From the NCBI RefSeq assembly GCF_963921235.1, contig NC_086097.1:76200001-76264000 (forward strand): a stretch of DNA of 64,000 nucleotides, in the 5' to 3' direction. Positions within the stretch are counted from its first letter, which is position 1; every line of letters begins with the position of its first letter. The stretch comes from Mobula hypostoma (taxonomy: Eukaryota). Of the stretch, positions 1 to 64,000 are shown in pieces. The notes beneath the pieces were generated by a model. It saw nothing but the letters and a program-made list of their open reading frames with translations, was not told the origin of the DNA and ran no database searches. The position numbers and the translations under genes are program-made.

Positions 1-491
1 ACATTGATTGCACAATGATTCCTGGGATGGCAGGTCTTTCATATGAAGAAAGACTGGATGAACTGGGCTTGTACTCGTTGGAATTTAGAAGATTGAGGGG
101 GGATCTGATTGAAACGTATAAGATCCTAAAGGGATTGGACAGGCTAGATGCAGGAAGATTGTTCCCGATGTTGGGGAGGTCTAGAACGAGGGGTCACAGT
201 TTGAGGATAGAGGGGAAGCCTTTTAGGACCGAGGTTAGGAAAAACTTCTTCACACAGAGAGTGGTGAATCTGTGGAATTCTCTGCCACAGCAAACTGTTG
301 AGGCCAGTTCATTAGCTATGTTTAAAAGGAAGTTAGATATGGCCCTTGTGGCTACAGGGGTCAGGGGGTATGGAGGGAAGGCTGGGTTCTGAGTTGGATG
401 ATCAGCCATGATCATAATAAATGGTGGTGCAGGCTCGAAGGGCCGAATGGCCTACTCCTGCACCTATTTTCTATGTTTCTATGTTTCTATG
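1..491 (+). mobile_element. CR1 LINE 3' end (ORF2 C-terminus and tail), relatively young
   Basis: ORF 15-392 LSYEERL..LGLYSLEFRRLRGDLIETYKIL..RTRGHSL..NFFTQRVVNLWNSLP is the typical CR1 ORF2 end; (TTTCTATG)3 tail at about 468-491. Confidence 0.95.
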
Positions 492-689
492 AACAGCAGA
501 TTTTTTTGAAGGTATTGTTTCCTCAGAATTTTTTAGTAGTTATGATAGACCACTTTAAACCAAACACAAATATAATTACAGACTACTTGTATCATGTAGG
601 AATTTGGAGTAACAAGAAGTTAACTTTTATTAAGTACAATGCGTTTAAGCATTTAATGGCACTGATGCTTTGCAATAGTTCAACTAAGC

Positions 690-2555
690 TGAAAGTGTTT
701 TGTTAGTGATTTTCATTCATAGTGTCTGAGGCTTCTTGCTTTAATGTCCAAGAATATGTCCTGAGGAAACCATTCACCATGCTCATCACTGACAGTACCA
801 AGATGTGCAGGGAGGAAGTCTAAATGGGAATGCATAAAATAAATCTTCAGTGACTTGTTGCACTCATGGTTTTGTACGCTGGAAGCATGTTGTCAACCAT
901 GTTGAAGCATGCAGCTTGGTGCTCTGTAGTTGCCAAAAAAAAAATTTCAACAACATCCGTGAATACCTTCCATGAAATTTTCTCTGGTCCCACTAGAAGT
1001 TCTTCCAATTGCCTGTCACTGCTGACCTGTTTGACTTGTGGACCAATAAAAATGCCTTCCTTAATTTTGGTATCAGTTACTCAGGGAAACATTTGTCTAA
1101 AGTATCAAAATCTTTCACCTTCCTTGTTTATTGCTTTCACAAAAATTTTCATAAGCTCCAGTGTTACAGGAAGAGGAGGCAAAAATATCTTTATTGAGTC
1201 TACAAGTGGCTTATGTGCCACAATTTTCTTCTTGGTGGCTTTGAAAGACAGAAATTTTTGTGCCTGCTGACAGCAGATTCCATCCTTGCAGTCTTGAACC
1301 TAGTAATTCTGCTTTTGACTTTGACAAAGCCAAGTCTCTGACCACATCATTTCACTCAGATTGAGTTATCAAAGGAGTCTCACTTGACATAACGGGTTCA
1401 AAATCTGTATCAGTATCAGTGTCATTTTCCATTCCTGCCTCATGCATCATGACATTGTTTCCTGCCTCCTTTAGACTCATGTCTCTGGTGGCTTTGGTAC
1501 TGGAAGGCTATCATCATGTGGCACAGCCTGAAGTTGGGTTATTCAATGGACTTCTTGTTTTTAGCAGAGAAACCAGACGCACTGGTCAGACAGAAGTAGC
1601 AGTCTTTCACATGATCTGCTCTCGCTATATCATCGGGACTGCAAATGGCATTGATTTCCGAGTACCTCTGAGCCAAGCTCTAAGATCGACAATGCTTGTT
1701 GCACAACAAATGTGAGGAGCCCAGGCTTTGTCTTGGTCGTCAATTTTACACCCAAAGTACAGCTCATAGGCTTTCTTAATAAGAGAAGTCATGCTCCATC
1801 TTTGAAATTAAGCAAATTTTGCCAAAAATGTTACAGAAAGTATCATGCCTGTTGCAACATTGGCAAGACATTCTGCTATCACAAATTCTCCTGAAAATGC
1901 AATTACTTTATTATAGTGAGTACACAAAATATGGTATGCATGTAGAGCATGCACATCAACATGATCGTAAACTGATATACATGTAAACACAATGCATAGA
2001 ACGGTGTGTGTGTGTGTGTGATGCTTTTATAGCCTTTCTAAAAGCTGTGCTGCCATGCAGCATCCACCCTGCCTAAGCATGCCCAGACATAACTGAACAA
2101 AATAGAAAACTTTAACAACAGGAATTCTGCAGATGCTGGAAATTCAAGCAACATACATCAAAGTTGCTGGTGAACGCAGCAGGCCAGGCAGCATCTGTAG
2201 GAAGAGGCGCAGTGGACGTTTCAGGCCGAGGCCCTTCGTCAGGACTAACGATGTTAGTCCTGACGAAGGGCCTCGGCCTGAAACGTCCACTGCGCCTCTT
2301 CCTACAGATGCTGCCTGGCCTGCTGCGTTCACCAGCAACTTTGATGTATGTTGCTTAAAATAGAAAACTTTCCAGCTTACATTGTGGGCAACATTTTAAT
2401 TCACTTGAATTATGAATTGAAACAACAAATATAAATGATTTCAAAAGAAATGGAGTGTGATAGGGGAATTTCATGGTGATTTTCCTGATCAGCAGCCCAA
2501 ACTTCATAAGATACATCTGAAACTATTCAGGAATTAAAACCTTTGTTGTCTAGTG
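690..2555 (-). mobile_element. Chapaev3 (CMC superfamily) DNA transposon, decayed transposase with internal deletion
   Basis: Minus-strand fragments: KKAYELYFGCKIDDQDKAWAPHICC..AWLRGTRKSMPFAVPM, DHVKDCYFCLT, VPHDDSLPVPKPPE (1480-1790); KIKEGIFIGPQVK (about 1030-1070); CNKSLKIYFMHSHLDFLPAHLGTVSDEHGEWFPQDI (about 755-865). 5' terminus CACTAGACAACAAAG at 2555. The 3' terminus was not seen, so the left boundary is approximate. Confidence 0.85.
2114..2356. mobile_element. Penelope-like terminal-repeat hairpin insertion, nested in the Chapaev3 element
   Basis: Perfect inverted repeat 2146-2249 / 2253-2356 with loop GAT. 15-bp TSD AAAATAGAAAACTTT at 2099-2113 and 2357-2371. Homologous to the 3' terminus of the GIY-YIG element at 5130-6065. 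Confidence 0.9.
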
Positions 2556-2959
2556 TTATCTTTACGACCAAGTAAAGCAGAGAATGCTTTTTAACAACCC
2601 AAGATCAAGGAGAAATTTTCACAGGAAACATTGCATGTCAGCTTGGCGTTAGCTAGATGGTTGCAAAAACATATGATGTAGATGATAGATTTTGAAATAC
2701 TCGCAGATTTGCTGTACACATCAGTGCTTGGATAATAAAACGTTGGGCCAGTTGGCTTTGTCTTTGGTTTGCTTAACTCTTTTCTTCCGTTGTTTGTGAG
2801 TGCACAATGGATATTTGGTGATAACAGTGAAAGCTGTATTTTGTTTAGTGCTTCCATGAAATTTGTTTGCAATAAACATATTTTCTATATATATATAAAT
2901 AATTTAAGTTCATCTGTGAGATATGTCTAAATTATATTTATGCTTCTTAGTTTGTACAG

Positions 2960-3900
2960 AATGTCAGATATATCACCTAAGAAGCAAAAATGTTCAAATG
3001 ATGGAAAAACAACAGAGATTTTCAAGAGTGGTGGAGTAAGAGTTTTGGCACGATTAAAAAGCGTGATAAAGTATTATGCATCCTATATTCTGAATCAGTG
3101 GTCTGCAGGACTTCCTCCATAAAGGAACATTCTGAAACTATTCATAAATGGCTCTACAATGCAAGTAAGCAAGAACAGAAAATGTATTTTTTGAGAAATC
3201 AGCAAGAAAAAAATCCGGTCAAATTATTTTGATGACCTCTATTTCAGGTAAAGCCTTTATCACTCAATTTTGTAGGGAAAATGAAAGATGCAAAGAACTG
3301 GTTAACTTGCTAATGTTAACTGAACACACCACTGGGGTTGAAGTATGTAAGGCAGTTAGTAAAAGACTGGTAGACAAGTTAATCTTTCAAAAATAGTTTC
3401 CCTGACAACTGTTGGTGCATCTAGCGTGATTGATAAGGAGGCAGGTTTTGACAATCTGTTTGCAAAATCTGTTGGACATCCATTGATCAACTTTCATTGT
3501 ATAGTGCACGAGGAGGCTTTTTGTGAAAAAGCTGGCCTCAAGCAGCTTGAAGAAGCGATGAAAACTGAAACTAAGGTAACTAATTTTATTTGAAAAGTAC
3601 ACAATTTCAGAATTTACTGAGTGAGGTGAATTCAGAGTACGCAGGACAACTTATGTACAGCAATGGTCATTCGCTTAGTAGAAGATCTGTCCTTACACCA
3701 TTCGTTGATTGTTTGGATGAAATTTATCTGTTCTTGATGAATGAAAATTTTTCTTGTCACAGAAATGTGATGTTGTGTAGATTTATAGATTGATGCTTTT
3801 GCAGAAACCTCTTCACATTTACATGACTGGAACACCAAATTACAGGGGTTGACAAACGACTTGATGCTATGTCTGATAATATATAAGCCTCTGGGAAGGA
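2960..3900 (+). mobile_element. Decayed hAT (Charlie/Buster, GTF2IRD2/EPM2AIP1-like) transposase
   Basis: Frameshifted fragments RDFQEWWSKSFG..KVLCILYSESVVCRTSSIKEHSETIH; HPLINFHCIVHEEAFCEK (CxxH motif); QFQNLLSEVNSEYAGQLMYSNGHSLSRRSVL..FVDCLDEI (decayed VRWLSRG). Boundaries approximate. Confidence 0.8.
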
Positions 3901-4442
3901 GATCCCTTATTTACTCTCTAACCATGTGATCATGGTGGTACAGATCTACTAATATTAATATTGCAGTATGACCAGCATGAGCTTCAAAGTGATTTGATAC
4001 CACTTTTGGCTCCTGAGCAACGGAGTTCACCACAATTGTAAAGATATCCACTTTTCATACACTTTTTTTTACATCCCAGAATTAGAAAGAAGAGTTTCAT
4101 GCAGCAAAATAATTTCAGATTAAATAAGTATCAACTTGAAATAAGAATATTGGTCTAACTCACATTTCAGAATGCTTTCTACATTTGATTAAATATGATA
4201 ATAGTTAAGCTAGCAGTATGAAAATTATGAAAAGCATACACCATTGAAAAACGCAGCTCCAACAATTTGCTCAATATAAACTCTGATGATAAAGTGTAAG
4301 CTGTGATCATTAAGCACAGAATGAATACTATTAAGTTTAAAAGTATTATTAATCAAACCTCAAAACAGAACAAAAGGAAAATTTCTGTTTATGACCATCA
4401 CCAAATCTGCTTATAAGTCACCAATATCCTTGTATAATAAAC

Positions 4443-4643
4443 ACACATCAAAGTTGCTGGTGAACGCAGCAGGCCAGGCAGCATCTCTAGGAAGAGGTAC
4501 AGTCGACGTTTCAGGCCGAGACTCTTCGTCAGGACTAACTGAAGGAAGAGTTAGCAAGAGATTTGAAAGTGGGAGGGGGAGGGGGAGATCCAAAATGACA
4601 GGAGAAGACAGGAGGGGGAGGAATGGAGCCAAGAGCTGGACAG
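4443..4643 (-). mobile_element. Penelope-like terminal-repeat fragment (single arm)
   Basis: Near-identical to about 5133-5335. 15-bp TSD CCTTGTATAATAAAC 4428-4442 / CCTTATATAATAAAC 4644-4658. Confidence 0.85.
4501..4536 (-). ncRNA. Minimal type I hammerhead ribozyme-like motif (stem II weakened)
   Basis: Minus strand: AGUC CUGACGA A GAGUCUCGGCCU GAAA CG UC GACU. Core and stem I are intact; stem II has an A-C mismatch. Confidence 0.5.
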
Positions 4644-4802
4644 CCTTATATAATAAACTTGATCTAATCAATGCATAAAATTGCTTCAAATGCTTGTTTT
4701 TATTTACCTGAATTAAGTTAAAGACAGCAAGAAATCTGAAGAAAGTTGTGTATCTGAGAAAATTTATAATCAAGTTAACATATGGAGAAGAAAAAATGTC
4801 CA

Positions 4803-4983
4803 ACAAAGAAAACCTGCTGACTTTGACAGTTATGTATGGGGGAAGAACAGACAATTGAAATACAGTGGATGGACAACCTCTGATATCTATACAAAGAAAA
4901 CCTGCTGACTTTGACAGTTATGTATGGAGGAAGAACAGACAATTCAAATACAGTGGGTGGACAATCTCTGATAGCTATACAAA
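4803..4983. repeat. Tandem duplication, 88-bp unit x2
   Basis: ACAAAGAAAACCTGCTGACTTTGACAG...CTAT at 4803-4890 and 4891-4978 with about 5 substitutions, followed by ACAAA. Confidence 0.9.
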
Positions 4984-5129
4984 ACACACTTCTGTGGAGA
5001 TTGTAAAAAAACCAGATGTTAATTCATTGCTCTAACATATTCAGATGTTATACCTTTATGGGTAATTTCCTTCGAGCATTACTATATTTATAATGTAGAG
5101 TAGTCTAAGATAAGGGAAATCAAATTTAA

Positions 5130-6065
5130 GCAACACACATCAAAGATGCTGGTGGACACAGCAGGCTAGGCAGCATCTCTAGGAAGAAGTACAGTCGACG
5201 TTTCGGGCCAAGACCCTTCATCAGGACTAACTGAAAGAAGAGATAGTAAGAGATTTGAAAGTGGGAGAGGGAGGGGGGAGATTCAAAATGATAGGAGAAG
5301 ACAGGAGGGGGAAGGGATGGAGCTAAGAGCTGGATAGTTGATTGGCAAAAGGGATATGAGAGGATCATGGGACAGACGGGAGGTCTAGGGAGAAAGAAAG
5401 GCGGGGGGGCAGAAGCCCAGAGGATGGGCAAGGAGTATAGTGAGAGGGACAGAGGGAGAAAAAGGAGAGAGAGAAAAAAATATTAATAATAATAAAAGAT
5501 AAATAAATAATGGATGGGGTACGAAGGGGAGGAGGGGCATTAACGGAAGTTAGAGAGGTCAGTGTTCATGCCATCAGGTTGGAGGCTACCCAGACGGAAT
5601 ATAAGGTGTTGTTCCTCCAACCTGAGTGTGGCTTCATCTTGACAGTAGAGGAGGCCGTGGATAGATATATCAGAATGGGAATGGGACGTGGAATTAAAAT
5701 GTGTGGCCACTGAGAGATCCTGCTTTTTTTGGCAGACAGAGAATAGGTGTTCAGCAAAACGATCTCCCAGCCTGCGTCGGGTCTTGCCAGTATATAGAAG
5801 GCCACATCAGGAGCACCGGGCGCAGTATATCACCCCAGCCGACTCACAAGTGAAGTGTCGCCTCACCTGGAAGGACTGTCTGGGGCCCTGAATGGTGGTG
5901 AGGGAGGCAGTGTAAGGGCATGTGTAGCACTTGTTCCGCTTACAAGGATAAGTGCCAGGAGGGAGATCGGTGGGGAGGGATGGGGGGATGAATGGACAAG
6001 GGAGTCGCGTAGGGAGCAATCCCTGTGGAAAGCGGCGGGGGGGGGGGGAGGAAAGATGTGCTAGG
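5130..6065 (-). mobile_element. Penelope-like retroelement, 5'-truncated: GIY-YIG endonuclease region and 3' terminal repeat
   Basis: PPGTYPCKRNKCYTCP..SFQVRRHFTCESAGVIYCARCS*CGLLYTGKTRRRLGDRFAEHL..LEEQHLIFRLGSLQPDGMNTDLSNFR* (final stop 5540-5542). 10-bp TSD TCAAATTTAA at 5120-5129 and 6066-6075. Confidence 0.92.
5193..5228 (-). ncRNA. Minimal type I hammerhead ribozyme motif in the Penelope-like terminal repeat
   Basis: AGUC [CUGAUGA] A GGGU-CUUG-GCCC [GAAA] CG [UC] GACU: stem I AGUC/GACU, conserved core, stem II, self-complementary ACGU in place of stem III. It lies in the sense orientation downstream of the ORF. Such motifs are known from Penelope-like elements. Confidence 0.7.
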
Positions 6066-6784
6066 TCAAATTTAAAATAATTACAGAGCTTGAATTTTAA
6101 GAAATTGATTTTTTAAAAGTCTACACAAAAGTCAAATTTGCCCTTTTTCAATATATGTTAAGGAACTAAAAGATGATGTGCACATCTGCCTTCCCGTGTT
6201 ATGTAGGTCTATGCAATGTTTTTTCTTAAACCATTTATTGCTACCATCTGCTAGTGCAAAAGCCACAATACTTGAAATTGTTGTTGAAAAAAACATGTTT
6301 TTGTATACTTTTGTCAAGTCTATTTTATCTCCGATCAAATTCCAAATAGAGATTTTGAAAATTACACGTCTCCCTTCCCCCACATATGCCCGAATAGTAA
6401 TAATTTGCAAACCATTTGTTTAATCTGTTGTTCATGTACAACATTAGTTGCCAAATCATTTAAAGTCCTTCCTCGTATTCTAAGTCTGATAGTGGCAGTT
6501 TTTGGCTAGAAAATTTCTTAGAAGGGGAAAATATATAAATAGTGTTCAATATGCTGTGCAATGGGGGACACTCCTATGACTTGTCCCAGGACAAAATAAT
6601 CAATAATCCAGTGGTCAGAAGTTATTTCACAGATCTTAAGATTGGCCTTAATTTTCAATTTTAGAATTTCAGGTTGTAAATTCTGAGCTGCAAATATTTT
6701 TCATCAATTATCTTTCTTTACACCTAATTACGTACATCAGACGCCCCAAAACAATCATTGTCCTCAGTTAATGCACACATGAAT

Positions 6785-7056
6785 ATTTATTTACTGTATT
6801 GAGGTACAGTGTGGAACAGGCCGTTCTGGCCCTTCGAGCCACACCTCCCAGCAAACCCCTGATTTAATCCTAGCCTAATCGAGGGACAATTTACAATAAC
6901 CGATTAACCCACCAACTGATGGACTGTGGTGGGAAATCTGAGCACCCGGAGGAAACCAGTGTGGTCACGGGGAGGACATACAACTCCTCAAGAGGCAGTG
7001 GCGGGAATCAAACCTGTGTCGCTGGTACTGCAATGTGTTGTGCAAACCACTAGGCT
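6785..7056 (-). mobile_element. tRNA-derived V-SINE (HE1-like)
   Basis: GAGCACCCGGAGGAAACC..GGTCACGGGGAGGACATACAACTCC (V-domain, reverse complement), B-box-like GGAATCAAACC, and CR1-like tail GGAACAGGCC..GGCCC. Confidence 0.75.
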
Positions 7057-7799
7057 ATAATTTTGATGCAAGTAAAACTAGATTGCATATTAGTTTGGCT
7101 TTGAGTGTGTGCATTGCTAACACCTTTTACTGGAATGCAGTTGGCAGTCAATGACATCTACTTGTGTGCAATGTTAGTATGAAACCAATGCAATGAAAAT
7201 GAAATAAATACTCTAGTTTGTATCGTCTCTTAACAGTGTGCAGCAGAACACCAACTCAGCAGCAGGAAAAATGATCATCTACTTGCAAGTTAATTATTAA
7301 TTAATTCTTACTGGTTGCTCTTATGATCTACAAAGGTTTGGCACGTTCAACATTTTTTATAACCTTTAAAATATATTGGAAATGATATGCCAGATGTTGT
7401 TTTGACTAAGCTTCTACATGAAAGTACTACTAGACATCCAACTACGAACGTAAGAAGAATGAACGGAGGTTATGCACAGCAGGAAAAATTGCTTGAAGAG
7501 TGGAGGAGAATGCAGAGCACGGCTCTTAGTGGAAGGCCAAATCCACACAAGGTGTTCATGGAGTATTTTCCCCATTGGAATCTCAGCATTGAATAGTCAG
7601 TGAGATTTCTGGATTTCAGTAGGAATAACCCCATTGAATTATACCTCCTGCTACTGCCCAAACTATAATCGTTTCATTGGATGAGGCTGTCAAAGCTACT
7701 GTGGGCTGAGCTGGAGAAATTTGAGACATCTCACAATTTGCCATCTACCTTTGGGTAAAGTCAGTTATTCAATATAACAAAATACAACAAATTCTCATT

Positions 7800-8400
7800 T
7801 GTCATTGTCGCCTGGGGGAGCAACCCAGAAGATTATTGATTCTCCTTTGGAGCAGGATACTACTGACTATTCCACCTGGATAGTCTGCAGTCCCACAGCT
7901 TGAAGATTAAATTCTCCATCTTCTGGTGAACTGTTCCCACTATGACCCTTTCTTTCTCCTCCTGATCTACAGAGATTGTTTCGCACTCACAAAGCCACCA
8001 ATACCCTATTTCTTCTTCATCTTCCACCCACTCCATTTGCCCATCACCCATGCACTCCTCCCACCGATTCTCCTCCTGCAATGTTCCCATTGGCCCTTTT
8101 CACCTTCTTCACTTGGTTCATTTCATGCTCTACTTCCTCTCCTATCAGATTCATTATCTTCAGACCTCCACCTATCACTTCCTAGCTTCTGCTGATATTT
8201 CCATTCTTCCCTCTCCCATCGCACTCCTCCTCTGGATTCACCTATTATTTAAAAGTTAATGTCTCGCCCCTCTTCTTTCCCCTTTAATCAGGCTACATCC
8301 CCTCTATCCTTCAATCCAGTGAACATCTTGACCCAAACTGTTCACTGTCCATTTCATTCACTGGTAACTGCCTGGCCTAATGAGTTCTTCCAAAATATTG
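7800..8400 (+). mobile_element. Old Penelope-like element 3' end
   Basis: LFHLDSLQSHSLKIKFSIFW* resembles the C-terminus at 5540-5620. It is followed by a pyrimidine-rich UTR and a decayed terminal repeat (CCAGTGAACATCTTGACCCAAACTGTTCACTG..CTGCCTGGCCTAATGAGTTCTTCC). Confidence 0.65.
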
Positions 8401-8754
8401 TGACAACTTTTGTTGTCTTCATTCCACAGCAGCTTGTTGTGCTAATGTCTTTTGACCTACAAAACCAGTCAAGACGTGTTTGTCGGGCCACAAAGACAAG
8501 CTGACAACGACATGGTTTCTGATTCAAACATACCCAGAAACATGCAAGTCATGACTGCCACTCTGCAAAATAAATGTGACCAAACAGATTACTGGTGCAC
8601 TGAGACAACAAATTGCACTCTGGACCATGGTGGAGGAACTCTGGAATACTCCGACTGGTTAATTCAAGATTCCTGGTGGTCTGCTGTGGGCTGTGCAACT
8701 TTGTCATCATTAATGATCAGACCCTGCCTGTAGAAGATAAATGGAAAGTAACCA

Positions 8755-9400
8755 CACAGCAGGAAAAGGAGTAGGAAATAGCTGCACACTTTCCCTAGAG
8801 CCTGGTCTGCATCCACTGAGATCTTAGCTTATCCCACCCGGTCTCTCGATACCTTGATTCCCTCAGTGTTCAAAAAATTGTTCTAACCTCTCTGTTGAAC
8901 TCATTCAATGAATGACCAAGCACTCAATACTGAGGGAGAGGATTTCAAAGAATTATAATTTTATAAGTAAAACACCTCCCTCATCTTAGTTGTAAAACGT
9001 TAACCCTCTTCTGCTTTGATGGATCCCTAAATTCTAGACAGCTAGTAAAAATTAGTGTCTCAGCAATTAATCTGCTGATTTCTTTCAAAATCTTTTATTA
9101 AACAATGATATACACTCACTTTTCTAAACTCTAGTCAATATGCTGTCACAAGACAACATTATCTCATAATTCAAACCTAGTGAACTGCACAGCATTGAAT
9201 CTATGACAAGAATATCTTCCTTATGTGTTGAGGGCAAAGCTACATGCAAAATTCCAGGTGTCCCCTCACCTAGCCATGAATAACTTGAGAAAGTCTTATT
9301 ACTCGTGCTCCAAATCTCTTATAATAGAGGCTATTTTCATTCCTAACAACTTGTTATTTATACTCTTCTTACAGAATAAATAACCTCAGACTTCCCACAT
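8755..9400 (-). mobile_element. Old CR1 LINE fragment
   Basis: Decayed similarity to the reverse complement of the CR1 3' region (CCTTGATTCCC.., GAGAGGATTTCAAAGA.., CTAGTGAAC.., TTCCAGGTGT..CTCACC). Boundaries approximate. Confidence 0.5.
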
Positions 9401-9455
9401 TATAATCTTTCTGACATTTTCTTGTAGACTTATTTAACCTATCTATGTCATTTTG

Positions 9456-10289
9456 GGAATCAAAGTTGGCAATGAAAATATCAATAATTTCAGATATGCA
9501 GATGACACTGTGTTAATTGCAAGTATGGAGGAAGAACTACAAAACTTAATTGATATAATTGTTGAAGAAAGTGCAAAAATGGGTCTATCTATCAATTGCA
9601 AAAAGACAGAATGTATGGTGATATCCAAAAAGAAGGAGAATCCCACCTGCAGGCTGAGAATAAATGGGGAAGACATAAAACAAGTACAGAACTTTTGCTA
9701 CTTAGGAAGCTGGGTGACATCAGATGACAGGTGTGATATGGATATCAAAAGAAGAATAGGGATGGCAAAAGACACCTTTACGAGAATGAAGACTGTACTA
9801 ACCAATACTAAACTAGGCATGACAACCCGCCTCAGAGCACTGAAATGTTATGTTTATCCGGTTATGTTATATGGCTCAGAATGTTGGGCAATATCTAGTA
9901 ACATGAGGAAACGAATTGAAGCAGCAGAGATACAGCTTTTGAGGAGGATGGAAAAAATATCATGGATGAAACGAATATCTAACAAGGATGTCATGAACAG
10001 AGCAAACACAAAAAGAGAAACAATGTATGAGATCATGAAAACAACGTAACTTCATTGGACATGTGATTAGGAAAGAGGAGTTAGAATGCACTGTAATTAT
10101 GGGAAATATTGAAGGGAAGAAAGCAAGAGGAAGACAAAGACAAATGATGATGGAGACGGCAGCCAGAGAACTGGAAATGAATACAAATGAATTGATCCAC
10201 TTGACCCAAAACAGGAGTGTATAGGCCACGGCAGTCAAAGCTCAAACTGGGCATGGCACCTGATGATGATGATGATGAAGATGAAGATG
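9456..10289 (+). mobile_element. RTE-clade LINE, 5'-truncated
   Basis: ORF with INNFRYADDTVLIA, GLSINCKKTECM, FCYLGSWVT, RRIGMAK, LYGSECW. (TGA)n tail 10261-10290. 11-bp TSD ATGTCATTTTG at 9445-9455 and 10290-10300. Confidence 0.93.
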
Positions 10290-10404
10290 ATGTCATTTTG
10301 TAATCATGCTTTGTGTTCTACCTAAGAGTCAGTTTACCACCTAGATATGCATGTCAGTAAACTTGAGTCTGTCACACTGTTCTTCCCTTTAACTTATCAA
10401 TGTA

Positions 10405-10602
10405 CCAAGTATCCAGACCTTCTCGGTTTTTTTGCACTACCTTACTTTCCTTTTTCTATTTTCTATTTATGGTTTATAATTTAAATTTTTAATATTTACT
10501 ATGGATTTGTACTCCAGGGAGCACAAAGCGCAGAATCAAATATCGCCGTGATGATTGTAAGCTCTCGTATTAATTGTTTGGCGACAATAAAATAGTAAAG
10601 TA
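10405..10602 (+). mobile_element. LINE 3' UTR fragment, probably Rex1/Babar
   Basis: TTTTGCACTA..TTTGTACTCCAGGGAGC..GCGACAATAAA followed by an (AGTAA)n-like tail. Confidence 0.45.
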
Positions 10603-11208
10603 ACGTTGTTCAGGGCCCATTGCTAACAAGATCGATAATAATGTGTTAAACTGAAAACCATATTCCTTCTGTTTTCTTTCTTTAACCAATCTTTGAACTC
10701 TTATTTTAGTGTGATTCCCATCATATGGTTCTGAAAATTCAAATATACCATAGCCACTTTCCTACTTGCTCACCTTTCCAATTTCATCTTCTAAATACAC
10801 CATGATATTCATGACAAATTATTTTCTCTTAATAAAACCATTCTGACTGCATATTTATATTTTTTATTTTCTAAGTGGTCTATAGGTATGATAATAATAA
10901 TGGATTTCAGCATTTCCCCCACATTGATGTCAAGACTACTAGTAAAAAATTCAGTGTTTTCTCTTTCCCTTCATTCTTGAATAGCAGTTACATTTGCCAC
11001 CTTCTGGGCTATTGCAAACTCTTGGCAATTTTGGAATATCATCAATAAAGAATGCAATTCCTTTGCTCAGATGCAGACCACCAGGTGCAAGAGACAGGAT
11101 AGATTTCGGTCCAATGAGTTTTGACTGCACTCTGCTAATACCGATTAATTCCTGAGAGTGGAAGTGGAGGAAGGAAGAGGATGAAGATATGGAGGGGGTG
11201 TTTTTGAC

Positions 11209-12451
11209 CAGTGGTCCCCAACCGCTGGGCCGTGGACCAGTACTGGGCCGCAAAGCATGTGCTACCGGGCCGCAAGGAAACGACATGATTTGGCGATATG
11301 AGTCAGCTGCATCTTTCCTCATTCCCTGTCACGCCCACTGTTGAGCTTGAACGCACACGAGGTTATTACGCACGCGTCATCCATGTCAGCATGGGAAGGA
11401 GATCAACTCCTCGAGCTTGCAAATGACGGCGGGCTGAAACGTATGTTTGACATAACATCTCTGCCAGCATTCAGGATCAAAGTCAAGGCTAAGTATCCTG
11501 AGACAGTCACGAAAGCACTGAAAACGTTGCTTCCATTTCCAACATCATATCGCTGCGAGTGGAGTTTTCTGCAATGAATGCAATGAAAACTAAATTGCGG
11601 AATAGACTGGACATAAGGAACCCCCTTCAAGTATCGCTGTCTTCCATCACCCCTCGATGGGACCGTCTGGTTGCAGGGAAACAAGTATTCAGCCCAGGGC
11701 TCCCACTGATTCAGCGATACTGGTGCGTTGCAATGATTTTATATGTTCATATGGGGAAAATATGTGCTGTGTGTTTAATATCCAAACGTTACTTAAAATG
11801 TTATGATGCTATTGACTTGTAAGTGACTAATATAACCATATAATAATTACAGCACGGAAACAGGCGATCGCGGCCCTTCTAGTCCGTGCCGAATGCTACT
11901 CTCACCTAGTCCCGCCGACCTGCACTCAGCCCATAACCCTCTGTTTCTTTGATATACCTATCCAATTTTTCTTTAAATGATAATATCGAACCTGCCTCTA
12001 CCACTTCTACTGGAAGTTCGTTCAACACTTACTTCAAGCTCCCCTGTTAATTGACTTATCACTATATTCATGGGAGGAAAATATGCGCTGTGTTTAATAT
12101 TAAATTCGTTAGATAAACCCTTTTAGAAACGAAATTGAGTGTATTAGCCACTTATCACCTATATTCCGGTCGTGATTAACACCCACCACTCCCCCAACAG
12201 AATCGCCAAAAACGATTTGTAGAAAATAATCGGCACATACACACATACGCAAGTCACGCATGCACACTGGGTCTTGCGCAAGGTTTCATGGTCATTGTAG
12301 TCTTTCTTGGGGTAAACAGAACGTAATCGACTGCTACTCTTGTCCATCGGCAACCCTACCTCCGCCCCCCCCCCCCCAAGAGTTGGCCGGTCCGCAAGAA
12401 TATTGTCAATAAAAAACCGGTCCGCGTTGCGAAAAAGGTTGGGGACCCCTG
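11209..12451 (+). mobile_element. Non-autonomous hAT (Charlie/Buster) element retaining the C-terminal dimerisation domain
   Basis: 15-bp terminal inverted repeats CAGTGGTCCCCAACC / GGTTGGGGACCCCTG. 8-bp TSD TTTTTGAC / TTCTTGAC. DQLLELANDGGLK..YPETVTKALKTLLPFPTSYRCE then FSAMNAMKTKLRNRLDI..SLSSITPRWDRLVAGKQ (11395-11690). Confidence 0.92.
11835..12030 (-). mobile_element. CR1 3' fragment embedded in the hAT element
   Basis: TACAGCACGGAAACAGGC..GGCCC..CTAGTCCC..CCTGCACTCAGCCCATAACCCTC..CCTGCCTCTACCACTTCTACTGGAAGTTCGTTC is the reverse complement of a CR1 3' UTR and ORF end. Confidence 0.7.
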
Positions 12452-13764
12452 TTCTTGACAACCACATTCTGGCTTGACTATCCATGATCAACTCTTCCAA
12501 GTGTGCTAATAATAAACAGAACCTCAGTTTCCAATTCATCAACAATTTGAAGTCCTGTGCAGCCAATGCTGCTGATACGCAGAACATTCATTTGGCCACA
12601 ATCCCAAAATAACAGCCATTACATAGTACACATTCCAGCTCACACTTATAAATACCATGCCACTGATGAATTAAGCTTCTGCATTTATTTCACACCATCT
12701 TCTCCTTCGGCCTTTGAGTGATTTTTCTGTGCGAGGGCACACCAGTAACTGCAGTTGACTGGGGGAAAGCTGGTGACATGATATTGAGAGCTTCTGGATC
12801 TTGGAGACCCAGTTGCAGACTGCCAATTCCCAGGTGCACAGCAGCAGTTTGGGTTGCCTGGTTGACAGGCAGTGATGGAAATAGTGGAGTGGATATGGAG
12901 GGATCATTGATGTCATTGGCCTGGGAGAGGAGAACAAGTGCCTCCAGGCTGGTGTCACTAATTGCCAGTCATGATCAGATTGCTGGACTGCAGTGACTTT
13001 CTGCAGACACTTTTCAGTGTGAACACAGACAGCTTCCTTGGGTCCACCACTGCATGGAGTTAGGCATGGGCAGTGAAAGCTGAGACTTGTCTCTCCAAAG
13101 CTGCAGTATGGATGGGACCACAATGGCACTACAGGAATATCTGGGCTTCAATAAGCTTTTCAAAACATCTTGTCCAAAATTAATGATTGCCTCCTCCAGG
13201 TTTATTGACACAGAAGGCTTTCTAATGATCTCTCAAAATAACAAGCACATTTCCGTCAGTCACCTTCTTTTGGCTCCTTCACTGAAATCTCATTGGAATC
13301 CTGCACAGCAAAACAGGACTAAAACTCAGTTCTTTTCAAGATGCCAGCAATAATCAGGCGTGCTAACTGCATCAGGTCAGAGGGACACAGGTAAACATCA
13401 TATCATGATCCCCATGTCCATTTTATCAGTTATCCAATGTGGGGCCCTGTGGCAGTAATTCTACTTTCAGACGTATGCTGTGATGGTACTGAATGGATTT
13501 TAACATTAATTGCTAAATTTCAGCAACTCACACAGTTTTATTAAAGCAACTCATCAAATCACTTCATATTCAATCAATATTCTTTATATGGGAATAGATA
13601 TTTGATTAATGAGGAGTGTTGAAAAAACTTACTGGTTTGTACTTTTCTGTGAGATTTTGCCATTCATTTCACACACAAACGCCCAGAGAATTTTAACACT
13701 GGTGGAAATTCTGTCGATCTAGCAGAAATTTTGCTTTCTCTCTCTACATATATATTATACATAC

Positions 13765-14036
13765 ACTTCTTCCACTGTCCATCGATTTTCGATGTTGACT
13801 GAGGCCTAGGCAAGATTGTATGGAAGATCGGCAGTTGCCCATGCTGCAAGTCTCCCCTCTCCACGCCACTGATGTTGTCCAAGGGAAGGGCACTAGGACC
13901 CATACAGCTTGGCAGCAGTGTCGTCGCACAGCAATGTGTGGTTAAGTGCCTTGCTCAAGGACACAACACGCTGCCTCAGCTGGAGCTCGAACTCACAACC
14001 TTCAGATCATTAGACCGATGCCTTAACCACGCGCCA
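13765..14036 (-). mobile_element. tRNA-derived SINE with CORE-like box and RTE-like tail
   Basis: Minus strand: GTGGTTAAGGC (A box), GAGTTCGAGCTCC (B box), GTTGTGTCCTTGAGCAAGGCACTTAACC, and tail CATCGAAAATCGATGGACAGTGGAAGAAG. Confidence 0.8.
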
Positions 14037-16219
14037 CACATATATACACACACACATACACAGGACTGAAATAAACCAAAAAACTCCAAAAACTTCATGT
14101 GGCAAAATTGGGCCACCATCTTTAAAGCTTTCTAAAATCAATTACTGAGAAATCCACATTGGTAGAATTTCTATTTGCTTATTATGGAATATTCTTTCTC
14201 TTTGTAAAATGAACCTCTCTTAACCAAACTCATGAAATTTAGGCATACATTGATATGAATTGAGATTCACTGACTCCAACACACCTAAAGGGTATTGCAG
14301 ATATTTTTCTACAAAAGGTTTAACATTACAGAGCATCAGTGGGATTCCATTTGCTTTTTCAACTAGCGCCACAATACCTATCAGGGTCCTGGCAAGTAGT
14401 ATTATGTCAAGTCAAGTGGTAAGATCCCAGACAGCAGTGTCAGTGATACCAGTGACCTTCAGTTCTCATCAATATGCTTGGTTGGTGGTTAATCAACAAC
14501 AGTGTTCCGAACACTAACTTGACCTCAAAGGGACTCTGATTACAAAGGAAACTGAACTAATATGGGAAGATTCACTCCTTACTGTGTTAGCAGCATACGG
14601 AAGGAAATAAAGCAGGCAGGTTAGACTCAACCCACTCTCTCTACAACAAATTCTTCCAATAAAAGATTTAAAAAAATGATGCCTCTGTCCCTGGCACATC
14701 CTGTCTGATTTTATTCTTCATGAGTTATTCATACAACTAATACCCCAAGTTTGACAATGAGAATTTCTACCCCTACATGCACAAATTAAATATTCATAAA
14801 GTTAAAACTATAATTACACGAAGAGCTTTTATACTCATATTCAGATCATTTGAATGTGAAAAGGTAGAAATCATCTTCAAGGATTGCTTCTAACTCAGAA
14901 CATATTTAGCTGTACTTATTCGACACTGATGGTAACATTGCCTGCCAATCTATGATGAATTTAGCAAATTGTGAAAAAGAAGTTACACCTCAGCACTGAG
15001 CATTTAATATAAGACATTGTGTTTGAAAGTAAAGACAGATACATGCTGTCAAAACAACAGCAGTTTGAAGCAAACATACAGTATATTGACCATTAATAAA
15101 ATAGAAAGACTGTCTCAAACTGTGAAAAAGATTTATAGCTTTGATATAAAACTGTGGTGGCTCTAAAAATCCAGATAACGCAACAAAATACTTTAAGAAT
15201 ATGGTTAAATTCAGTAAATAAAACTCAATACTTTGGCTACTGATTATCTTTAAACTAAAACAATCAGATTTCCATGCAGAGGAGCGAAGATGATCAAGAT
15301 TTATAGTGAGGTGGACTTTGCTATAAACAATCTAATCTTGATGAAGGCTGTTTACTCAATACCCTTTTATAACACTGTTTGCTATATTGCTATCAAGAGG
15401 CTATTTGACAAGAAATTTATCCAGCCCGGTTGTGTCAAATACAACTATGTCTTGTTATTTAGCCAATGACTTTGTATTCTTGGCACAGTTATGATCTCTA
15501 CTGTCATTTTGAAAACATTTACTTATTTGTTAAGGATGGAAATTGACTTGCAATTCAAATTGAAGATATAACATTTATTGTTGAAAGGGTAGAAGGGAGA
15601 ATTAGCACTTTTTGCCTTCCTGGTAAATATATCACTAAGGAATACAAAGAGGTTTGCAACAGGGAGAAAGGATGTTTAATCTAACCAATCTGTCCCTGTG
15701 CTTATGCTTTGTTTCTTTTATTATTCATGCACAGGGTGTACACATTGCTAGCAAAGCCGGCACTTAAAGGCACATCTTTATTTCTTTCAAATTAAAGAGA
15801 AGGAGAATGTTGACATAAGATGAGACTAACACCTTTATAAGCAGCTTCCAATATGCTGGGTGATCAGTCACAAGAAGTGAAGTTCTTATCAGGTTCAGGA
15901 AAGGACCTGACCGGTATGTAACATATCATCACAACAGATCTATAGAGTCCTTGAGTAAATAGGCTGAATAGTCTCCATTTCAGCCATAATTTTATCAGCA
16001 AATTTATCACGTCAACATAAGTCTTGTGGTGACTTATTTTTGGATAAACCAGGCTTCACATTGAAAGTGATGGCTCCTGGGATCACGTCAACATAACTTT
16101 AACTGCATTATTTAAGCTTGAGACCATCTCCGAAAATATAACTGGTGTCACTGTGAGGTTATTACTATGTCCCTCCAGTCCAATTAAGTTCTACTAATGT
16201 TTAACCGGCATTTATAACC

Positions 16220-16362
16220 TAATTTAGAAGATATTTGGATAAGTACATGGATTGGAAAGGTTTGAGGAATACAGTCCAAATCTGGGCAAATGGGACTATC
16301 TTAGGTGGCATGGGTGAACTGGGGAGAAGGGCTTGGTTCTGTGTTATATTACCTGATCTCTA
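16220..16362 (+). mobile_element. CR1 3' tail fragment
   Basis: ATTTAGAAGATATTTGGATAAGTACATGG..GGCAAATGGGACTA..GGCATGGGTGAACTGGGGAGAAGGGCTTGGTTCTGTG. Confidence 0.65.
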
Positions 16363-17290
16363 TAACAAGCAGGGTAACCCCCTCTGTCCTGCTTGGCACT
16401 CCTCCACAGTTTACATTGTTCCAGCATCTTGCTTCTCCAGTGTCAGCACTCACAGGTATGATTTCTGCTGTACTTATTATCACTAGAAATGTACACCCCT
16501 GTGGTGGGAATATGGCACAAATGTCTACCTTCCCAATTGCTTTGCCAGCCAGCTGGTGGAAATCCTTGCTCTCTGCTGATATTCTTGCAGCCTGAGACGG
16601 AGACTGCTTTTAGGACTGGTGTTGAGTGGGCTGACACAAGTTGTGTGGCTGCTCATATGTGGAGCTGAGAACCAATGGACATGAAGGCTGTTGTCCCTAC
16701 CCCTGCTCACTCTCTGTTTGGTTGCGCAAGATCAAAGGTCAGAGATCACCGATGAGCTTGCTACCAGAGCCTAATCTCTGGGCCGAGGAGAGTTAATACA
16801 GCCCAACAAAGAGAGGGAATTACAGCAGATTCCATCATATCCACCACGTGGTGCTAAAACACATCATAGGTGTGTGGGCAGGCTGTCAACACATGGAGCA
16901 GGTGCTACCAGCCCCAACAATGGCCTACATCTCAGCACCGAACAGCCACTCCACTCACACTGGTCTGTCCAACCTGGTATCTTTGGGCAGCCCCTGCAAA
17001 CCATGTCATGGGTAATTAAGTGAGTGACGGAAGCAGGGTGAAGATGCTGGAGTCATGCCAGGTTCCTAGTACACTGATTTCTGACAACAACAATGAGCAG
17101 CAGTGGTGAAATCCGAACTTCACAGCAGGTTCCCTGTGTAGCAGCATTGTCAGTAACACATCTTTCCATATATACTCACTTTAGCCCCCGATCCAATTAA
17201 CTCTCATTCCTGGAAATGTATTCTGAGCATCAGTTTAGGAATCCAAAGATAATGATAAATCAGAAGCCATACAAACACATCTATGTAGTA

Positions 17291-17592
17291 AATAGGCATC
17301 TGCTAGTCTCGTGAGACCATGGCTTTGTGCCTTGGAAGGTTTCCAGGGCACAGGCCTGGGCAAGGTTGTATAGAAGACTGGCAGGTGCCCATGCTGCAAG
17401 TCTCCCCTCTCCATGCCACCGATGTTGTCCAAGGGAAGGGCACTAGGGTTGATACAGCTTGGCATCGGTGTCGTCGCAGAGCAATGTGTGGTTAAGTGCC
17501 TTGCTCAAGGACACAACACGTTGCCTTAGCTGAGGCTCGAACTAGCGACCTTCAGATCACTAGACCAACGCCTTAACCACTTGGCCACATGG
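17291..17592 (-). mobile_element. tRNA-derived SINE, same head and body as 13765-14036 but a different tail
   Basis: 17352-17590 aligns with 13802-14036; 17291-17351 is unrelated to 13765-13801. Confidence 0.8.
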
Positions 17593-17989
17593 CAATATTT
17601 GAAGAAGCTGCTGCTTAGCATTCCAAGGATGTGCATCATTTTATATAATTTATTAACTTCTGTCTTTTTATGCAACATGCAAAGTTAGAGCGTATCATCT
17701 GTAAAATCTTTAGTCTTGTATAAAATTTAAGAACTGTCATGGAAAAATCTGCTCTTATTTTTAAGAATTTGAGGTTTATTATTTATAAATATATGTTTCA
17801 AATACATAGTTTAGGATCTAAACTGAAGAGAAGATGAAATATGTGGGGGTAGTAATTCATCCTTGGTGATAAGGACAATCGCCACAAAACTTAAATATAT
17901 CCATTTTATACACCAATTCAAAATTTGACTTTAATAGAACTAAATTTTGGGAAATGAAGCACAATATGCAGAAACCATAAAATTGCTCA

Positions 17990-18342
17990 TCTGGAACAAG
18001 ATGATAAGAAGTATAGATCGAGTGGATAGCAGAAGACTATTTTGCCATGGTGGAAATGGCTAATACGAGAAGGCATAATTTTAAGGTGATTGGAGTAGTG
18101 TATAGAGGAGAAGTCAGAGGTAAGCATTTTATGCAGAGAATGGTGGGTGCGTGGAATGCTCTGCTGAGGTGTTGGTAGAGGCAGGTACATTAAGGACATT
18201 TAAGAAACTCCTAGATAAGCACATGGATGAGAGAAAAATGGAAAAAAAAAGTGTTATATTGATCTTAGTGTAGGTTAAAAAGTCTGCACAACATTGTGGG
18301 CTGAAAGGCCTGTGCTGTGGTGGAATGTTCCATGTTCTGTTT
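17990..18342 (+). mobile_element. CR1 3' fragment
   Basis: GCTAATACGAGAAGGCATAATTTTAAGGTG..CAGAGAATGGTGGGTGCGTGGAATGCTCTGC..CACAACATTGTGGGCTGAAAGGCCTGTGCTGTG..TGTTCCATGTTCT. Confidence 0.8.
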
Positions 18343-19479
18343 TCTAGACCAGGTGACAAAGGATAATTTTCTACCTTATTTTCTAGTTCACAGAAAAAAA
18401 AAAGGGATCAAGATTCAGTTCATCAGTTTGATATATGAACTGTTTCTCTCTCTACAGATTAAATGGTTCAATTTAAGATCAGAAATGTATAGTGTATACA
18501 AACTGAAATACAACACAGTATACAACATACGTGCTGAGCATTTCACAGTTTTCAGTTTTTACTTCAAAGTTTCACGGTTCTTTGCACTTGTACAATAAAC
18601 TTGGACTTGTGTTTGAAATAGCTTTCCCAAAATAGGACCACTAGAATGCAAAACAAGTGGGAGGGAAAACCTAGAAAATATTTCCTGTAAACTTGTGCAA
18701 TTAAATAATTTAAAATTGCAGATTTAAATTTATGGAATAGACTTACATTTAATGGCATCACTGGTATTGTTCATTCATTTGCAGTACTATACTAGTATTT
18801 TGTTTAATTCAAATGCAGTTTGGTCTCTGACTTACGTTTAGTATGGGTGAGTTAATACAGCTAGTTGTTGCAATCTATTCAGTTGATTGAAGGCATATGT
18901 GGATATAGAACTCCGTTGTGAAAACACCAGGTATATAAAATCCTGGACTACTTGAATTTGTTTAACATGCACTATGACCAGGGTACTTAAAAAATTATAT
19001 AAATATGTGCTCTGAATTTAGTTTCAAGTGATTAACGTTTGCTTTCTGGCCCACTTTTGAGTAATGGAGAACTAAATACAAGTGCAGGTTTCCTAAAATT
19101 ATCCACTTAATCTTGTTATTTGATCTTTCTTGTTAGTCAAGTGTTAAATTGAGCACGCAGTATGTGGAACCGACAGATCAAAAGACCTTCGGGGCAGTCA
19201 GAAAATAATTAGATCAGTTGAATAAGGAGTTCCATGTGGCACTATGTCTTGTTTCTATGATCGTTCGGATTGTAAATAGAGAGCACACTAAAAATCAAAT
19301 CTGATATGAACTGGTTCCAATCAGGAACATACTTGATGCAAGCATCTATTTCCAAGGGCTTTTGACAGGATCACATCAATGTGGTTGAATTTACTGGAAG
19401 AACAAATGTGACTAACAATACTCAATTAAAATAGGACAGAAATTTCAGGTGAGGTGACAGAAATGAAAATCCAGGACAT

Positions 19480-19851
19480 AAACTCAAGAGATTCTGCAGA
19501 TGCTGGGAATCTAGAACAACGCACACAAAATGCTGGAGGAACTCAGCATGTCGGGCAGTATCTAAGAAGGTGAATTAACTGTTGATGCTTTGGGCTGAAG
19601 CACCTTAATCAGGGCTGGAAAGGAAGGGGGCAGAAGTCAGAAATCTTTCCCCTCACCTGGTCTCACCTGGTCTCACCTATCACCTGCTAACTTGCTCTCC
19701 TTCCCCTACCCCTACCTTCTTATTCTGGCTTCTGCTCCATTCCTTTCAGTTCTGAAGAAGGGCCTCAGCCTAAAACACTTACTGCTTTTTCCCCTCCATA
19801 GATGCTGCCTGACTTGCTGAGTTTCTCCAGCATTTTGTATGTGTTGCTCTA
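19480..19851. mobile_element. Older Penelope-like terminal-repeat inverted pair
   Basis: Left arm 19480-19642 (minus sense), right arm about 19650-19850 (plus sense). 14-bp TSD AAAATCCAGGACAT 19466-19479 / AAAATCCAGAACAT 19852-19865. Confidence 0.8.
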
Positions 19852-19929
19852 AAAATCCAGAACATGTTGCCTATATGCACTGCTTTTCTTCAAATTGCTA
19901 GAAATTAGTATTTCACTTCATATGCACTG

Positions 19930-20235
19930 AATCATATAGCTATGTAGACAATTGTGTCCGTGCTGACCACTGTGCACCAGTGTACATTAATTCTATCCTA
20001 ACCCAACTTGTACCATTACCTTCCAATCATCATCCCCTGATTCAATCACTTACATACCAGAACAAATTACAGCAGCCAGTTTATTCACCAACCAATGCAT
20101 CTTTGGGATCTCAATGGAAATTTCCAGGATGAAATTTATGCAAAGTCGGAACAAACCCTACACAGATAGCACCAGAGGTTAGGATTGAACTGAGGCTGCA
20201 GGAGATATGAGGTAGCAGCTCCACTAGTTGTAAAC
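19930..20235 (-). mobile_element. Decayed V-SINE
   Basis: AAATTACAGCAGCCAGTT..ACCAACCAATGCATCTTTGGGAT..CAAACCCTACACAGATAGCACCAGAGGTTAGGATTGAAC, similar to 6785-7056. Confidence 0.6.
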
Positions 20236-23200
20236 TTACACGCTGACCATGGAGAAAGGGACTAAAACTAAACTAACCATCAGTCCTAGCAAAGGCCAAA
20301 CCATCTTCCTGGTGCTGAAAATTAACTTTTTATAAAATGCAGCCCTTGAGTTCAACCTTTATTTGTAGTTAGAGATATCAAAAGTTCCAGCATAATTTTT
20401 TTCTGCATACTCTCATTCCCTTTTAACCTAAACTTCCTTTTCTTTTTTTCCCAAATTTTAAATCTGATTTGGCTATGAAGCCCCTGTTCTAATTGACAAT
20501 TTCTGTTTTAGATCTTGTGCTGTTCAACCCTCAGTTGTTCAATTTGAACGTTTAAGTAGATGCAACGTTTCTTGACCTGTTCGCAGACGTCGATACTCCG
20601 TGGAGGACATCACACCATTTGAGTTTCTAACTTACAGGAAATTTCAGTGCAAAAGGTCATAGCAATTAAATGGGCTAGGGCAAGTCTAATGAACAATGGG
20701 TGCAGTTCGTTCACTAGCTACAGGAAATTCTGGAAAAATTATGTTTATAAGCTATTCCTTTTAGTTACAATGCACTCCACTAATTTAAACTGCCCTCTTA
20801 CCCTTTTGTACTGTAGTTCAGTGCAATTAATCATTCATTAATAACATAGCCATGTAGCAAAAGCCTTAAAATGTGTTAATAGTTGAGTCATAAAGGTGAG
20901 AATAAACTGATGTGCCTTTTTACTTCAATAGCATATATTGTTCTGCTCAGGGTTTCCCCAGTGAGATGTATGCCAGTTGCCTGATACGTATATATTTTAT
21001 TTGTTTTTGATGAATAGTGTACGGTACTGTGCTTCACCCGTTTCTTGCCAAATAAGTAAAGCAAATAATAAGTTAAAATAATTTTATTCTGAATGATCAA
21101 CATATAGATCAATCAACAAGATTGAGAAGAATTTCTGACAAATAGAAATTTAAATAAATATGCATTTTGTTGCGCCTTTCTGCACAGAACTAAAGAAACT
21201 GACTAAGTCATTACAGGGAGATAGTTATGTAAACCACCAAAGCTATCGTTTGCCAAGAAACAGAAATCTACTTTGTCATTTGTCACTATTCTTAATGAAT
21301 AGATCAAGATCAAATAATCTACTACATTTAATTCATGAGGGGTGTACGTGTAAACCCAACACAACCAGATGTTTTCTCCAATCAAAGAAGAGGGTTCTGA
21401 ATGTAGGATCAAATCCAATAGTGGAACTGATTATTCAGTCTCACACTGGTATGATTAACAACAGCATTTAACAGTCTGCACACAGTAAATACATACTAGT
21501 ATTAAATCAATAGTTACTGGCACTGGAACAGATATTAATCAACAGTGCTGGACTGAGAGCACATACTTTACTTATGTTTATCCGAGCCAAGTTCCATGTA
21601 CATCCTATATGAGGCTAGCCAGGACTTCCCATGTGGCCCCAAAAAAAGAAACTGGTTTCAGAGAATTGTTATGGGGCGCAAGGAGGTTGATAAGCCCAAT
21701 GAGGTCATATGTGATGTGTCAAGAAAAACATTTCTGATCTTTGTCCACATCTCTACCTATCCAATTTCATCTTGAAACGATTGATTGACTCTGTCCCCAC
21801 TGCCCTTAAAGGCAAGGAATTCTAGACCTTAGCTGTCTCTCATTTTCATCACGTTCTCTGCTTCAACCAGTACAGAGGTGTAGGTGTTCCAGCTATTTGA
21901 AATCAATTAGTTAGGCTCCAGATCATATTAATTCCTCTCAAGGGCCTTTCCTACTTGATCCACAACAACAAAAAACTATACGTCTGCCTTCAAATAAAGT
22001 AAACAGTCATTGCAAAGCTTGATTTGCTTTTCACAGCCATCATGTAGATCTGAATATTCTTATCACCCGAGTAAAGACAGGGTCCAAAACTTCTTTGGAG
22101 CAGCCCATTATCCATGCTTGTCAACCACCTGACAGCAAAACCTCAAGATCTGATCTTAAGTGGTCCAGTAACACAAATTTCCTCAGCAAAGCTGTGTCTA
22201 GTTTGATCAATGAGCCTCAAAATAGCAAGGGCTCTCTGACTGTAAATCCCCCAGACAGAACCAACTTGTAAAGCTGTTACATACAGCTTAAATGTTTGTA
22301 AATATCTCTAGCATTAACATGACCGGAAGTGAAACATGCTGAAAATAAGGTAAAGCAATTAGACTAAAATACTAGAAGGCACAAATACCATTAAAATGAA
22401 CTCAAGTAAATTAAAAATATATATTTTTGAAAACTATCTCTTCTACTTGCCAGTATTCCTCTCATTGAAATGCAAAGTCACAGTGCTGTGTCAGATCGAA
22501 TCAGCAGGCTGAACGACAGTGGAAATCTACAAATATTTGTATTCCATGTGCAGTCCAGCACTCAAACACAGTAGTTTTATCTACAATGATCAGCTGTACT
22601 TTGGTGTTTGTGCATGCTTATCTGGGGGTGGGTGGGGGGGAGGTACTGCTCATGTTTATATTAGAAATGCTGGATTCTTTTCGTGGAAGATTTGGGCCAC
22701 ATCATTTCTGCAGCTGCCTTTTACGTGAAAACATTCTCTTCTCGGTTGATTCCATTATATTGATTATTCCCATTTGTACATTTGTATTCAAGCATATTAG
22801 AGTGGATTATGCAACATTGAATAATCTCCTGCACGACTGATGATCTACATGATCTATGTAAAAGTTGAGTGGCCTCAGTTTAGCTGCTAAAATTAATTTT
22901 GCATCCACATTTATGTAATAGATAAAATTTATTAATTAAACAAAAGTTAAATAAAATTTTATTCATTATGAAGAATATTCATTATCAATGTTTATTTGGT
23001 TATTTTATATATTTTAATGCATCTGAAGCACATAGCTTGGGATGACAAATTAAATTAGCTATGATGAGCAAATCAAACCACAACAAGAAATAAACATTTT
23101 GAGGAGGATGAGAACAATTATTAGCAAAAATTGAGATTAGGGAATCTAGAGTTGTTAAATTTTAACATCATTGTTTCCTGTCACCTCCCTTCCAACTAAA

Positions 23201-26200
23201 AGTTTTGTGAAATACAGGAAAGCCTTTATGCTATCATTAATAACATCTGTTTTTGCATTTCTTGGGTTAAAATGTTTAGAAGAATCTATTTTGCATTAGA
23301 AATACATTATACCATTATAAAAATGCAAAGTTTTTTTTGTAAAAGGTGAAATTTATGTTCCTTCATTTTACACAATTATTTTTAAAGTTGAAGCTTTGTG
23401 TTAGTTAATCACTGAAAGTTTACTAATCTCTCTTACTCTCTTCAGTTTTGATGGTCTTTTGTATATTTCTTAATTCTTTGCCAGAGTCTCAATTTATTTA
23501 ATTGAAAATTTATGCAGAACAACAAAGGTTAATTTAATTCTTGTCACTTCAAAGTGAGAAAGAAATAATCATAAAAGAATATATGAAAATGGAGAACAAT
23601 TAATCTTGGAACTGCTTTAACAGATCCACACGGAAATGAAAACGATTTTCTTGGTTTATCTGAGGAACACATGTGGAGGAAGGCCTAAGAAATGTGCAAC
23701 AGAGTATATTAAGTGTCATTAAATCATGAATGAACATATCAAATCCTTTACATGCCAATGCATAATAGTAATTTATTTCTTTGTAACACAGAATTTGATA
23801 CCTGCTGTATTTAGAGTAGGAATATTAAGGAATAAGAGAATCAAAATAACTTCACCTTGAAGTTCAGAAACAGCAGAAGAGAAATACTTGATTGCAGGTC
23901 AGTAGAGCAGTCAATATAAAATAATGAAAATATATGTACTTTCATGCATTTCAGGAAAAAGAGAAAACAGATATCAAGAAAACAAACCAGAAAAAAAAAC
24001 ACAAACACGAGGAAATCTAATCCCGGTAAAAGTAATTTGCTAATAAACCTGCATAATTCCTCTTCTGTTCATAAAATATGAAATTTCTTATTAAAACTGC
24101 AAGACAGACCTAACATAATTTAAGAGCCATGACGTTGCTGAAGTTTCAGGAGTACTGTGACTACACTTATAATGAGGAGGAGTCTATTTATACACATTAT
24201 TCTGCACAACACAAAACCCTGACTTAAATACAACTTATAAAACAAAAAACAAACACTAAAATTGCACTCACCATTACAATGATTTAACATGAATCATAAT
24301 TAAAACCATATTAATCTGCCCCTTAAAAGGTTCATGCTGTTGAATTCATTCACTGCTATCAAAGGAAGATTGGATTTTGGGGACATAAAACTTTATTGTA
24401 TGATCTCTTAAAAAAACACAGGAGTCATTTTAATTATGCCAATCCACTAAATAGATACTTAAATAACTAATGTTAAAATACATAAAGGGTCTATAATACT
24501 TACCTCTGGCATGTGGTTCTGCAGTGAACTACTGGTAATGTCTTCTCTAAGGGTCAGCTTGTCTCTGACTCCTGCAACTACACTTTGAAATGCAGAAGGT
24601 AGAGATGAGCAGTGCAGGCAAACATATTCATTTGAATGGTGTAGCTGGCTGGATTTTAACACTTGTATTTTATTTAATGCCTTCAAATAATTTCAAGTGG
24701 TTTAAGCTATACTTAAGCAAATTTCTTTTTAACTCAAAAAATGTATGTATTCAAGTGATTTAAAATATAGCTCGTTATTAATCTTCAAGGTAGACTGGTA
24801 GTATAGGGCCACAAGAGGTAGATATGATCACAGGAAAAGAGTGGGTGAAGGGTAAGCTCGCCATGCTGAGTGGTCAGAAATCCTGCAAGCTACAGATTTA
24901 GCAGTTGTGCTAGATATTGCACTCTGCTGCAGTCTCTAGCGCTGATGTAACAAACTCACCAGTGGGGGGAAGCTCACGAACATGGGTTGGCTGGGTCCAT
25001 CTCAATGGCTCACCAGCTCATTTGAACTACTCCATATTTGCAGTTATTGCATGCACCTGACATTCCCTCTCCTCAAGGCTCCATGCACCTCTTTAACCCT
25101 TGTGTCTGGAACTTGACGCAGGCGAGTTCTAATCTTTCTCTCAGCTCTGTGTTGTTTTCATTAGGTGGAATCTCTCTTCTCATTGCTAGGTTCCATCTTG
25201 TGGATACCTAGTTAAGTGGCTCCCCAAAATATATTGAACCTTTGAAAACAAGATCATCCCAGTGTAGGCAAGCCTGCTCCCAGTTATATCTTCTAAAATC
25301 CTGACAACACCAGAGATCTAGTTGCTTTATTCAGGACAAAATCCTCATTTTTCTTTCACAAAGTTGGCAATGAGCTCCTGTTATTTCTGTTGTGTTTCAA
25401 AACGAATCCATAGGCGTTTTGAGGAAATTTAGGATTAAGGTCTTGATAGGAGTTCAGAGCAATCCAAAAGGGTGCAGGGAAGTTGAGCATCAAGACCCCA
25501 ATGAATTTGAGGACAGGAGCTTATTTAGGTCCTTCAATCTCCTGTTCAGCAATCTTCCAAATTTACATGTTGTCCAGTGTTGGTCAGCATAATCAGTGCA
25601 AGAGAACCACAACTGAAGAATGTTGGGATAGAAACAGTGAGAGGAGAGGTGGGAGTATAAATTATGGTTTGGCAGGCAGTGGTTAGTGGAGAATGGGACT
25701 GCCCATAGGGAAAGAGAAAACAGGAAATTGGAGCTTGGGAGAGAGAATGTAGAATGGACGGAGGTAAAGGTAGGGTTATGTGATGGAACAAAGATTCATA
25801 GTCATAGCACTGTTAATAGGTGGACTTAAATCTCTTAAGAAAATACCTGCCTTTGCACATCTCTATCACTATAAATATGGTGGCTGGTTGAAGATCTCAG
25901 CTGCTTAAAACGTTTTAGTACTTTAGAATTATGGGGCTTAAAATTTAATAACAAGTTTGGAAGTTACACTACTCCAGTTAAGTTCAGACATTACATAAAA
26001 TTTTGTACACTTACACTTCTGTAATTTTCTTTTGCTATTTTTAACTACATGTTTGTATTGTTTGAAAAACAGGATCATTTTATAGCTTTCTTACTCACAG
26101 CAAAATAATGCTTCAGCAATTAGCTATTGTTAAAAGCAAAAACAGGATGAAACAAATACCATACATTGGCCGTCTGTCAGACTATGATTAAGCAAAGTAT

Positions 26201-26346
26201 GCTCAAAGTAGAAGATTTATTTCTGTGTTTAACTTTTGGGGCATCCCTTATAAAATATTTCATTCAATAAATGGAGGTTATTGCAGGAAGGTTGTTAAAA
26301 TGGGAAGTGGTACTAGAGATGATAAAATGGATCAGGCTGAGATGAG

Positions 26347-27422
26347 TTTGGTGTGGCAGTGGACGTCAGATTAGATGGCAACCTCTTTGACATCAGGAGG
26401 CTCCACACAACTACCAAACTCCGAAGAGAGCGGGTCCTGGAGCTGCAGTATACAGACGACTGTGCTCTTGTGGCCCATACTCCGGAGGATCGTCAGACTG
26501 TCTTTGCCGTGGCGGTGAGAGCGTACAGCAGGATGGGGCTGACTGTCAATACCACCAAGACAGAAGTGGTTTGCCAAAGGAGTACCAGTGTCCCACCCAC
26601 TCTACCTGCCTTCACTGTTGGTGATGAAAAGCTGTCAGTAGTCCCATCTTTCACATACCTGGGGAGCATTCTCTCTGAGGATAGCGGCATTGGCAACGAC
26701 ATCCAGAGCCGCATTAAACAGGCATCAGCTGCCTTTGGGAGACTTCAGCATAGAGTCTTTCAGAACAGGAGCCTTCGTCCCTCCACAAAAGACGCTGTAT
26801 ATCAAGTGGTCTGTGTCACCACCCTCCTTTATAGCTGTGAAGCTTGGGTAACCTGCAGCTATCACATCAAGTCCGTGGAGCGCTTCCACATAAGCTGCCT
26901 CCATCGCATCCTGGGAATTACCTGGCGTGAGCGGGTGCCTCACACTGAAATACTTGTAAAGACCAACTGCAGAAGTATTGAGGCCATGATCACCCAGTGT
27001 CAGCAGCAGTGGCTGAGGCACGTGATAAGGATGCCCCCATGTCGGCTACCCTGCAGAGTGTTATACGTCCAGCTACATCATGGTTGACGCTCAGCTGGAA
27101 GTCTGAAGAAGTGCTATAAGGATCAGATGAAGAATGCTTTAAGGAAGTGCAAGATCAGATCTGAGGACCTGGAGGATGTTGCTGCTGACCGTACCACTTG
27201 GCGACAGGGATGGGGTTCGTATTCTGGCGATGGAAAGACCAACCAGAAGACAGCACAAGAGAGCCAGGAGAAATGCAGCCATGGTTGCCACCACTACTAC
27301 ATATACATGTCCCACCTGCAATAGAGCTTGTGGGTCCAGGATAGGACTATGTAGTCATCAAAGATCTCACCATTAAAGGAGTGGACATTGTCATCGGATT
27401 TCGATGGACAACTGAATAAGAA
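26347..27422 (+). mobile_element. RTE-BovB-like LINE, 5'-truncated
   Basis: DGNLFDIRRL..ELQYTDDCALVAH..GLTVNTTKTEV..FTYLGSILS..RIKQASAAFGRL, and C-terminal zinc finger YTCPTCNRACGSRIGLCSHQRSHH. Short tail CATCGGATTTCGATGGAC..GAATAAGAA. Confidence 0.92.
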
Positions 27423-28583
27423 CCACAACTGAAAACAATGAATCTTATAATACATTTAGCAATCTGCTTCTTCTAGCATTTGCACAATTCTAGAATTTAG
27501 CACGGAGGCAAAACCAAACTGTCCTCCCGCTCATACTAACCAGGAGACACAAAATCAATCTGAAATAAAGCCGATCCATTGGATTGTTTCACTAATTAAT
27601 CAGGCCCTGACTTAGGAATGGGTTAAAAGTACACTGAGTTAGCTGATTTCTAAGCAAATGTTAATTGCACATTTAACTTCTATTATAGATTTAATGGTTC
27701 ATTAAGCCTAGTATACAGTATTTTTTATACATGAAAGAAATATACTTCCGTCAATGTTTGAGAGTCCAGAAAGATTCTGTGTTTTATTTGGAGCAATATT
27801 TAATCTTCCTTGGCATAAGTATTGCAGTTACTTACACAGTAGTTCTTACCTTGGTCTTATATTAAGGTATTATGTTCTTATCCTCCTCTCTATTTCACCT
27901 TATTCTGATTATCCACATGTAATGCCACTAAGCAAGACACCCAGCTAACAACACTCTGGCCTAGACTAGGAAAATACGGCATGCTACTTAGTGAAACAGT
28001 GGGTGCTGAGGTCGTGGAAAACAAAGAAATTATGAATTAAACATGCTGATGTATTTTAATATGACTTTTGAAAACCAAATTACATACATCATCGTATTTA
28101 AATTGATTGGACTAATAGTCACCTCACCTGCAAAAATCTGCAATAAAAACTATTCGGACATCAACAGATGCCAATTCATAGTATTAAAAAGAGAGTTGTT
28201 TTAATCTGTTTAAAACAAGCGAGCAAAAAGAAAGCAACAATGTATGCAAGACCATAAGACATAAGAATAGAATTAAGCCATTTGGCCCTTACAGTCTGCA
28301 GAACTATTCAATCATGGCTGATTTATTTTCCTTCTCAGGCCCATTCTCCTGTCTCTTCTCCATAAACTTTGATGCACTTGCTAATCAAGAACCTATCAAT
28401 CTCCTCTTTAAATATATCCAATGATTTGGCCTCCACAACCATCTGTGGCAATGAATTCCACAGATTCCCCACCCTCTGGCAAAAGAAATTTCTCCTTATC
28501 TCTGTTCTAAAGGGAAGTCCCTTTATTTCGAGGCTGTGCTTCCTGGTTCCAATATTGGAAACATCCTCCCCATGTGCAATATA

Positions 28584-29738
28584 AGATGGGTGATTGGTAA
28601 GTGATTGGTAAGTTTGTGGCCTAAGGTAGAAGTATGTAAATGTAGGAAAAATGTAGTAAGTGTATTTTTCTTACATTTACACACTTAGTCCAGCAGTCTT
28701 GGAGCATACGGATCCCTTCTCTGTAGAAGTTGGCATCTTGGTCCTCAAGAAAGTGGTCCACAGCAGGGGTGATTGATAAGTTTGTGTCCTAAGGTAGAAG
28801 GAGATGAGTTATTAACTTCAAACTTTCTGCATTTTCACTCAAAGAGTTGAACTGCATGTGCATGTAACAAGAGCGATATAACTCATCTTCTTCTGCCTTA
28901 GGCCATGAACTTATTAATTGCCCCTGCTATGGACCACCTGGAGGTCCAAGATGCTCTTGTTACATGCACATGTAGGTCAACTCTTTGAGTGATAATGCAG
29001 GAAGTTTGAAGTTAATAACTCATCTCCTTCTACCTTAGGCCACAAACTTATCAATCACCCCTGCTGTGGACCACTTCTACAAAGAAGGGATCTGTTATGC
29101 TCCACGACCGCTGGACTAAAAGCTGATTTATACTTCTGCGTCAAATCTACGCCATAGGTATGGTGTCGCCGCGAACCCTATGCAGAGCCTGCGCGGATCC
29201 CTATGCCGTAGCCTGACATGCACCTCACCCAAAATGTAACTACGTGTTGTGGCAACGCAGAACGCAACAACTGTGATTGGTCCGCCTGGGAGCATTGTAT
29301 TTCCTCCTACGCTGCAATAGCTTCCCATTGGCCGACTGAAGGGCAGGGAAGGAACTCTGTCTGCAATGCTTTCCATAAAGCTTTACAGACCTCCGAAATT
29401 ATGGAGGACACATTTCGCTTTTACGAAAAAAGACGCTCGCTTTAAACTTGTTTATCCCGAGAAAAACTACCAGGACCATGAAGCCTTGCATGGGCAGGTG
29501 TGTGCCATGCATGACGTGCCCGAATTGCACAGCGACGCAGACACACCAACGCACAAGTGTAAGTGCTTACAACATGCATTGGCCACTTGTGCAGGTTACG
29601 GCATCGAGTTGACGCAGAAGTATAAATCAGCCTTAAGTGTGTACATGTAGGAGGGGACTATGTTGAAAAATAAATGTGCTAGGTTTTCTAAAATTGACTC
29701 CTTCTACCTTAGGCCACAAACTTATCAATCACCCTTCA
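28584..29738. mobile_element. Mariner-type non-autonomous foldback element
   Basis: Ends GGGTGATTG(G)TAAGTTTGTGGCCTAAGGTAGAAG / CTTCTACCTTAGGCCACAAACTTATCAATCACCC flanked by TA (28582-28583, 29739-29740). Internal inverted repeat of about 124 bp at 28751-28874 / 28953-29076. Confidence 0.8.
29120..29633. mobile_element. PIF/Harbinger-type MITE nested in the mariner-type element
   Basis: 25-bp terminal inverted repeats AAGCTGATTTATACTTCTGCGTCAA / TTGACGCAGAAGTATAAATCAGCCT. 3-bp TSD TAA (29117-29119, 29634-29636). Removing it restores CTGGACTAAGTGTG, the inverse of 28680-28693. Confidence 0.85.
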
Positions 29739-30100
29739 TATCTCTGGTTTTCAATATTTGGTAGGCTTCAATGAGATCCCTCCTTATTCTTATGAACTCC
29801 AGCAAGTACAGACCCAGAGCCAATAAATGCTCCTCATACTTTAACCATTTCATTTCCAGAATAGTTCTTGTGAACATCCTCTGGACCCTCTCCAACGTCA
29901 GCACATTCCTTCTTAGATATGGGGCCCAAAACTGCTCACAATACTCCAGATGTAGTCTGAGCAATGCCTTAGCATTACATCCTTGTTTTTATATTTTTGT
30001 CCTCATGAAAAGAATGTGAACATCGTATTTGCCTTCCTTACTACTGACACTGTCTGCAAAGTAACCTTTAATGAATCTTGCACTAGGACACCCAAGTCCT

Positions 30101-30755
30101 GGTGCAGTATTCACAGGTAGGTAGGGACATAAAGCTTTTGGCACGTTGATCTTCATAGATCAAATTATTGAGTACAGGAGATAGGACATTATGTTGAGGT
30201 TGTAAAAGACATTGGTGAGGCCTAATTTGGAGTATTTTGTGCAGTTTTGCTCACCTCTTTACAGGAAAGATGCAAATAAGATCTGAGCAGTACAGAAAAA
30301 ATTGACAAGGATTTGGGACTAGAGGACCTGAACTATAAGGAAAGATTGAATAGGTTAGAACTTTATTCCCTAGACTGCAGAAGACTGAGGGGAGATTTGA
30401 TAGAGGTATACAAAACCATGAGGAGAATAGACAGGGTAAGTGTAAGCAGCCATTTTCTATTGAGGTTGGGTGAGACTACAATCAAAGGTCATGGATTAAG
30501 GGTGAAAGGTGAAAAGTTTAAAGGGAACATAAGGGGAAACCTATTTGCTCAGAGGGTGCTGAGAGTGTGGAACAAGCTTCCATGCAATTGGTGGATGTGA
30601 TTTTGATTTCAATGTTTAAAAGAAGTTTGGATGGGAGGTGTATGGAGGGCTATGGTCTGGTTGCAGGTTGATTGGACTAGCCAGTTTAAATGGTTTGGCA
30701 TGGACTAGATAGGCCACAGGGCCTGTTTCTGTGCTGTAGTTTTTATGACTCTATG
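30101..30755 (+). mobile_element. CR1 3' fragment inserted antisense into the older CR1
   Basis: ORF 30313-30600 LNYKERLNRLELYSLDCRRLRGDLIEVYK..GHGLRVKG..QRVLRVWNKLP; tail TTTTATGACTCTATG. Confidence 0.88.
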
Positions 30756-31811
30756 GCTCCTTTTGCACCTCTGATTTCTGAATTTGCTCCCTGTTTAGTC
30801 TAAGCCTTTATTCATTCTATCAAAGTGCATGACCATACACTTCTCTGCACTATATTTCATCTACCACTTTCTTGCTCATTCTCCTAATCTATCTAAAACC
30901 TTCTGCAGACTACCTGCTTCCTTAAAACTACCTGCCCTTCCACCTATCTTTGTATCATCACAAACTTGGCTACAAAGCCATCAATTCCATCATCCATTCA
31001 TTACACATAACGTGAAAAGTCCCTGTAGAACACCACTAGTCACTGGTGATAATACCATGAGCTGTTATCTTGTTTAGCAGCTTCATGTGCAGCATCTCGG
31101 AAAAAAGCCCTCTGAAAATCCAAGTAATCAACATCCACTGACTCTCCTTTGTCTGTCTTGCCTGTTATTTCCTCAAGGAAGTTCAACATATTTGTCAGGC
31201 AAGATTTCCCACTAAGGAAACCATGCTGATCTCAGCCTGCTTTATTCGATGCCTCCAAGCACCCTGAAAACTCTCTCTTAATAATGGTCTCTAACATCTT
31301 GCCACCACGGAGGTCAAGCTAATTGCCCTATAATCTTCTGTCTTGTGCCTCCCTCCCTTATTAAAGAGTGGAGGGACCATTGCAATTTTCCAGTCTTTCT
31401 GAAGTATCCCAGAGTCTAGTGATTCTTGATGGATCACTTCTAATGCCTCCAGAATGTCTTCAGTATCTCATTCACAACATTGGGGTGTAGTCCATCTGGT
31501 CCAGATGACTAACCTACCTTCAGACCCTTCAGCTTTCTAAACATTTTCTCTTTAGTAATAGTGAATACACTCACTGAGATTCAGTGCACCCTGAAATTCT
31601 CGAATTTTTGGCATGCTTCTGGTGTCTTCTACGGTGATGCAAATTACTTGTTAAGTTCATCCACTATTTCTTTGTCCCCCATTTCTACTTCTCCAGCATC
31701 AGTTTCCAGCAATCTGATGTGCAGTCTTGCCTCTCCTTCACTCTTTATAAATCTTTTGGCATCCTCTTACAATCAAGTATTTCAAGTGTATTGTCCTTGA
31801 CTTCATTCAAG

Positions 31812-32449
31812 TGTAATGCCCTTGTTCATATTTTTACTGTTGTGTTGTATGTATTTAATTTTGGCAGTTCTATAAGAGCACCTTGTTTTCAGCTTGATTG
31901 GGTTATTGTTGAAGATAAGAAATGAGGAGAAATGTGTGCCATCGAATTGGGTTGGTCGAATGAAGGGAGGTTTCTCTGATGAGGTTGGGCTTGGGGCCTT
32001 TGTTTGAGAGGAGATGAAGAGAGAAGATGCTGGGGAGAACTGGTTGTAGCATATGATCTGGTGCGAGACACATTTGTTTAAGATGGATTGCGAGTGACGT
32101 TCGGAAGGTGGTGTGTGCTTTCATGTTGACCGAGGGCCCAGCGCATGATTGACAGAGAAGTTCAAGGTGAGCTCCAGCTTGTGCACATTTGACAATTAGA
32201 ATGGGCTCTTTTCTTTTTGTTTTTCTTTACTAACCCTTTAGTTAAGATTCATAAATATAATTCCTTTAACCGTACGCAGTGTGCTGTCTGTTATTCTGTG
32301 GCACTAATTTGTAACAGGGTAGCAAATTACACAGCATCCCCACAGACGAAGGTTTGGGGTGGGATCGAGCCGTCTCAATCTCACGAGTTTGGCGGGACTT
32401 GAGAGTGTCTTCCCTAGGCTTACGCAGCCAAGGAAAACAGGATGTTTCA
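31812..32449 (+). mobile_element. Solo LTR (Gypsy-like), 638 bp
   Basis: TG...CA termini (TGTAATGCCC ... GGATGTTTCA) with a 4-bp TSD CAAG at 31808-31811 and 32450-32453. Orientation is tentative. Confidence 0.7.
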
Positions 32450-32990
32450 CAAGAAATGTGATAGTAACATTTACTAAGCTCTCATTTAAAATTAATGTCA
32501 CATACTGTACTTTAGAGACTGAAAAAAATGATAATTTGAACCAACTGTGTCTGTATAAGTCCACATAGCTTTAAATGATGCAGTCTGAAAATACTGATTA
32601 AGTCTTTAATTTTCTCATTCCCATTACAAATTCAAGGAGATTATTTTTAATATAACAATAAAATAACATCCACTGAATTTTCACACTTCAGAAATTAGCC
32701 ATTCAGTAATCAGAGCACTACATATATTCAAGCATATACAGATATTTTTCCTTGCTACTTGTCCTTATCTTGGAAGTACGAGTGTAGTATTATCAATTGG
32801 ACATCACACACAACAGACACATGTGTCCAGTACTATCAGCTTTGGTCACAAAGTGATAATAGATGAGGTGCGGTTAGAGAAAATGTGAAATGTCAAGAGA
32901 TTTAAAAAAGTTCTAATAGCAGAATGACTTAAAATAGTTTCTGTTATCTGTTCATTGATATTTTACTAAAATGATGAATGTTTAAAGTAT

Positions 32991-33192
32991 CACACACAAA
33001 ATGCTGGTGGAACGCAGCAGGCCAGACAGTATCCATAGGAAGAAGCACAGTCGACGTTTTGGGCCGAGACCCTTCAGTCCTGATGAAACGTCGACTGTGC
33101 TTCTTCCTATGGATGCTGTCTGGCCTGCTGCATTCCACCAGCATTTTGTGTGTGTTGCTTGTATTTCCAGTATCTGCATATTTCCTGGTGTT
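32991..33192. mobile_element. Penelope-like terminal-repeat hairpin insertion
   Basis: 69-bp arms 32991-33059 / 33086-33154 with 2 mismatches and a rearranged apex. 16-bp TSD TGAATGTTTAAAGTAT at 32975-32990 and 33193-33208. Confidence 0.9.
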
Positions 33193-36100
33193 TGAATGTT
33201 TAAAGTATGATTTTCTTGAGTACAAAATACGAATCACGGTGAAGGATTAGTAAGCCTTTTATGTTCACTCATCACAAAGAATCACAAGTAGTTCAGCACT
33301 CAGTAGCTGCCATCTCAGTTGCCACCCAGACTTAGACCTTGCTGACCCTTTGGTCTGATTGTGTTGGGGCACTTGCAGCCGTACGTTCACTGTGGGATGG
33401 TGGTGTCCCTATGCCTCTGGCTTGGCTCTGTTTTCTCCTGATGGCTTTGTGAAAACTCACTTCTTTTAAATGTCCCTGATGATTATCAACATTTAAGAGC
33501 AGTCAAATGGATTTAAACGACTTATAAAAATAAGAACATTACTGAAAAATAAAATTACTTAAAAACACTTTAAAGAGCTGAAACTTAATTAAAAACATAA
33601 AGGACAACTGCTTACTCAAAACTCCCTTTTCGATCAAGCTTGATGATCCCATTCAAACAGATGGGTCCTGTCAAATTCTAGGCACTTGTGTTCTGCCCAT
33701 GGATAGTGCTGAGATCACGAACTGAGCAGATCAGATGTGTCAACATCTGACCTTCGGCTCACTCCTGACATCCAGGTTATAAAGTACAATCATGACAGTC
33801 AGGAGCAAGCTGACCCATGCAAGGCAAGCAAATCATCATGTGGACCTGCTGCTGTTGGCATGTGATTGATGACAGTACCCCATGTAAGGCTGCACACTTT
33901 CTCCTCTGTACTTTACCAACACTCCTTGTGTTGACATCTTTTACATTTCCCATCTGGTGTTCAGCATAGGGTTGGTCTGAGCTGTACATTTAACACACAT
34001 GGCCAAAACATTCCTATCTTCTCTCTTTTGCCAAAAGGACAATAGTTTTAAAGTTTATCCTCTGGCGGTGCCTCTGGTTCCTCTTATCCAGAAAAATGTG
34101 GTCCTGAGGATCTTCTGGAAGTCTCTAACTGCGCTGATATCTTACAGCACTCAAAGCCATACAGCACAATGAAGACATTGAATTTGAAGGTCATTCAGAT
34201 TTGCTTTTGTTTTAGTTTACTTTGATAATTATTAACTCATCAGGATGTAAAGGACAAGTCAGTCTCGCTCATAACTTTGTAGACTTCTCTATGATACTGT
34301 TGGTTACTATTTTCTTCCTGGGTAGTTGGAATCACTAGATTTTTCCTTGTGTTCTCATTGATAGAGAGCTTGTGATGGGTTAAAGTTTAAAACATGGTAA
34401 TGGTGGTAAATTTATACCACTTTTACAATTAATATTTAATCCACTTGTGATAGGAAAGGTATCACTTAACTTTGTAGCATCTATCTGAATAAAGATTTAT
34501 TTTAAAAACATCATTGCATTCTTTCATATTACCCAAATTGTTTTGATGAACTGCAAGAATTTATGTTATTATTGACAGCTAAGAGATAAAGTGAAAAACA
34601 TACTCTGTTGCTGTTTATTTCTCATATTATTCATTGATTTCTGTTTTAAAACATAAAGATCGAAGCGCTCAAACAAACTTTTCTGGAAAAGCTGGCTGTT
34701 GATTGTTAAAACCAGTTAAGGGCTTTTTAATGAGTCGTCACTAGAAGGTTGTGGTATGTTTTCAGCTGGTTGGGATGAATGAGACCAGGGCACACTATGC
34801 TTACCCTCTGAGCTGCCACCGGTTCAAGGAGCATCAGTAATGATAAAATGAACATTCTGGGAAAGAGGTGCATCAAGTTAAAAAGCATGACGACAGGAAC
34901 ATGCTGCATAAACAAACAATGTGCAGTCTTTGTACTTATTTAGGTTCAGATATATTGGCACCTTCACCAGAGGCATTTTGTTTTAAAAATGAATGCAATT
35001 AAAACAATTACCTCTGCCTTTATGACATATGATATGGTCTCTACTGTGAAGGGGATAAGAGAAAAACCCTTTTAAACTTCTGCTAACGATTTTGTGAGAA
35101 ATTATTAATAAAGAACCTAAAAAAAACAATTTTCTGTAAAATTGGTTGTGTTCTGGAGATAAAACACAAGAAAAAGAGATTAACTTACTTCATGGTTAAA
35201 CCACTGCATGTTTGACTAACCACATTTGACAAAATACTTTTAATGAAGAAAGTATGAAAAACATAAAATAGAACTATTTAGTTGAATTTACCCCCACTAT
35301 TAGCATAGTGCACATGATAGGGAACAACTTGGCAGGGGAACACAATGTGCATGACAGGAAAGTTTATAGGATTGGGAGTGACTGCAAACCATCATGTTAA
35401 CACATTCCCAGCAAACAATTTCATTTGTATGGGGCCACAAGCAATGCTCCCTTGCTATAAAATTAATGGCCCGGAATTTGCGGTGAGAATAATAGCGAGG
35501 CTTTCAGTCGTCACTGTTATAAATAGAGGAAATCTGACAGCGACTTCTGAAGTGCACACATGTTTAGTTAAATGTAGAAATCCAGAGGCTGTTCAGAAAG
35601 TGAGCTGTTTTGAAGCCTTCTCAAGTGGAAGCGAATGACTGAGTGCACTAATAGGAGCAATTAAGGAATATTCTATATATAAACAATAAGTTCCCTAGAA
35701 ATGTCACCTGTTTGAGATGTAAGATTTTGTAATAGTTCACTATTCCAAAGTTATTGCTCTCTGATTCTAAATCCAGTTTTAAATATGGAGACTAACATTC
35801 TCATATCTACATAGTTTAAAATTCCACATTTGTTCAAAATTAAAAAAAAATCTTCTGATATTTCAACTTCACATATATATGTTTCAGTCTTTATTCTCCA
35901 CCCTGTACAATTCTTAAAACATTAAATAAATTGTGCTTTTTACTTTCCGGTTTGCAGAATGTGGGAATTCCTCAATGTGACGAGAGAGGATTAGGCTGTT
36001 TATGACATCACTGTGTTGCATGCTAGGATTCGCCAAAGATGACCCCTGATATCAACTGATGTCAGAAAAGGTGAAATAGAGGTCACAGAGAATAAAATGT

Positions 36101-38959
36101 GGACAGGTTGCTTTGAGATCATTAGCAAATGCTTTAATTTCACTGTTGACCATGAAACCTGGGCCACTTGTTACTACATTCAGAATGTTGTAATCTCAGT
36201 TGTTGCAGGGTCTGTTCATGTAAAGAACCATTAAGCAGTTTAAGAGAGACAACTGTCCCTTTGGGTACTTATTTAAGGTAGTGAAAATTGCAATTTACAT
36301 TATTCTTTCGCTCCCCAAAGTAAAATGATCTGCAAAAATGTGTTTCTGTAGCATAAATTACATTGAAAGAGCATTCTGACCTCAATAATGGTTGCAATTT
36401 TTTACTTCTTATAATAAAGGCATTCACGTTTGTAATAAGCAGTAAGTTATAGTTTGTGTTTGTAATTGAATCAGAGCCCTCTATCCTATTTTAAGAGTGT
36501 GTGCAAAGAGATCAAAAGATGGATAAAGTTGAGGAAGATCATTCAGTCCATTTTACTCATTCATCTATAATAACATTGCAGTTCAGCATACGTCGCATTT
36601 GTTAGTGCTTAAATCTCATTTCATCACACTAAATATAAATCTAATCATTGATTAGTCATACTTGGCATGAATAATTTCTGGACATAGCCTTTTATTTGGC
36701 TTTTATTATCAAGAACTTTTGTCTCTTTAAATCAAAGGATTGGATTGCCCTGGATCTGAACTCACCACTCATATCCCTTCCCTCTGTTAAATGGCTAAAA
36801 GTGGACCAGCCTTACCCGATGGTTGTCTCATGAGATGGAGCACATCATGTGTAGTGGCTAAATCTCAGGAGGTGTCGTCTGATATCTTGCTTCGAAAACA
36901 CCTTCAGATTAAAGGCCTTTGAATTGTTTTTAGATGTCTCCCATTATCTCTCCCAGTTCCATTTAGATTCATAATAACCACCTCACATATCTGCTTTTCC
37001 AGGGCTGCCCAAATTACTACAATTCCTCTTTTGGCTCAATCTCATCATTCATTTTGTTTCTTGCATTCTTCCTTAATTTTGCCACACACTCATATCCCTC
37101 TCAGTCTCCCATTTATTATTCTTGCTTTCTTCATTTTGTCCCATATTATACTTTAGTTTATTTTGTCCCTGGTTGTATTACTAAGTTAGCTCTGAACAGA
37201 TTCGTACCAAGGTCGGTATTCTTCCTTCATTCAATGCCACTCATTCCTATATCCTATAATTCTGTTCACAATTTCCTTTCATCCCATTGGCTCCACATCA
37301 CGCTTTTATAACCCTAGTGTCTACCACACTCTGATTTGAGGCTTGAATTATCACCAAACTAGAAACTACAAGGGGTTAAAACACAATACGAACTGTAATT
37401 AAAAACAGTTAACTAAATTTTATTTATCAAAAGGCAATTAGTACAATGAGAGGTGGACTTGATTGTGACCTGTGATAAAGCCTTACTTTGATGAGATTAA
37501 AATTCATGTATTTATTTAAGAGATAAATTATTACCATTTGTTTAAAAGTTTGTGACAGCAAGACATTAAAGTTGTTCATAACTTGCCCTTTTCAAGACAT
37601 TATTAACTTTGCTTTCGTTAAAGTATTTCTTCTCTGGTGAATGCCTGGACTTGCCAAGGTCAGCAAGGGTGACCCAAAGAATCTACAGATTGTGCAATGT
37701 TTTCTGAATAAAACATCTCTAGGCCAAATACTGCATATGTAAAATGAAGACTGAATATCTGTTTACATTCTCCTAACCCAACTTCAGAACAGTTTCCAAT
37801 GCTGGTTGAGTGCAAAATTAGTATTTTCAAAAAAGGGTTTTTTAAAGTCCTTGCAAGAAACATCACCAACTGAGAACTAAATTGTGGTCCATTGTAAGCA
37901 TTTTCAGGATTTTATCATCATTAAGAACTTGTTCAAGCAAGTATAAATTTTTTGCACCATGAAGGATCACATTATTTAATCCAGTACTCTGGGCCAATTT
38001 CAAACTTTGTTGCTATTCATTAAGGGTCAGTAGTCTGACTTGTTATATTTCTTTTACCTTCTTTGGATAGACTGAAGAAAGGAAAATAAGACAATCTTTT
38101 ATTTTCATTGGGAAGATCCCATTTGTGTTCATGATCTTTAAAAGGTTTTGCAATTATTTGTATATCATCATTGAATGAAATTATTGGTCAATGAGTTTTA
38201 TGGAATGTTAGCAACATGGCCAATATCCTGATAGTTTTGAAATAAGAATGATGCAAATACTACGCAATGCTCTGATTAAGTTGTCAGAAACAACTAGTAA
38301 AACTATTTTAAATGGAAAGGGTCAGAAATTCATTGAGGGGAAATGTGAAATCTGACTATAATAGCTGTAAAATGCATCTCTTCAAAAGAAGACTGATATC
38401 ATCATTCATCACTTGAGATGGCGAGGCTCATGAACCCATGCAAATTCAGTGTGACTAATGAGAGAAGTAAAACATTTAGAATTTGTGCTAATGACCTTTG
38501 AAGCTAATACATACATTATCTTCCAAGAGAAACATGTTAGCCATTTACATTGAGATTACACAAACATTAACATTTCTCTTTCATAATAAACTGCTTATTT
38601 TACACTAGGTATTTGTTTTATTACACAGTAGTTTTGAGCATATATTACTAGCTTTGATATATTAAAATGAGTGTTGCTTAAAGCATAGACACTGCTGAAT
38701 AAATAGAATAGTGAACACAAGCATGAATGTACAACAGGTTTAGGAAATGAATTACTAAATAAAATGGGCTATCTGATACGGATTTCTAAAAAGCAACAGC
38801 AGAGATTTTAATTTTAAAAATAACATTTATTCCCAGAGTATGCTACTTTAAATGTATTGTTCCTTAAATCTGGTCATGAATTCAAGGTAGTAAAAGAGTA
38901 CGATGAAAGATCATTAGCACCGTCTGATCTGCCAGACATGTCCTCCTGTTCTGCACTGC

Positions 38960-39250
38960 ATGACTTTAACATTTTTGTGTGTTCTCAATCGCAACCTGCC
39001 CTCATTTCAATACTTTTATGTCTGTTTATTCAGATTTTCTCTAACTGGCCCTGCTAACTCATTGACAGCATGAACTCATTTACTGCTCATCATCAGAACT
39101 ATAACCGTAACCTCACCTTATCAGAGATATTTCCACTCACCCCATCTTGTGATGCTTTCTGTAATTTATAACTAGCTTCCTTTCTCTAATGAAGGATTCT
39201 TGACCTGAAATATTAACTGTTTCTCTTTTCACAGATGCTACCTAACCTGC
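38960..39250 (+). mobile_element. Very old Penelope-like 3' remnant
   Basis: CTAATGAAGGATTCTTGACCTGAAATATTAACTGTTTCTCTTTTCACAGATGCTACCTAACCTGC at 39185-39250 resembles the terminal repeat. The left boundary is a guess. Confidence 0.45.
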
Positions 39251-40128
39251 AATGAAAAATCAGGTGTAATTATTAAACTCATTTAGAATGGAATATAGTG
39301 TAGTATGTCAAAATAAAATTGGCATATCAATGCTCATAAGCTCCAAAGTCAAATTTTTGTTGACAAGTTTAGCCTACAAGTTATTTGATAGCTGGAAAAG
39401 CATGTTAAATGTGTGAGTCATCAGGGAAGGAAACAGGTGATGTGGTTTCCCGGTTGGTGCGTTAAGGGGTTGTGAGATGCTGAGTGAGTACAGGGCATGG
39501 TATGGACATCACTCTGAACTGGGTCCTGGTCCGGACATTCAAAGGTCATGTGGGAGGAGGCATCAGCTGACCTCAGGGGTGGGGAGAGATGAGAATGTCC
39601 AATTGTGATAGGAAATAGTAGGCATTATAATTTAAGGAGAGGAGTAGGTTGGCTGAGCAGGGCGAGTACTGGTTTTCAAGCCCAATTAGACTTGCAAGCC
39701 AAATCTCTCTTCATTTTATGAAGCTGGGAGAAGTTATTATGCATATTCCTACCCCCCAAAAATCTAGCCAGAGCTCCTAGATCAATAATTTTGATACTCC
39801 TCTTCTCCATTGAGGGTTTTGCTGTGATTTTTCCTTCCTAGCATGAGGTCATACTTATAGAAATTGGACTGAACATTGGCCCACAATTTTCTGATGAGCA
39901 TTTCCTGAGAGTTATTGATAGTAGTATAGGTCTGTAGAATCAAAATAGCCATGCCCTTTTGACTGATTATTTTAAAGATTTCCCAATTATAATAAACCCC
40001 AGCATAACATATAAAAGATATTGAAATGGATTATAAAGTTAAGTATTGATAAGATATTTTGCTGCAAAATTAACAACAAGCCTTCATCTGTACAAATGGT
40101 ACAGATCAGTTTAGTATTGTTTCCATTT

Positions 40129-40283
40129 ATTCACTCTATTCAATATATGTATACAGTAATTGATTTATTTATTATTATTATTTTATTTTTTTCTCTTCTA
40201 TATTATGTATTGCATTGAACTGCTGCTGCTAAGTTAACAAATTTCATGTCACATGCCAGTGATAATAAACCTGATTCTGATTC
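40129..40283 (+). mobile_element. Rex1/Babar-type 3' tail
   Basis: TGTATTGCATTGAACTGCTGCTGCTAAGTTAACAAATTTCATGTCACATGCCAGTGATAATAAACCTGATTCTGATTC. Confidence 0.65.
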
Positions 40284-43029
40284 ATTTAAAATTAACATAT
40301 TCCCAGTGTATAGAAGTCTTTCATAAGTCCAGCTTAACACAGACATGAATCAATTCACCTTTCACATTTCAAATACTTTCCCAGAGAGACAGTAATCAGG
40401 TCCTTTGGCAGCTTGCTTTTCATTCAGGCTCTATAAAATCAAGTGAAATGTCTACTGTGTGACGCCTACTTTCTCATGTATGAAATGACTGGTTGCATTT
40501 CATCACAGTCTCCTTAAGACAACCCTTATTACACACCATTTGTTTTACCTATCAGTGTTGCTTGTTTCTCTTGTAGTTTAATTGTGTGATTTAGCTCAGC
40601 TTGAGTTAACAGCAACTGAAATTATTTTCTGCATAATATCCCAGGCAGTTCTGATTTATTCAGACCTGAATCCCATCTTTGTTAGTGAAGCCCTTTTGGT
40701 TTTTTATTTCTTATAACTCTGACCTCACAGATGGGATTGAAAAGTCTTTACTAGAACATAAAAAATTGCTAAGAATATGCAAGTTTGTCTTCAAAATATG
40801 TAAGTTATTAAATAGAATTTCTATGACTAAATTATGTAAAACCATATCAAATTGAGACGAAAGCAGATAAAAGCTACACTTTTTCACCTTAGAATAAATA
40901 TTGTTATCATGGTATAGTTAATAAGTTGTTAAAATGAATTGTGATTAATATTGTGAGGCTATTTCTTTGAGCCAGTTTATATATTTTGTTTTAAATGTTG
41001 ATTTCTGTTTTGAAACTTGGAATTCAATTGCATTACAGACCTTTTCGCTAAATGCAATTGACACCTTCATGTGCATATAGCGCACAATGGAACACTCAGT
41101 CACGGGTTACTAAGTGCAAAACACTCCTGGCTTGGCATCCATTAATGATGTCAATTAGCATGCAACACTATTAGTGCACATACCAACACTGAACTCGGCA
41201 TACTGGACCTTGAATTAAAAAAAAGCAGAACTTAACATGAATCTGCTTGCTCTAGGCTGAGGGGACAGACCTTACCTGAGTTGCTATTAAGGAGTTTGCC
41301 ATTGAAAATGACTATATAATTATCCCTGTGTGATTAAATTTCTCCAATATGCTAAATGAGATCTTCTTTCTTTGTTAGAGACAGTGCTTCCCCTGTGTGT
41401 CTATCTCTGTCACCATGAAGCCAGATCATCTGTTGAAAACGTGCAATGACTGCTCTTGATTCCTACCTGCCACTCTTGGTTTGGTTCCTGTTGAGAGCCA
41501 TTGCTTTTAAAGCTGCCATCACAGCAGGAGAGCATGGTTGTACGTTTGCGCTTATAGCATGCTCTTGAAATTGCACTAAGTTACGATGTGTAACCATGCT
41601 GAAGGTCTGGAATTCTGAATGCCTGTTTGCATGGGGCCTTATACATTCATGCACATAAGAAATTTGTTCCCTTGTGGCCAAGAAAGAATCTGGCTAGATG
41701 CCCTCTGCACAACATAATTTTAGCGGATGTTTCTATGCGCATTAGAATCTCTAGTTTCTGGTATCCATCAGTGTCAAAGAACTGAATTTCCATGAACATT
41801 TGAAATATAAGAACATCAAAGCAATGATCATTTGATTATGGTATCTCCTTTTTGAATTAATAATATTGCAGAGTCATGCTCTCCAACCTTTAATATCATG
41901 GTAAGTTGGAACTTTTTCAACAAAAAATACATATTCCAACAATCCCTATTTATTTGTTTACATAAATTATTTTTAAACCCAATTACGAAGGGATGAATTT
42001 CTGCAGGGAGTTTCTTACTTGTCTGTTGTAACTTTGGTGGGAGAACTCCAAAACTGAGGAAAACCCTGATGACTGTTATCTGAGATTCTGCTGTTTGAGA
42101 TTTATCTTGTTGCTAAATTACAGCAGAACAGTTGGAAATCCTCAGCAGAAATCTATTTTTTTTTTGTGTTGATATCTGAAGATGCATTATGTGGCAGAGT
42201 CAAGGTCAGGAGTGGGGCCATTATTGAGGGCTGTCAATTGACCATTCATGGGTATCTTTTCTACTAGTAGAAGAGTAAAACTTAGCACATTAACCCGAGC
42301 TGATTTTCAACTCCAAAAGTAAAATTCTCAGATAAACTGTAGCATCCTATTGTGCTCCTCATACGAGACTTGCCATTCAATTATTGCATGTTCTTTGCTC
42401 ATTTTGCTCACAGCCATACCTTTGATGAACTTATCTATTGTAATACTATGGGAATATTTGACAGAATTTGAAAATCTTTCAATGGATTCAATCTTGAAGC
42501 AAACTTAATAGCAACTCAACAGGTGAATGTGTGACAAACTTGAAATTTCATATTTGCAGCTTCAGTTTTAATTAAATGAAGCAAAAATTGGGGGTCAAAG
42601 ACTACAAAGTCAGTGGGATACAATTATTTATAAAGTGCCAGAATTTGCTTTTAGTCTCATCTGTGAGGCAGAATATTTACATCTTAGAATGAATATAATC
42701 AGGCTGATTATTCTGATCCTTGTCTTCAGAAACATCGGAATAAAAGGGACAGACTTTCAAGTTGCCAGGTCTTCAATCCTCTTCCTTCAAGGATTCTACT
42801 GCTTTTCAGATGTCAGTACATGGAGTTTATCCTAGACTTTCATCAGGTTCAGGGCTGGTTCAAATGAGCGAAAGTGCTGCAAATGTTTGGTGGACATCCT
42901 AGCTCAGGGATGTCACTGATTGCAGCAAAACAAAGTCTATTGCAACTGTGAGGGATTGACCACAGGCTGTATGGTGTTAGGTTTCAAGTCTCCATCCCCT
43001 GCAAACCTTCCCTATCACTCATTCTTAAG

Positions 43030-43145
43030 AACAAAGGAGGACTACGTGGGAGAGAAGCGTTAGATTGATTTTGGAGTAGGTTAAAATGTCAGCACAACAT
43101 CATGAGCTGAAGGGCCTGTACTGAGCTGTACTGTTCTATGTTTTA
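43030..43145 (+). mobile_element. CR1 3' tail fragment
   Basis: GTAGGTTAAAATGTCAGCACAACATCATGAGCTGAAGGGCCTGTACTGAGCTGTACTGTTCTATGTTTTAT, matching 18270-18340. Confidence 0.7.
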
Positions 43146-43595
43146 TAACTTAAACATTTTGGAGAATGATCTTCAAAACAGGCTGAAGATCCCAATCTCC
43201 ACATCCTGATAAATACCTGCAGGGTTTACTACTTATATTTGGGCTATGTTGGATGTGCCACTGGGTTAATTGCCTGGGACACAAAATCGCATGCTCTTGA
43301 TCATGCTGTAGACTGCAGCTTCAATACAATGTTAGCACAGGGGCAGTGGGTTGGAAAATATGCCCTAATAAGTCTCTGTCTCTTTGTCAATGAATGCCTT
43401 TCCCTATTTGTGAGTCGGTTCTTCTTTGTGTAAATAAATCCACAGTTCCTGTTTTCTCTGAGCTATTCTGGAGAACGAATACAAACTAACAACATCTGAG
43501 TGTTGGTAAAAATCTAACACAATAAGATTTAAAGGCACATGTATCTAAAGTACTTACATGAGATAAACAGAAAAAAATTAACAGTAACAATATTA

Positions 43596-45670
43596 ACAGC
43601 TACATCAGCAAGTGCATCGATGAGGTCACTGTGGCCAAGACCATCACTACACGCGCTAACCAGAGGCCATGGATGACCGCGGAGGTGTGTGCGCTGCTGA
43701 GGACCTGTGACACCGCCTTCAGAGCGGGCGACAAGGCAGCCCTAACAACAGCGAGGGCCAATCTGTCCTGGGCCATCAGAGAGGCAAAGCGTGCACACGC
43801 CCAATGAATCCACGGCAACTTCCAGGACAGTGGTGACACGCGGCGCATGTGGAAGGGCATTCAGGACATCCAGGACATCACCAACTACAAGACAACACCA
43901 CCTGCCTGTGCCGGTGATGCCTCCCTCCCAGTTGCGTTGAACAACTTTTACGCTCGTTTTGAGGTGGAAAATGATGTGGCGGCGAGGAAGACCACCCCTC
44001 CTCCGAATGACCAGGTGCTGTGTCTTACCGTGGTTGAAGTGAGGAGAACCCTATGCAGGGTCAACCCACGGAAGGCTGCTGGACCAGGCAATATTCCTGG
44101 CAGAGTGCTTAGAGGATGCGCAGACCAGCTAGCAGAGATTCTCACTGACATCCTCAACATCTCCCTGTGCAGCGCCATCATTCCTACGTGCTTCAAGGCG
44201 GCCACCATCATCCCCATGCCGAGGAAGTCTTCAGTGTTCTGCCTCAACAACCACCGTCCCGTTGCACTCACATCCATCATGAAGTGTTTGGAGAGGCTCA
44301 TCATGAGGCACATCAAGACCTTGCTGCCCCCCTCACTGGATCCCCTGCAGTTCGCGTACCGTCCCAACCATTCAACAGATGACGCCATTGTCATCACCCT
44401 CCACCTGGCCCTAACCCACCCAGACAAAGAAGACACGAACGTTCGAATGCTGTTCATAGACTTCAGTTCAGCACTCAACACAATCATTACTCAGAAACTG
44501 ATTGGAAAGCTGAGCCTACTGGGCCTAAACACCTCCCTCTGCAACTGGATCCTAGACTTCCTGACTGGGAGATCTCAGTCAGTCCTGATTGGAAGCAGCA
44601 TCTCCAACGCCATCACACTGAGCACGAGGGCACCCCAGGGCTGTGTGCTCAGTCCACTGCTGTGCACTCTGCTGACCCATGACTGTGTTGCAACACACAG
44701 CTCGAACCACATCATCAAGTTCACCAATGACACGACCGTGGTGGGTCTCATCAGCAAGAATGACCAGTCAGCATACAGAGAGGAGGTGCAGCAGCTAACA
44801 AACTGGTGCAGAGCCAACATCCTGTCTCTGACTGTGAACAAAACAAAGAGATGATTGTTGACTTCAGGAGGACACGGAGAGACCACTCTCCGCTGAACAT
44901 CAACGACTCCTTCATAGAGATTGTTAACAGCACCAAATTTCTTGGTGCTCACCCGGCGGAGAATCTCACCTGGTCCTTCAGCACCATTTCCATAGCAAAG
45001 AAAGCCCAGCAGCGTCTGTACTTTCTGCGAAGGCTGAGAAAAGTCCATCTCCCACCCTCCATCCTCACCACATTCTACAGAGGTTGTACTGAGAGCATCC
45101 TGAGCAGCTGCATCACTGCCTGGTTCGGAAATTGCACCATCTCGGATCACAAGACCCTGCAGTGGATAGTGAGGTCAGCTGAGGAGATCATTGGGATCTC
45201 TCTTCCTGCCATTACAGACATTTACACCACCTGCTGCATCCGTAAAACGAACAGCATTATGAAGGATCCTACGCACCCCTCATACAAACTCTTCTCCCTC
45301 CTGCCATCTGGCAAAGGGCACCGAAGCTTTCGGGCTCTCACGACCAGACTATGTAACAGTTTCTTCCCCCAGGCCATCGGACTCCTCAATACCCAGAGCC
45401 TGGACTGACACCAACCTACTGCCCTCTACTGTGCCTATTGTCTTGTTTATTATTTATTGTAATGCCTGCACTGCCTTGTGCACTTATGCAGTCCTGGGTA
45501 GTCTGTAGTCTAGTGTAGTTTTTGTGTTGTTTTACGTAGATCAGTATAGTTTTTGTATTGTTTCATGTAGCACCATGGTCCTGAAAAATGTTATCTCATT
45601 TTTACTGTGTACTGTATCAGCAGTTATGGTCGAAATGACAATAAAAAGTGACTTGACTTGACTTGACTTG
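43596..45670 (+). mobile_element. Rex1/Babar LINE, 5'-truncated, reverse transcriptase disrupted
   Basis: ORFs 43847-44854 and 44806-45408: [63 protein letters not shown] (decayed FADD), [31 protein letters not shown] then (GACTT)n tail to 45670. Confidence 0.95.
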
Positions 45671-46949
45671 ATCATGTACCTGAGCTCAATGTCATTTAAT
45701 ATTGGATCAGAAACTTAATAGTCCTTCTTTGCTGACATTATAACACCTTATAATTTCAATTTTAAGTTAATTTTCTTAGGCCGAGTTGCATCTGGATATT
45801 GTGCACTGGTGTAAAATGCTTAGATGTGAATTGACAGTGTGATTTACAATTTATCACCCATTTTATATTATTGCACCAAGTCAACCCTATTGATTGGATA
45901 CCACACTGGAGGATAAATGTAGCAATGTGCATGGCTGAAAAATATTAGACAAATAATGCTTCATAATATTGGTCAATATCAATAGAGTTGGAACCGGAAG
46001 AGAACCACAAGACTAGAAAGCCTAGAATTATATCAATTAACTTGATTCGGATCTATTTCTAGTAAACTGGGTGGTAAATCAACGGTTTCACACTTAGGAA
46101 AACAGTGTCACTAAGGGTCATGACTTTACAAGACATTCTAGATGTGGATGTTTTTTCTGCTGTTCCATTTTACAACATTTCAAGGAACTCCCAATTTTGG
46201 TTATATATCTTAATGGATTCCTTCTGTTTTTGATTAAAATCCAACTTTAACCCTAAAGTAGCAGTTGAACATAAGATTCTTATTATCATTACAGCACAGT
46301 ATCATGAAGAAAACTTAATTTCTTATTTCATCCAGCACAGAAGGCAGTGATACATTAGTAAGTCTATGAATAATTATCAGCAATGATGTGATTTTGAACC
46401 CACTGAGTTAACTTTGTGGCATTGTGTTATATTACCTAAATGTTCTTCATTTTCATTACTTTCCCCAAGAGTATCGGTAGAATCAGATATTAAACATTTG
46501 ATATTCACCTGGCTTTTCTTGAATAGTATTTAAGTAGTACTATTAATAGTATTAATAGTAATTATGACATAAAAGTTAGTCAAATAATTTTAGTAGAATA
46601 ATATGTTTACATTGTCACCTAAACTGAGTTAATTCAAGAAAACTGCCAGGCAGCTGTACTAAGTTGTTTGAGAAGTATCATATATGTTATTTTTCTTTGT
46701 AATACATAGTAATCTTAGAGCAAAGATGTTGGCTAAAATATTTCACGACTGTAAGCGTAGACAACTTTCTGAATACAAGTTTCTAAATAGATTGGACTCT
46801 GATGCAATGGTTTAACTTTGGGAAAAGGCAGAAGATATAAAAAATCTTTCTTTCTTTCCTCCATAGTTGCTTAAAAATCTCAGTATATAAAAATCACAAC
46901 TTAGTGATTTCACCATTTACTTTGATAGATAATTGAGATACTGAATCAG

Positions 46950-47500
46950 AGCATATAACCCAGGACCGCAAAATAAGCACAGGACTGAGAAATGCCAATC
47001 TTTAAGTTGTAATGTAGCTCTCACATAAAAACTTCCTTCATGAAACCTTACCTAAAAGCAAATATGGGATAAGGTTATTCTTTCTCAAACCAATAAAATC
47101 AGGAGACTGTTGCGAGAAGCAGTGTCACGCAGTTTGATGTCCCCAGCAGGGTACTTGGGGTCATATGTGGTGCCGTAAATTCAGTGTGGGGCTCTGACAT
47201 TGTGCTAAGTGTGGCCTAGGTCTGGGGGGTTTTTCTTTGATGCAAGTGAAGTTTAATAACTGGAAAAGCATTTGCTTTTATTTGCCTGTACTTTCTGCAA
47301 CAATAATATCAGCTCATTTAGGCTGTTTCAACATAAAAATGCACTAGTGAAGCAATCTGTTACAAATTAGCACTGCTCTCATTCCACTTTATTAGCAGGT
47401 AATTGAAAAGAGTTGGGAAAGTGTAATTTATCAGATTATGTGTGTTTATCTTCCTTGTGGGTAAAGCAGATTTTGGCAACTTCTTCAACCTACCCTGAGG
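46950..47500. promoter_or_regulatory. Candidate conserved enhancer in FMN1 intron (possible Gremlin1 fin/limb enhancer)
   Basis: Unique, transposon-free sequence beside the FMN1 exon. Motifs: CCAATAAAA 47090-47098, CATAAAAA 47024 and 47332, GCCGTAAA 47172 (posterior HOX-like), TGGGGGGT 47223 (GLI-like), CTTTGAT 47235 (TCF/LEF). Function is inferred from position only. Confidence 0.45.
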
Positions 47501-47644
47501 GAATCAAACTTCTTTAAGACAAGCTCACAAAAAAAACCCCAAGGAAAATATAGTTTGATGGTACAGTAAAAATGTTCAAATTAAAGAAGAATACTTTCCA
47601 AAATAATTAAAAGTTTTCCGTGGAAGATTTTATCTCCTTCTTAC

Positions 47645-47794
47645 CTTTCTTTTGAGATATTTTTGCTCTCGCGTTTCCAAGTATTCTTAAAATCCGTACA
47701 GAACTCAAACCACAACATGAATATGTAGTTTGGAGTAATCTCTTTCTCCCCAGATTTTGGCTTCACCCCAAAGAACCTTACTGTATTTTCGAAG
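47645..47794 (-). CDS. FMN1: Formin-1 internal coding exon (C-terminal FH2 region), 150 bp, phase 2 at both ends
   Basis: Minus strand has polypyrimidine tract ttttcctcttAG, the exon, then GTaaga. Translation (S)[49 protein letters not shown](R) closely matches the vertebrate FMN1 segment as I recall it ([51 protein letters not shown]) and fits FMN2 less well. Length 1+49x3+2=150. Confidence 0.95.
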
Positions 47795-49529
47795 CTAAGA
47801 GGAAAAGAAAAAAAAACTGTCAACACGCAAACCTGCTGGTGGCTGTAGTTTCCCTGAGGGCTTGTTCCAAAGTCAGTAGCCAAGATTCTGTAATTATTGT
47901 GACTTCCCTGTGCTTCAACATTCATGGCAGTAACACTTGTCATGTATAATGTAACCTTCAAACACCTACAGTCTTCCCAAAAGGGGATATTTATAACTGC
48001 CACATAACCATGTCCACATGCATGCATAAATATTGAAATACTGAATGCCTTTATAGAAAAATAATGGGGTATCAATATCGTCATTTAAAACTATACTGTA
48101 TCACCAATTCCAACCCCACAAATTAAAATAAAACTGGGTAAAGAATGAAATCAAGTTCACATTAGTCTACAAAAGTGAGGGGTTGCAGGCACATAACATA
48201 AATAAGTACAGACACATAAAATCTGAACTGCACACTTTATTTTCATTCATGCACTTCAAGTGGTTTGTATCTGTTTAAAATCATGTTCTTTCTGACAACT
48301 AAGGTGCCATTCAGTTGAAATGCAATGAAATCCAATATTGTGTTACTGATCTCAACAACATATCTACATAAAAGTCAGACATGGATTTAATGTAATGACA
48401 TGAAATAATGCATCAAATTGTTTTCCTGCTCTGTTATTATTTAGAATTTTGGTAACTACAAGCCCATGTTCCACACACACAGTCACAGGTACAATTGGCC
48501 CAGAATAGCTATTTTGTATATTTCTGTTTTAATTATGCTTTGAGTTTATGTATTTCTGTTCTTATTTATATTTTTCAGGTTTTCCATGGCTATTTGATGC
48601 CACAGACATTCTTTTAAAACTATTATTCCTTCATTCTTATCAATGCAGCAAGCATTCTCTAAAGAAATGAAAATAACTTTTCTCACACCGTTTTAACTAA
48701 TGCACATAGTGATGGACCTTCCTGGCTTTTTTGTCTTTGAGAAATATTTAAATTCTGAAGTTAATATTTAACAAGAGAGGAGTGTAACTTCTAGAACCCT
48801 GCAGATTATTCACCTTTCTTCCATCATCAAAGTTTAGGATCAAGAGGATAGGATAAACATTTTAAGCAGCTTAATTTTCACTAGCTGTGATGAGCCTTGG
48901 TCCCTTGAGCACACATTAGTCTTTAACTGAACAATGGTTATTTTACTGCCCCTCAAGAGAATAGCACATCAAACATTTACACATAGATCTACATCATTTT
49001 AATGGAAACCATCAGGATTGGTTTATACAGCAGTAAAATTACAAAAAAAATTATTGAAATGAACCTTTAATTTGCAGTAAAAAGTGTTTCAAAGAGTTCC
49101 CCATAGTAAAAATGTCCATATAAACACTAGGGTGCATTAATTAGATCATTAATTAGTCACTTCTGTTGTCAACTTAAAATTCTTTACATAACCATTGTGA
49201 TCATGTTAATAATTTAAATAAAATTACATGAAAGAACACCTTGTTTTATCACCAATCACTTTTAACAATGGAAAGTCTCCAGGTAACTGTGATGAGTAGA
49301 TCTCTATTTCAATCTTAATAAAGAAACATTTAAGAGGATGCTGAATGTTTCACACAATTATCTGTATTTGGATCTACTCAAGAGTTCATCCTTTAAGCAT
49401 AACTTCATATTATATTACAATACTCCTATTTAATTTATCAACAAAAATAATTAATGCCTTTAGAATTGAACGTTAAAGAATTACATCATATCTTGTGCAC
49501 AATCCTAGCTAGGTACCTTCATTCAAGCT

Positions 49530-49997
49530 TGTCATCCAAAACTCTTCTATCCACATTCTAAGACAGTCCCATTCCCCCTCCCTCTTGTTTTTTGATGCTT
49601 TACAGTAGCCCCTGGTTAAAGAAACCCTCAGTTTTCAAACTTGCATTCTGATTGGTTTTTAAATCCCTCTGTAGGCTCTCTCCTCCATACTTCTACAATC
49701 TCCTCCATACCTCTACAATCTCCTCCATTTTTTTAACAATCATGACATCATGACACCTTTGCCTTTTAAAGTTTGGCACCACCGCTTTCTTTCTGATTTT
49801 GAGGTCATAAGGTCCGGAAAGCACTCCTAAACTTCTTCAGTTCACTTGCTTCCTTTAAGATGCTTCTTAAAGCATAACCCATTTACCAAGCTCCAATATC
49901 TTACATAGGTATCTCACATTTGATGATATTTCTGTGAAGAGCTCTGATATGTTTTGCTGCAATGAAGCTGGTGTATAAATGGAAGTTAAATGTTGTT
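49530..49997 (+). mobile_element. Old L2-type LINE 3' remnant, containing a 20-bp tandem unit at 49679-49727
   Basis: TCCTTTAAGATGCTTCTTAAAGCATAACCCATTTACCAAGCT..CTGTGAAGAGCTCTGATATGTTTTGCTGCAATGAAG..TATAAATGGAAGTT..TGTTGT. Confidence 0.5.
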
Positions 49998-51304
49998 TAT
50001 TATAATATAAATGCTGTTAATTAAAACTTCCATTTGTCAGCATGTACACAATGATTTACAGTTCAAACCATGCCTTCAGAGGCATTGCATCCTAAGAGTC
50101 CTACCTCTAAAGTGTCCATGAGTATACAAATGATTGAAGATGCAAAAGGTCCATCCTGATACACTCCATATAATTCAACATTCAAAATTCCAGTCCAACT
50201 ACTTACCCTTGACCACATCTAAACTTACAGTTTATGCTCTCACCACCACTGCCACCATCAATGCTCATCCCCCACATCACAGGCCTCATTGAGGCTTTGG
50301 CCATGCTGAATACAATCTCCAAGGAGTACATGAAGAGCAATTTTTCTGGGCCAAAAATATGCAACATCTGGTCAGTCATATATGGGAAGTTGGGCACTGG
50401 GTAATTTGAGAGTTCAGCTGAATTTCAACTCAATTACAACATTTAGTTTAAGTAGAAATGATAAAGCTCATAATTTGGGCCTTTAGTAGGTCAAACTGTC
50501 AATACAAGGGAACAAAATAACTAACATCAGCTTCCAGGGTCTTGGCAAGATGATACTGTGAGATTGTCTCTGCTAGTCTCTTGGAATTGTACTCACACAT
50601 CAACACGGAAAACTCACCTTTGTCACAAACAAAAGTAGATAATCTGGTTGCCTAAACTTTTGCACCTAGTCTCAGAATTGACCAAATAATATTTGTTATT
50701 AGAGATATTGATCAAAGAGTTGATCAAGATGTAAGGTAATACAATTCTGCTAGCTCACAAGCCCACTCTACCAAACCACCAGCTCACATCTGCACACTGT
50801 CATTACCATCTCATATCTGTCTCTTACAACCTAGAAGAAACTATAATGATATTATTAACCATGAGTAATTTAAATGGGCAGCGGGAGATTGAGGATGAAA
50901 TGGGGTATCCAACAATGCATTAATGAAGCTTCTTTCCTAAGTCACTAGCAAATCACCTGTGATAGTGATCACAAACACTTAATGGTATAGAATTGCATAC
51001 TAAATGCAAAATTTTAATAAATTGTTATTTTTATTGTATGTGAAAGTCAATAATACTTTACTTTTTTGAAGAAGTCTCACCATGCAGTGAGGTTGCAAAT
51101 ACTGTGCAAATTCTAAACTTGTGAAAATTTAAGTGCAGATTTCCTGGCATAAAAGCTTGAGAAGTATCAGGAAGCATCTGCTCCACTGTTGAACCCCAGT
51201 GTTACAGTGCAATAAGTAAATAAACTGTTACAGCTGGGTCAGCATGTTTGAGACATCTGCATTTGTGTGGGAGTCCTGAACTTGCTGGAATGCAATGGAA
51301 CATA

Positions 51305-52621
51305 CAGTTTCATGCAAAAATCTTAGTCACCCTAGATTTTTTTAAATATAAATTTTGCTCTAGATGTTTATTTTTTGTCTTCTGCATTTGTATGTCAGTA
51401 CAAAAGAGCAAATTTTAGATATCCAAACATTCATTTTCCAGAAAAAAGTTGGAGAGAAATTTTTGTATTAAGTAATAAGAGCACTTTTCAAATAAAAACT
51501 TGATTACTTTGTAGATAGGTATATAGCCCAGTGTATGATTAAACAAAGATAACAAACAGGTACTAATGATCAATGGTATAATGAGTTGAATGAACTAAAC
51601 TGACTAACTGAAACAGAAAACGGTGTAGAAGGATAACCAAACTAAAAGGTGAGGGTGTGGCAGATGTGACCGTTGACCTTCATATCAATTTTTACGGCAT
51701 GACAAGAGTGAGCATAGAAACAAGTCACAAGCTGGGCATCCTGGATCAGGAAGGTCTCTCCCAAACAGAAATTTTGCGGCAGACAGGATTTTCAAGATGT
51801 ACTGTCTAAACTCTTCAGAAGAAGCACAAAGAAACAGGCAAGGTTGAGGACCAGAAATGCAGTGGTCAGTCACAGAAACAGAGTGCAGCAGACGAGAGAT
51901 ACATCAAACTGACTTCCCTAGGTGTCCACATACGTCCATCTACAGTCCACAGGAGTCTTGTCAGAAGTGGTCTTCATGGAAGAATTGCTGCCTAAAAGCC
52001 ATTCCTCTGAAGCGGAAACAAAGCCAAGAGACTCACTAATGCACAAAAACACAAGGACTGGGGTGCTGAACAATGGCAGCAAGTGCTCTGGACTGAGGAG
52101 GCAAAATTTGAAATTTTTGACTCAAACAGGAGGCAGTTTGTTCATAGAGGAATTGGGGTCCTCTACATGGATGCATGTCTGCAGCCAACAGTGAAGCACA
52201 GCAGAGGTTCCCTGCAGGTTCTGCAAATGGAGTTGGTGATCTGGTTAGAATTAATGGAATATGCAATGCTGAGAAGTACAAGCAGATTCTCCTCCATCAC
52301 GCAACACCATCAGGGAGGTGTCTAATTGGTCCCAACTTCACTCTGCAGTAAGACATTGACCCCAAACACATGGCTGAGGTCATAAAGAACTCCCAGCTGA
52401 TTTTCTTATAAAGCTTCATGATTGTGTACCTAAAGGAACTGATGCAGTTTTAAAGGCAAAGAGTGGTTGCACCAAATATTGATTTGATTTAGATTTCTAC
52501 TGTTTACTGATCTTTATAGTAGTTTTTTTGATACTTAGAAACTTTTCATTTCATTTTTTTGAAAGCATCTTCTCTTTACAGAATTTTTTTTACACGTGCC
52601 TAAGATTTTTGCACGATATTG
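51305..52621 (+). mobile_element. Tc1 transposon, decayed
   Basis: TA-flanked terminal inverted repeats CAGTTTCATGCAAAAATCTTAGTCAC / GTGCCTAAGATTTTTGCACGATATTG. Remnants VLWTEEAKFEIFDSNRRQFV..CLQPTVKHSRGSLQV and LQ*DIDPKH. Confidence 0.9.
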
Positions 52622-52968
52622 TAGGCAGGCAAAAAAACAGGCCATTGATTTTAGTCGACTTGCACTGAAAGTAGCACGCTTTTATTTTAGTCTTGTGGTA
52701 ATATTTATTTTGTGTTATCTTGTAATATTTTAAAAATATTTTCTTGCAATTTTTAATACTGACAACCATGTGATCTAAATCTGTGATTTCTGCAATACTT
52801 AGTCAAATAGTTTAAGATTAATTTTGTATCATTTTCATGAAGGTAATAGGAATCAAAAGTTTGCTATGAAAATCCAATTACCATTGAAAATGTGTGAACT
52901 CATAAGGAGATGAAATTTACTTCGAGAGGCATTTTGGAAAGAGGCGCAAGACTATATTTCTACATATA

Positions 52969-53061
52969 GTCCTCATGAAGGGTCTTGGCCCAAAATGTCA
53001 ACTCTATTCCTCTCTATAGATGCTACTTGACCTGTTGAGTTCCTTCATCATTTTGTGGAAC
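52969..53061 (+). mobile_element. Short Penelope-like terminal-repeat insertion
   Basis: GTCCTCATGAAGGGTCTTGGCCCAAAATGTCAACT..AGATGCTACTTGACCTGTTGAGTTCC. 10-bp TSD TCTACATATA at 52959-52968 and 53062-53071. Confidence 0.8.
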
Positions 53062-55329
53062 TCTACATATACTTAATAATGTATTTACATATATTTACAA
53101 TGCCTTGAATAGTGAAAGATGAAGGGCAAAGGTAGAGATTTGAATATTTTATTCCCCTTGTTTAACAGGATGAATTGAATAAACAGCACTAAAATCATTA
53201 GCAGCAATTTGGAATGTAGAACCAAATATAATTCAGAGGAATGATATTGGTCCAATTTTAGAATGTTTTATTTGAAAGCATCTGGGCCTATGACCTTGAT
53301 ATTGCTTGCAAATAGAAGCAGTTACAAGACTACAGTTCATTTGTCACTAGAAATTGTAGTCCTGAACCTATTAGGTATAGCAGGCAACATGGTTGTCCGT
53401 ATGTTCCATCACAGGGCCTCCATTGCAGTGCAGCAGCAGAGTGTGGTCTTGCTAAGATTTCCAACTATTTATGCAAGAGAATTAGTATTTAAACCTTATT
53501 ATGGGTTAGATCTAGTGCAAGATCCACATCCTTCATTTCTCTCTCTTTCATCGTAAGACAAAAGTGAAGAAAATAAGGGAGAATGAATTTTAAATTATTG
53601 TAACATTAAGCATTTTAATTTTGCTTAATGTTACAATAATTTCTAACCATTTCAGCTAATTTAGCAATTAATTTTTTAACAAATATTTAGTTCATTGCTG
53701 ATATTGCTCCGAATGTCAGAGACATTCAATATTCCTTCTAGCTTTGACAGCCAGTAATGCTGAGCAAAAGGGATTCCCACTTGTCAAAGCTCTCAGTGTC
53801 ATTTCAGGACAGAACTCTGTGCTACTGGAGTCACTGGTGCTATTCAAACCACAATGTTGGAATTCAGGAAGGTTTGGGTCTGTAGTTTTAACCCAGTTGA
53901 AGTATGTGGGTAGCTGGAGGGTCAACACAGACGTGACTTTCAATTTTAAAGTAACTTTCAGAAGATATCCTATCTCATTTAACCATCTTCAGTGTGAACC
54001 ACTGTGTTTGCCACAACATCTTACATAACACTGAACTAAGCTTCTGTACCATATGTACTCCATCACAAATGCTGCTAGTTCTACCTTGGTAATATTGCCA
54101 GTCTTCACCTATACTTCAGTCCACATGCTGCCAAACTCCCTGTACATTTTATTGATTTCCAGCTTCTATTTCAATTCCTCCTTGATAGCTGTCCTACACT
54201 TCTGCTCTCCCAAGCCATTGTCCATTATTCATCTAAATCCCACTCTTAGCAAGTTCTATTTGATCATCACTCCTCAGCTTGTTGACCTATATTGGCTCCT
54301 GTTCCACAACATTTCAAATTCATAAATATCCTCATATTCAAATATCTTCATGGCTTTGTTAATAGAGGTATGGTATGTATGGCTACCTTTGCCATTTCAA
54401 AGAAATTCATGTTGCATCATAAAGTTTTTATTTGTTCATTTTTCTGGACGAGGGCATTGCAGGTGAGGCCAGTATTTATTGGCCATTCTGTGGGTTTCTA
54501 GCTCAAAGGCAGTATGGCAACAGAATAGACCTATACTGAAAACCACAAATTGTGATGTGTGAGCTTGGCACCACAATCCACATTCATCAAGTTACTGTTA
54601 TCAATTGCTATGTTCTGAAGAGGAATCCAAATGAGAACAACAATCTATCAAAAGGAGATGAAGAAAAACTGCCCCGGGATGCTCCAGTAAAACATCTAGC
54701 CATCATTTCTGTTCACTTCTCTTTTGTAATTCTGAAAGTTCCAAGATTTTTGACCTTGCCAATTTTATTTTAAAATAATTGCAATTATATGAAGATCTAT
54801 CACATTTGAAATTATAAGGGGCATCCGATGTAAAGAATATACTCAAGAATTTCATACTTCTGACATAAATCTTCCATAATATTTCCTTTACAATGGTATA
54901 TGCTTTTATTATAAAACATGGAAGAGATCAGCTATGCATGTCAATTGTATGACACCAATAATTTTGGATTAATTTTCTTTAAACCAGTTTTCAGAGCAGT
55001 CCAATATAGGAATAAGCATTTGTGGATCACTTGCAGGTGCTAGAACTGACTGCAATAATGACAGCAGAATACAGAATTCATTACGTCAAAATCCATCTCT
55101 AATCATACTCATTGAGTCAAAGGACACCAGGCATTTACATTTAAACTCAGGCTTTAGTGGTCAGTAACTAGCCTGGAAGGACAGGAGCAATAAATGTACT
55201 TTTTTTTATAGGGCTGGGGGAGCAGACCTTGATTACCTCCATAGGTCTCCATAAACATCCCTACAACATACAATTCCATTGCTTTGCTGTTGCCTGAAAC
55301 TTCTTCACTTCCTCTGTATTCACTGATGG

Positions 55330-56000
55330 CTTGGTTAAAATTTCCTCACTGAGATGACTGATGTCATTTTGTTTGAGAGCATTATGTTGCCTCATTCTTC
55401 ATAACTTCCACAATTATCACGCCAGATTGAGTAAGGCTGCTCAAAATGTCACAGATTCTTAGCTGAATTATCAATCTGATATCCTCTCCATCACTTCTCC
55501 CCTTTCAACCCTCATCCAATCTTTTGTTACATCTTGTTTTGCTCAAAGTGTGTCTCCTACTTTCAACCTTCTGTAAACTCCAGAGTAAGCAAAACTTTTC
55601 CATATGTATTGTGTTCCGAAGACAGGTCTCACTCACGTAACACTATTGTTGTTGCCAAGCCACATTGAGCCCTTGTCTTCAAACACTCTATAATCCCCAA
55701 GCTTATATCTAAATCTCTGTTCAATAACCTGTATTATTATGCAATATTATTTCTCTACCCTTGGCCTCTCAATTTACTCTTTCCTCCTTCACTCACTACA
55801 GGCAGCTGTTCCTTCTACTCTCTGAGCTTAAAGTTATGGAATCTTTACATAAACAACTTCATCTCCTGTCTTCTTTAAGTATCTTGCGCATAAAATGTAC
55901 CTTATGACTCTTCCTAATATGTGCTCTTTGTATTGACTTCTGTTTTTGTCTGATTGCACCTTTAAGAAGCTCTCTGGGATGCTTTTCCATGTGGAGCCGC
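55330..56000 (+). mobile_element. Old L2-type LINE remnant
   Basis: GGCAGCTGTTCCTTC..TATGGAATCTTTACATAAACAACTTCATCTC..CTTTAAG..AAGCTCTCTGGGATGCTTTTCCATGT. Boundaries approximate. Confidence 0.4.
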
Positions 56001-56554
56001 TGACATCTATTTTACCTATCTGCAGGGAACCACTAAAATAAAATATGTTTTATAAATGTGTGCAATCCAGGGAGGCCTGGCTCTTCAACTGTATACTTCA
56101 GAGACATCTATTGTCTTTTGGATAGATCCCATCCGTGAATTCCTAATGTGTCAGTGGGTGAAGCGCTTTACTTGTAATATGCCATCATTAAACTGGTCCT
56201 GTCCTCTCTATCTGCAACCTGCTTATTTAATGTGTGAACAACCCTAGTAACTACAGGAATGAGTGAACAACATTTACACTTTAGGGAAAAATTGGAGTTC
56301 ATTTCACAGCATTCAGCTTTAGTTTCTCCCTCTGCATTTCATCCTGTGTGATTGAATCCTTTGTTTGATTGACCACAAGTCCCTTTAGATTTTTTTTCTA
56401 TTCTGTTAGCTTTCAAATCATATTTATTGTGTGCTGATGTGGGTTTCCAAAATATTACTTAAGTCCTATTAAGAAATATTATTCAGTTTGAGCTATAACA
56501 CCAGCAATTCATCCTTTTGATAGAAGTACAGCATTACCTGATGGGGAGATAAAG

Positions 56555-56980
56555 GCATGGCACCCTTTCTAGGTGAAGCAGCAATTTAATTTACATCTTC
56601 CAAATTAGTGTCCTGCTACTGGTGCTCACAATGTGGATTCTTAAGCATTGAAAATACGTAAATAGCTGATTATCTAAAATTGCTGAAATCAGCATGGAGA
56701 ATGGAAGGCTATTATGTGCCTAGTTAGAAGATGAAGAGCTGTACTTCAAATATTGAGCTTGAATGTAATGGTAAATGATCAAAGAAAAAGAGGTCTGAGT
56801 GGGAGAGGAATATTAAAGTAATAAACAAATGGAAGCTCAGGGTCAAACAATCTGCCAAGAGGTTAACTAATTTGCATATGGTGTCCCCATTGAAGAGGAG
56901 AGCACAGAGTGAGCATCAAATATAGGACATTAATCTGGAAGAAGTATAAGTAAATGGCTGTTTCACATGGAAACAGTTCC
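56555..56980. mobile_element. Old Penelope-like GIY-YIG fragments in inverted arrangement
   Basis: 56571-56650 (AGGTGAAGCAGCAATTT..GGTGCTCACAATGTGG) is a diverged inverse of 56885-56970. Both resemble the QVRRHFTC..YC..CS..CG coding segment at 5800-5870. Confidence 0.55.
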
Positions 56981-58514
56981 ATATCTCTGATCAAGAGACT
57001 TTCCTGGCTGGAAGTGCAGAATGAATTAGCTTAGATTTGTTTAGAATCCAGAAAATCTGCTTCTTACAAATACTGGAGAGAACATGGGAGGTATGATTCA
57101 AGGCTTTTTTTAAATCATCAAAGAAAGTGACAAAATGGAGGTTCCTGTCTTGTTGATTACTACAAACTAAAAAAACCCCACAAAGGAAACAACATAAGTA
57201 GGTGCAATGGTATGGCCAGTATTTAAGTGGATGCAGACTCATTTGAAAGGTTATGCACCATGAAGCAGCTGAATAATGAATGTGAACATACTGTACATTT
57301 AATTGACAATGCAAGTGAAATGAGTTGCAACTCCTTATTGTTCCATATTTATATTTTCTTAAGACATGAAAGCACCAGCCTTTAATTCAAAAAATGTCTA
57401 ATGGAGATTTTTATATGTTTTTTTACAGCTATACTTTCAATGGAGAAAATGGGGTATTCAAACACTAATGTTGGGATGTGAAATTAAATGGGTTGGATTG
57501 CATTGCTTGAGAAGAACTGTCAGCTAGCTGCAGTGTACAGTCACTGTATATGCCTCCGCATTGCAATATGGAAGGCTGGAACGTGCTGATGGGCAGATGC
57601 TGGTGCATTTGACTGATCTCCCACTCTGCCACTGGACTCAGATGTCACTCAGTGATGTATTCCTCCCCTCAGCGTAATGCCAGTCTTGGCTGACACCGGG
57701 GCACAATCCCATTCATCTGAATGGGTTCACTGATTTGGATGGAAAGACATGTACAAGTAACTTATGTTTTCCTTAGCATTCTTAGCTATTTCCTAATTCC
57801 TGAAAGCCTGTTAAATTCTTAGGACAATCTTGGTTAGGGGTGGGCTATGCTGCAGTACCCAGTTGCTGTTTATATACCGCTTGACTTTGGGAAACAACCC
57901 TGGAGCTTCTCTGATTTGCAGCACTGCAGAGAGCTGGTGTGTCCACATGACTAATATATTAGCTGTGAGGAGGTATTCAGTTGGTGGTGTTCAAGCATGA
58001 GGACAGGGCCTGGTCAAGTTCAGTCTGGACCAATGTAAAAGTATCTTGCATAACTTTACTTCCTCTAAATTCTGTACTTCCTTAAAGGCAGTTAACATCA
58101 TGTCAAATATAAACAACGGAGTTTAAAAGACTACCTTATCAAGAAGGATTTCTGGAAGTCCAGTAACTTGCTTGTTTTTCCAAAGACATTTTTTTACCAC
58201 CTGATTTTCGTTTATCAACTTGTAAATTAGCTTGTGAAGAACACCTTTATACCACATCATTCACTATTGGTTCCATTGTGAAGTTTGTGTGTATCACCAT
58301 CATTCTTGTTGTTAGCATTCAGTCTGAACATTCTTTAGTTTCAGTGGCAGGAATGTATGAAATATTTTAAGCCCATTTAAAATATACAACCTGAATAAAA
58401 AACTTCAGTTTGTCTTCCAATACCAGGAATAATGAAGTTGTGACATGCTGCAGAAAACTGTTTTTGAAATTCTTATATACTAATGAACAGTCTGAAACAG
58501 AGATCAAGAGCAAA

Positions 58515-58880
58515 AAAGGGGCCAACAGTTTATGCTCACAATGCAGTTTAACAGAGCAAACCACTCCCAAGTGCTTCATAAAAAAAGCAGGGCAAGAGGA
58601 AAACCAGACAAGGTATATACAATAATGCCCGCCATTTATTTTTTTTTAAAGCATAGATCACGTAACTTCTAAAATCCAGACAAGGTAAAAGAAAATATAT
58701 AAAAGAATGAAGGGTTACTTTCAAAACTAGAAAGATCTGTTGGAAGATGAGAAGATTTATGGAAAAGACTGTTGACATCTGGCCACGGTGACTAAAGGCC
58801 CTGGCATTCAGGTGAAATACAGGGAGAAGGGAAATACTTAGTTCAGAGTTAGGTGAGTCTGTCAGGTACAACATCGGTTG
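58515..58880 (-). mobile_element. Old L2-type LINE 3' remnant
   Basis: Minus strand TGAAGCACTTGGGAGTGGTTTGCTCTGTTAAA tail, preceded by GCCAGGGCCTTTAGTCACCGTGGCC. Confidence 0.4.
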
Positions 58881-58934
58881 CAATGCATTGATATAATAAT
58901 AGAAATTATTAATCAAATATACAATAGTTTACTT

Positions 58935-59400
58935 ATTGATATTGGTTTATTATTGTCACAGGTACTGACATATAGGGAAAAGCTTTGCCCTTCCTTTCAG
59001 TTCTGAAGAAGGGGCTTGGCTTAAAACATCAACTTCTTATTGATTTCCATAGATGCTACCTGACCTGCTGTGTTTCTCCAGCATTTTGTGTGTTACTCTG
59101 GGTTTCCAGTACCTGCAGTATCTCTTGTGTTTGAGAAAAGCTTTCGTTTGTATGCTCCCTGGACAGATCATTACATACGTACATTACATCATTACACATG
59201 TACATCAAGAAAGTAAAAAGCAAAACAGAATGTAAAATCTAGTGTTATAGTGCAGAGAAGTTGCAGAGTGGGTACTGCAAGGACCACTACAAGATAGATT
59301 AGGAGATCAAGAGTTCATCTTTTAGCATATATGTGGTTCACTCAGGAGTCCAATAACAGCGGGATAGATGTACAACCAGGGAGGAAGTGGTCCTTGATCG
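58935..59400 (-). mobile_element. Rex1/Babar-type 3' end, interrupted by a Penelope-like repeat
   Basis: ATTGGTTTATTATTGTCACAGGTACTGAC..GAAAAGCTTT | insertion | GTTTGTATGCT..ACAGATCATT..GTTCACTCAGGAGTCCAATAACAGCGGGATAG. Confidence 0.6.
58987..59134 (+). mobile_element. Penelope-like terminal-repeat insertion (long form)
   Basis: CAGTTCTGAAGAAGGGGCTTGGCTTAAAACATCAACT..CCAGCATTTTGTGTGTT..CCTGCAGTATCTCTTGTGTTT. 10-bp TSD GAAAAGCTTT at 58977-58986 and 59135-59144. Confidence 0.8.
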
Positions 59401-59474
59401 TTGCTGTTGTTTTCCAGATGCAGCAGGAAGTGTAGAGAAGAGGGGAGGCTGGTTTGTAATATGGATGGGACTGC

Positions 59475-59745
59475 AAAGTTGGTGCTGGCAAAGGCAGCAT
59501 TTATTGCCTGTCTATAACTGCTGTGAGCTACCTTCCTGAAAGTTTTAAGTTCATCTGGTGAAAGTACTCCCACAATATTGTTGGACAGGGAGTTCCAGAG
59601 CTTAGATTCAGTGACAAAGATGGATGAGCTCGCTATCTCCAACTTGGAATGGAACCTATAGGTGGTGGTGATCCCATGTGGTGTGACCCTCATCTTTCTT
59701 GGGAATTGAGATAGGAGTAGCCAGGACAAGAGTCTGCAGTGCATG
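59475..59745 (-). mobile_element. Old CR1/L2-group LINE 3' end
   Basis: Minus-strand SSIFVTESKLWNSLSNNIVG..ELKTFRKVAH followed by CAATAAATGCTGCCTTTGCCAGCA. Confidence 0.55.
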
Positions 59746-60254
59746 TTTTAGGTCTGAAGTTGGTGATCTGGAACAGGAAATCACAAAAGTCAGTGGGAAT
59801 TATGTTAATATGTAAATAGACTTAATACAGATTAATGTGCATTTGAATGGGTTCTAAATATATGCTTGAATTTCTGTGGAGTGTATTTTATTAGGTCAGT
59901 TAGGAGAGCATTGGAAACATTTATAATGTTAAGGACATAGCTGAAGGTTTAAGTGATGGGGTGAGAGAAGAACGGAGATGAGTGATGTTTGGGTATAAAA
60001 GTCTAAAGGCAATCAACTACCCTGCGGATTGAGCTTCTGCCTACATCACTGCAGGAACTCTGGCATTGATGGCATTGACCTGATGGAAATTTTCAATCAA
60101 AAACACCTTTTTGAATAAGTTGCTGACTGGAAAACAGCACTTTGCCTTCTGGATATTCGCCACATGCAAATAATAGTGGCAGCCTGACCAACTTATGTTC
60201 TAAATTAACGGAAACATTTAACTTGTCTTAGTGATATTGAAAATAAGAAAGGAT

Positions 60255-60445
60255 GGAATTTATGTACACCTTTTATGACCTCAGTATACTGCAAAGCATT
60301 TTTACATCCAATTAAGTACTTCTGAAGTGTACCATTTGTAATACAGGGAGACGTGGTAGTCCCTATGCTTACACTTCCACAAACACTAATGAAACAAGCA
60401 CTGATCAAAATCAGAAAGTATCCCCTTGTTCTTTTTCTTCTTATA
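60255..60445 (-). mobile_element. Decayed DeuSINE-type (SacSINE1-like) SINE
   Basis: ATTTATGTACACCTTTTATGACCTCAG..CAAAGCATTTTTACATCCAATTAAGTACTTCTGAAGTGTA..CCACAAACACTAATG, matched to my recollection of the family. Confidence 0.45.
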
Positions 60446-62250
60446 GTACTACATGAAACTTAAAGTAAATGTAAATTAAAATCTCATTTAAGTGAGATTG
60501 TGAATTAATGACAGATTTTCCCCTCAAAATATAAATTTACAGTTCTTAATTATTAAATAGTTATTATTGAATTTTGATGATTAGTTCTTCATTCAGAAGT
60601 CCTCACATGAGTGCCATCTGATTCTGTCTGAAAAATCAACCATAAATTAACTAATTGTCTATTGATTTAAGGTAACCAAAATCTCTTTAAAAATTTTCCC
60701 TGGAATATATTACAATGAATGATTCTGATAAATAAATTTGATCTTAAGTTATTTATCATTAAGAAATATGATATGTTTTATCATTTAAAATAAATAAGAA
60801 ATAAGTCAAAACACCATAAGGGTTGAAGAGCTAAGATAATAGTTGTGAAGAAAAGGTTATTGGAATTAAAGAAAACAATGTGTAATGAAACCAGAATCCA
60901 ATCTGATTATGGTGTCTACATTTAATGCATTTTGAATAAAACTAAATAATTAAAATGGGAAAGAATTCTTCAAGTTAACTCTATGTATTAACATCATAAA
61001 TCCTTTCAGATTTATAATATCATACTGAGGTCACAACAATTCTTGCATATAAACCTTTATTGATTGCATTATTTCCACATTAGGTTACATGCCACTGAAA
61101 TATTTTTACTTCAGCTCACTTAGAAATTGTATTTGTACTAGCTTCAAATCTTTTATTTCTTTTATATTTGGCCTGTTTTAATACTATTTCAATTTTGCTT
61201 CTTGTTAGAGCTCCTTAGCAATTTCTTTTATTAAGTGGTTCACAGATTGAATGCACTTTCAATATTTTAGCTACTTTAATTTTTCCTTAGAAGAGAACAA
61301 CGCAAAAAAGAACTTTGATCTTATGGAAACACAGCAATGAAATAAATTTGAGCTTTGCTGTTTCAAGATGTGACCTAACATTTTTCATGTATGACATGAA
61401 AGCAACAAAAATGCCTTTAAACTAATAACACTCAAATTCTCACAATGGAAATTTATGTTCTCAATAACCCCAAGTTCATTTGGCTGTATAACTAAAGTAC
61501 ACCTGCATGTCATATAGAGGTGAACATCATAAATGCAGAAGTGTAGTGACCCATAAAATTTTGATATATTTAGAAGCTACTGAAAAATAACAAATTGCAA
61601 GTGCATGTTAGGATAAAAAGATCATTTAGATCTGGATATTCGTTCTGAAATTATGTGCATGTAACCAAAAGGATCAAAGGATGTTTGGTCAACTTAAAGG
61701 CTGTATTCAAATTTGTGATAAATGAATACAGTAGCTGTTCACTATGACACATGCTTTGATATCATATGCATTGTTTATGGCTCATTAATAAGCAAGACCC
61801 TATAAATCATCCTCTCTATAACATCCTCTTCACTTCCATAAAGATTGTGTAACCTCAGTGACAACTTTATTATAAGGATATAATGCAGTAAAATACAATT
61901 CAATTGATGTCACATGGACACTCTGGAACTTGAAGGCACAATGCGAGAACAAGGCATAAACCATAAAGCAAACTGATCATATTTTTAAAGAACTTAATTC
62001 ATGTGATTTCTAATGTTAAATTTAAATAATGTCCCTAGGGTGTTTTTTTACATGGAAATGTTATGGTGTGGATGATAGAAAAATAATATGAAGGGTACAT
62101 TACTGAAGTAGAGTGAATGAAATAGCATTATTTTCACCGACAGAGCAGTTTACCTGCCTGAAAGAAAAGCAGTGCACAGGAATTTCACAATACCTAGTAA
62201 TTTGGAGACAATCGCAGTTTTCCAGTTTATATTGAAAATTAGCACATAAA

Positions 62251-63950
62251 AAGAACATAAGAATTTGAAGAATTTGAAGAAGTAGTGGGCCATTTGGAAC
62301 CTTACTTCTATTCCACCAGTCAATAGGATTATACTTCAGCATCACCTTCAGAACTAAACCTACAGTACGTTATTGATTTGCTTAAAATATTTAAAATTTT
62401 TTCCAATCTCTGTCATTGAATATACTCAGCAATGGAGCCTCTACAGACCTCTTGGGTGGTGAATTCTAAAGACTCACCACCCACTAAAGGAAGACATTTC
62501 TCATATCTGTTCATATTTTGAGATTGTGATCTCTGCCTTTATGCACACCAGCTAGGAGAAGCATTAACTCTGGATCCACCCTATCAAGTCCCTTAAGAAT
62601 TTCTTTACGTACCAATGAGATCATCTCTCAATCTTCTAAACTCAAGAGAGGCCTAGTGTGCTTCATCTCTCCTTGTACATCAAAACTATCATCCTGGGGG
62701 TAATCTGGGGAATCTTCGCTGCACTCTCTCTACACTAAAGTATATCCTTCCTTATGTAGGGAGATCAGAACAGGACATAATGTTCCAGATGAGGTCTCAC
62801 TAGGAGTCTCCATAATTGGACCAGGCTGTCTCTACTTATGAACACAAATCCTCTTGCAATATAGTCCAAACCACCATTTGCTTTCCTAACAGCTTGTCAA
62901 ACTTGCATGCTAACTTTCAGTGATTCATGCATCAGGCACTTGGGTCTGGCTGAACAACAATACTTTTCAATTTATCACTCTGTAGAAATAATCTATTGTT
63001 TCAATCAAAGTGGACGATGCCGCATTTTTCCACATTATATTCCATATGCCATGTCCTTGACCAGTCACAGCCTGACCTTCTCTTCGCCCACCCCTCTGCA
63101 ACTCCCACCTGAATCTTCTCTGCATCTTCCTCAATACCCATGTTGCCACCCAAGTTTGTATCATTAGCAAACATGAACATGTTACAACTAAATGCCTTAT
63201 GAAAATCATTCATATATAATTGTTAACAGTTGAGGTTCCAGCAAAGATCCCTACCTCACTGTACCAGTGAAAACCTCCTTTCTGGAAAATGACCCTTTTT
63301 TCCAACTTTGTTGTTTGTCTCTTCACCAATCCTCAATCCACACCAGAATACTTGCTTTAATTTTGTTTAATAATTTCTTGTATGGCACTTCATTGAATGT
63401 CCCAAGTACACAACATCATCATCCTGCAAATATCAAACTCAAAATCTATGATTTTGTCAGCCATAAATCTATGTTGACTCTGACCAATCCTAATCTTATT
63501 TTGCAAGTGCTCTATTACAACTTCCTTAAAAAAGATTCCCTCATTTTCCTTATGAGGCCAGCCTAACTAGTCTATTCTTCCCTATTTTCTCTCATCCTCC
63601 TCTCTTAAGTAGTGGGATTAAATTTCATACATTCCAATCTGTGAAAACTATTCTAGAATCTATGGAATTTTGTAAGATGATAATTAGTGTACCCATTATG
63701 TACTTAATTTCTCTGAAACCAAGATGCAGGTTATCAGATTCTGGGGATCTATGAAGCCTTCAATTCAATTGCTTTCTCAAAGGCTAGATTTTTACATGTT
63801 AATTTCTCAAACTCTTCACTTGTTCCAAAAATGTATTAACTCTCCACTATTGCTGGAAAATTTTCTATGACTTGATCTGTGAAGACATGCAAAATTTTTG
63901 CTTAATTTCTCTGTCACTTTCCTATTCCCTAATAAGTCAGCCTGTAAAGA
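62251..63950 (-). mobile_element. Old CR1 LINE (RT to 3' end), decayed
   Basis: AAGAACATAAGA tail; minus ORF MFANDTNLGG..EEDAEKIQ..WSRTWHMEYNVEKCGIVHF (63001-63213). Confidence 0.8.
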
Positions 63951-64000
63951 CCATAAATGAACTTTTACTAATTTGCTCTTGTTTTATGTTACCAGAAGTT

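Follow-up and report, generated by a model that had tools for sequence, protein, structure and literature searches.

A 64,000-nucleotide stretch of the Mobula hypostoma genome (NCBI RefSeq assembly GCF_963921235.1, contig NC_086097.1, positions 76,200,001 to 76,264,000; the window hereafter) carries seven insertions of a Penelope-like element (PLE), and our analysis establishes both this identity and the retro origin of the insertions. We consider it probable that they are 5'-truncated PLE copies and that the hairpins among them arose when both nicked target strands primed reverse transcription, at a long and a short site. Priming of both strands from two start sites, which a prior sequence-only reading had proposed, is the best reading of the bimodal arm ends and variable hairpin centres, and it is largely published already; obligatory long and short pairing and central joining of the cDNAs are the parts of that proposal that the data do not carry. 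To judge from the passages of PMC8557442, PMC3846280, PMC4209133 and PMC11167929 cited here, nearly all the features are already in print, and with its architecture known the window itself is ordinary. Published work does not yet settle the origin of inverted PLE units or the one-sidedness of their tail.

All seven insertions (E1 to E7) lie where the sequence-only reading had placed them, and the lengths it had given for their target site duplications (TSDs; 15, 15, 10, 14, 16, 10 and 10 bp) were confirmed. The duplications are exact in E1 (2099-2113 / 2357-2371, 15/15), E3 (5120-5129 / 6066-6075), E5 (32975-32990 / 33193-33208), E6 (52959-52968 / 53062-53071) and E7 (58977-58986 / 59135-59144), and contain one mismatch each in E2 (4428-4442 / 4644-4658) and E4 (19466-19479 / 19852-19865). 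Their length thus varies from 10 to 16 bp across the 7/7 insertions and is 14-16 bp in the hairpins; when random pairs of positions were searched in a comparable but tighter box, 1 in 3000 attained a score of 10. The TSDs are AT-rich, as had been noted, at 79% AT vs 62% for the window.

The identity of the family is read from E3 (5130..6065, minus strand), which had been listed as a terminal repeat but is a 936-bp 5'-truncated element with a short end and endonuclease (EN) coding sequence. Its C-terminal ORF remnant (5540..5990, minus strand) consists of a C-X4-C-X2-C linker and a GIY-YIG domain with CCHH cysteines, contains one in-frame stop, and reads GVIYCARCS*CGLLYTG...EHL...HF, a C-terminal GIY-YIG endonuclease with the CCHH motif. 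The protein is 88% identical to a Mobula protein and 84% identical to a Hypanus protein. The Pfam GIY-YIG model remains below its cut-off on the E3 fragment (E 0.052) and on the homologue P0001 (E 5e-4) and passes on P0021, which is 45% identical. Reverse transcriptase (RT) coding is absent from the window owing to the 5' truncation; in the homologues P0001-P0004 and P0018, candidate RT motifs precede this EN (RVT_1 in P0018, E 2e-6, just under the cut-off), and close ray homologues suggest an upstream RT, as in Neptune and Nematis. The E3 linker, CKRNKCYTC, fits the CX2-5CxxC zinc finger defined between RT and EN and, as described for Neptune and Nematis, lies upstream of a GIY-YIG domain with cysteines between GIY and YIG (PMC8557442). 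By this motif, the element, a Penelope-like retrotransposon with a Neptune-type zinc-finger linker, is a candidate member of either Neptune or Nematis. A microsatellite target bias has been hypothesised for Neptune (PMC8557442), whereas the seven targets here are AT-rich and not microsatellites. No tandem unit, direct pLTR or full-length copy was found within the window.

E3 also contains the sole scan match to an intact minimal type-I hammerhead (5192..5229, minus strand, which is the ORF strand and thus sense), predicted from the motif: a 5-bp stem I, CUGAUGA, an extra A, a 5-bp stem II, GAAA, a palindromic ACGU and a UC cut site. Metazoan PLE hammerheads (Cervera and de la Pena 2014, PMC4209133) are described with the same extra base between 9 and 10.1, G10.1-C11.1 pair, 5-bp stem I and palindromic ACGU replacing helix III; unlike those, stem II is 5 bp here and the motif is damaged in 9/10 arms. 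The core boxes are kept, with damaged stems, in the E1 left arm (core at 2215-2242, with a stem-I mismatch), the E1 right arm and E2, and the hammerhead is broken in the other six arms, among which the E5 right arm has lost stem II through a 15-nt deletion between two GAA. Rfam gave no match at the gathering score in the window. The description of these repeats as hammerhead-bearing needs correction to this extent, an intact predicted motif being kept in 1/10 arms, that of E3.

Likewise, the seven copies of what had been called the same terminal repeat are one family but split into two subfamilies: E1/E2/E3/E5 share 85-100% identity, whereas E4/E6/E7 match every other arm at 70-84%. The insertions are mostly decayed, and two further degraded copies had been overlooked, an arm fragment at 39185..39250 (plus strand; nhmmer E 9e-11) and a copy at about 8231-8402. 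The family is present in great abundance: in the genome-scale contig set X1, 53,755 pieces of contig align to one arm, a figure that is not a copy number. Two DNA pattern scans of viral sequences for more flanked copies gave 0 matches each, and relatives of the protein P0003 were not found in viral contigs. Of the metagenome pattern scans, the first was empty and the second yielded 3 loci, which belong to another family with hammerheads; one of these, L001, is a hairpin, and since no TSD was found at its arms it was left out of the pairing count. The single pattern match in prokaryote genomes, on a Roseobacter contig, showed no other similarity and was taken as chance. In a suspected hAT remnant at 2931-3790, Pfam matched 0/4 short frames.

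The central observation concerns the arm ends. Measured from a GATRCT anchor common to all 10 arms, long ends lie at 81, 82, 83 and 83 nt and short ends at 43, 43, 43, 48, 50 and 51 nt, and no end falls in the 30-nt gap between the classes (p=2e-4, uniform null), so that the arm ends are bimodal and not continuously scattered. The two preferred end points proposed earlier are in this sense real, 32-40 bases apart, although the short class spreads over ~8 nt and is a zone, not a point. The anchor distances also agree with the classes that had been assigned to single arms: each class occurs unpaired, the short one in E2 (4443..4643, minus strand, 201 bp), E3 and E6 (52969..53061, plus strand, starting at hammerhead stem I) and the long one in E7 (58987..59134, plus strand). 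Because the short end of E3 heads a 936-nt copy and both classes occur alone, the short end is probably a genuine priming site.

The same two end clusters appear in the genome-scale contigs of two organisms, among the 24 of 799 loose-end rows listed, from which this distribution is drawn. Left-side loose ends fall at 2114 (375 contigs), 2120 (297), 2146 (147) and 2148 (132) in X1 and at 2114 (344), 2120 (288), 2146 (141) and 2147 (168) in X5, in rows with long flanks and a low agreement of 0.37-0.52; among the rows listed, the short cluster is absent for X9 and X10. The contig depth profile was left out of the end distribution because it tracks the reference's own divergence from the family.

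In 3/7 insertions (E1, E4 and E5), inverted 5'-truncated copies stand head to head with their 3' ends outward, and a long arm is paired with a short one in 3/3, with length differences of 32, 32 and 38 nt, all of which agrees with the earlier description and its offset of about 30-40 nt. The E1 left arm (2114..2249, minus strand) is of the long class, with its 3' terminus at +101 nt relative to the predicted cut site of the hammerhead, and is separated by 3 nt unlike the upstream sequence of either arm (2250..2252) from the right arm (2253..2356, plus strand), whose short 3' end makes it 32 nt shorter. The arms are identical at 104/104 positions and have a common first nucleotide immediately 5' of hammerhead stem I, and this junction is the only symmetric one. 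They also share a base, at 2214, that is present in <=1% of the family depth in X1; identity and rare base are consistent with one donor. In E4, each arm holds unique sequence, a tail in the long-ended left arm (19480..19644, minus strand, older subfamily) and ~74 nt of extra 5' body, backed by an nhmmer match to E3, in the short-ended right arm (19645..19851, plus strand). The E5 left arm (32991..33076, minus strand) has a short end and starts inside the hammerhead core, the right arm (33077..33192, plus strand) has a long end and starts at stem I, and the two overlap by 1-4 nt at the junction, depending on which subfamily supplies the upstream sequence. Palindromes are unstable, and later changes could have shaped the hairpins: the asymmetry of E4 could stem from a central deletion and the arm identity of E1 from conversion. 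Genome-scale contigs break at hairpins and supplied only 2 opposite-strand joints.

E1 and E5 resemble short TIR elements, and a MITE derived once from a Penelope hairpin and then amplified would look like this. However, the three centres differ, either arm may be the long one, TSDs range from 10 to 16 bp, two subfamilies are involved, and four single-arm copies of up to 936 bp have TSDs of their own. With no fixed ends, centre or TSD length, a single amplified MITE is refuted for E1, E4 and E5, and a MITE origin, which could at most apply to a subset with a common centre elsewhere in the genome, is hardly credible overall.

The insertions instead resemble the canonical EN+ PLE unit as described in passages of Craig et al. 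2021 (PMC8557442) and, for Pen2a_Av, Arkhipova et al. 2013 (PMC3846280), in their 5' truncation, adjoining inverted 5'-truncated copy placed head to head, tail of 30-40 bp confined to one end, TSD of variable length and C-terminal GIY-YIG with CCHH. Minimal hammerheads are likewise published for PLEs, and opposite-strand hammerhead motifs 100-700 bp apart have been reported (PMC4209133). Unlike the canonical unit, the units here are tiny (arms of 86-207 bp and one 936-bp copy), and the TSDs are 10-16 bp vs 8-10 bp in the rotifer examples. For Poseidon_Ac (PAc) of Anolis carolinensis, both strands are nicked and extended in vitro, and two RT start sites ~34 nt apart bound the tail (Frangieh et al. 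2024, PMC11167929). Counted from the hammerhead cut site, these lie at ~+56 and ~+90, vs +62 to +69 and +101 here, and the AT-rich/ATT cut preference of PAc is matched by AT-rich targets. PAc belongs to the Penelope/Poseidon clade, whereas the present element has the CX2-5CxxC linker, and the PAc start is described as AC-rich and not homologous to the target (PMC11167929), whereas the sense ends here are GU-rich. In the passages considered, the PAc study does not discuss how ends pair inside a single inverted insertion.

Over the six short ends, target sequence and RNA continuation agree at 31/60 positions (shuffle 17.7+/-3.2, p 6e-5; 27/50 when E6 is omitted); the true assignment ranks first among 720 permutations, and in a slide control the highest count falls at register 0 (32 vs 11-24). 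This test was post hoc with n=6 and applies to short ends, the RNA sequence beyond the long ends being absent from the window. The matches suggest imperfect pairing between primer and RNA, although they may in part mirror a preference for cutting at ATT-type sites, which look like the RNA; in PAc, priming in vitro was reported as 'non-homologous' (PMC11167929). In a literature search confined largely to papers outside subscription, we found no proposal of obligate long and short pairing or of primer-RNA pairing for PLEs.

According to the two-strand priming that we favour, the endonuclease would cut an AT-rich site in both strands, with the nicks 10-16 bp apart, and the two 3' ends so released would prime reverse transcription of the element RNA, one from the long and the other from the short start site. 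The two overhanging 3' ends would serve as primers, the one at the short site pairing imperfectly over ~10 nt with the RNA just downstream. A single RNP, predicted to be dimeric and bound to either one RNA or two RNAs from a common donor, might offer one site per subunit and so yield a long and a short arm. The cDNAs would stop, often near the 5' edge of the hammerhead, and host end-joining would link them by a few bases that are either shared or untemplated, while single-arm copies would be events in which only one end gave lasting cDNA. Ostertag and Kazazian reportedly described in 2001 a related process for L1, twin priming, in which the second target strand primes on the RNA. In L1 inversions, however, the parts copied from the one RNA do not overlap and pairing is with poly(A), whereas both arms here copy the same segment, so that strand displacement or two RNAs would be needed. 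The imperfect primer-template pairing over ~10 nt proposed here resembles L1 snap-velcro priming (PMC3649969).

Snap-back of a long-site cDNA, which folds and copies itself until the second target end captures the copy by microhomology near the short site, would account for the pairing of long with short arms, the 100% arm identity and symmetric 3-nt loop of E1, the 1-4 nt overlap in E5 and the target/element matches at short ends; it fits E1 and E5 as well as two-strand priming does, and so do models with a hairpin donor. Plain snap-back of one cDNA cannot yield E4, in which each arm has sequence missing from the other and the short arm reaches ~74 nt further 5' than the long one. Three short-ended copies, one of 936 bp, have no long partner, and PAc in vitro extends both strands on RNA with both start sites in use (PMC11167929), and we regard snap-back as unlikely.

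We give still less weight to a donor that is itself a hairpin, a self-primed fold-back perhaps made from an antisense transcript (PMC3846280), with the EN cutting its strands ~32-38 nt apart. The tail would then be the cleavage stagger, in keeping with the wording 'EN-mediated resolution' in PMC8557442, and this would yield the head-to-head polarity, the tails on one side only and an unpaired loop like that of E4. Against this, both tail boundaries are mapped in PMC11167929 to RT start sites on sense RNA, for which no hairpin is needed; only E1 has a symmetric junction, and single-arm copies of both classes would require an extra step.

Whether the pairing of long with short arms is a rule is a separate question, as 3/3 is not significant (p ~0.11-0.13 for independent arms with a long fraction of 0.4-0.5). 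Two independent primings at random start sites would give such a result by chance with p=0.11-0.125, and in vitro the start site shows no strand difference (PMC11167929); published descriptions, however, state that the tail is often confined to one end (PMC8557442, PMC3846280), and we see a slim chance that no rule exists. That the RNP, in a single event, allots one RT start site to each target strand, using imperfect overhang-RNA pairing at the short site, is a possible but doubtful extension of two-strand priming. If true, the long and short hairpin would be the obligatory footprint of an asymmetric two-primer integration complex, and the homology-independent view of PLE priming would need revision. 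Should pairing of primer and RNA at the short site hold, it would offer a rule by which PLEs choose their targets and connect PLE priming with that of telomerase-like systems.

Several properties of the sequence around the arm ends were also considered. Similarity between the tail and upstream sequence is not significant (shuffle p 0.11-0.17), and an origin of the tail as a tandem module was set aside. A switch between alternative stems was unsupported, with pair probabilities of 0-0.28, and none of 5 arms folds better than its shuffles (z -0.84 to +1.0). Three short ends are preceded by a CCAGYA motif at a distance of 23-25 nt, and the four long ends by one at 26-29 nt.

A flanking direct-repeat search recovered the target-site duplications (TSDs) of all seven Penelope-like element (PLE) insertions, E1 to E7 (at 2114, 4443, 5130, 19480, 32991, 52969 and 58987), at the lengths that the sequence-only reading had given (15, 15, 10, 14, 16, 10 and 10 bp), with one mismatch apiece in E2 and E4. 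A similar search served as background, reaching a score of at least 10 in 1 of 3000 random pairs. AT content is 79% in the TSDs and 62% over the whole window. Three insertions (E1, E4 and E5) consist of two arms set head to head, their 3' ends facing outward, and the other four (E2, E3, E6 and E7) of a single arm. The two end classes and the long-plus-short pairing described earlier both held: counted from a GATRCT anchor that they share, the ends lie at 81-83 nt in four arms (long) and at 43-51 nt in six (short), the 30-nt gap having p=2e-4 under a uniform null for 10 arms, and all three pairs combine a long with a short arm (differences of 32, 32 and 38 nt). The left-hand arm is the long one in E1 and E4, the right-hand arm in E5. 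Two subfamilies can be told apart among the arms, and two further degraded copies lie at 39185-39250 and ~8231-8402. The feature in the window is real and well observed.

E3, 936 bp long between its TSDs, retains the end of an open reading frame on the strand of its hammerhead, in which CKRNKCYTC is followed by a GIY-YIG domain whose GIY and YIG motifs have cysteines between them; one stop interrupts the frame. Proteins of two rays, Mobula hypostoma (88%) and Hypanus sabinus (84%), lead the 22 homologs found, and reverse transcriptase (RT) motifs lie upstream in those inspected; a Pfam search of the E3 fragment itself gave support under the cut-off. A CX2-5CxxC linker is described as marking Neptune and Nematis and missing from Penelope/Poseidon (PMC8557442). 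By this definition, and with the GIY-YIG remnant of E3 and its homologs, the element is a canonical EN+ PLE (endonuclease at the C-terminus), probably of Neptune type, in what is likely a ray-like fish; the clade is assigned by linker motif. On the minus strand, 56557-57068 contains an older, different PLE-like endonuclease remnant (tblastn 28-31%, E 6e-7), accompanied by an inverted 80-bp piece at 56557-56635 (75%); the two appear to face each other, unlike the head-to-head pairs.

Contigs from sequencing runs of four organisms (53,755 pieces in set X1; 32,413, 7,316 and 8,887 in the others) were aligned on the E1 long arm, and the loose-end results rest on 24 of 799 alignment rows. Left-side rows listed for X1 and X5 have long unrelated flanks and end at 2114 and 2120 (long class) and 2146-2148 (short class); in the 2120 row, element sequence continues to ~2109. 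X9 and X10 contributed long-class rows, with no short-class row among those listed. At genome scale, the rows listed (24 of 799) support two preferred ends; since hairpins interrupt the contigs, the rows bear on end positions and not on arm pairing. On the primer strand, the plurality sequence of the flanks is rich in A, and at the 2146 rows its last letters are ATTT, in agreement with the ATT preference of Poseidon_Ac, a PLE of Anolis carolinensis. Scans of viral, metagenome and prokaryote collections yielded no further copies of the family. A different hammerhead-bearing family occurs in a public metagenome-collection assembly, as a head-to-head pair (L001, 592-794), a single arm that starts just before the hammerhead and has a TSD of 12 bp with 1 mismatch (L003, 402-501) and a third locus (L002, 643-730).

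Published descriptions anticipate much of this. A PLE unit is often adjoined by an inverted 5'-truncated copy, with a 30-40 bp tail often at one end only (PMC8557442); a rotifer PLE has the same arrangement, with TSDs of 8-10 bp, for which the authors propose self-priming on an antisense template (PMC3846280). Purified Poseidon_Ac protein, a predicted dimer, cuts and extends both strands, and two internal RT start sites bound a ~34-nt tail, the start site being reported without strand difference and without homology to the cut DNA (PMC11167929). Relative to the hammerhead cut site, that tail spans ~+56 to +90, and here the short ends fall at +62 to +69 and the E1 long end at +101. On these descriptions, the two preferred end points amount to the PLE tail, and the model proposed in the sequence-only reading has direct precedent in most of its parts.

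Element 3' ends that face outward at both copies of a TSD suggest staggered nicks that would leave 3' overhangs, each of which could prime. The probable origin of the pairs, in our view, is twin target priming in which each end uses one start site. Two RNA-templated cDNAs are favoured because both end classes occur alone, in single-arm copies (one short-ended copy spans 936 bp), and each arm of E4 carries sequence missing from the other. The E4 arms are only 79% identical, and later deletion could be the source of their asymmetry. The E1 arms are identical at 104/104 positions, share a base found at <=1% of family depth and are joined through a 3-nt spacer, and those of E5 overlap by 1-4 nt; these features do not discriminate, snap-back or later conversion fitting as well. 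A snap-back origin of the hairpins, with which E1 and E5 are compatible, is nevertheless unlikely overall, and hairpin resolution is more doubtful still. Three mixed pairs out of three have p=0.11-0.125 under independence, and unpaired random choice of start sites appears slightly less probable than hairpin resolution; a MITE origin seems highly improbable.

For each short end, the first 10 nt of the target record, mainly the far TSD copy, were compared with the long-arm sequence that follows the end. In this post hoc analysis of six short ends, 31 of 60 positions match, versus 17.7+/-3.2 for shuffled TSDs (p 6e-5); with E6, whose register is uncertain, left out, 27 of 50 match (p 9e-5). The true assignment of TSDs to ends ranks best among 720 permutations, wobble pairing (G-U/T-G) raises the count to 40/60 against 25.6, and a register shift of 1-6 nt brings matches down from 32 to 11-24 (E1L, the left E1 arm, being the reference for E5L). 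Contiguous pairs number 8 in E3, 3 in E1R and 3 in E2. The matching resembles L1 snap-velcro priming (PMC3649969), and differs from Poseidon_Ac, whose start is reported as non-homologous to the target (PMC11167929). An endonuclease preference resembling the element's own sequence may be the source of the matches. A literature search, with key older PLE papers outside its coverage, found no claim of primer-RNA pairing for PLEs, and we regard the matching as a mechanistic lead of modest weight that lends itself to testing.

In a structural scan covering both strands, the single intact minimal hammerhead motif lies in E3 and has the features of minimal hammerheads listed in PMC4209133. The core survives in E1L, E1R and E2, whose stems are damaged, and the motif is broken in the remaining six arms. 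Four of 10 arms (2249, 2253, 33077, 52969) start 0-4 nt from the 5' edge of stem I, and one further arm starts within the core. The E5 long arm (33077-33100) lacks exactly stem II: 15 nt are missing between two GAA trinucleotides, through either slippage of the RT across the stem or a subsequent loss. CCAGYA repeats recur at 29-31 nt spacing in long arms (e.g. 2134-2170), once before each end class, a recurrence without significance when tested.

Other repeats share the window. A cluster of nested inverted repeats at 28601-29734, with additional partial copies, looks like neighbouring MITE-type elements: a fold-back at ~28685-29119 adjoins an element (29115-29638) whose inverted ends measure 42 bp. 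Fragmented frames at 2931-3930 carry a CIVHEE motif that resembles hAT/GTF2IRD2-type transposases; none of the four frames compared with Pfam gave a match. LINE reverse-transcriptase remnants lie at 9438-10049 (RVT_1 E 6e-9), 26341-27087 (E 4e-5) and 43808-45408 (E 4e-20), an 88-bp tandem duplication (94%) at 4803-4983 and a 51-bp AT-rich palindrome at 53592-53642.

Follow-up and report, generated by a model that had tools for sequence, protein, structure and literature searches.

The closest described counterpart of the locus analysed here is CRM2 of the Grem1 landscape, which is the same element as GRS1. Its conserved core, CE, corresponds to HMCO1 and is adjoined by Fmn1 exon 22 (PMC8455560, PMC3541112), and this exon is integral to CRM2 in all species (Malkmus 2021, PMC8455560). 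In mouse, CRM2 lies within the Grem1 TAD, is occupied by SMAD4, GLI3 and HOX13 complexes, and outranks every other single enhancer of Grem1 in the limb (PMC8455560). Reporter assays on DNA and BAC assays show it to be essential, with GLI3 enriched on it in mouse (PMC8455560, PMC3541112). Cartilaginous fish have the element as well. CRM2 of the bamboo shark is active in mouse limb buds in 5/5 cases and that of the elephant shark in 6/6, a 1214-bp shark construct suffices for strong activity, and mutation of Gli or Hox13 sites disrupts or reduces the bamboo shark activity; the pattern that shark CRM2 drives in mouse differs from the native posterior pattern (PMC8455560). CRM2 also persists in python, an animal without forelimbs, with reduced activity. 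Flanking elements are class-specific (ME in mammals, extra conserved blocks in birds), and ME is described in the same paper as absent from basal fishes (PMC8455560). Zebrafish is reported to keep the same exon without HMCO1 homology (PMC3541112). An earlier note on this DNA had placed the most conserved module, CRM2/GRS1, beside a late Fmn1 exon, which is correct according to both papers (PMC8455560, PMC3541112), and the chondrichthyan orthologue that it treated as a candidate has moved beyond that status, with shark versions already published and reporter-tested (PMC8455560).

We analysed a window of 64,000 nucleotides from the ray Mobula hypostoma, in which the orthologue of this element had been proposed to occupy a block of about 3.8 kb (45700–49500) around an FMN1 exon. 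For the comparison we used the HMCO1 core alignment of 10 species printed by Zuniga 2012 (PMC3541112). The coding exon and the core are located as follows.

47794→47645, minus strand: FMN1 coding exon of 150 nt that corresponds to mouse Fmn1 'exon 22'; it has a pyrimidine tract before an AG acceptor, and a GT donor.
47468→47301, minus strand: match to the HMCO1 conserved core, by-eye comparison with the printed 10-species alignment.
47349–47373, minus strand: run of 25 nt in which the ray equals both chicken and coelacanth, by eye.

On the FMN1 sense strand, the core starts 176 nt 3' of the splice donor of the exon. Its identity, counted by eye with hand-placed gaps, is 140/168 to chicken, 139/168 to coelacanth, 127/168 to human and 114/169 to mouse. 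Among the 73 columns that are invariant in the 10 printed species, 65 are kept in the ray, again by eye (15/15, 32/39 and 18/19 in the successive blocks). The 25-nt run occurs once in the window, is matched by 0 of 100 shuffles and has no match in the metagenome contigs scanned with it. The ray departs from the invariant columns at 8 of the 73 positions, 7 of them within 35 nt (47415–47381), the printed species being lobe-finned fish and tetrapods without sharks; the change at 47392 produces a better posterior-HOX-like site. HMCO3, near exon 19, has lower coordinates than HMCO1, near exon 22, so that HMCO1 is printed in the Fmn1 sense direction (PMC3541112), and the ray core has the same orientation relative to FMN1 as that of mouse. 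The earlier note had counted alignment of the exon alone to tetrapods as evidence against its reading; here the adjoining non-coding sequence aligns to tetrapods as well.

The FMN1 exon expected at this block is borne out by its splice sites and by formin matches; its number follows from its adjacency to HMCO1, without exon counting. The 50-residue exon peptide matches 318 of 322 candidate proteins, and every named full-length top match is a formin or formin-1. It is identical at 49/50 residues (98%) to a Hemitrygon akajei formin, at 48/50 (96%) to that of Hypanus sabinus and at 40/50 (80%) to human FMN1, with 86–92% identity in sharks, skates and sawfish, and it matches no Pfam family. By these identities alone, the source would most likely be a myliobatiform ray. 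Of 11 relatives checked, 10 have 41–42 further residues C-terminal of the exon. A Pristis formin model (P0006) lacks about 32 residues shortly before the studied exon, as if an upstream exon had been skipped; an isoform or a gap in the annotation may explain this. We found no second FMN1 exon in the 64-kb window, either by tblastn with 7 proteins or by a sliding scan of 12 residues, so that the FMN1 introns extend for more than 47 kb downstream and more than 16 kb upstream. Similarly, the 64-kb window contains no GREM1-sized non-transposon ORF; all of its ORFs of at least 180 aa are of retrotransposons, and GREM1 therefore lies outside the window. Since the distance from GRS1 to Grem1 in mouse is only ~70 kb (PMC3541112), and the 3' intron of the ray exceeds 47 kb, the Grem1 landscape is probably longer in the ray.

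The extent of the element was assessed by projection of published coordinates and by comparison, over 45700–51600, with contigs of 4 runs from four coded related organisms (X9–X12; shares 0.34–0.48). Part of the stretch is contained in 20 of the 24 runs listed.

About 47030–47580: estimated full CE/HMCO1, obtained by extending the aligned core according to the HMCO1 coordinates of mouse, human and chicken, no indels assumed.
47003–47829: constrained block of CE, a short intron stretch and the exon, from X9 and X10 contigs.
45681–46975: repeat-poor intron in which constraint is undetected (changed: 3.8% in X9, 4.5% in X10, 4.9% in X11).

Projection of the mouse coordinates alone places the element at 47058–47580. 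In X10, there are 3 changes in 627 nt (0.48%) over 47203–47829, a piece that contains the 150-nt exon, versus 208 in 4331 nt of flank (4.8%; Fisher P 2e-9), and in X9 0 changes in 234 nt (47003–47236) versus 102 in 2836 nt (3.6%; Fisher P 4e-4); both flank totals omit core-straddling pieces, 46707–47229 in X10 (20 changes) and 47211–49059 in X9 (26 changes). The distal edge rests mainly on X9, because the positions of the 20 changes in the former piece are mostly unlisted. Constraint on the core is resolved in two of the four runs (X9 and X10), those of X11 (4.4%) and X12 (4.6%) being long pieces that average over it. Among the best-supported 40 of 481 differences, none falls in 46976–47619, which is the longest gap among those 40. 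The left part (45681–46975) is as divergent as DNA beyond the 3.8-kb block (Fisher P 0.71 and 0.11), and the left flank carries deletions of up to 13 nt. On the right side, X9 changes at no more than 2.1% of positions in 47830–49059 versus 3.6% elsewhere (Fisher P 0.014), and X10 at 4.3% over 47854–50431. At 46018–46206, X12 is changed at no more than 2 of 189 nt, versus 4.6% in its long piece, an observation from one run and possibly due to chance.

Deep conservation is restricted to CE and the exon, with purifying selection over ~47000–47830 as resolved in two of the four runs. At the level of sequence comparison, orthology, position, orientation and constraint at ~47000–47830 are demonstrated. 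Thus, the proposal that the block is the orthologue of the Grem1 enhancer holds for the homology of the core beside the exon but not for its size, which is ~0.5–0.8 kb and not 3.8 kb; outside it, the 3.8-kb block consists for the most part of ordinary intron.

For the motif content we take MRTAAAA as the HOX13-like core consensus, and likewise use consensus strings for GLI and TCF.

47024–47338: four HOX13-like cores (at 47024, 47092, 47276 and 47332) and a full consensus site at 47090, by consensus motif scan.
About 47201–47308: putative equivalent of the mouse GLI3 ChIP amplicon 'd', no-indel projection.
48941–49223: second, loose HOX-like cluster, roughly at the position of mouse ME/GBR2 by a loose projection.

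The interval 47020–47340, for which clustered HOX13-like, GLI-like and TCF motifs had been claimed, contains 4 HOX13-like cores against a mean of 0.44 (1/1000 shuffles; 0.44% of same-size windows reach 4), a shuffle test that is biased because the interval was picked from its motifs. In the independently mapped interval 47058–47580 there are 4 against 0.8 (6/1000 shuffles). By consensus scan, GLI-like sites number 1 against 0.92 expected in the first interval (607/1000 shuffles) and are equally unexceptional in the mapped one (752/1000). Strict TCF sites do not exceed the chance level (1 against 0.42; 351/1000 shuffles), and a looser TCF pattern gives a modest excess in 47058–47580 (4 against 0.8; 13/1000 shuffles). 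The claimed cluster is upheld for HOX13; in the consensus scan GLI does not rise above chance, and TCF is weak and pattern-dependent. GLI was scored here by consensus strings; Malkmus 2021 used a PWM at p<0.01 (PMC8455560), and mouse GBR1 binds GLI without a consensus motif (PMC3541112). The interval 47201–47308 takes in the best GLI-like match, at 47223 with 2 mismatches, together with a TCF site at 47235 and a HOX13-like core at 47276. The motif interval shares only 40 nt with the printed core and lies mostly in its distal extension, the distal half of the element. The second HOX-like cluster has 4 sites against 0.78 in 48800–49200 (4/1000 shuffles), an interval chosen after the fact, and divergence in its region is lower in one of the two runs with separate pieces.

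The element sits in a zone that is bounded on both sides by repeats.

43560–45680, plus strand: LINE retrotransposon, left bound (RVT_1, E 3.9e-20; PF09004, E 2e-18).
51310–52620, plus strand: high-copy repeat, right bound (depth >1000 from bin 51216–51412; right end by eye).

The LINE is presumably Rex1-like, and the right-bounding repeat, whose ORF matches no Pfam family, we take to be Tc1-like from its appearance. Contig depth is flat and single-copy over 45700–51215 in all four runs, with one hole in X9 (uncovered at 50428–50821), and exceeds 1000 from bin 51216–51412, the comparison extending to 51600. The zone free of high-copy repeats spans 45681–51309 (5.6 kb), as judged from contig depth and the window's own repeats, by which old low-copy relics may be missed. 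This agrees with the earlier note in that 45700–49500 has no high-copy repeat. Contrary to what had been stated, the zone is not centred on the exon; it extends off-centre to about 51,300, and it is not the longest in the window, because a second empty stretch at 33202–39175 (6.0 kb) has no match to the window's own repeats. We therefore rejected 'transposon-free' as a sign of function, a weak one given a second stretch as long, and propose that the scarcity of transposons is due in part to protection of the core and in part to chance. The stretch 33202–39175 is intronic, with CRM2 on one side and the next FMN1 exon on the other; further conserved elements may lie in it.

Several minor features were also seen. 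A small depth bump at 49837–50033, near the right boundary of the proposed block, is present in all four runs (2-3 contigs at 49879) and is probably a low-copy repeat relic. A decayed LINE2 piece at 49480–49960, suggested by resemblance, was not confirmed by alignments on the expected strand (15 and 31/200 shuffles); one minus-strand comparison of 8 reached 0/200 shuffles, at a low score. An imperfect inverted repeat at 46491–46609 was rejected as a structured element, its folding being no better than that of shuffles (z −1.2, 20/200), short tblastx self-matches of the window were taken as noise, and Rfam gave 0 matches in the window. A recent-looking tandem duplication lies at 4803–4983 (period 88, 2.1 copies, 94% matches).

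We consider it very probable that the ray element is the orthologue of CRM2/GRS1, a long-range Gremlin1 appendage enhancer, with a core of ~0.5 kb just 3' of FMN1 exon 22 that acts jointly with the exon. By analogy with the mouse and shark copies, it would be active as a limb or fin enhancer, most likely passing signals from SHH/GLI and posterior HOX on to GREM1 in the posterior mesenchyme of the fin. Posterior HOX factors and the GLI factors that act downstream of SHH, joined at onset by SMAD4, would bind the core in mesenchyme of the posterior fin bud, as extrapolated from mouse and shark work. Looping over the last exons of FMN1, the core could then reach the GREM1 promoter, expected to be over 47 kb past the window's left end, and GREM1 would block BMP and so sustain the FGF/SHH outgrowth loop. 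In skate, grem1 is expressed posteriorly in the pectoral fin and is SHH-responsive in the pelvic fin. HiChIP in skate lists the Grem1 promoter as looping to sites 30–60 kb and 160–270 kb away, on the opposite side from Arhgap11a (PMC10115646). These loops fall short of significance at the cut-off of that paper (FDR 0.19 and 0.81), and their posterior bias is non-significant (PMC10115646).

Other readings of the same sequence have to be weighed against a compact orthologue of CRM2. It is unlikely that the whole 3.8 kb is one extended enhancer in which chondrichthyan-specific modules flank CE. Such an arrangement would parallel the class-specific flanking elements of mammals and birds (PMC8455560), and could account for the lower X9 divergence in 47830–49059, the 2 changes in 189 nt of X12 at 46018–46206 and the second HOX-like cluster at 48941–49223. 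However, divergence of the left flank equals that of DNA outside the block in three runs, the flank has deletions of up to 13 nt, X10 reaches 4.3% over 47854–50431, and the 1214-bp shark construct is strongly active alone (PMC8455560). As to the conserved non-coding stretch itself, its start only 176 nt from the splice donor is what one would expect of an element that serves the FMN1 exon in splicing or at the RNA level, an interpretation that is nevertheless extremely improbable. The orthologue is essential in DNA-level reporter and BAC assays and enriched for GLI3 in mouse (PMC8455560, PMC3541112), Rfam has 0 matches in the window, the zebrafish exon is reported to persist without HMCO1 homology (PMC3541112), and orthologues are already reporter-active outside the FMN1 context.

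A true orthologue of CRM2 could also be kept in the ray mainly for another tissue or target (the clasper, non-fin Grem1 domains or FMN1 itself) and not for Grem1 in the pectoral fin. Grem1 is enriched in skate clasper buds (PMC4403318), and python CRM2 is retained, with reduced activity, in the absence of forelimbs (PMC8455560). We regard this as very improbable, since mouse CRM2 is the main single Grem1 limb enhancer within the Grem1 TAD, the two cartilaginous fish orthologues are limb-active (PMC8455560), and grem1 is posterior in the skate pectoral fin. Distinctly improbable, too, is a batoid CRM2 retuned for the wing-like fin, in which the 7 core changes (47415–47381) and the HOX-like cluster at 48941–49223 would make Grem1 expression last longer or reach further: cartilaginous fish as a whole may share the changes, and in skate grem1 remains posterior. 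No support was found for a role peculiar to the ray in its wing-like fin or in fin expansion. We thus retain the reading of a compact CRM2/GRS1 orthologue just 3' of the exon.

The element is already known, with two chondrichthyan orthologues in print, and the ray adds one more species. No paper testing a ray or skate copy of CRM2 was found by full-text search, which most subscription papers lie outside, and the main text of a mobulid genome preprint contains neither 'grem' nor 'fmn1'. A batoid thereby joins the species in which this well-studied enhancer of fins and limbs is described, with exact coordinates for a construct of ~1 kb.

Compared with CE/HMCO1 and Fmn1 exon 22 of the described Grem1 CRM2/GRS1, the ray locus has the same core sequence (67–83% by eye), the same exon adjacency and orientation and a similar HOX13-like content, and deep conservation is limited to CE and the exon in both. 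It differs at 8 of 73 invariant columns and in having its next FMN1 exon more than 47 kb away. The bamboo and elephant shark CRM2 sequences of Malkmus 2021 are orthologues of the same element, likened here by their published description; they come from a shark and a chimaera, whereas the ray is a batoid. Placing the ray and bamboo shark copies in the same mouse assay would be widely interesting only if they differed. HMCO2/CRM3 and HMCO3 belong to the same landscape and lie further 5' in FMN1. In the window, which covers only 16 kb 5' of the exon, a single HMCO2 motif gives 0 matches and a single HMCO3 motif one chance-level match, and CRM3 does not appear among the elements listed as conserved in cartilaginous fish (PMC8455560). 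Like the skate hoxa fin enhancer (Marlétaz 2023, PMC10115646), the ray element would be a batoid fin enhancer whose sequence is conserved among cartilaginous fish. In contrast, the hoxa enhancer is active anteriorly and implicated in the wing-like fin, while skate grem1 belongs to the posterior fin (PMC10115646).
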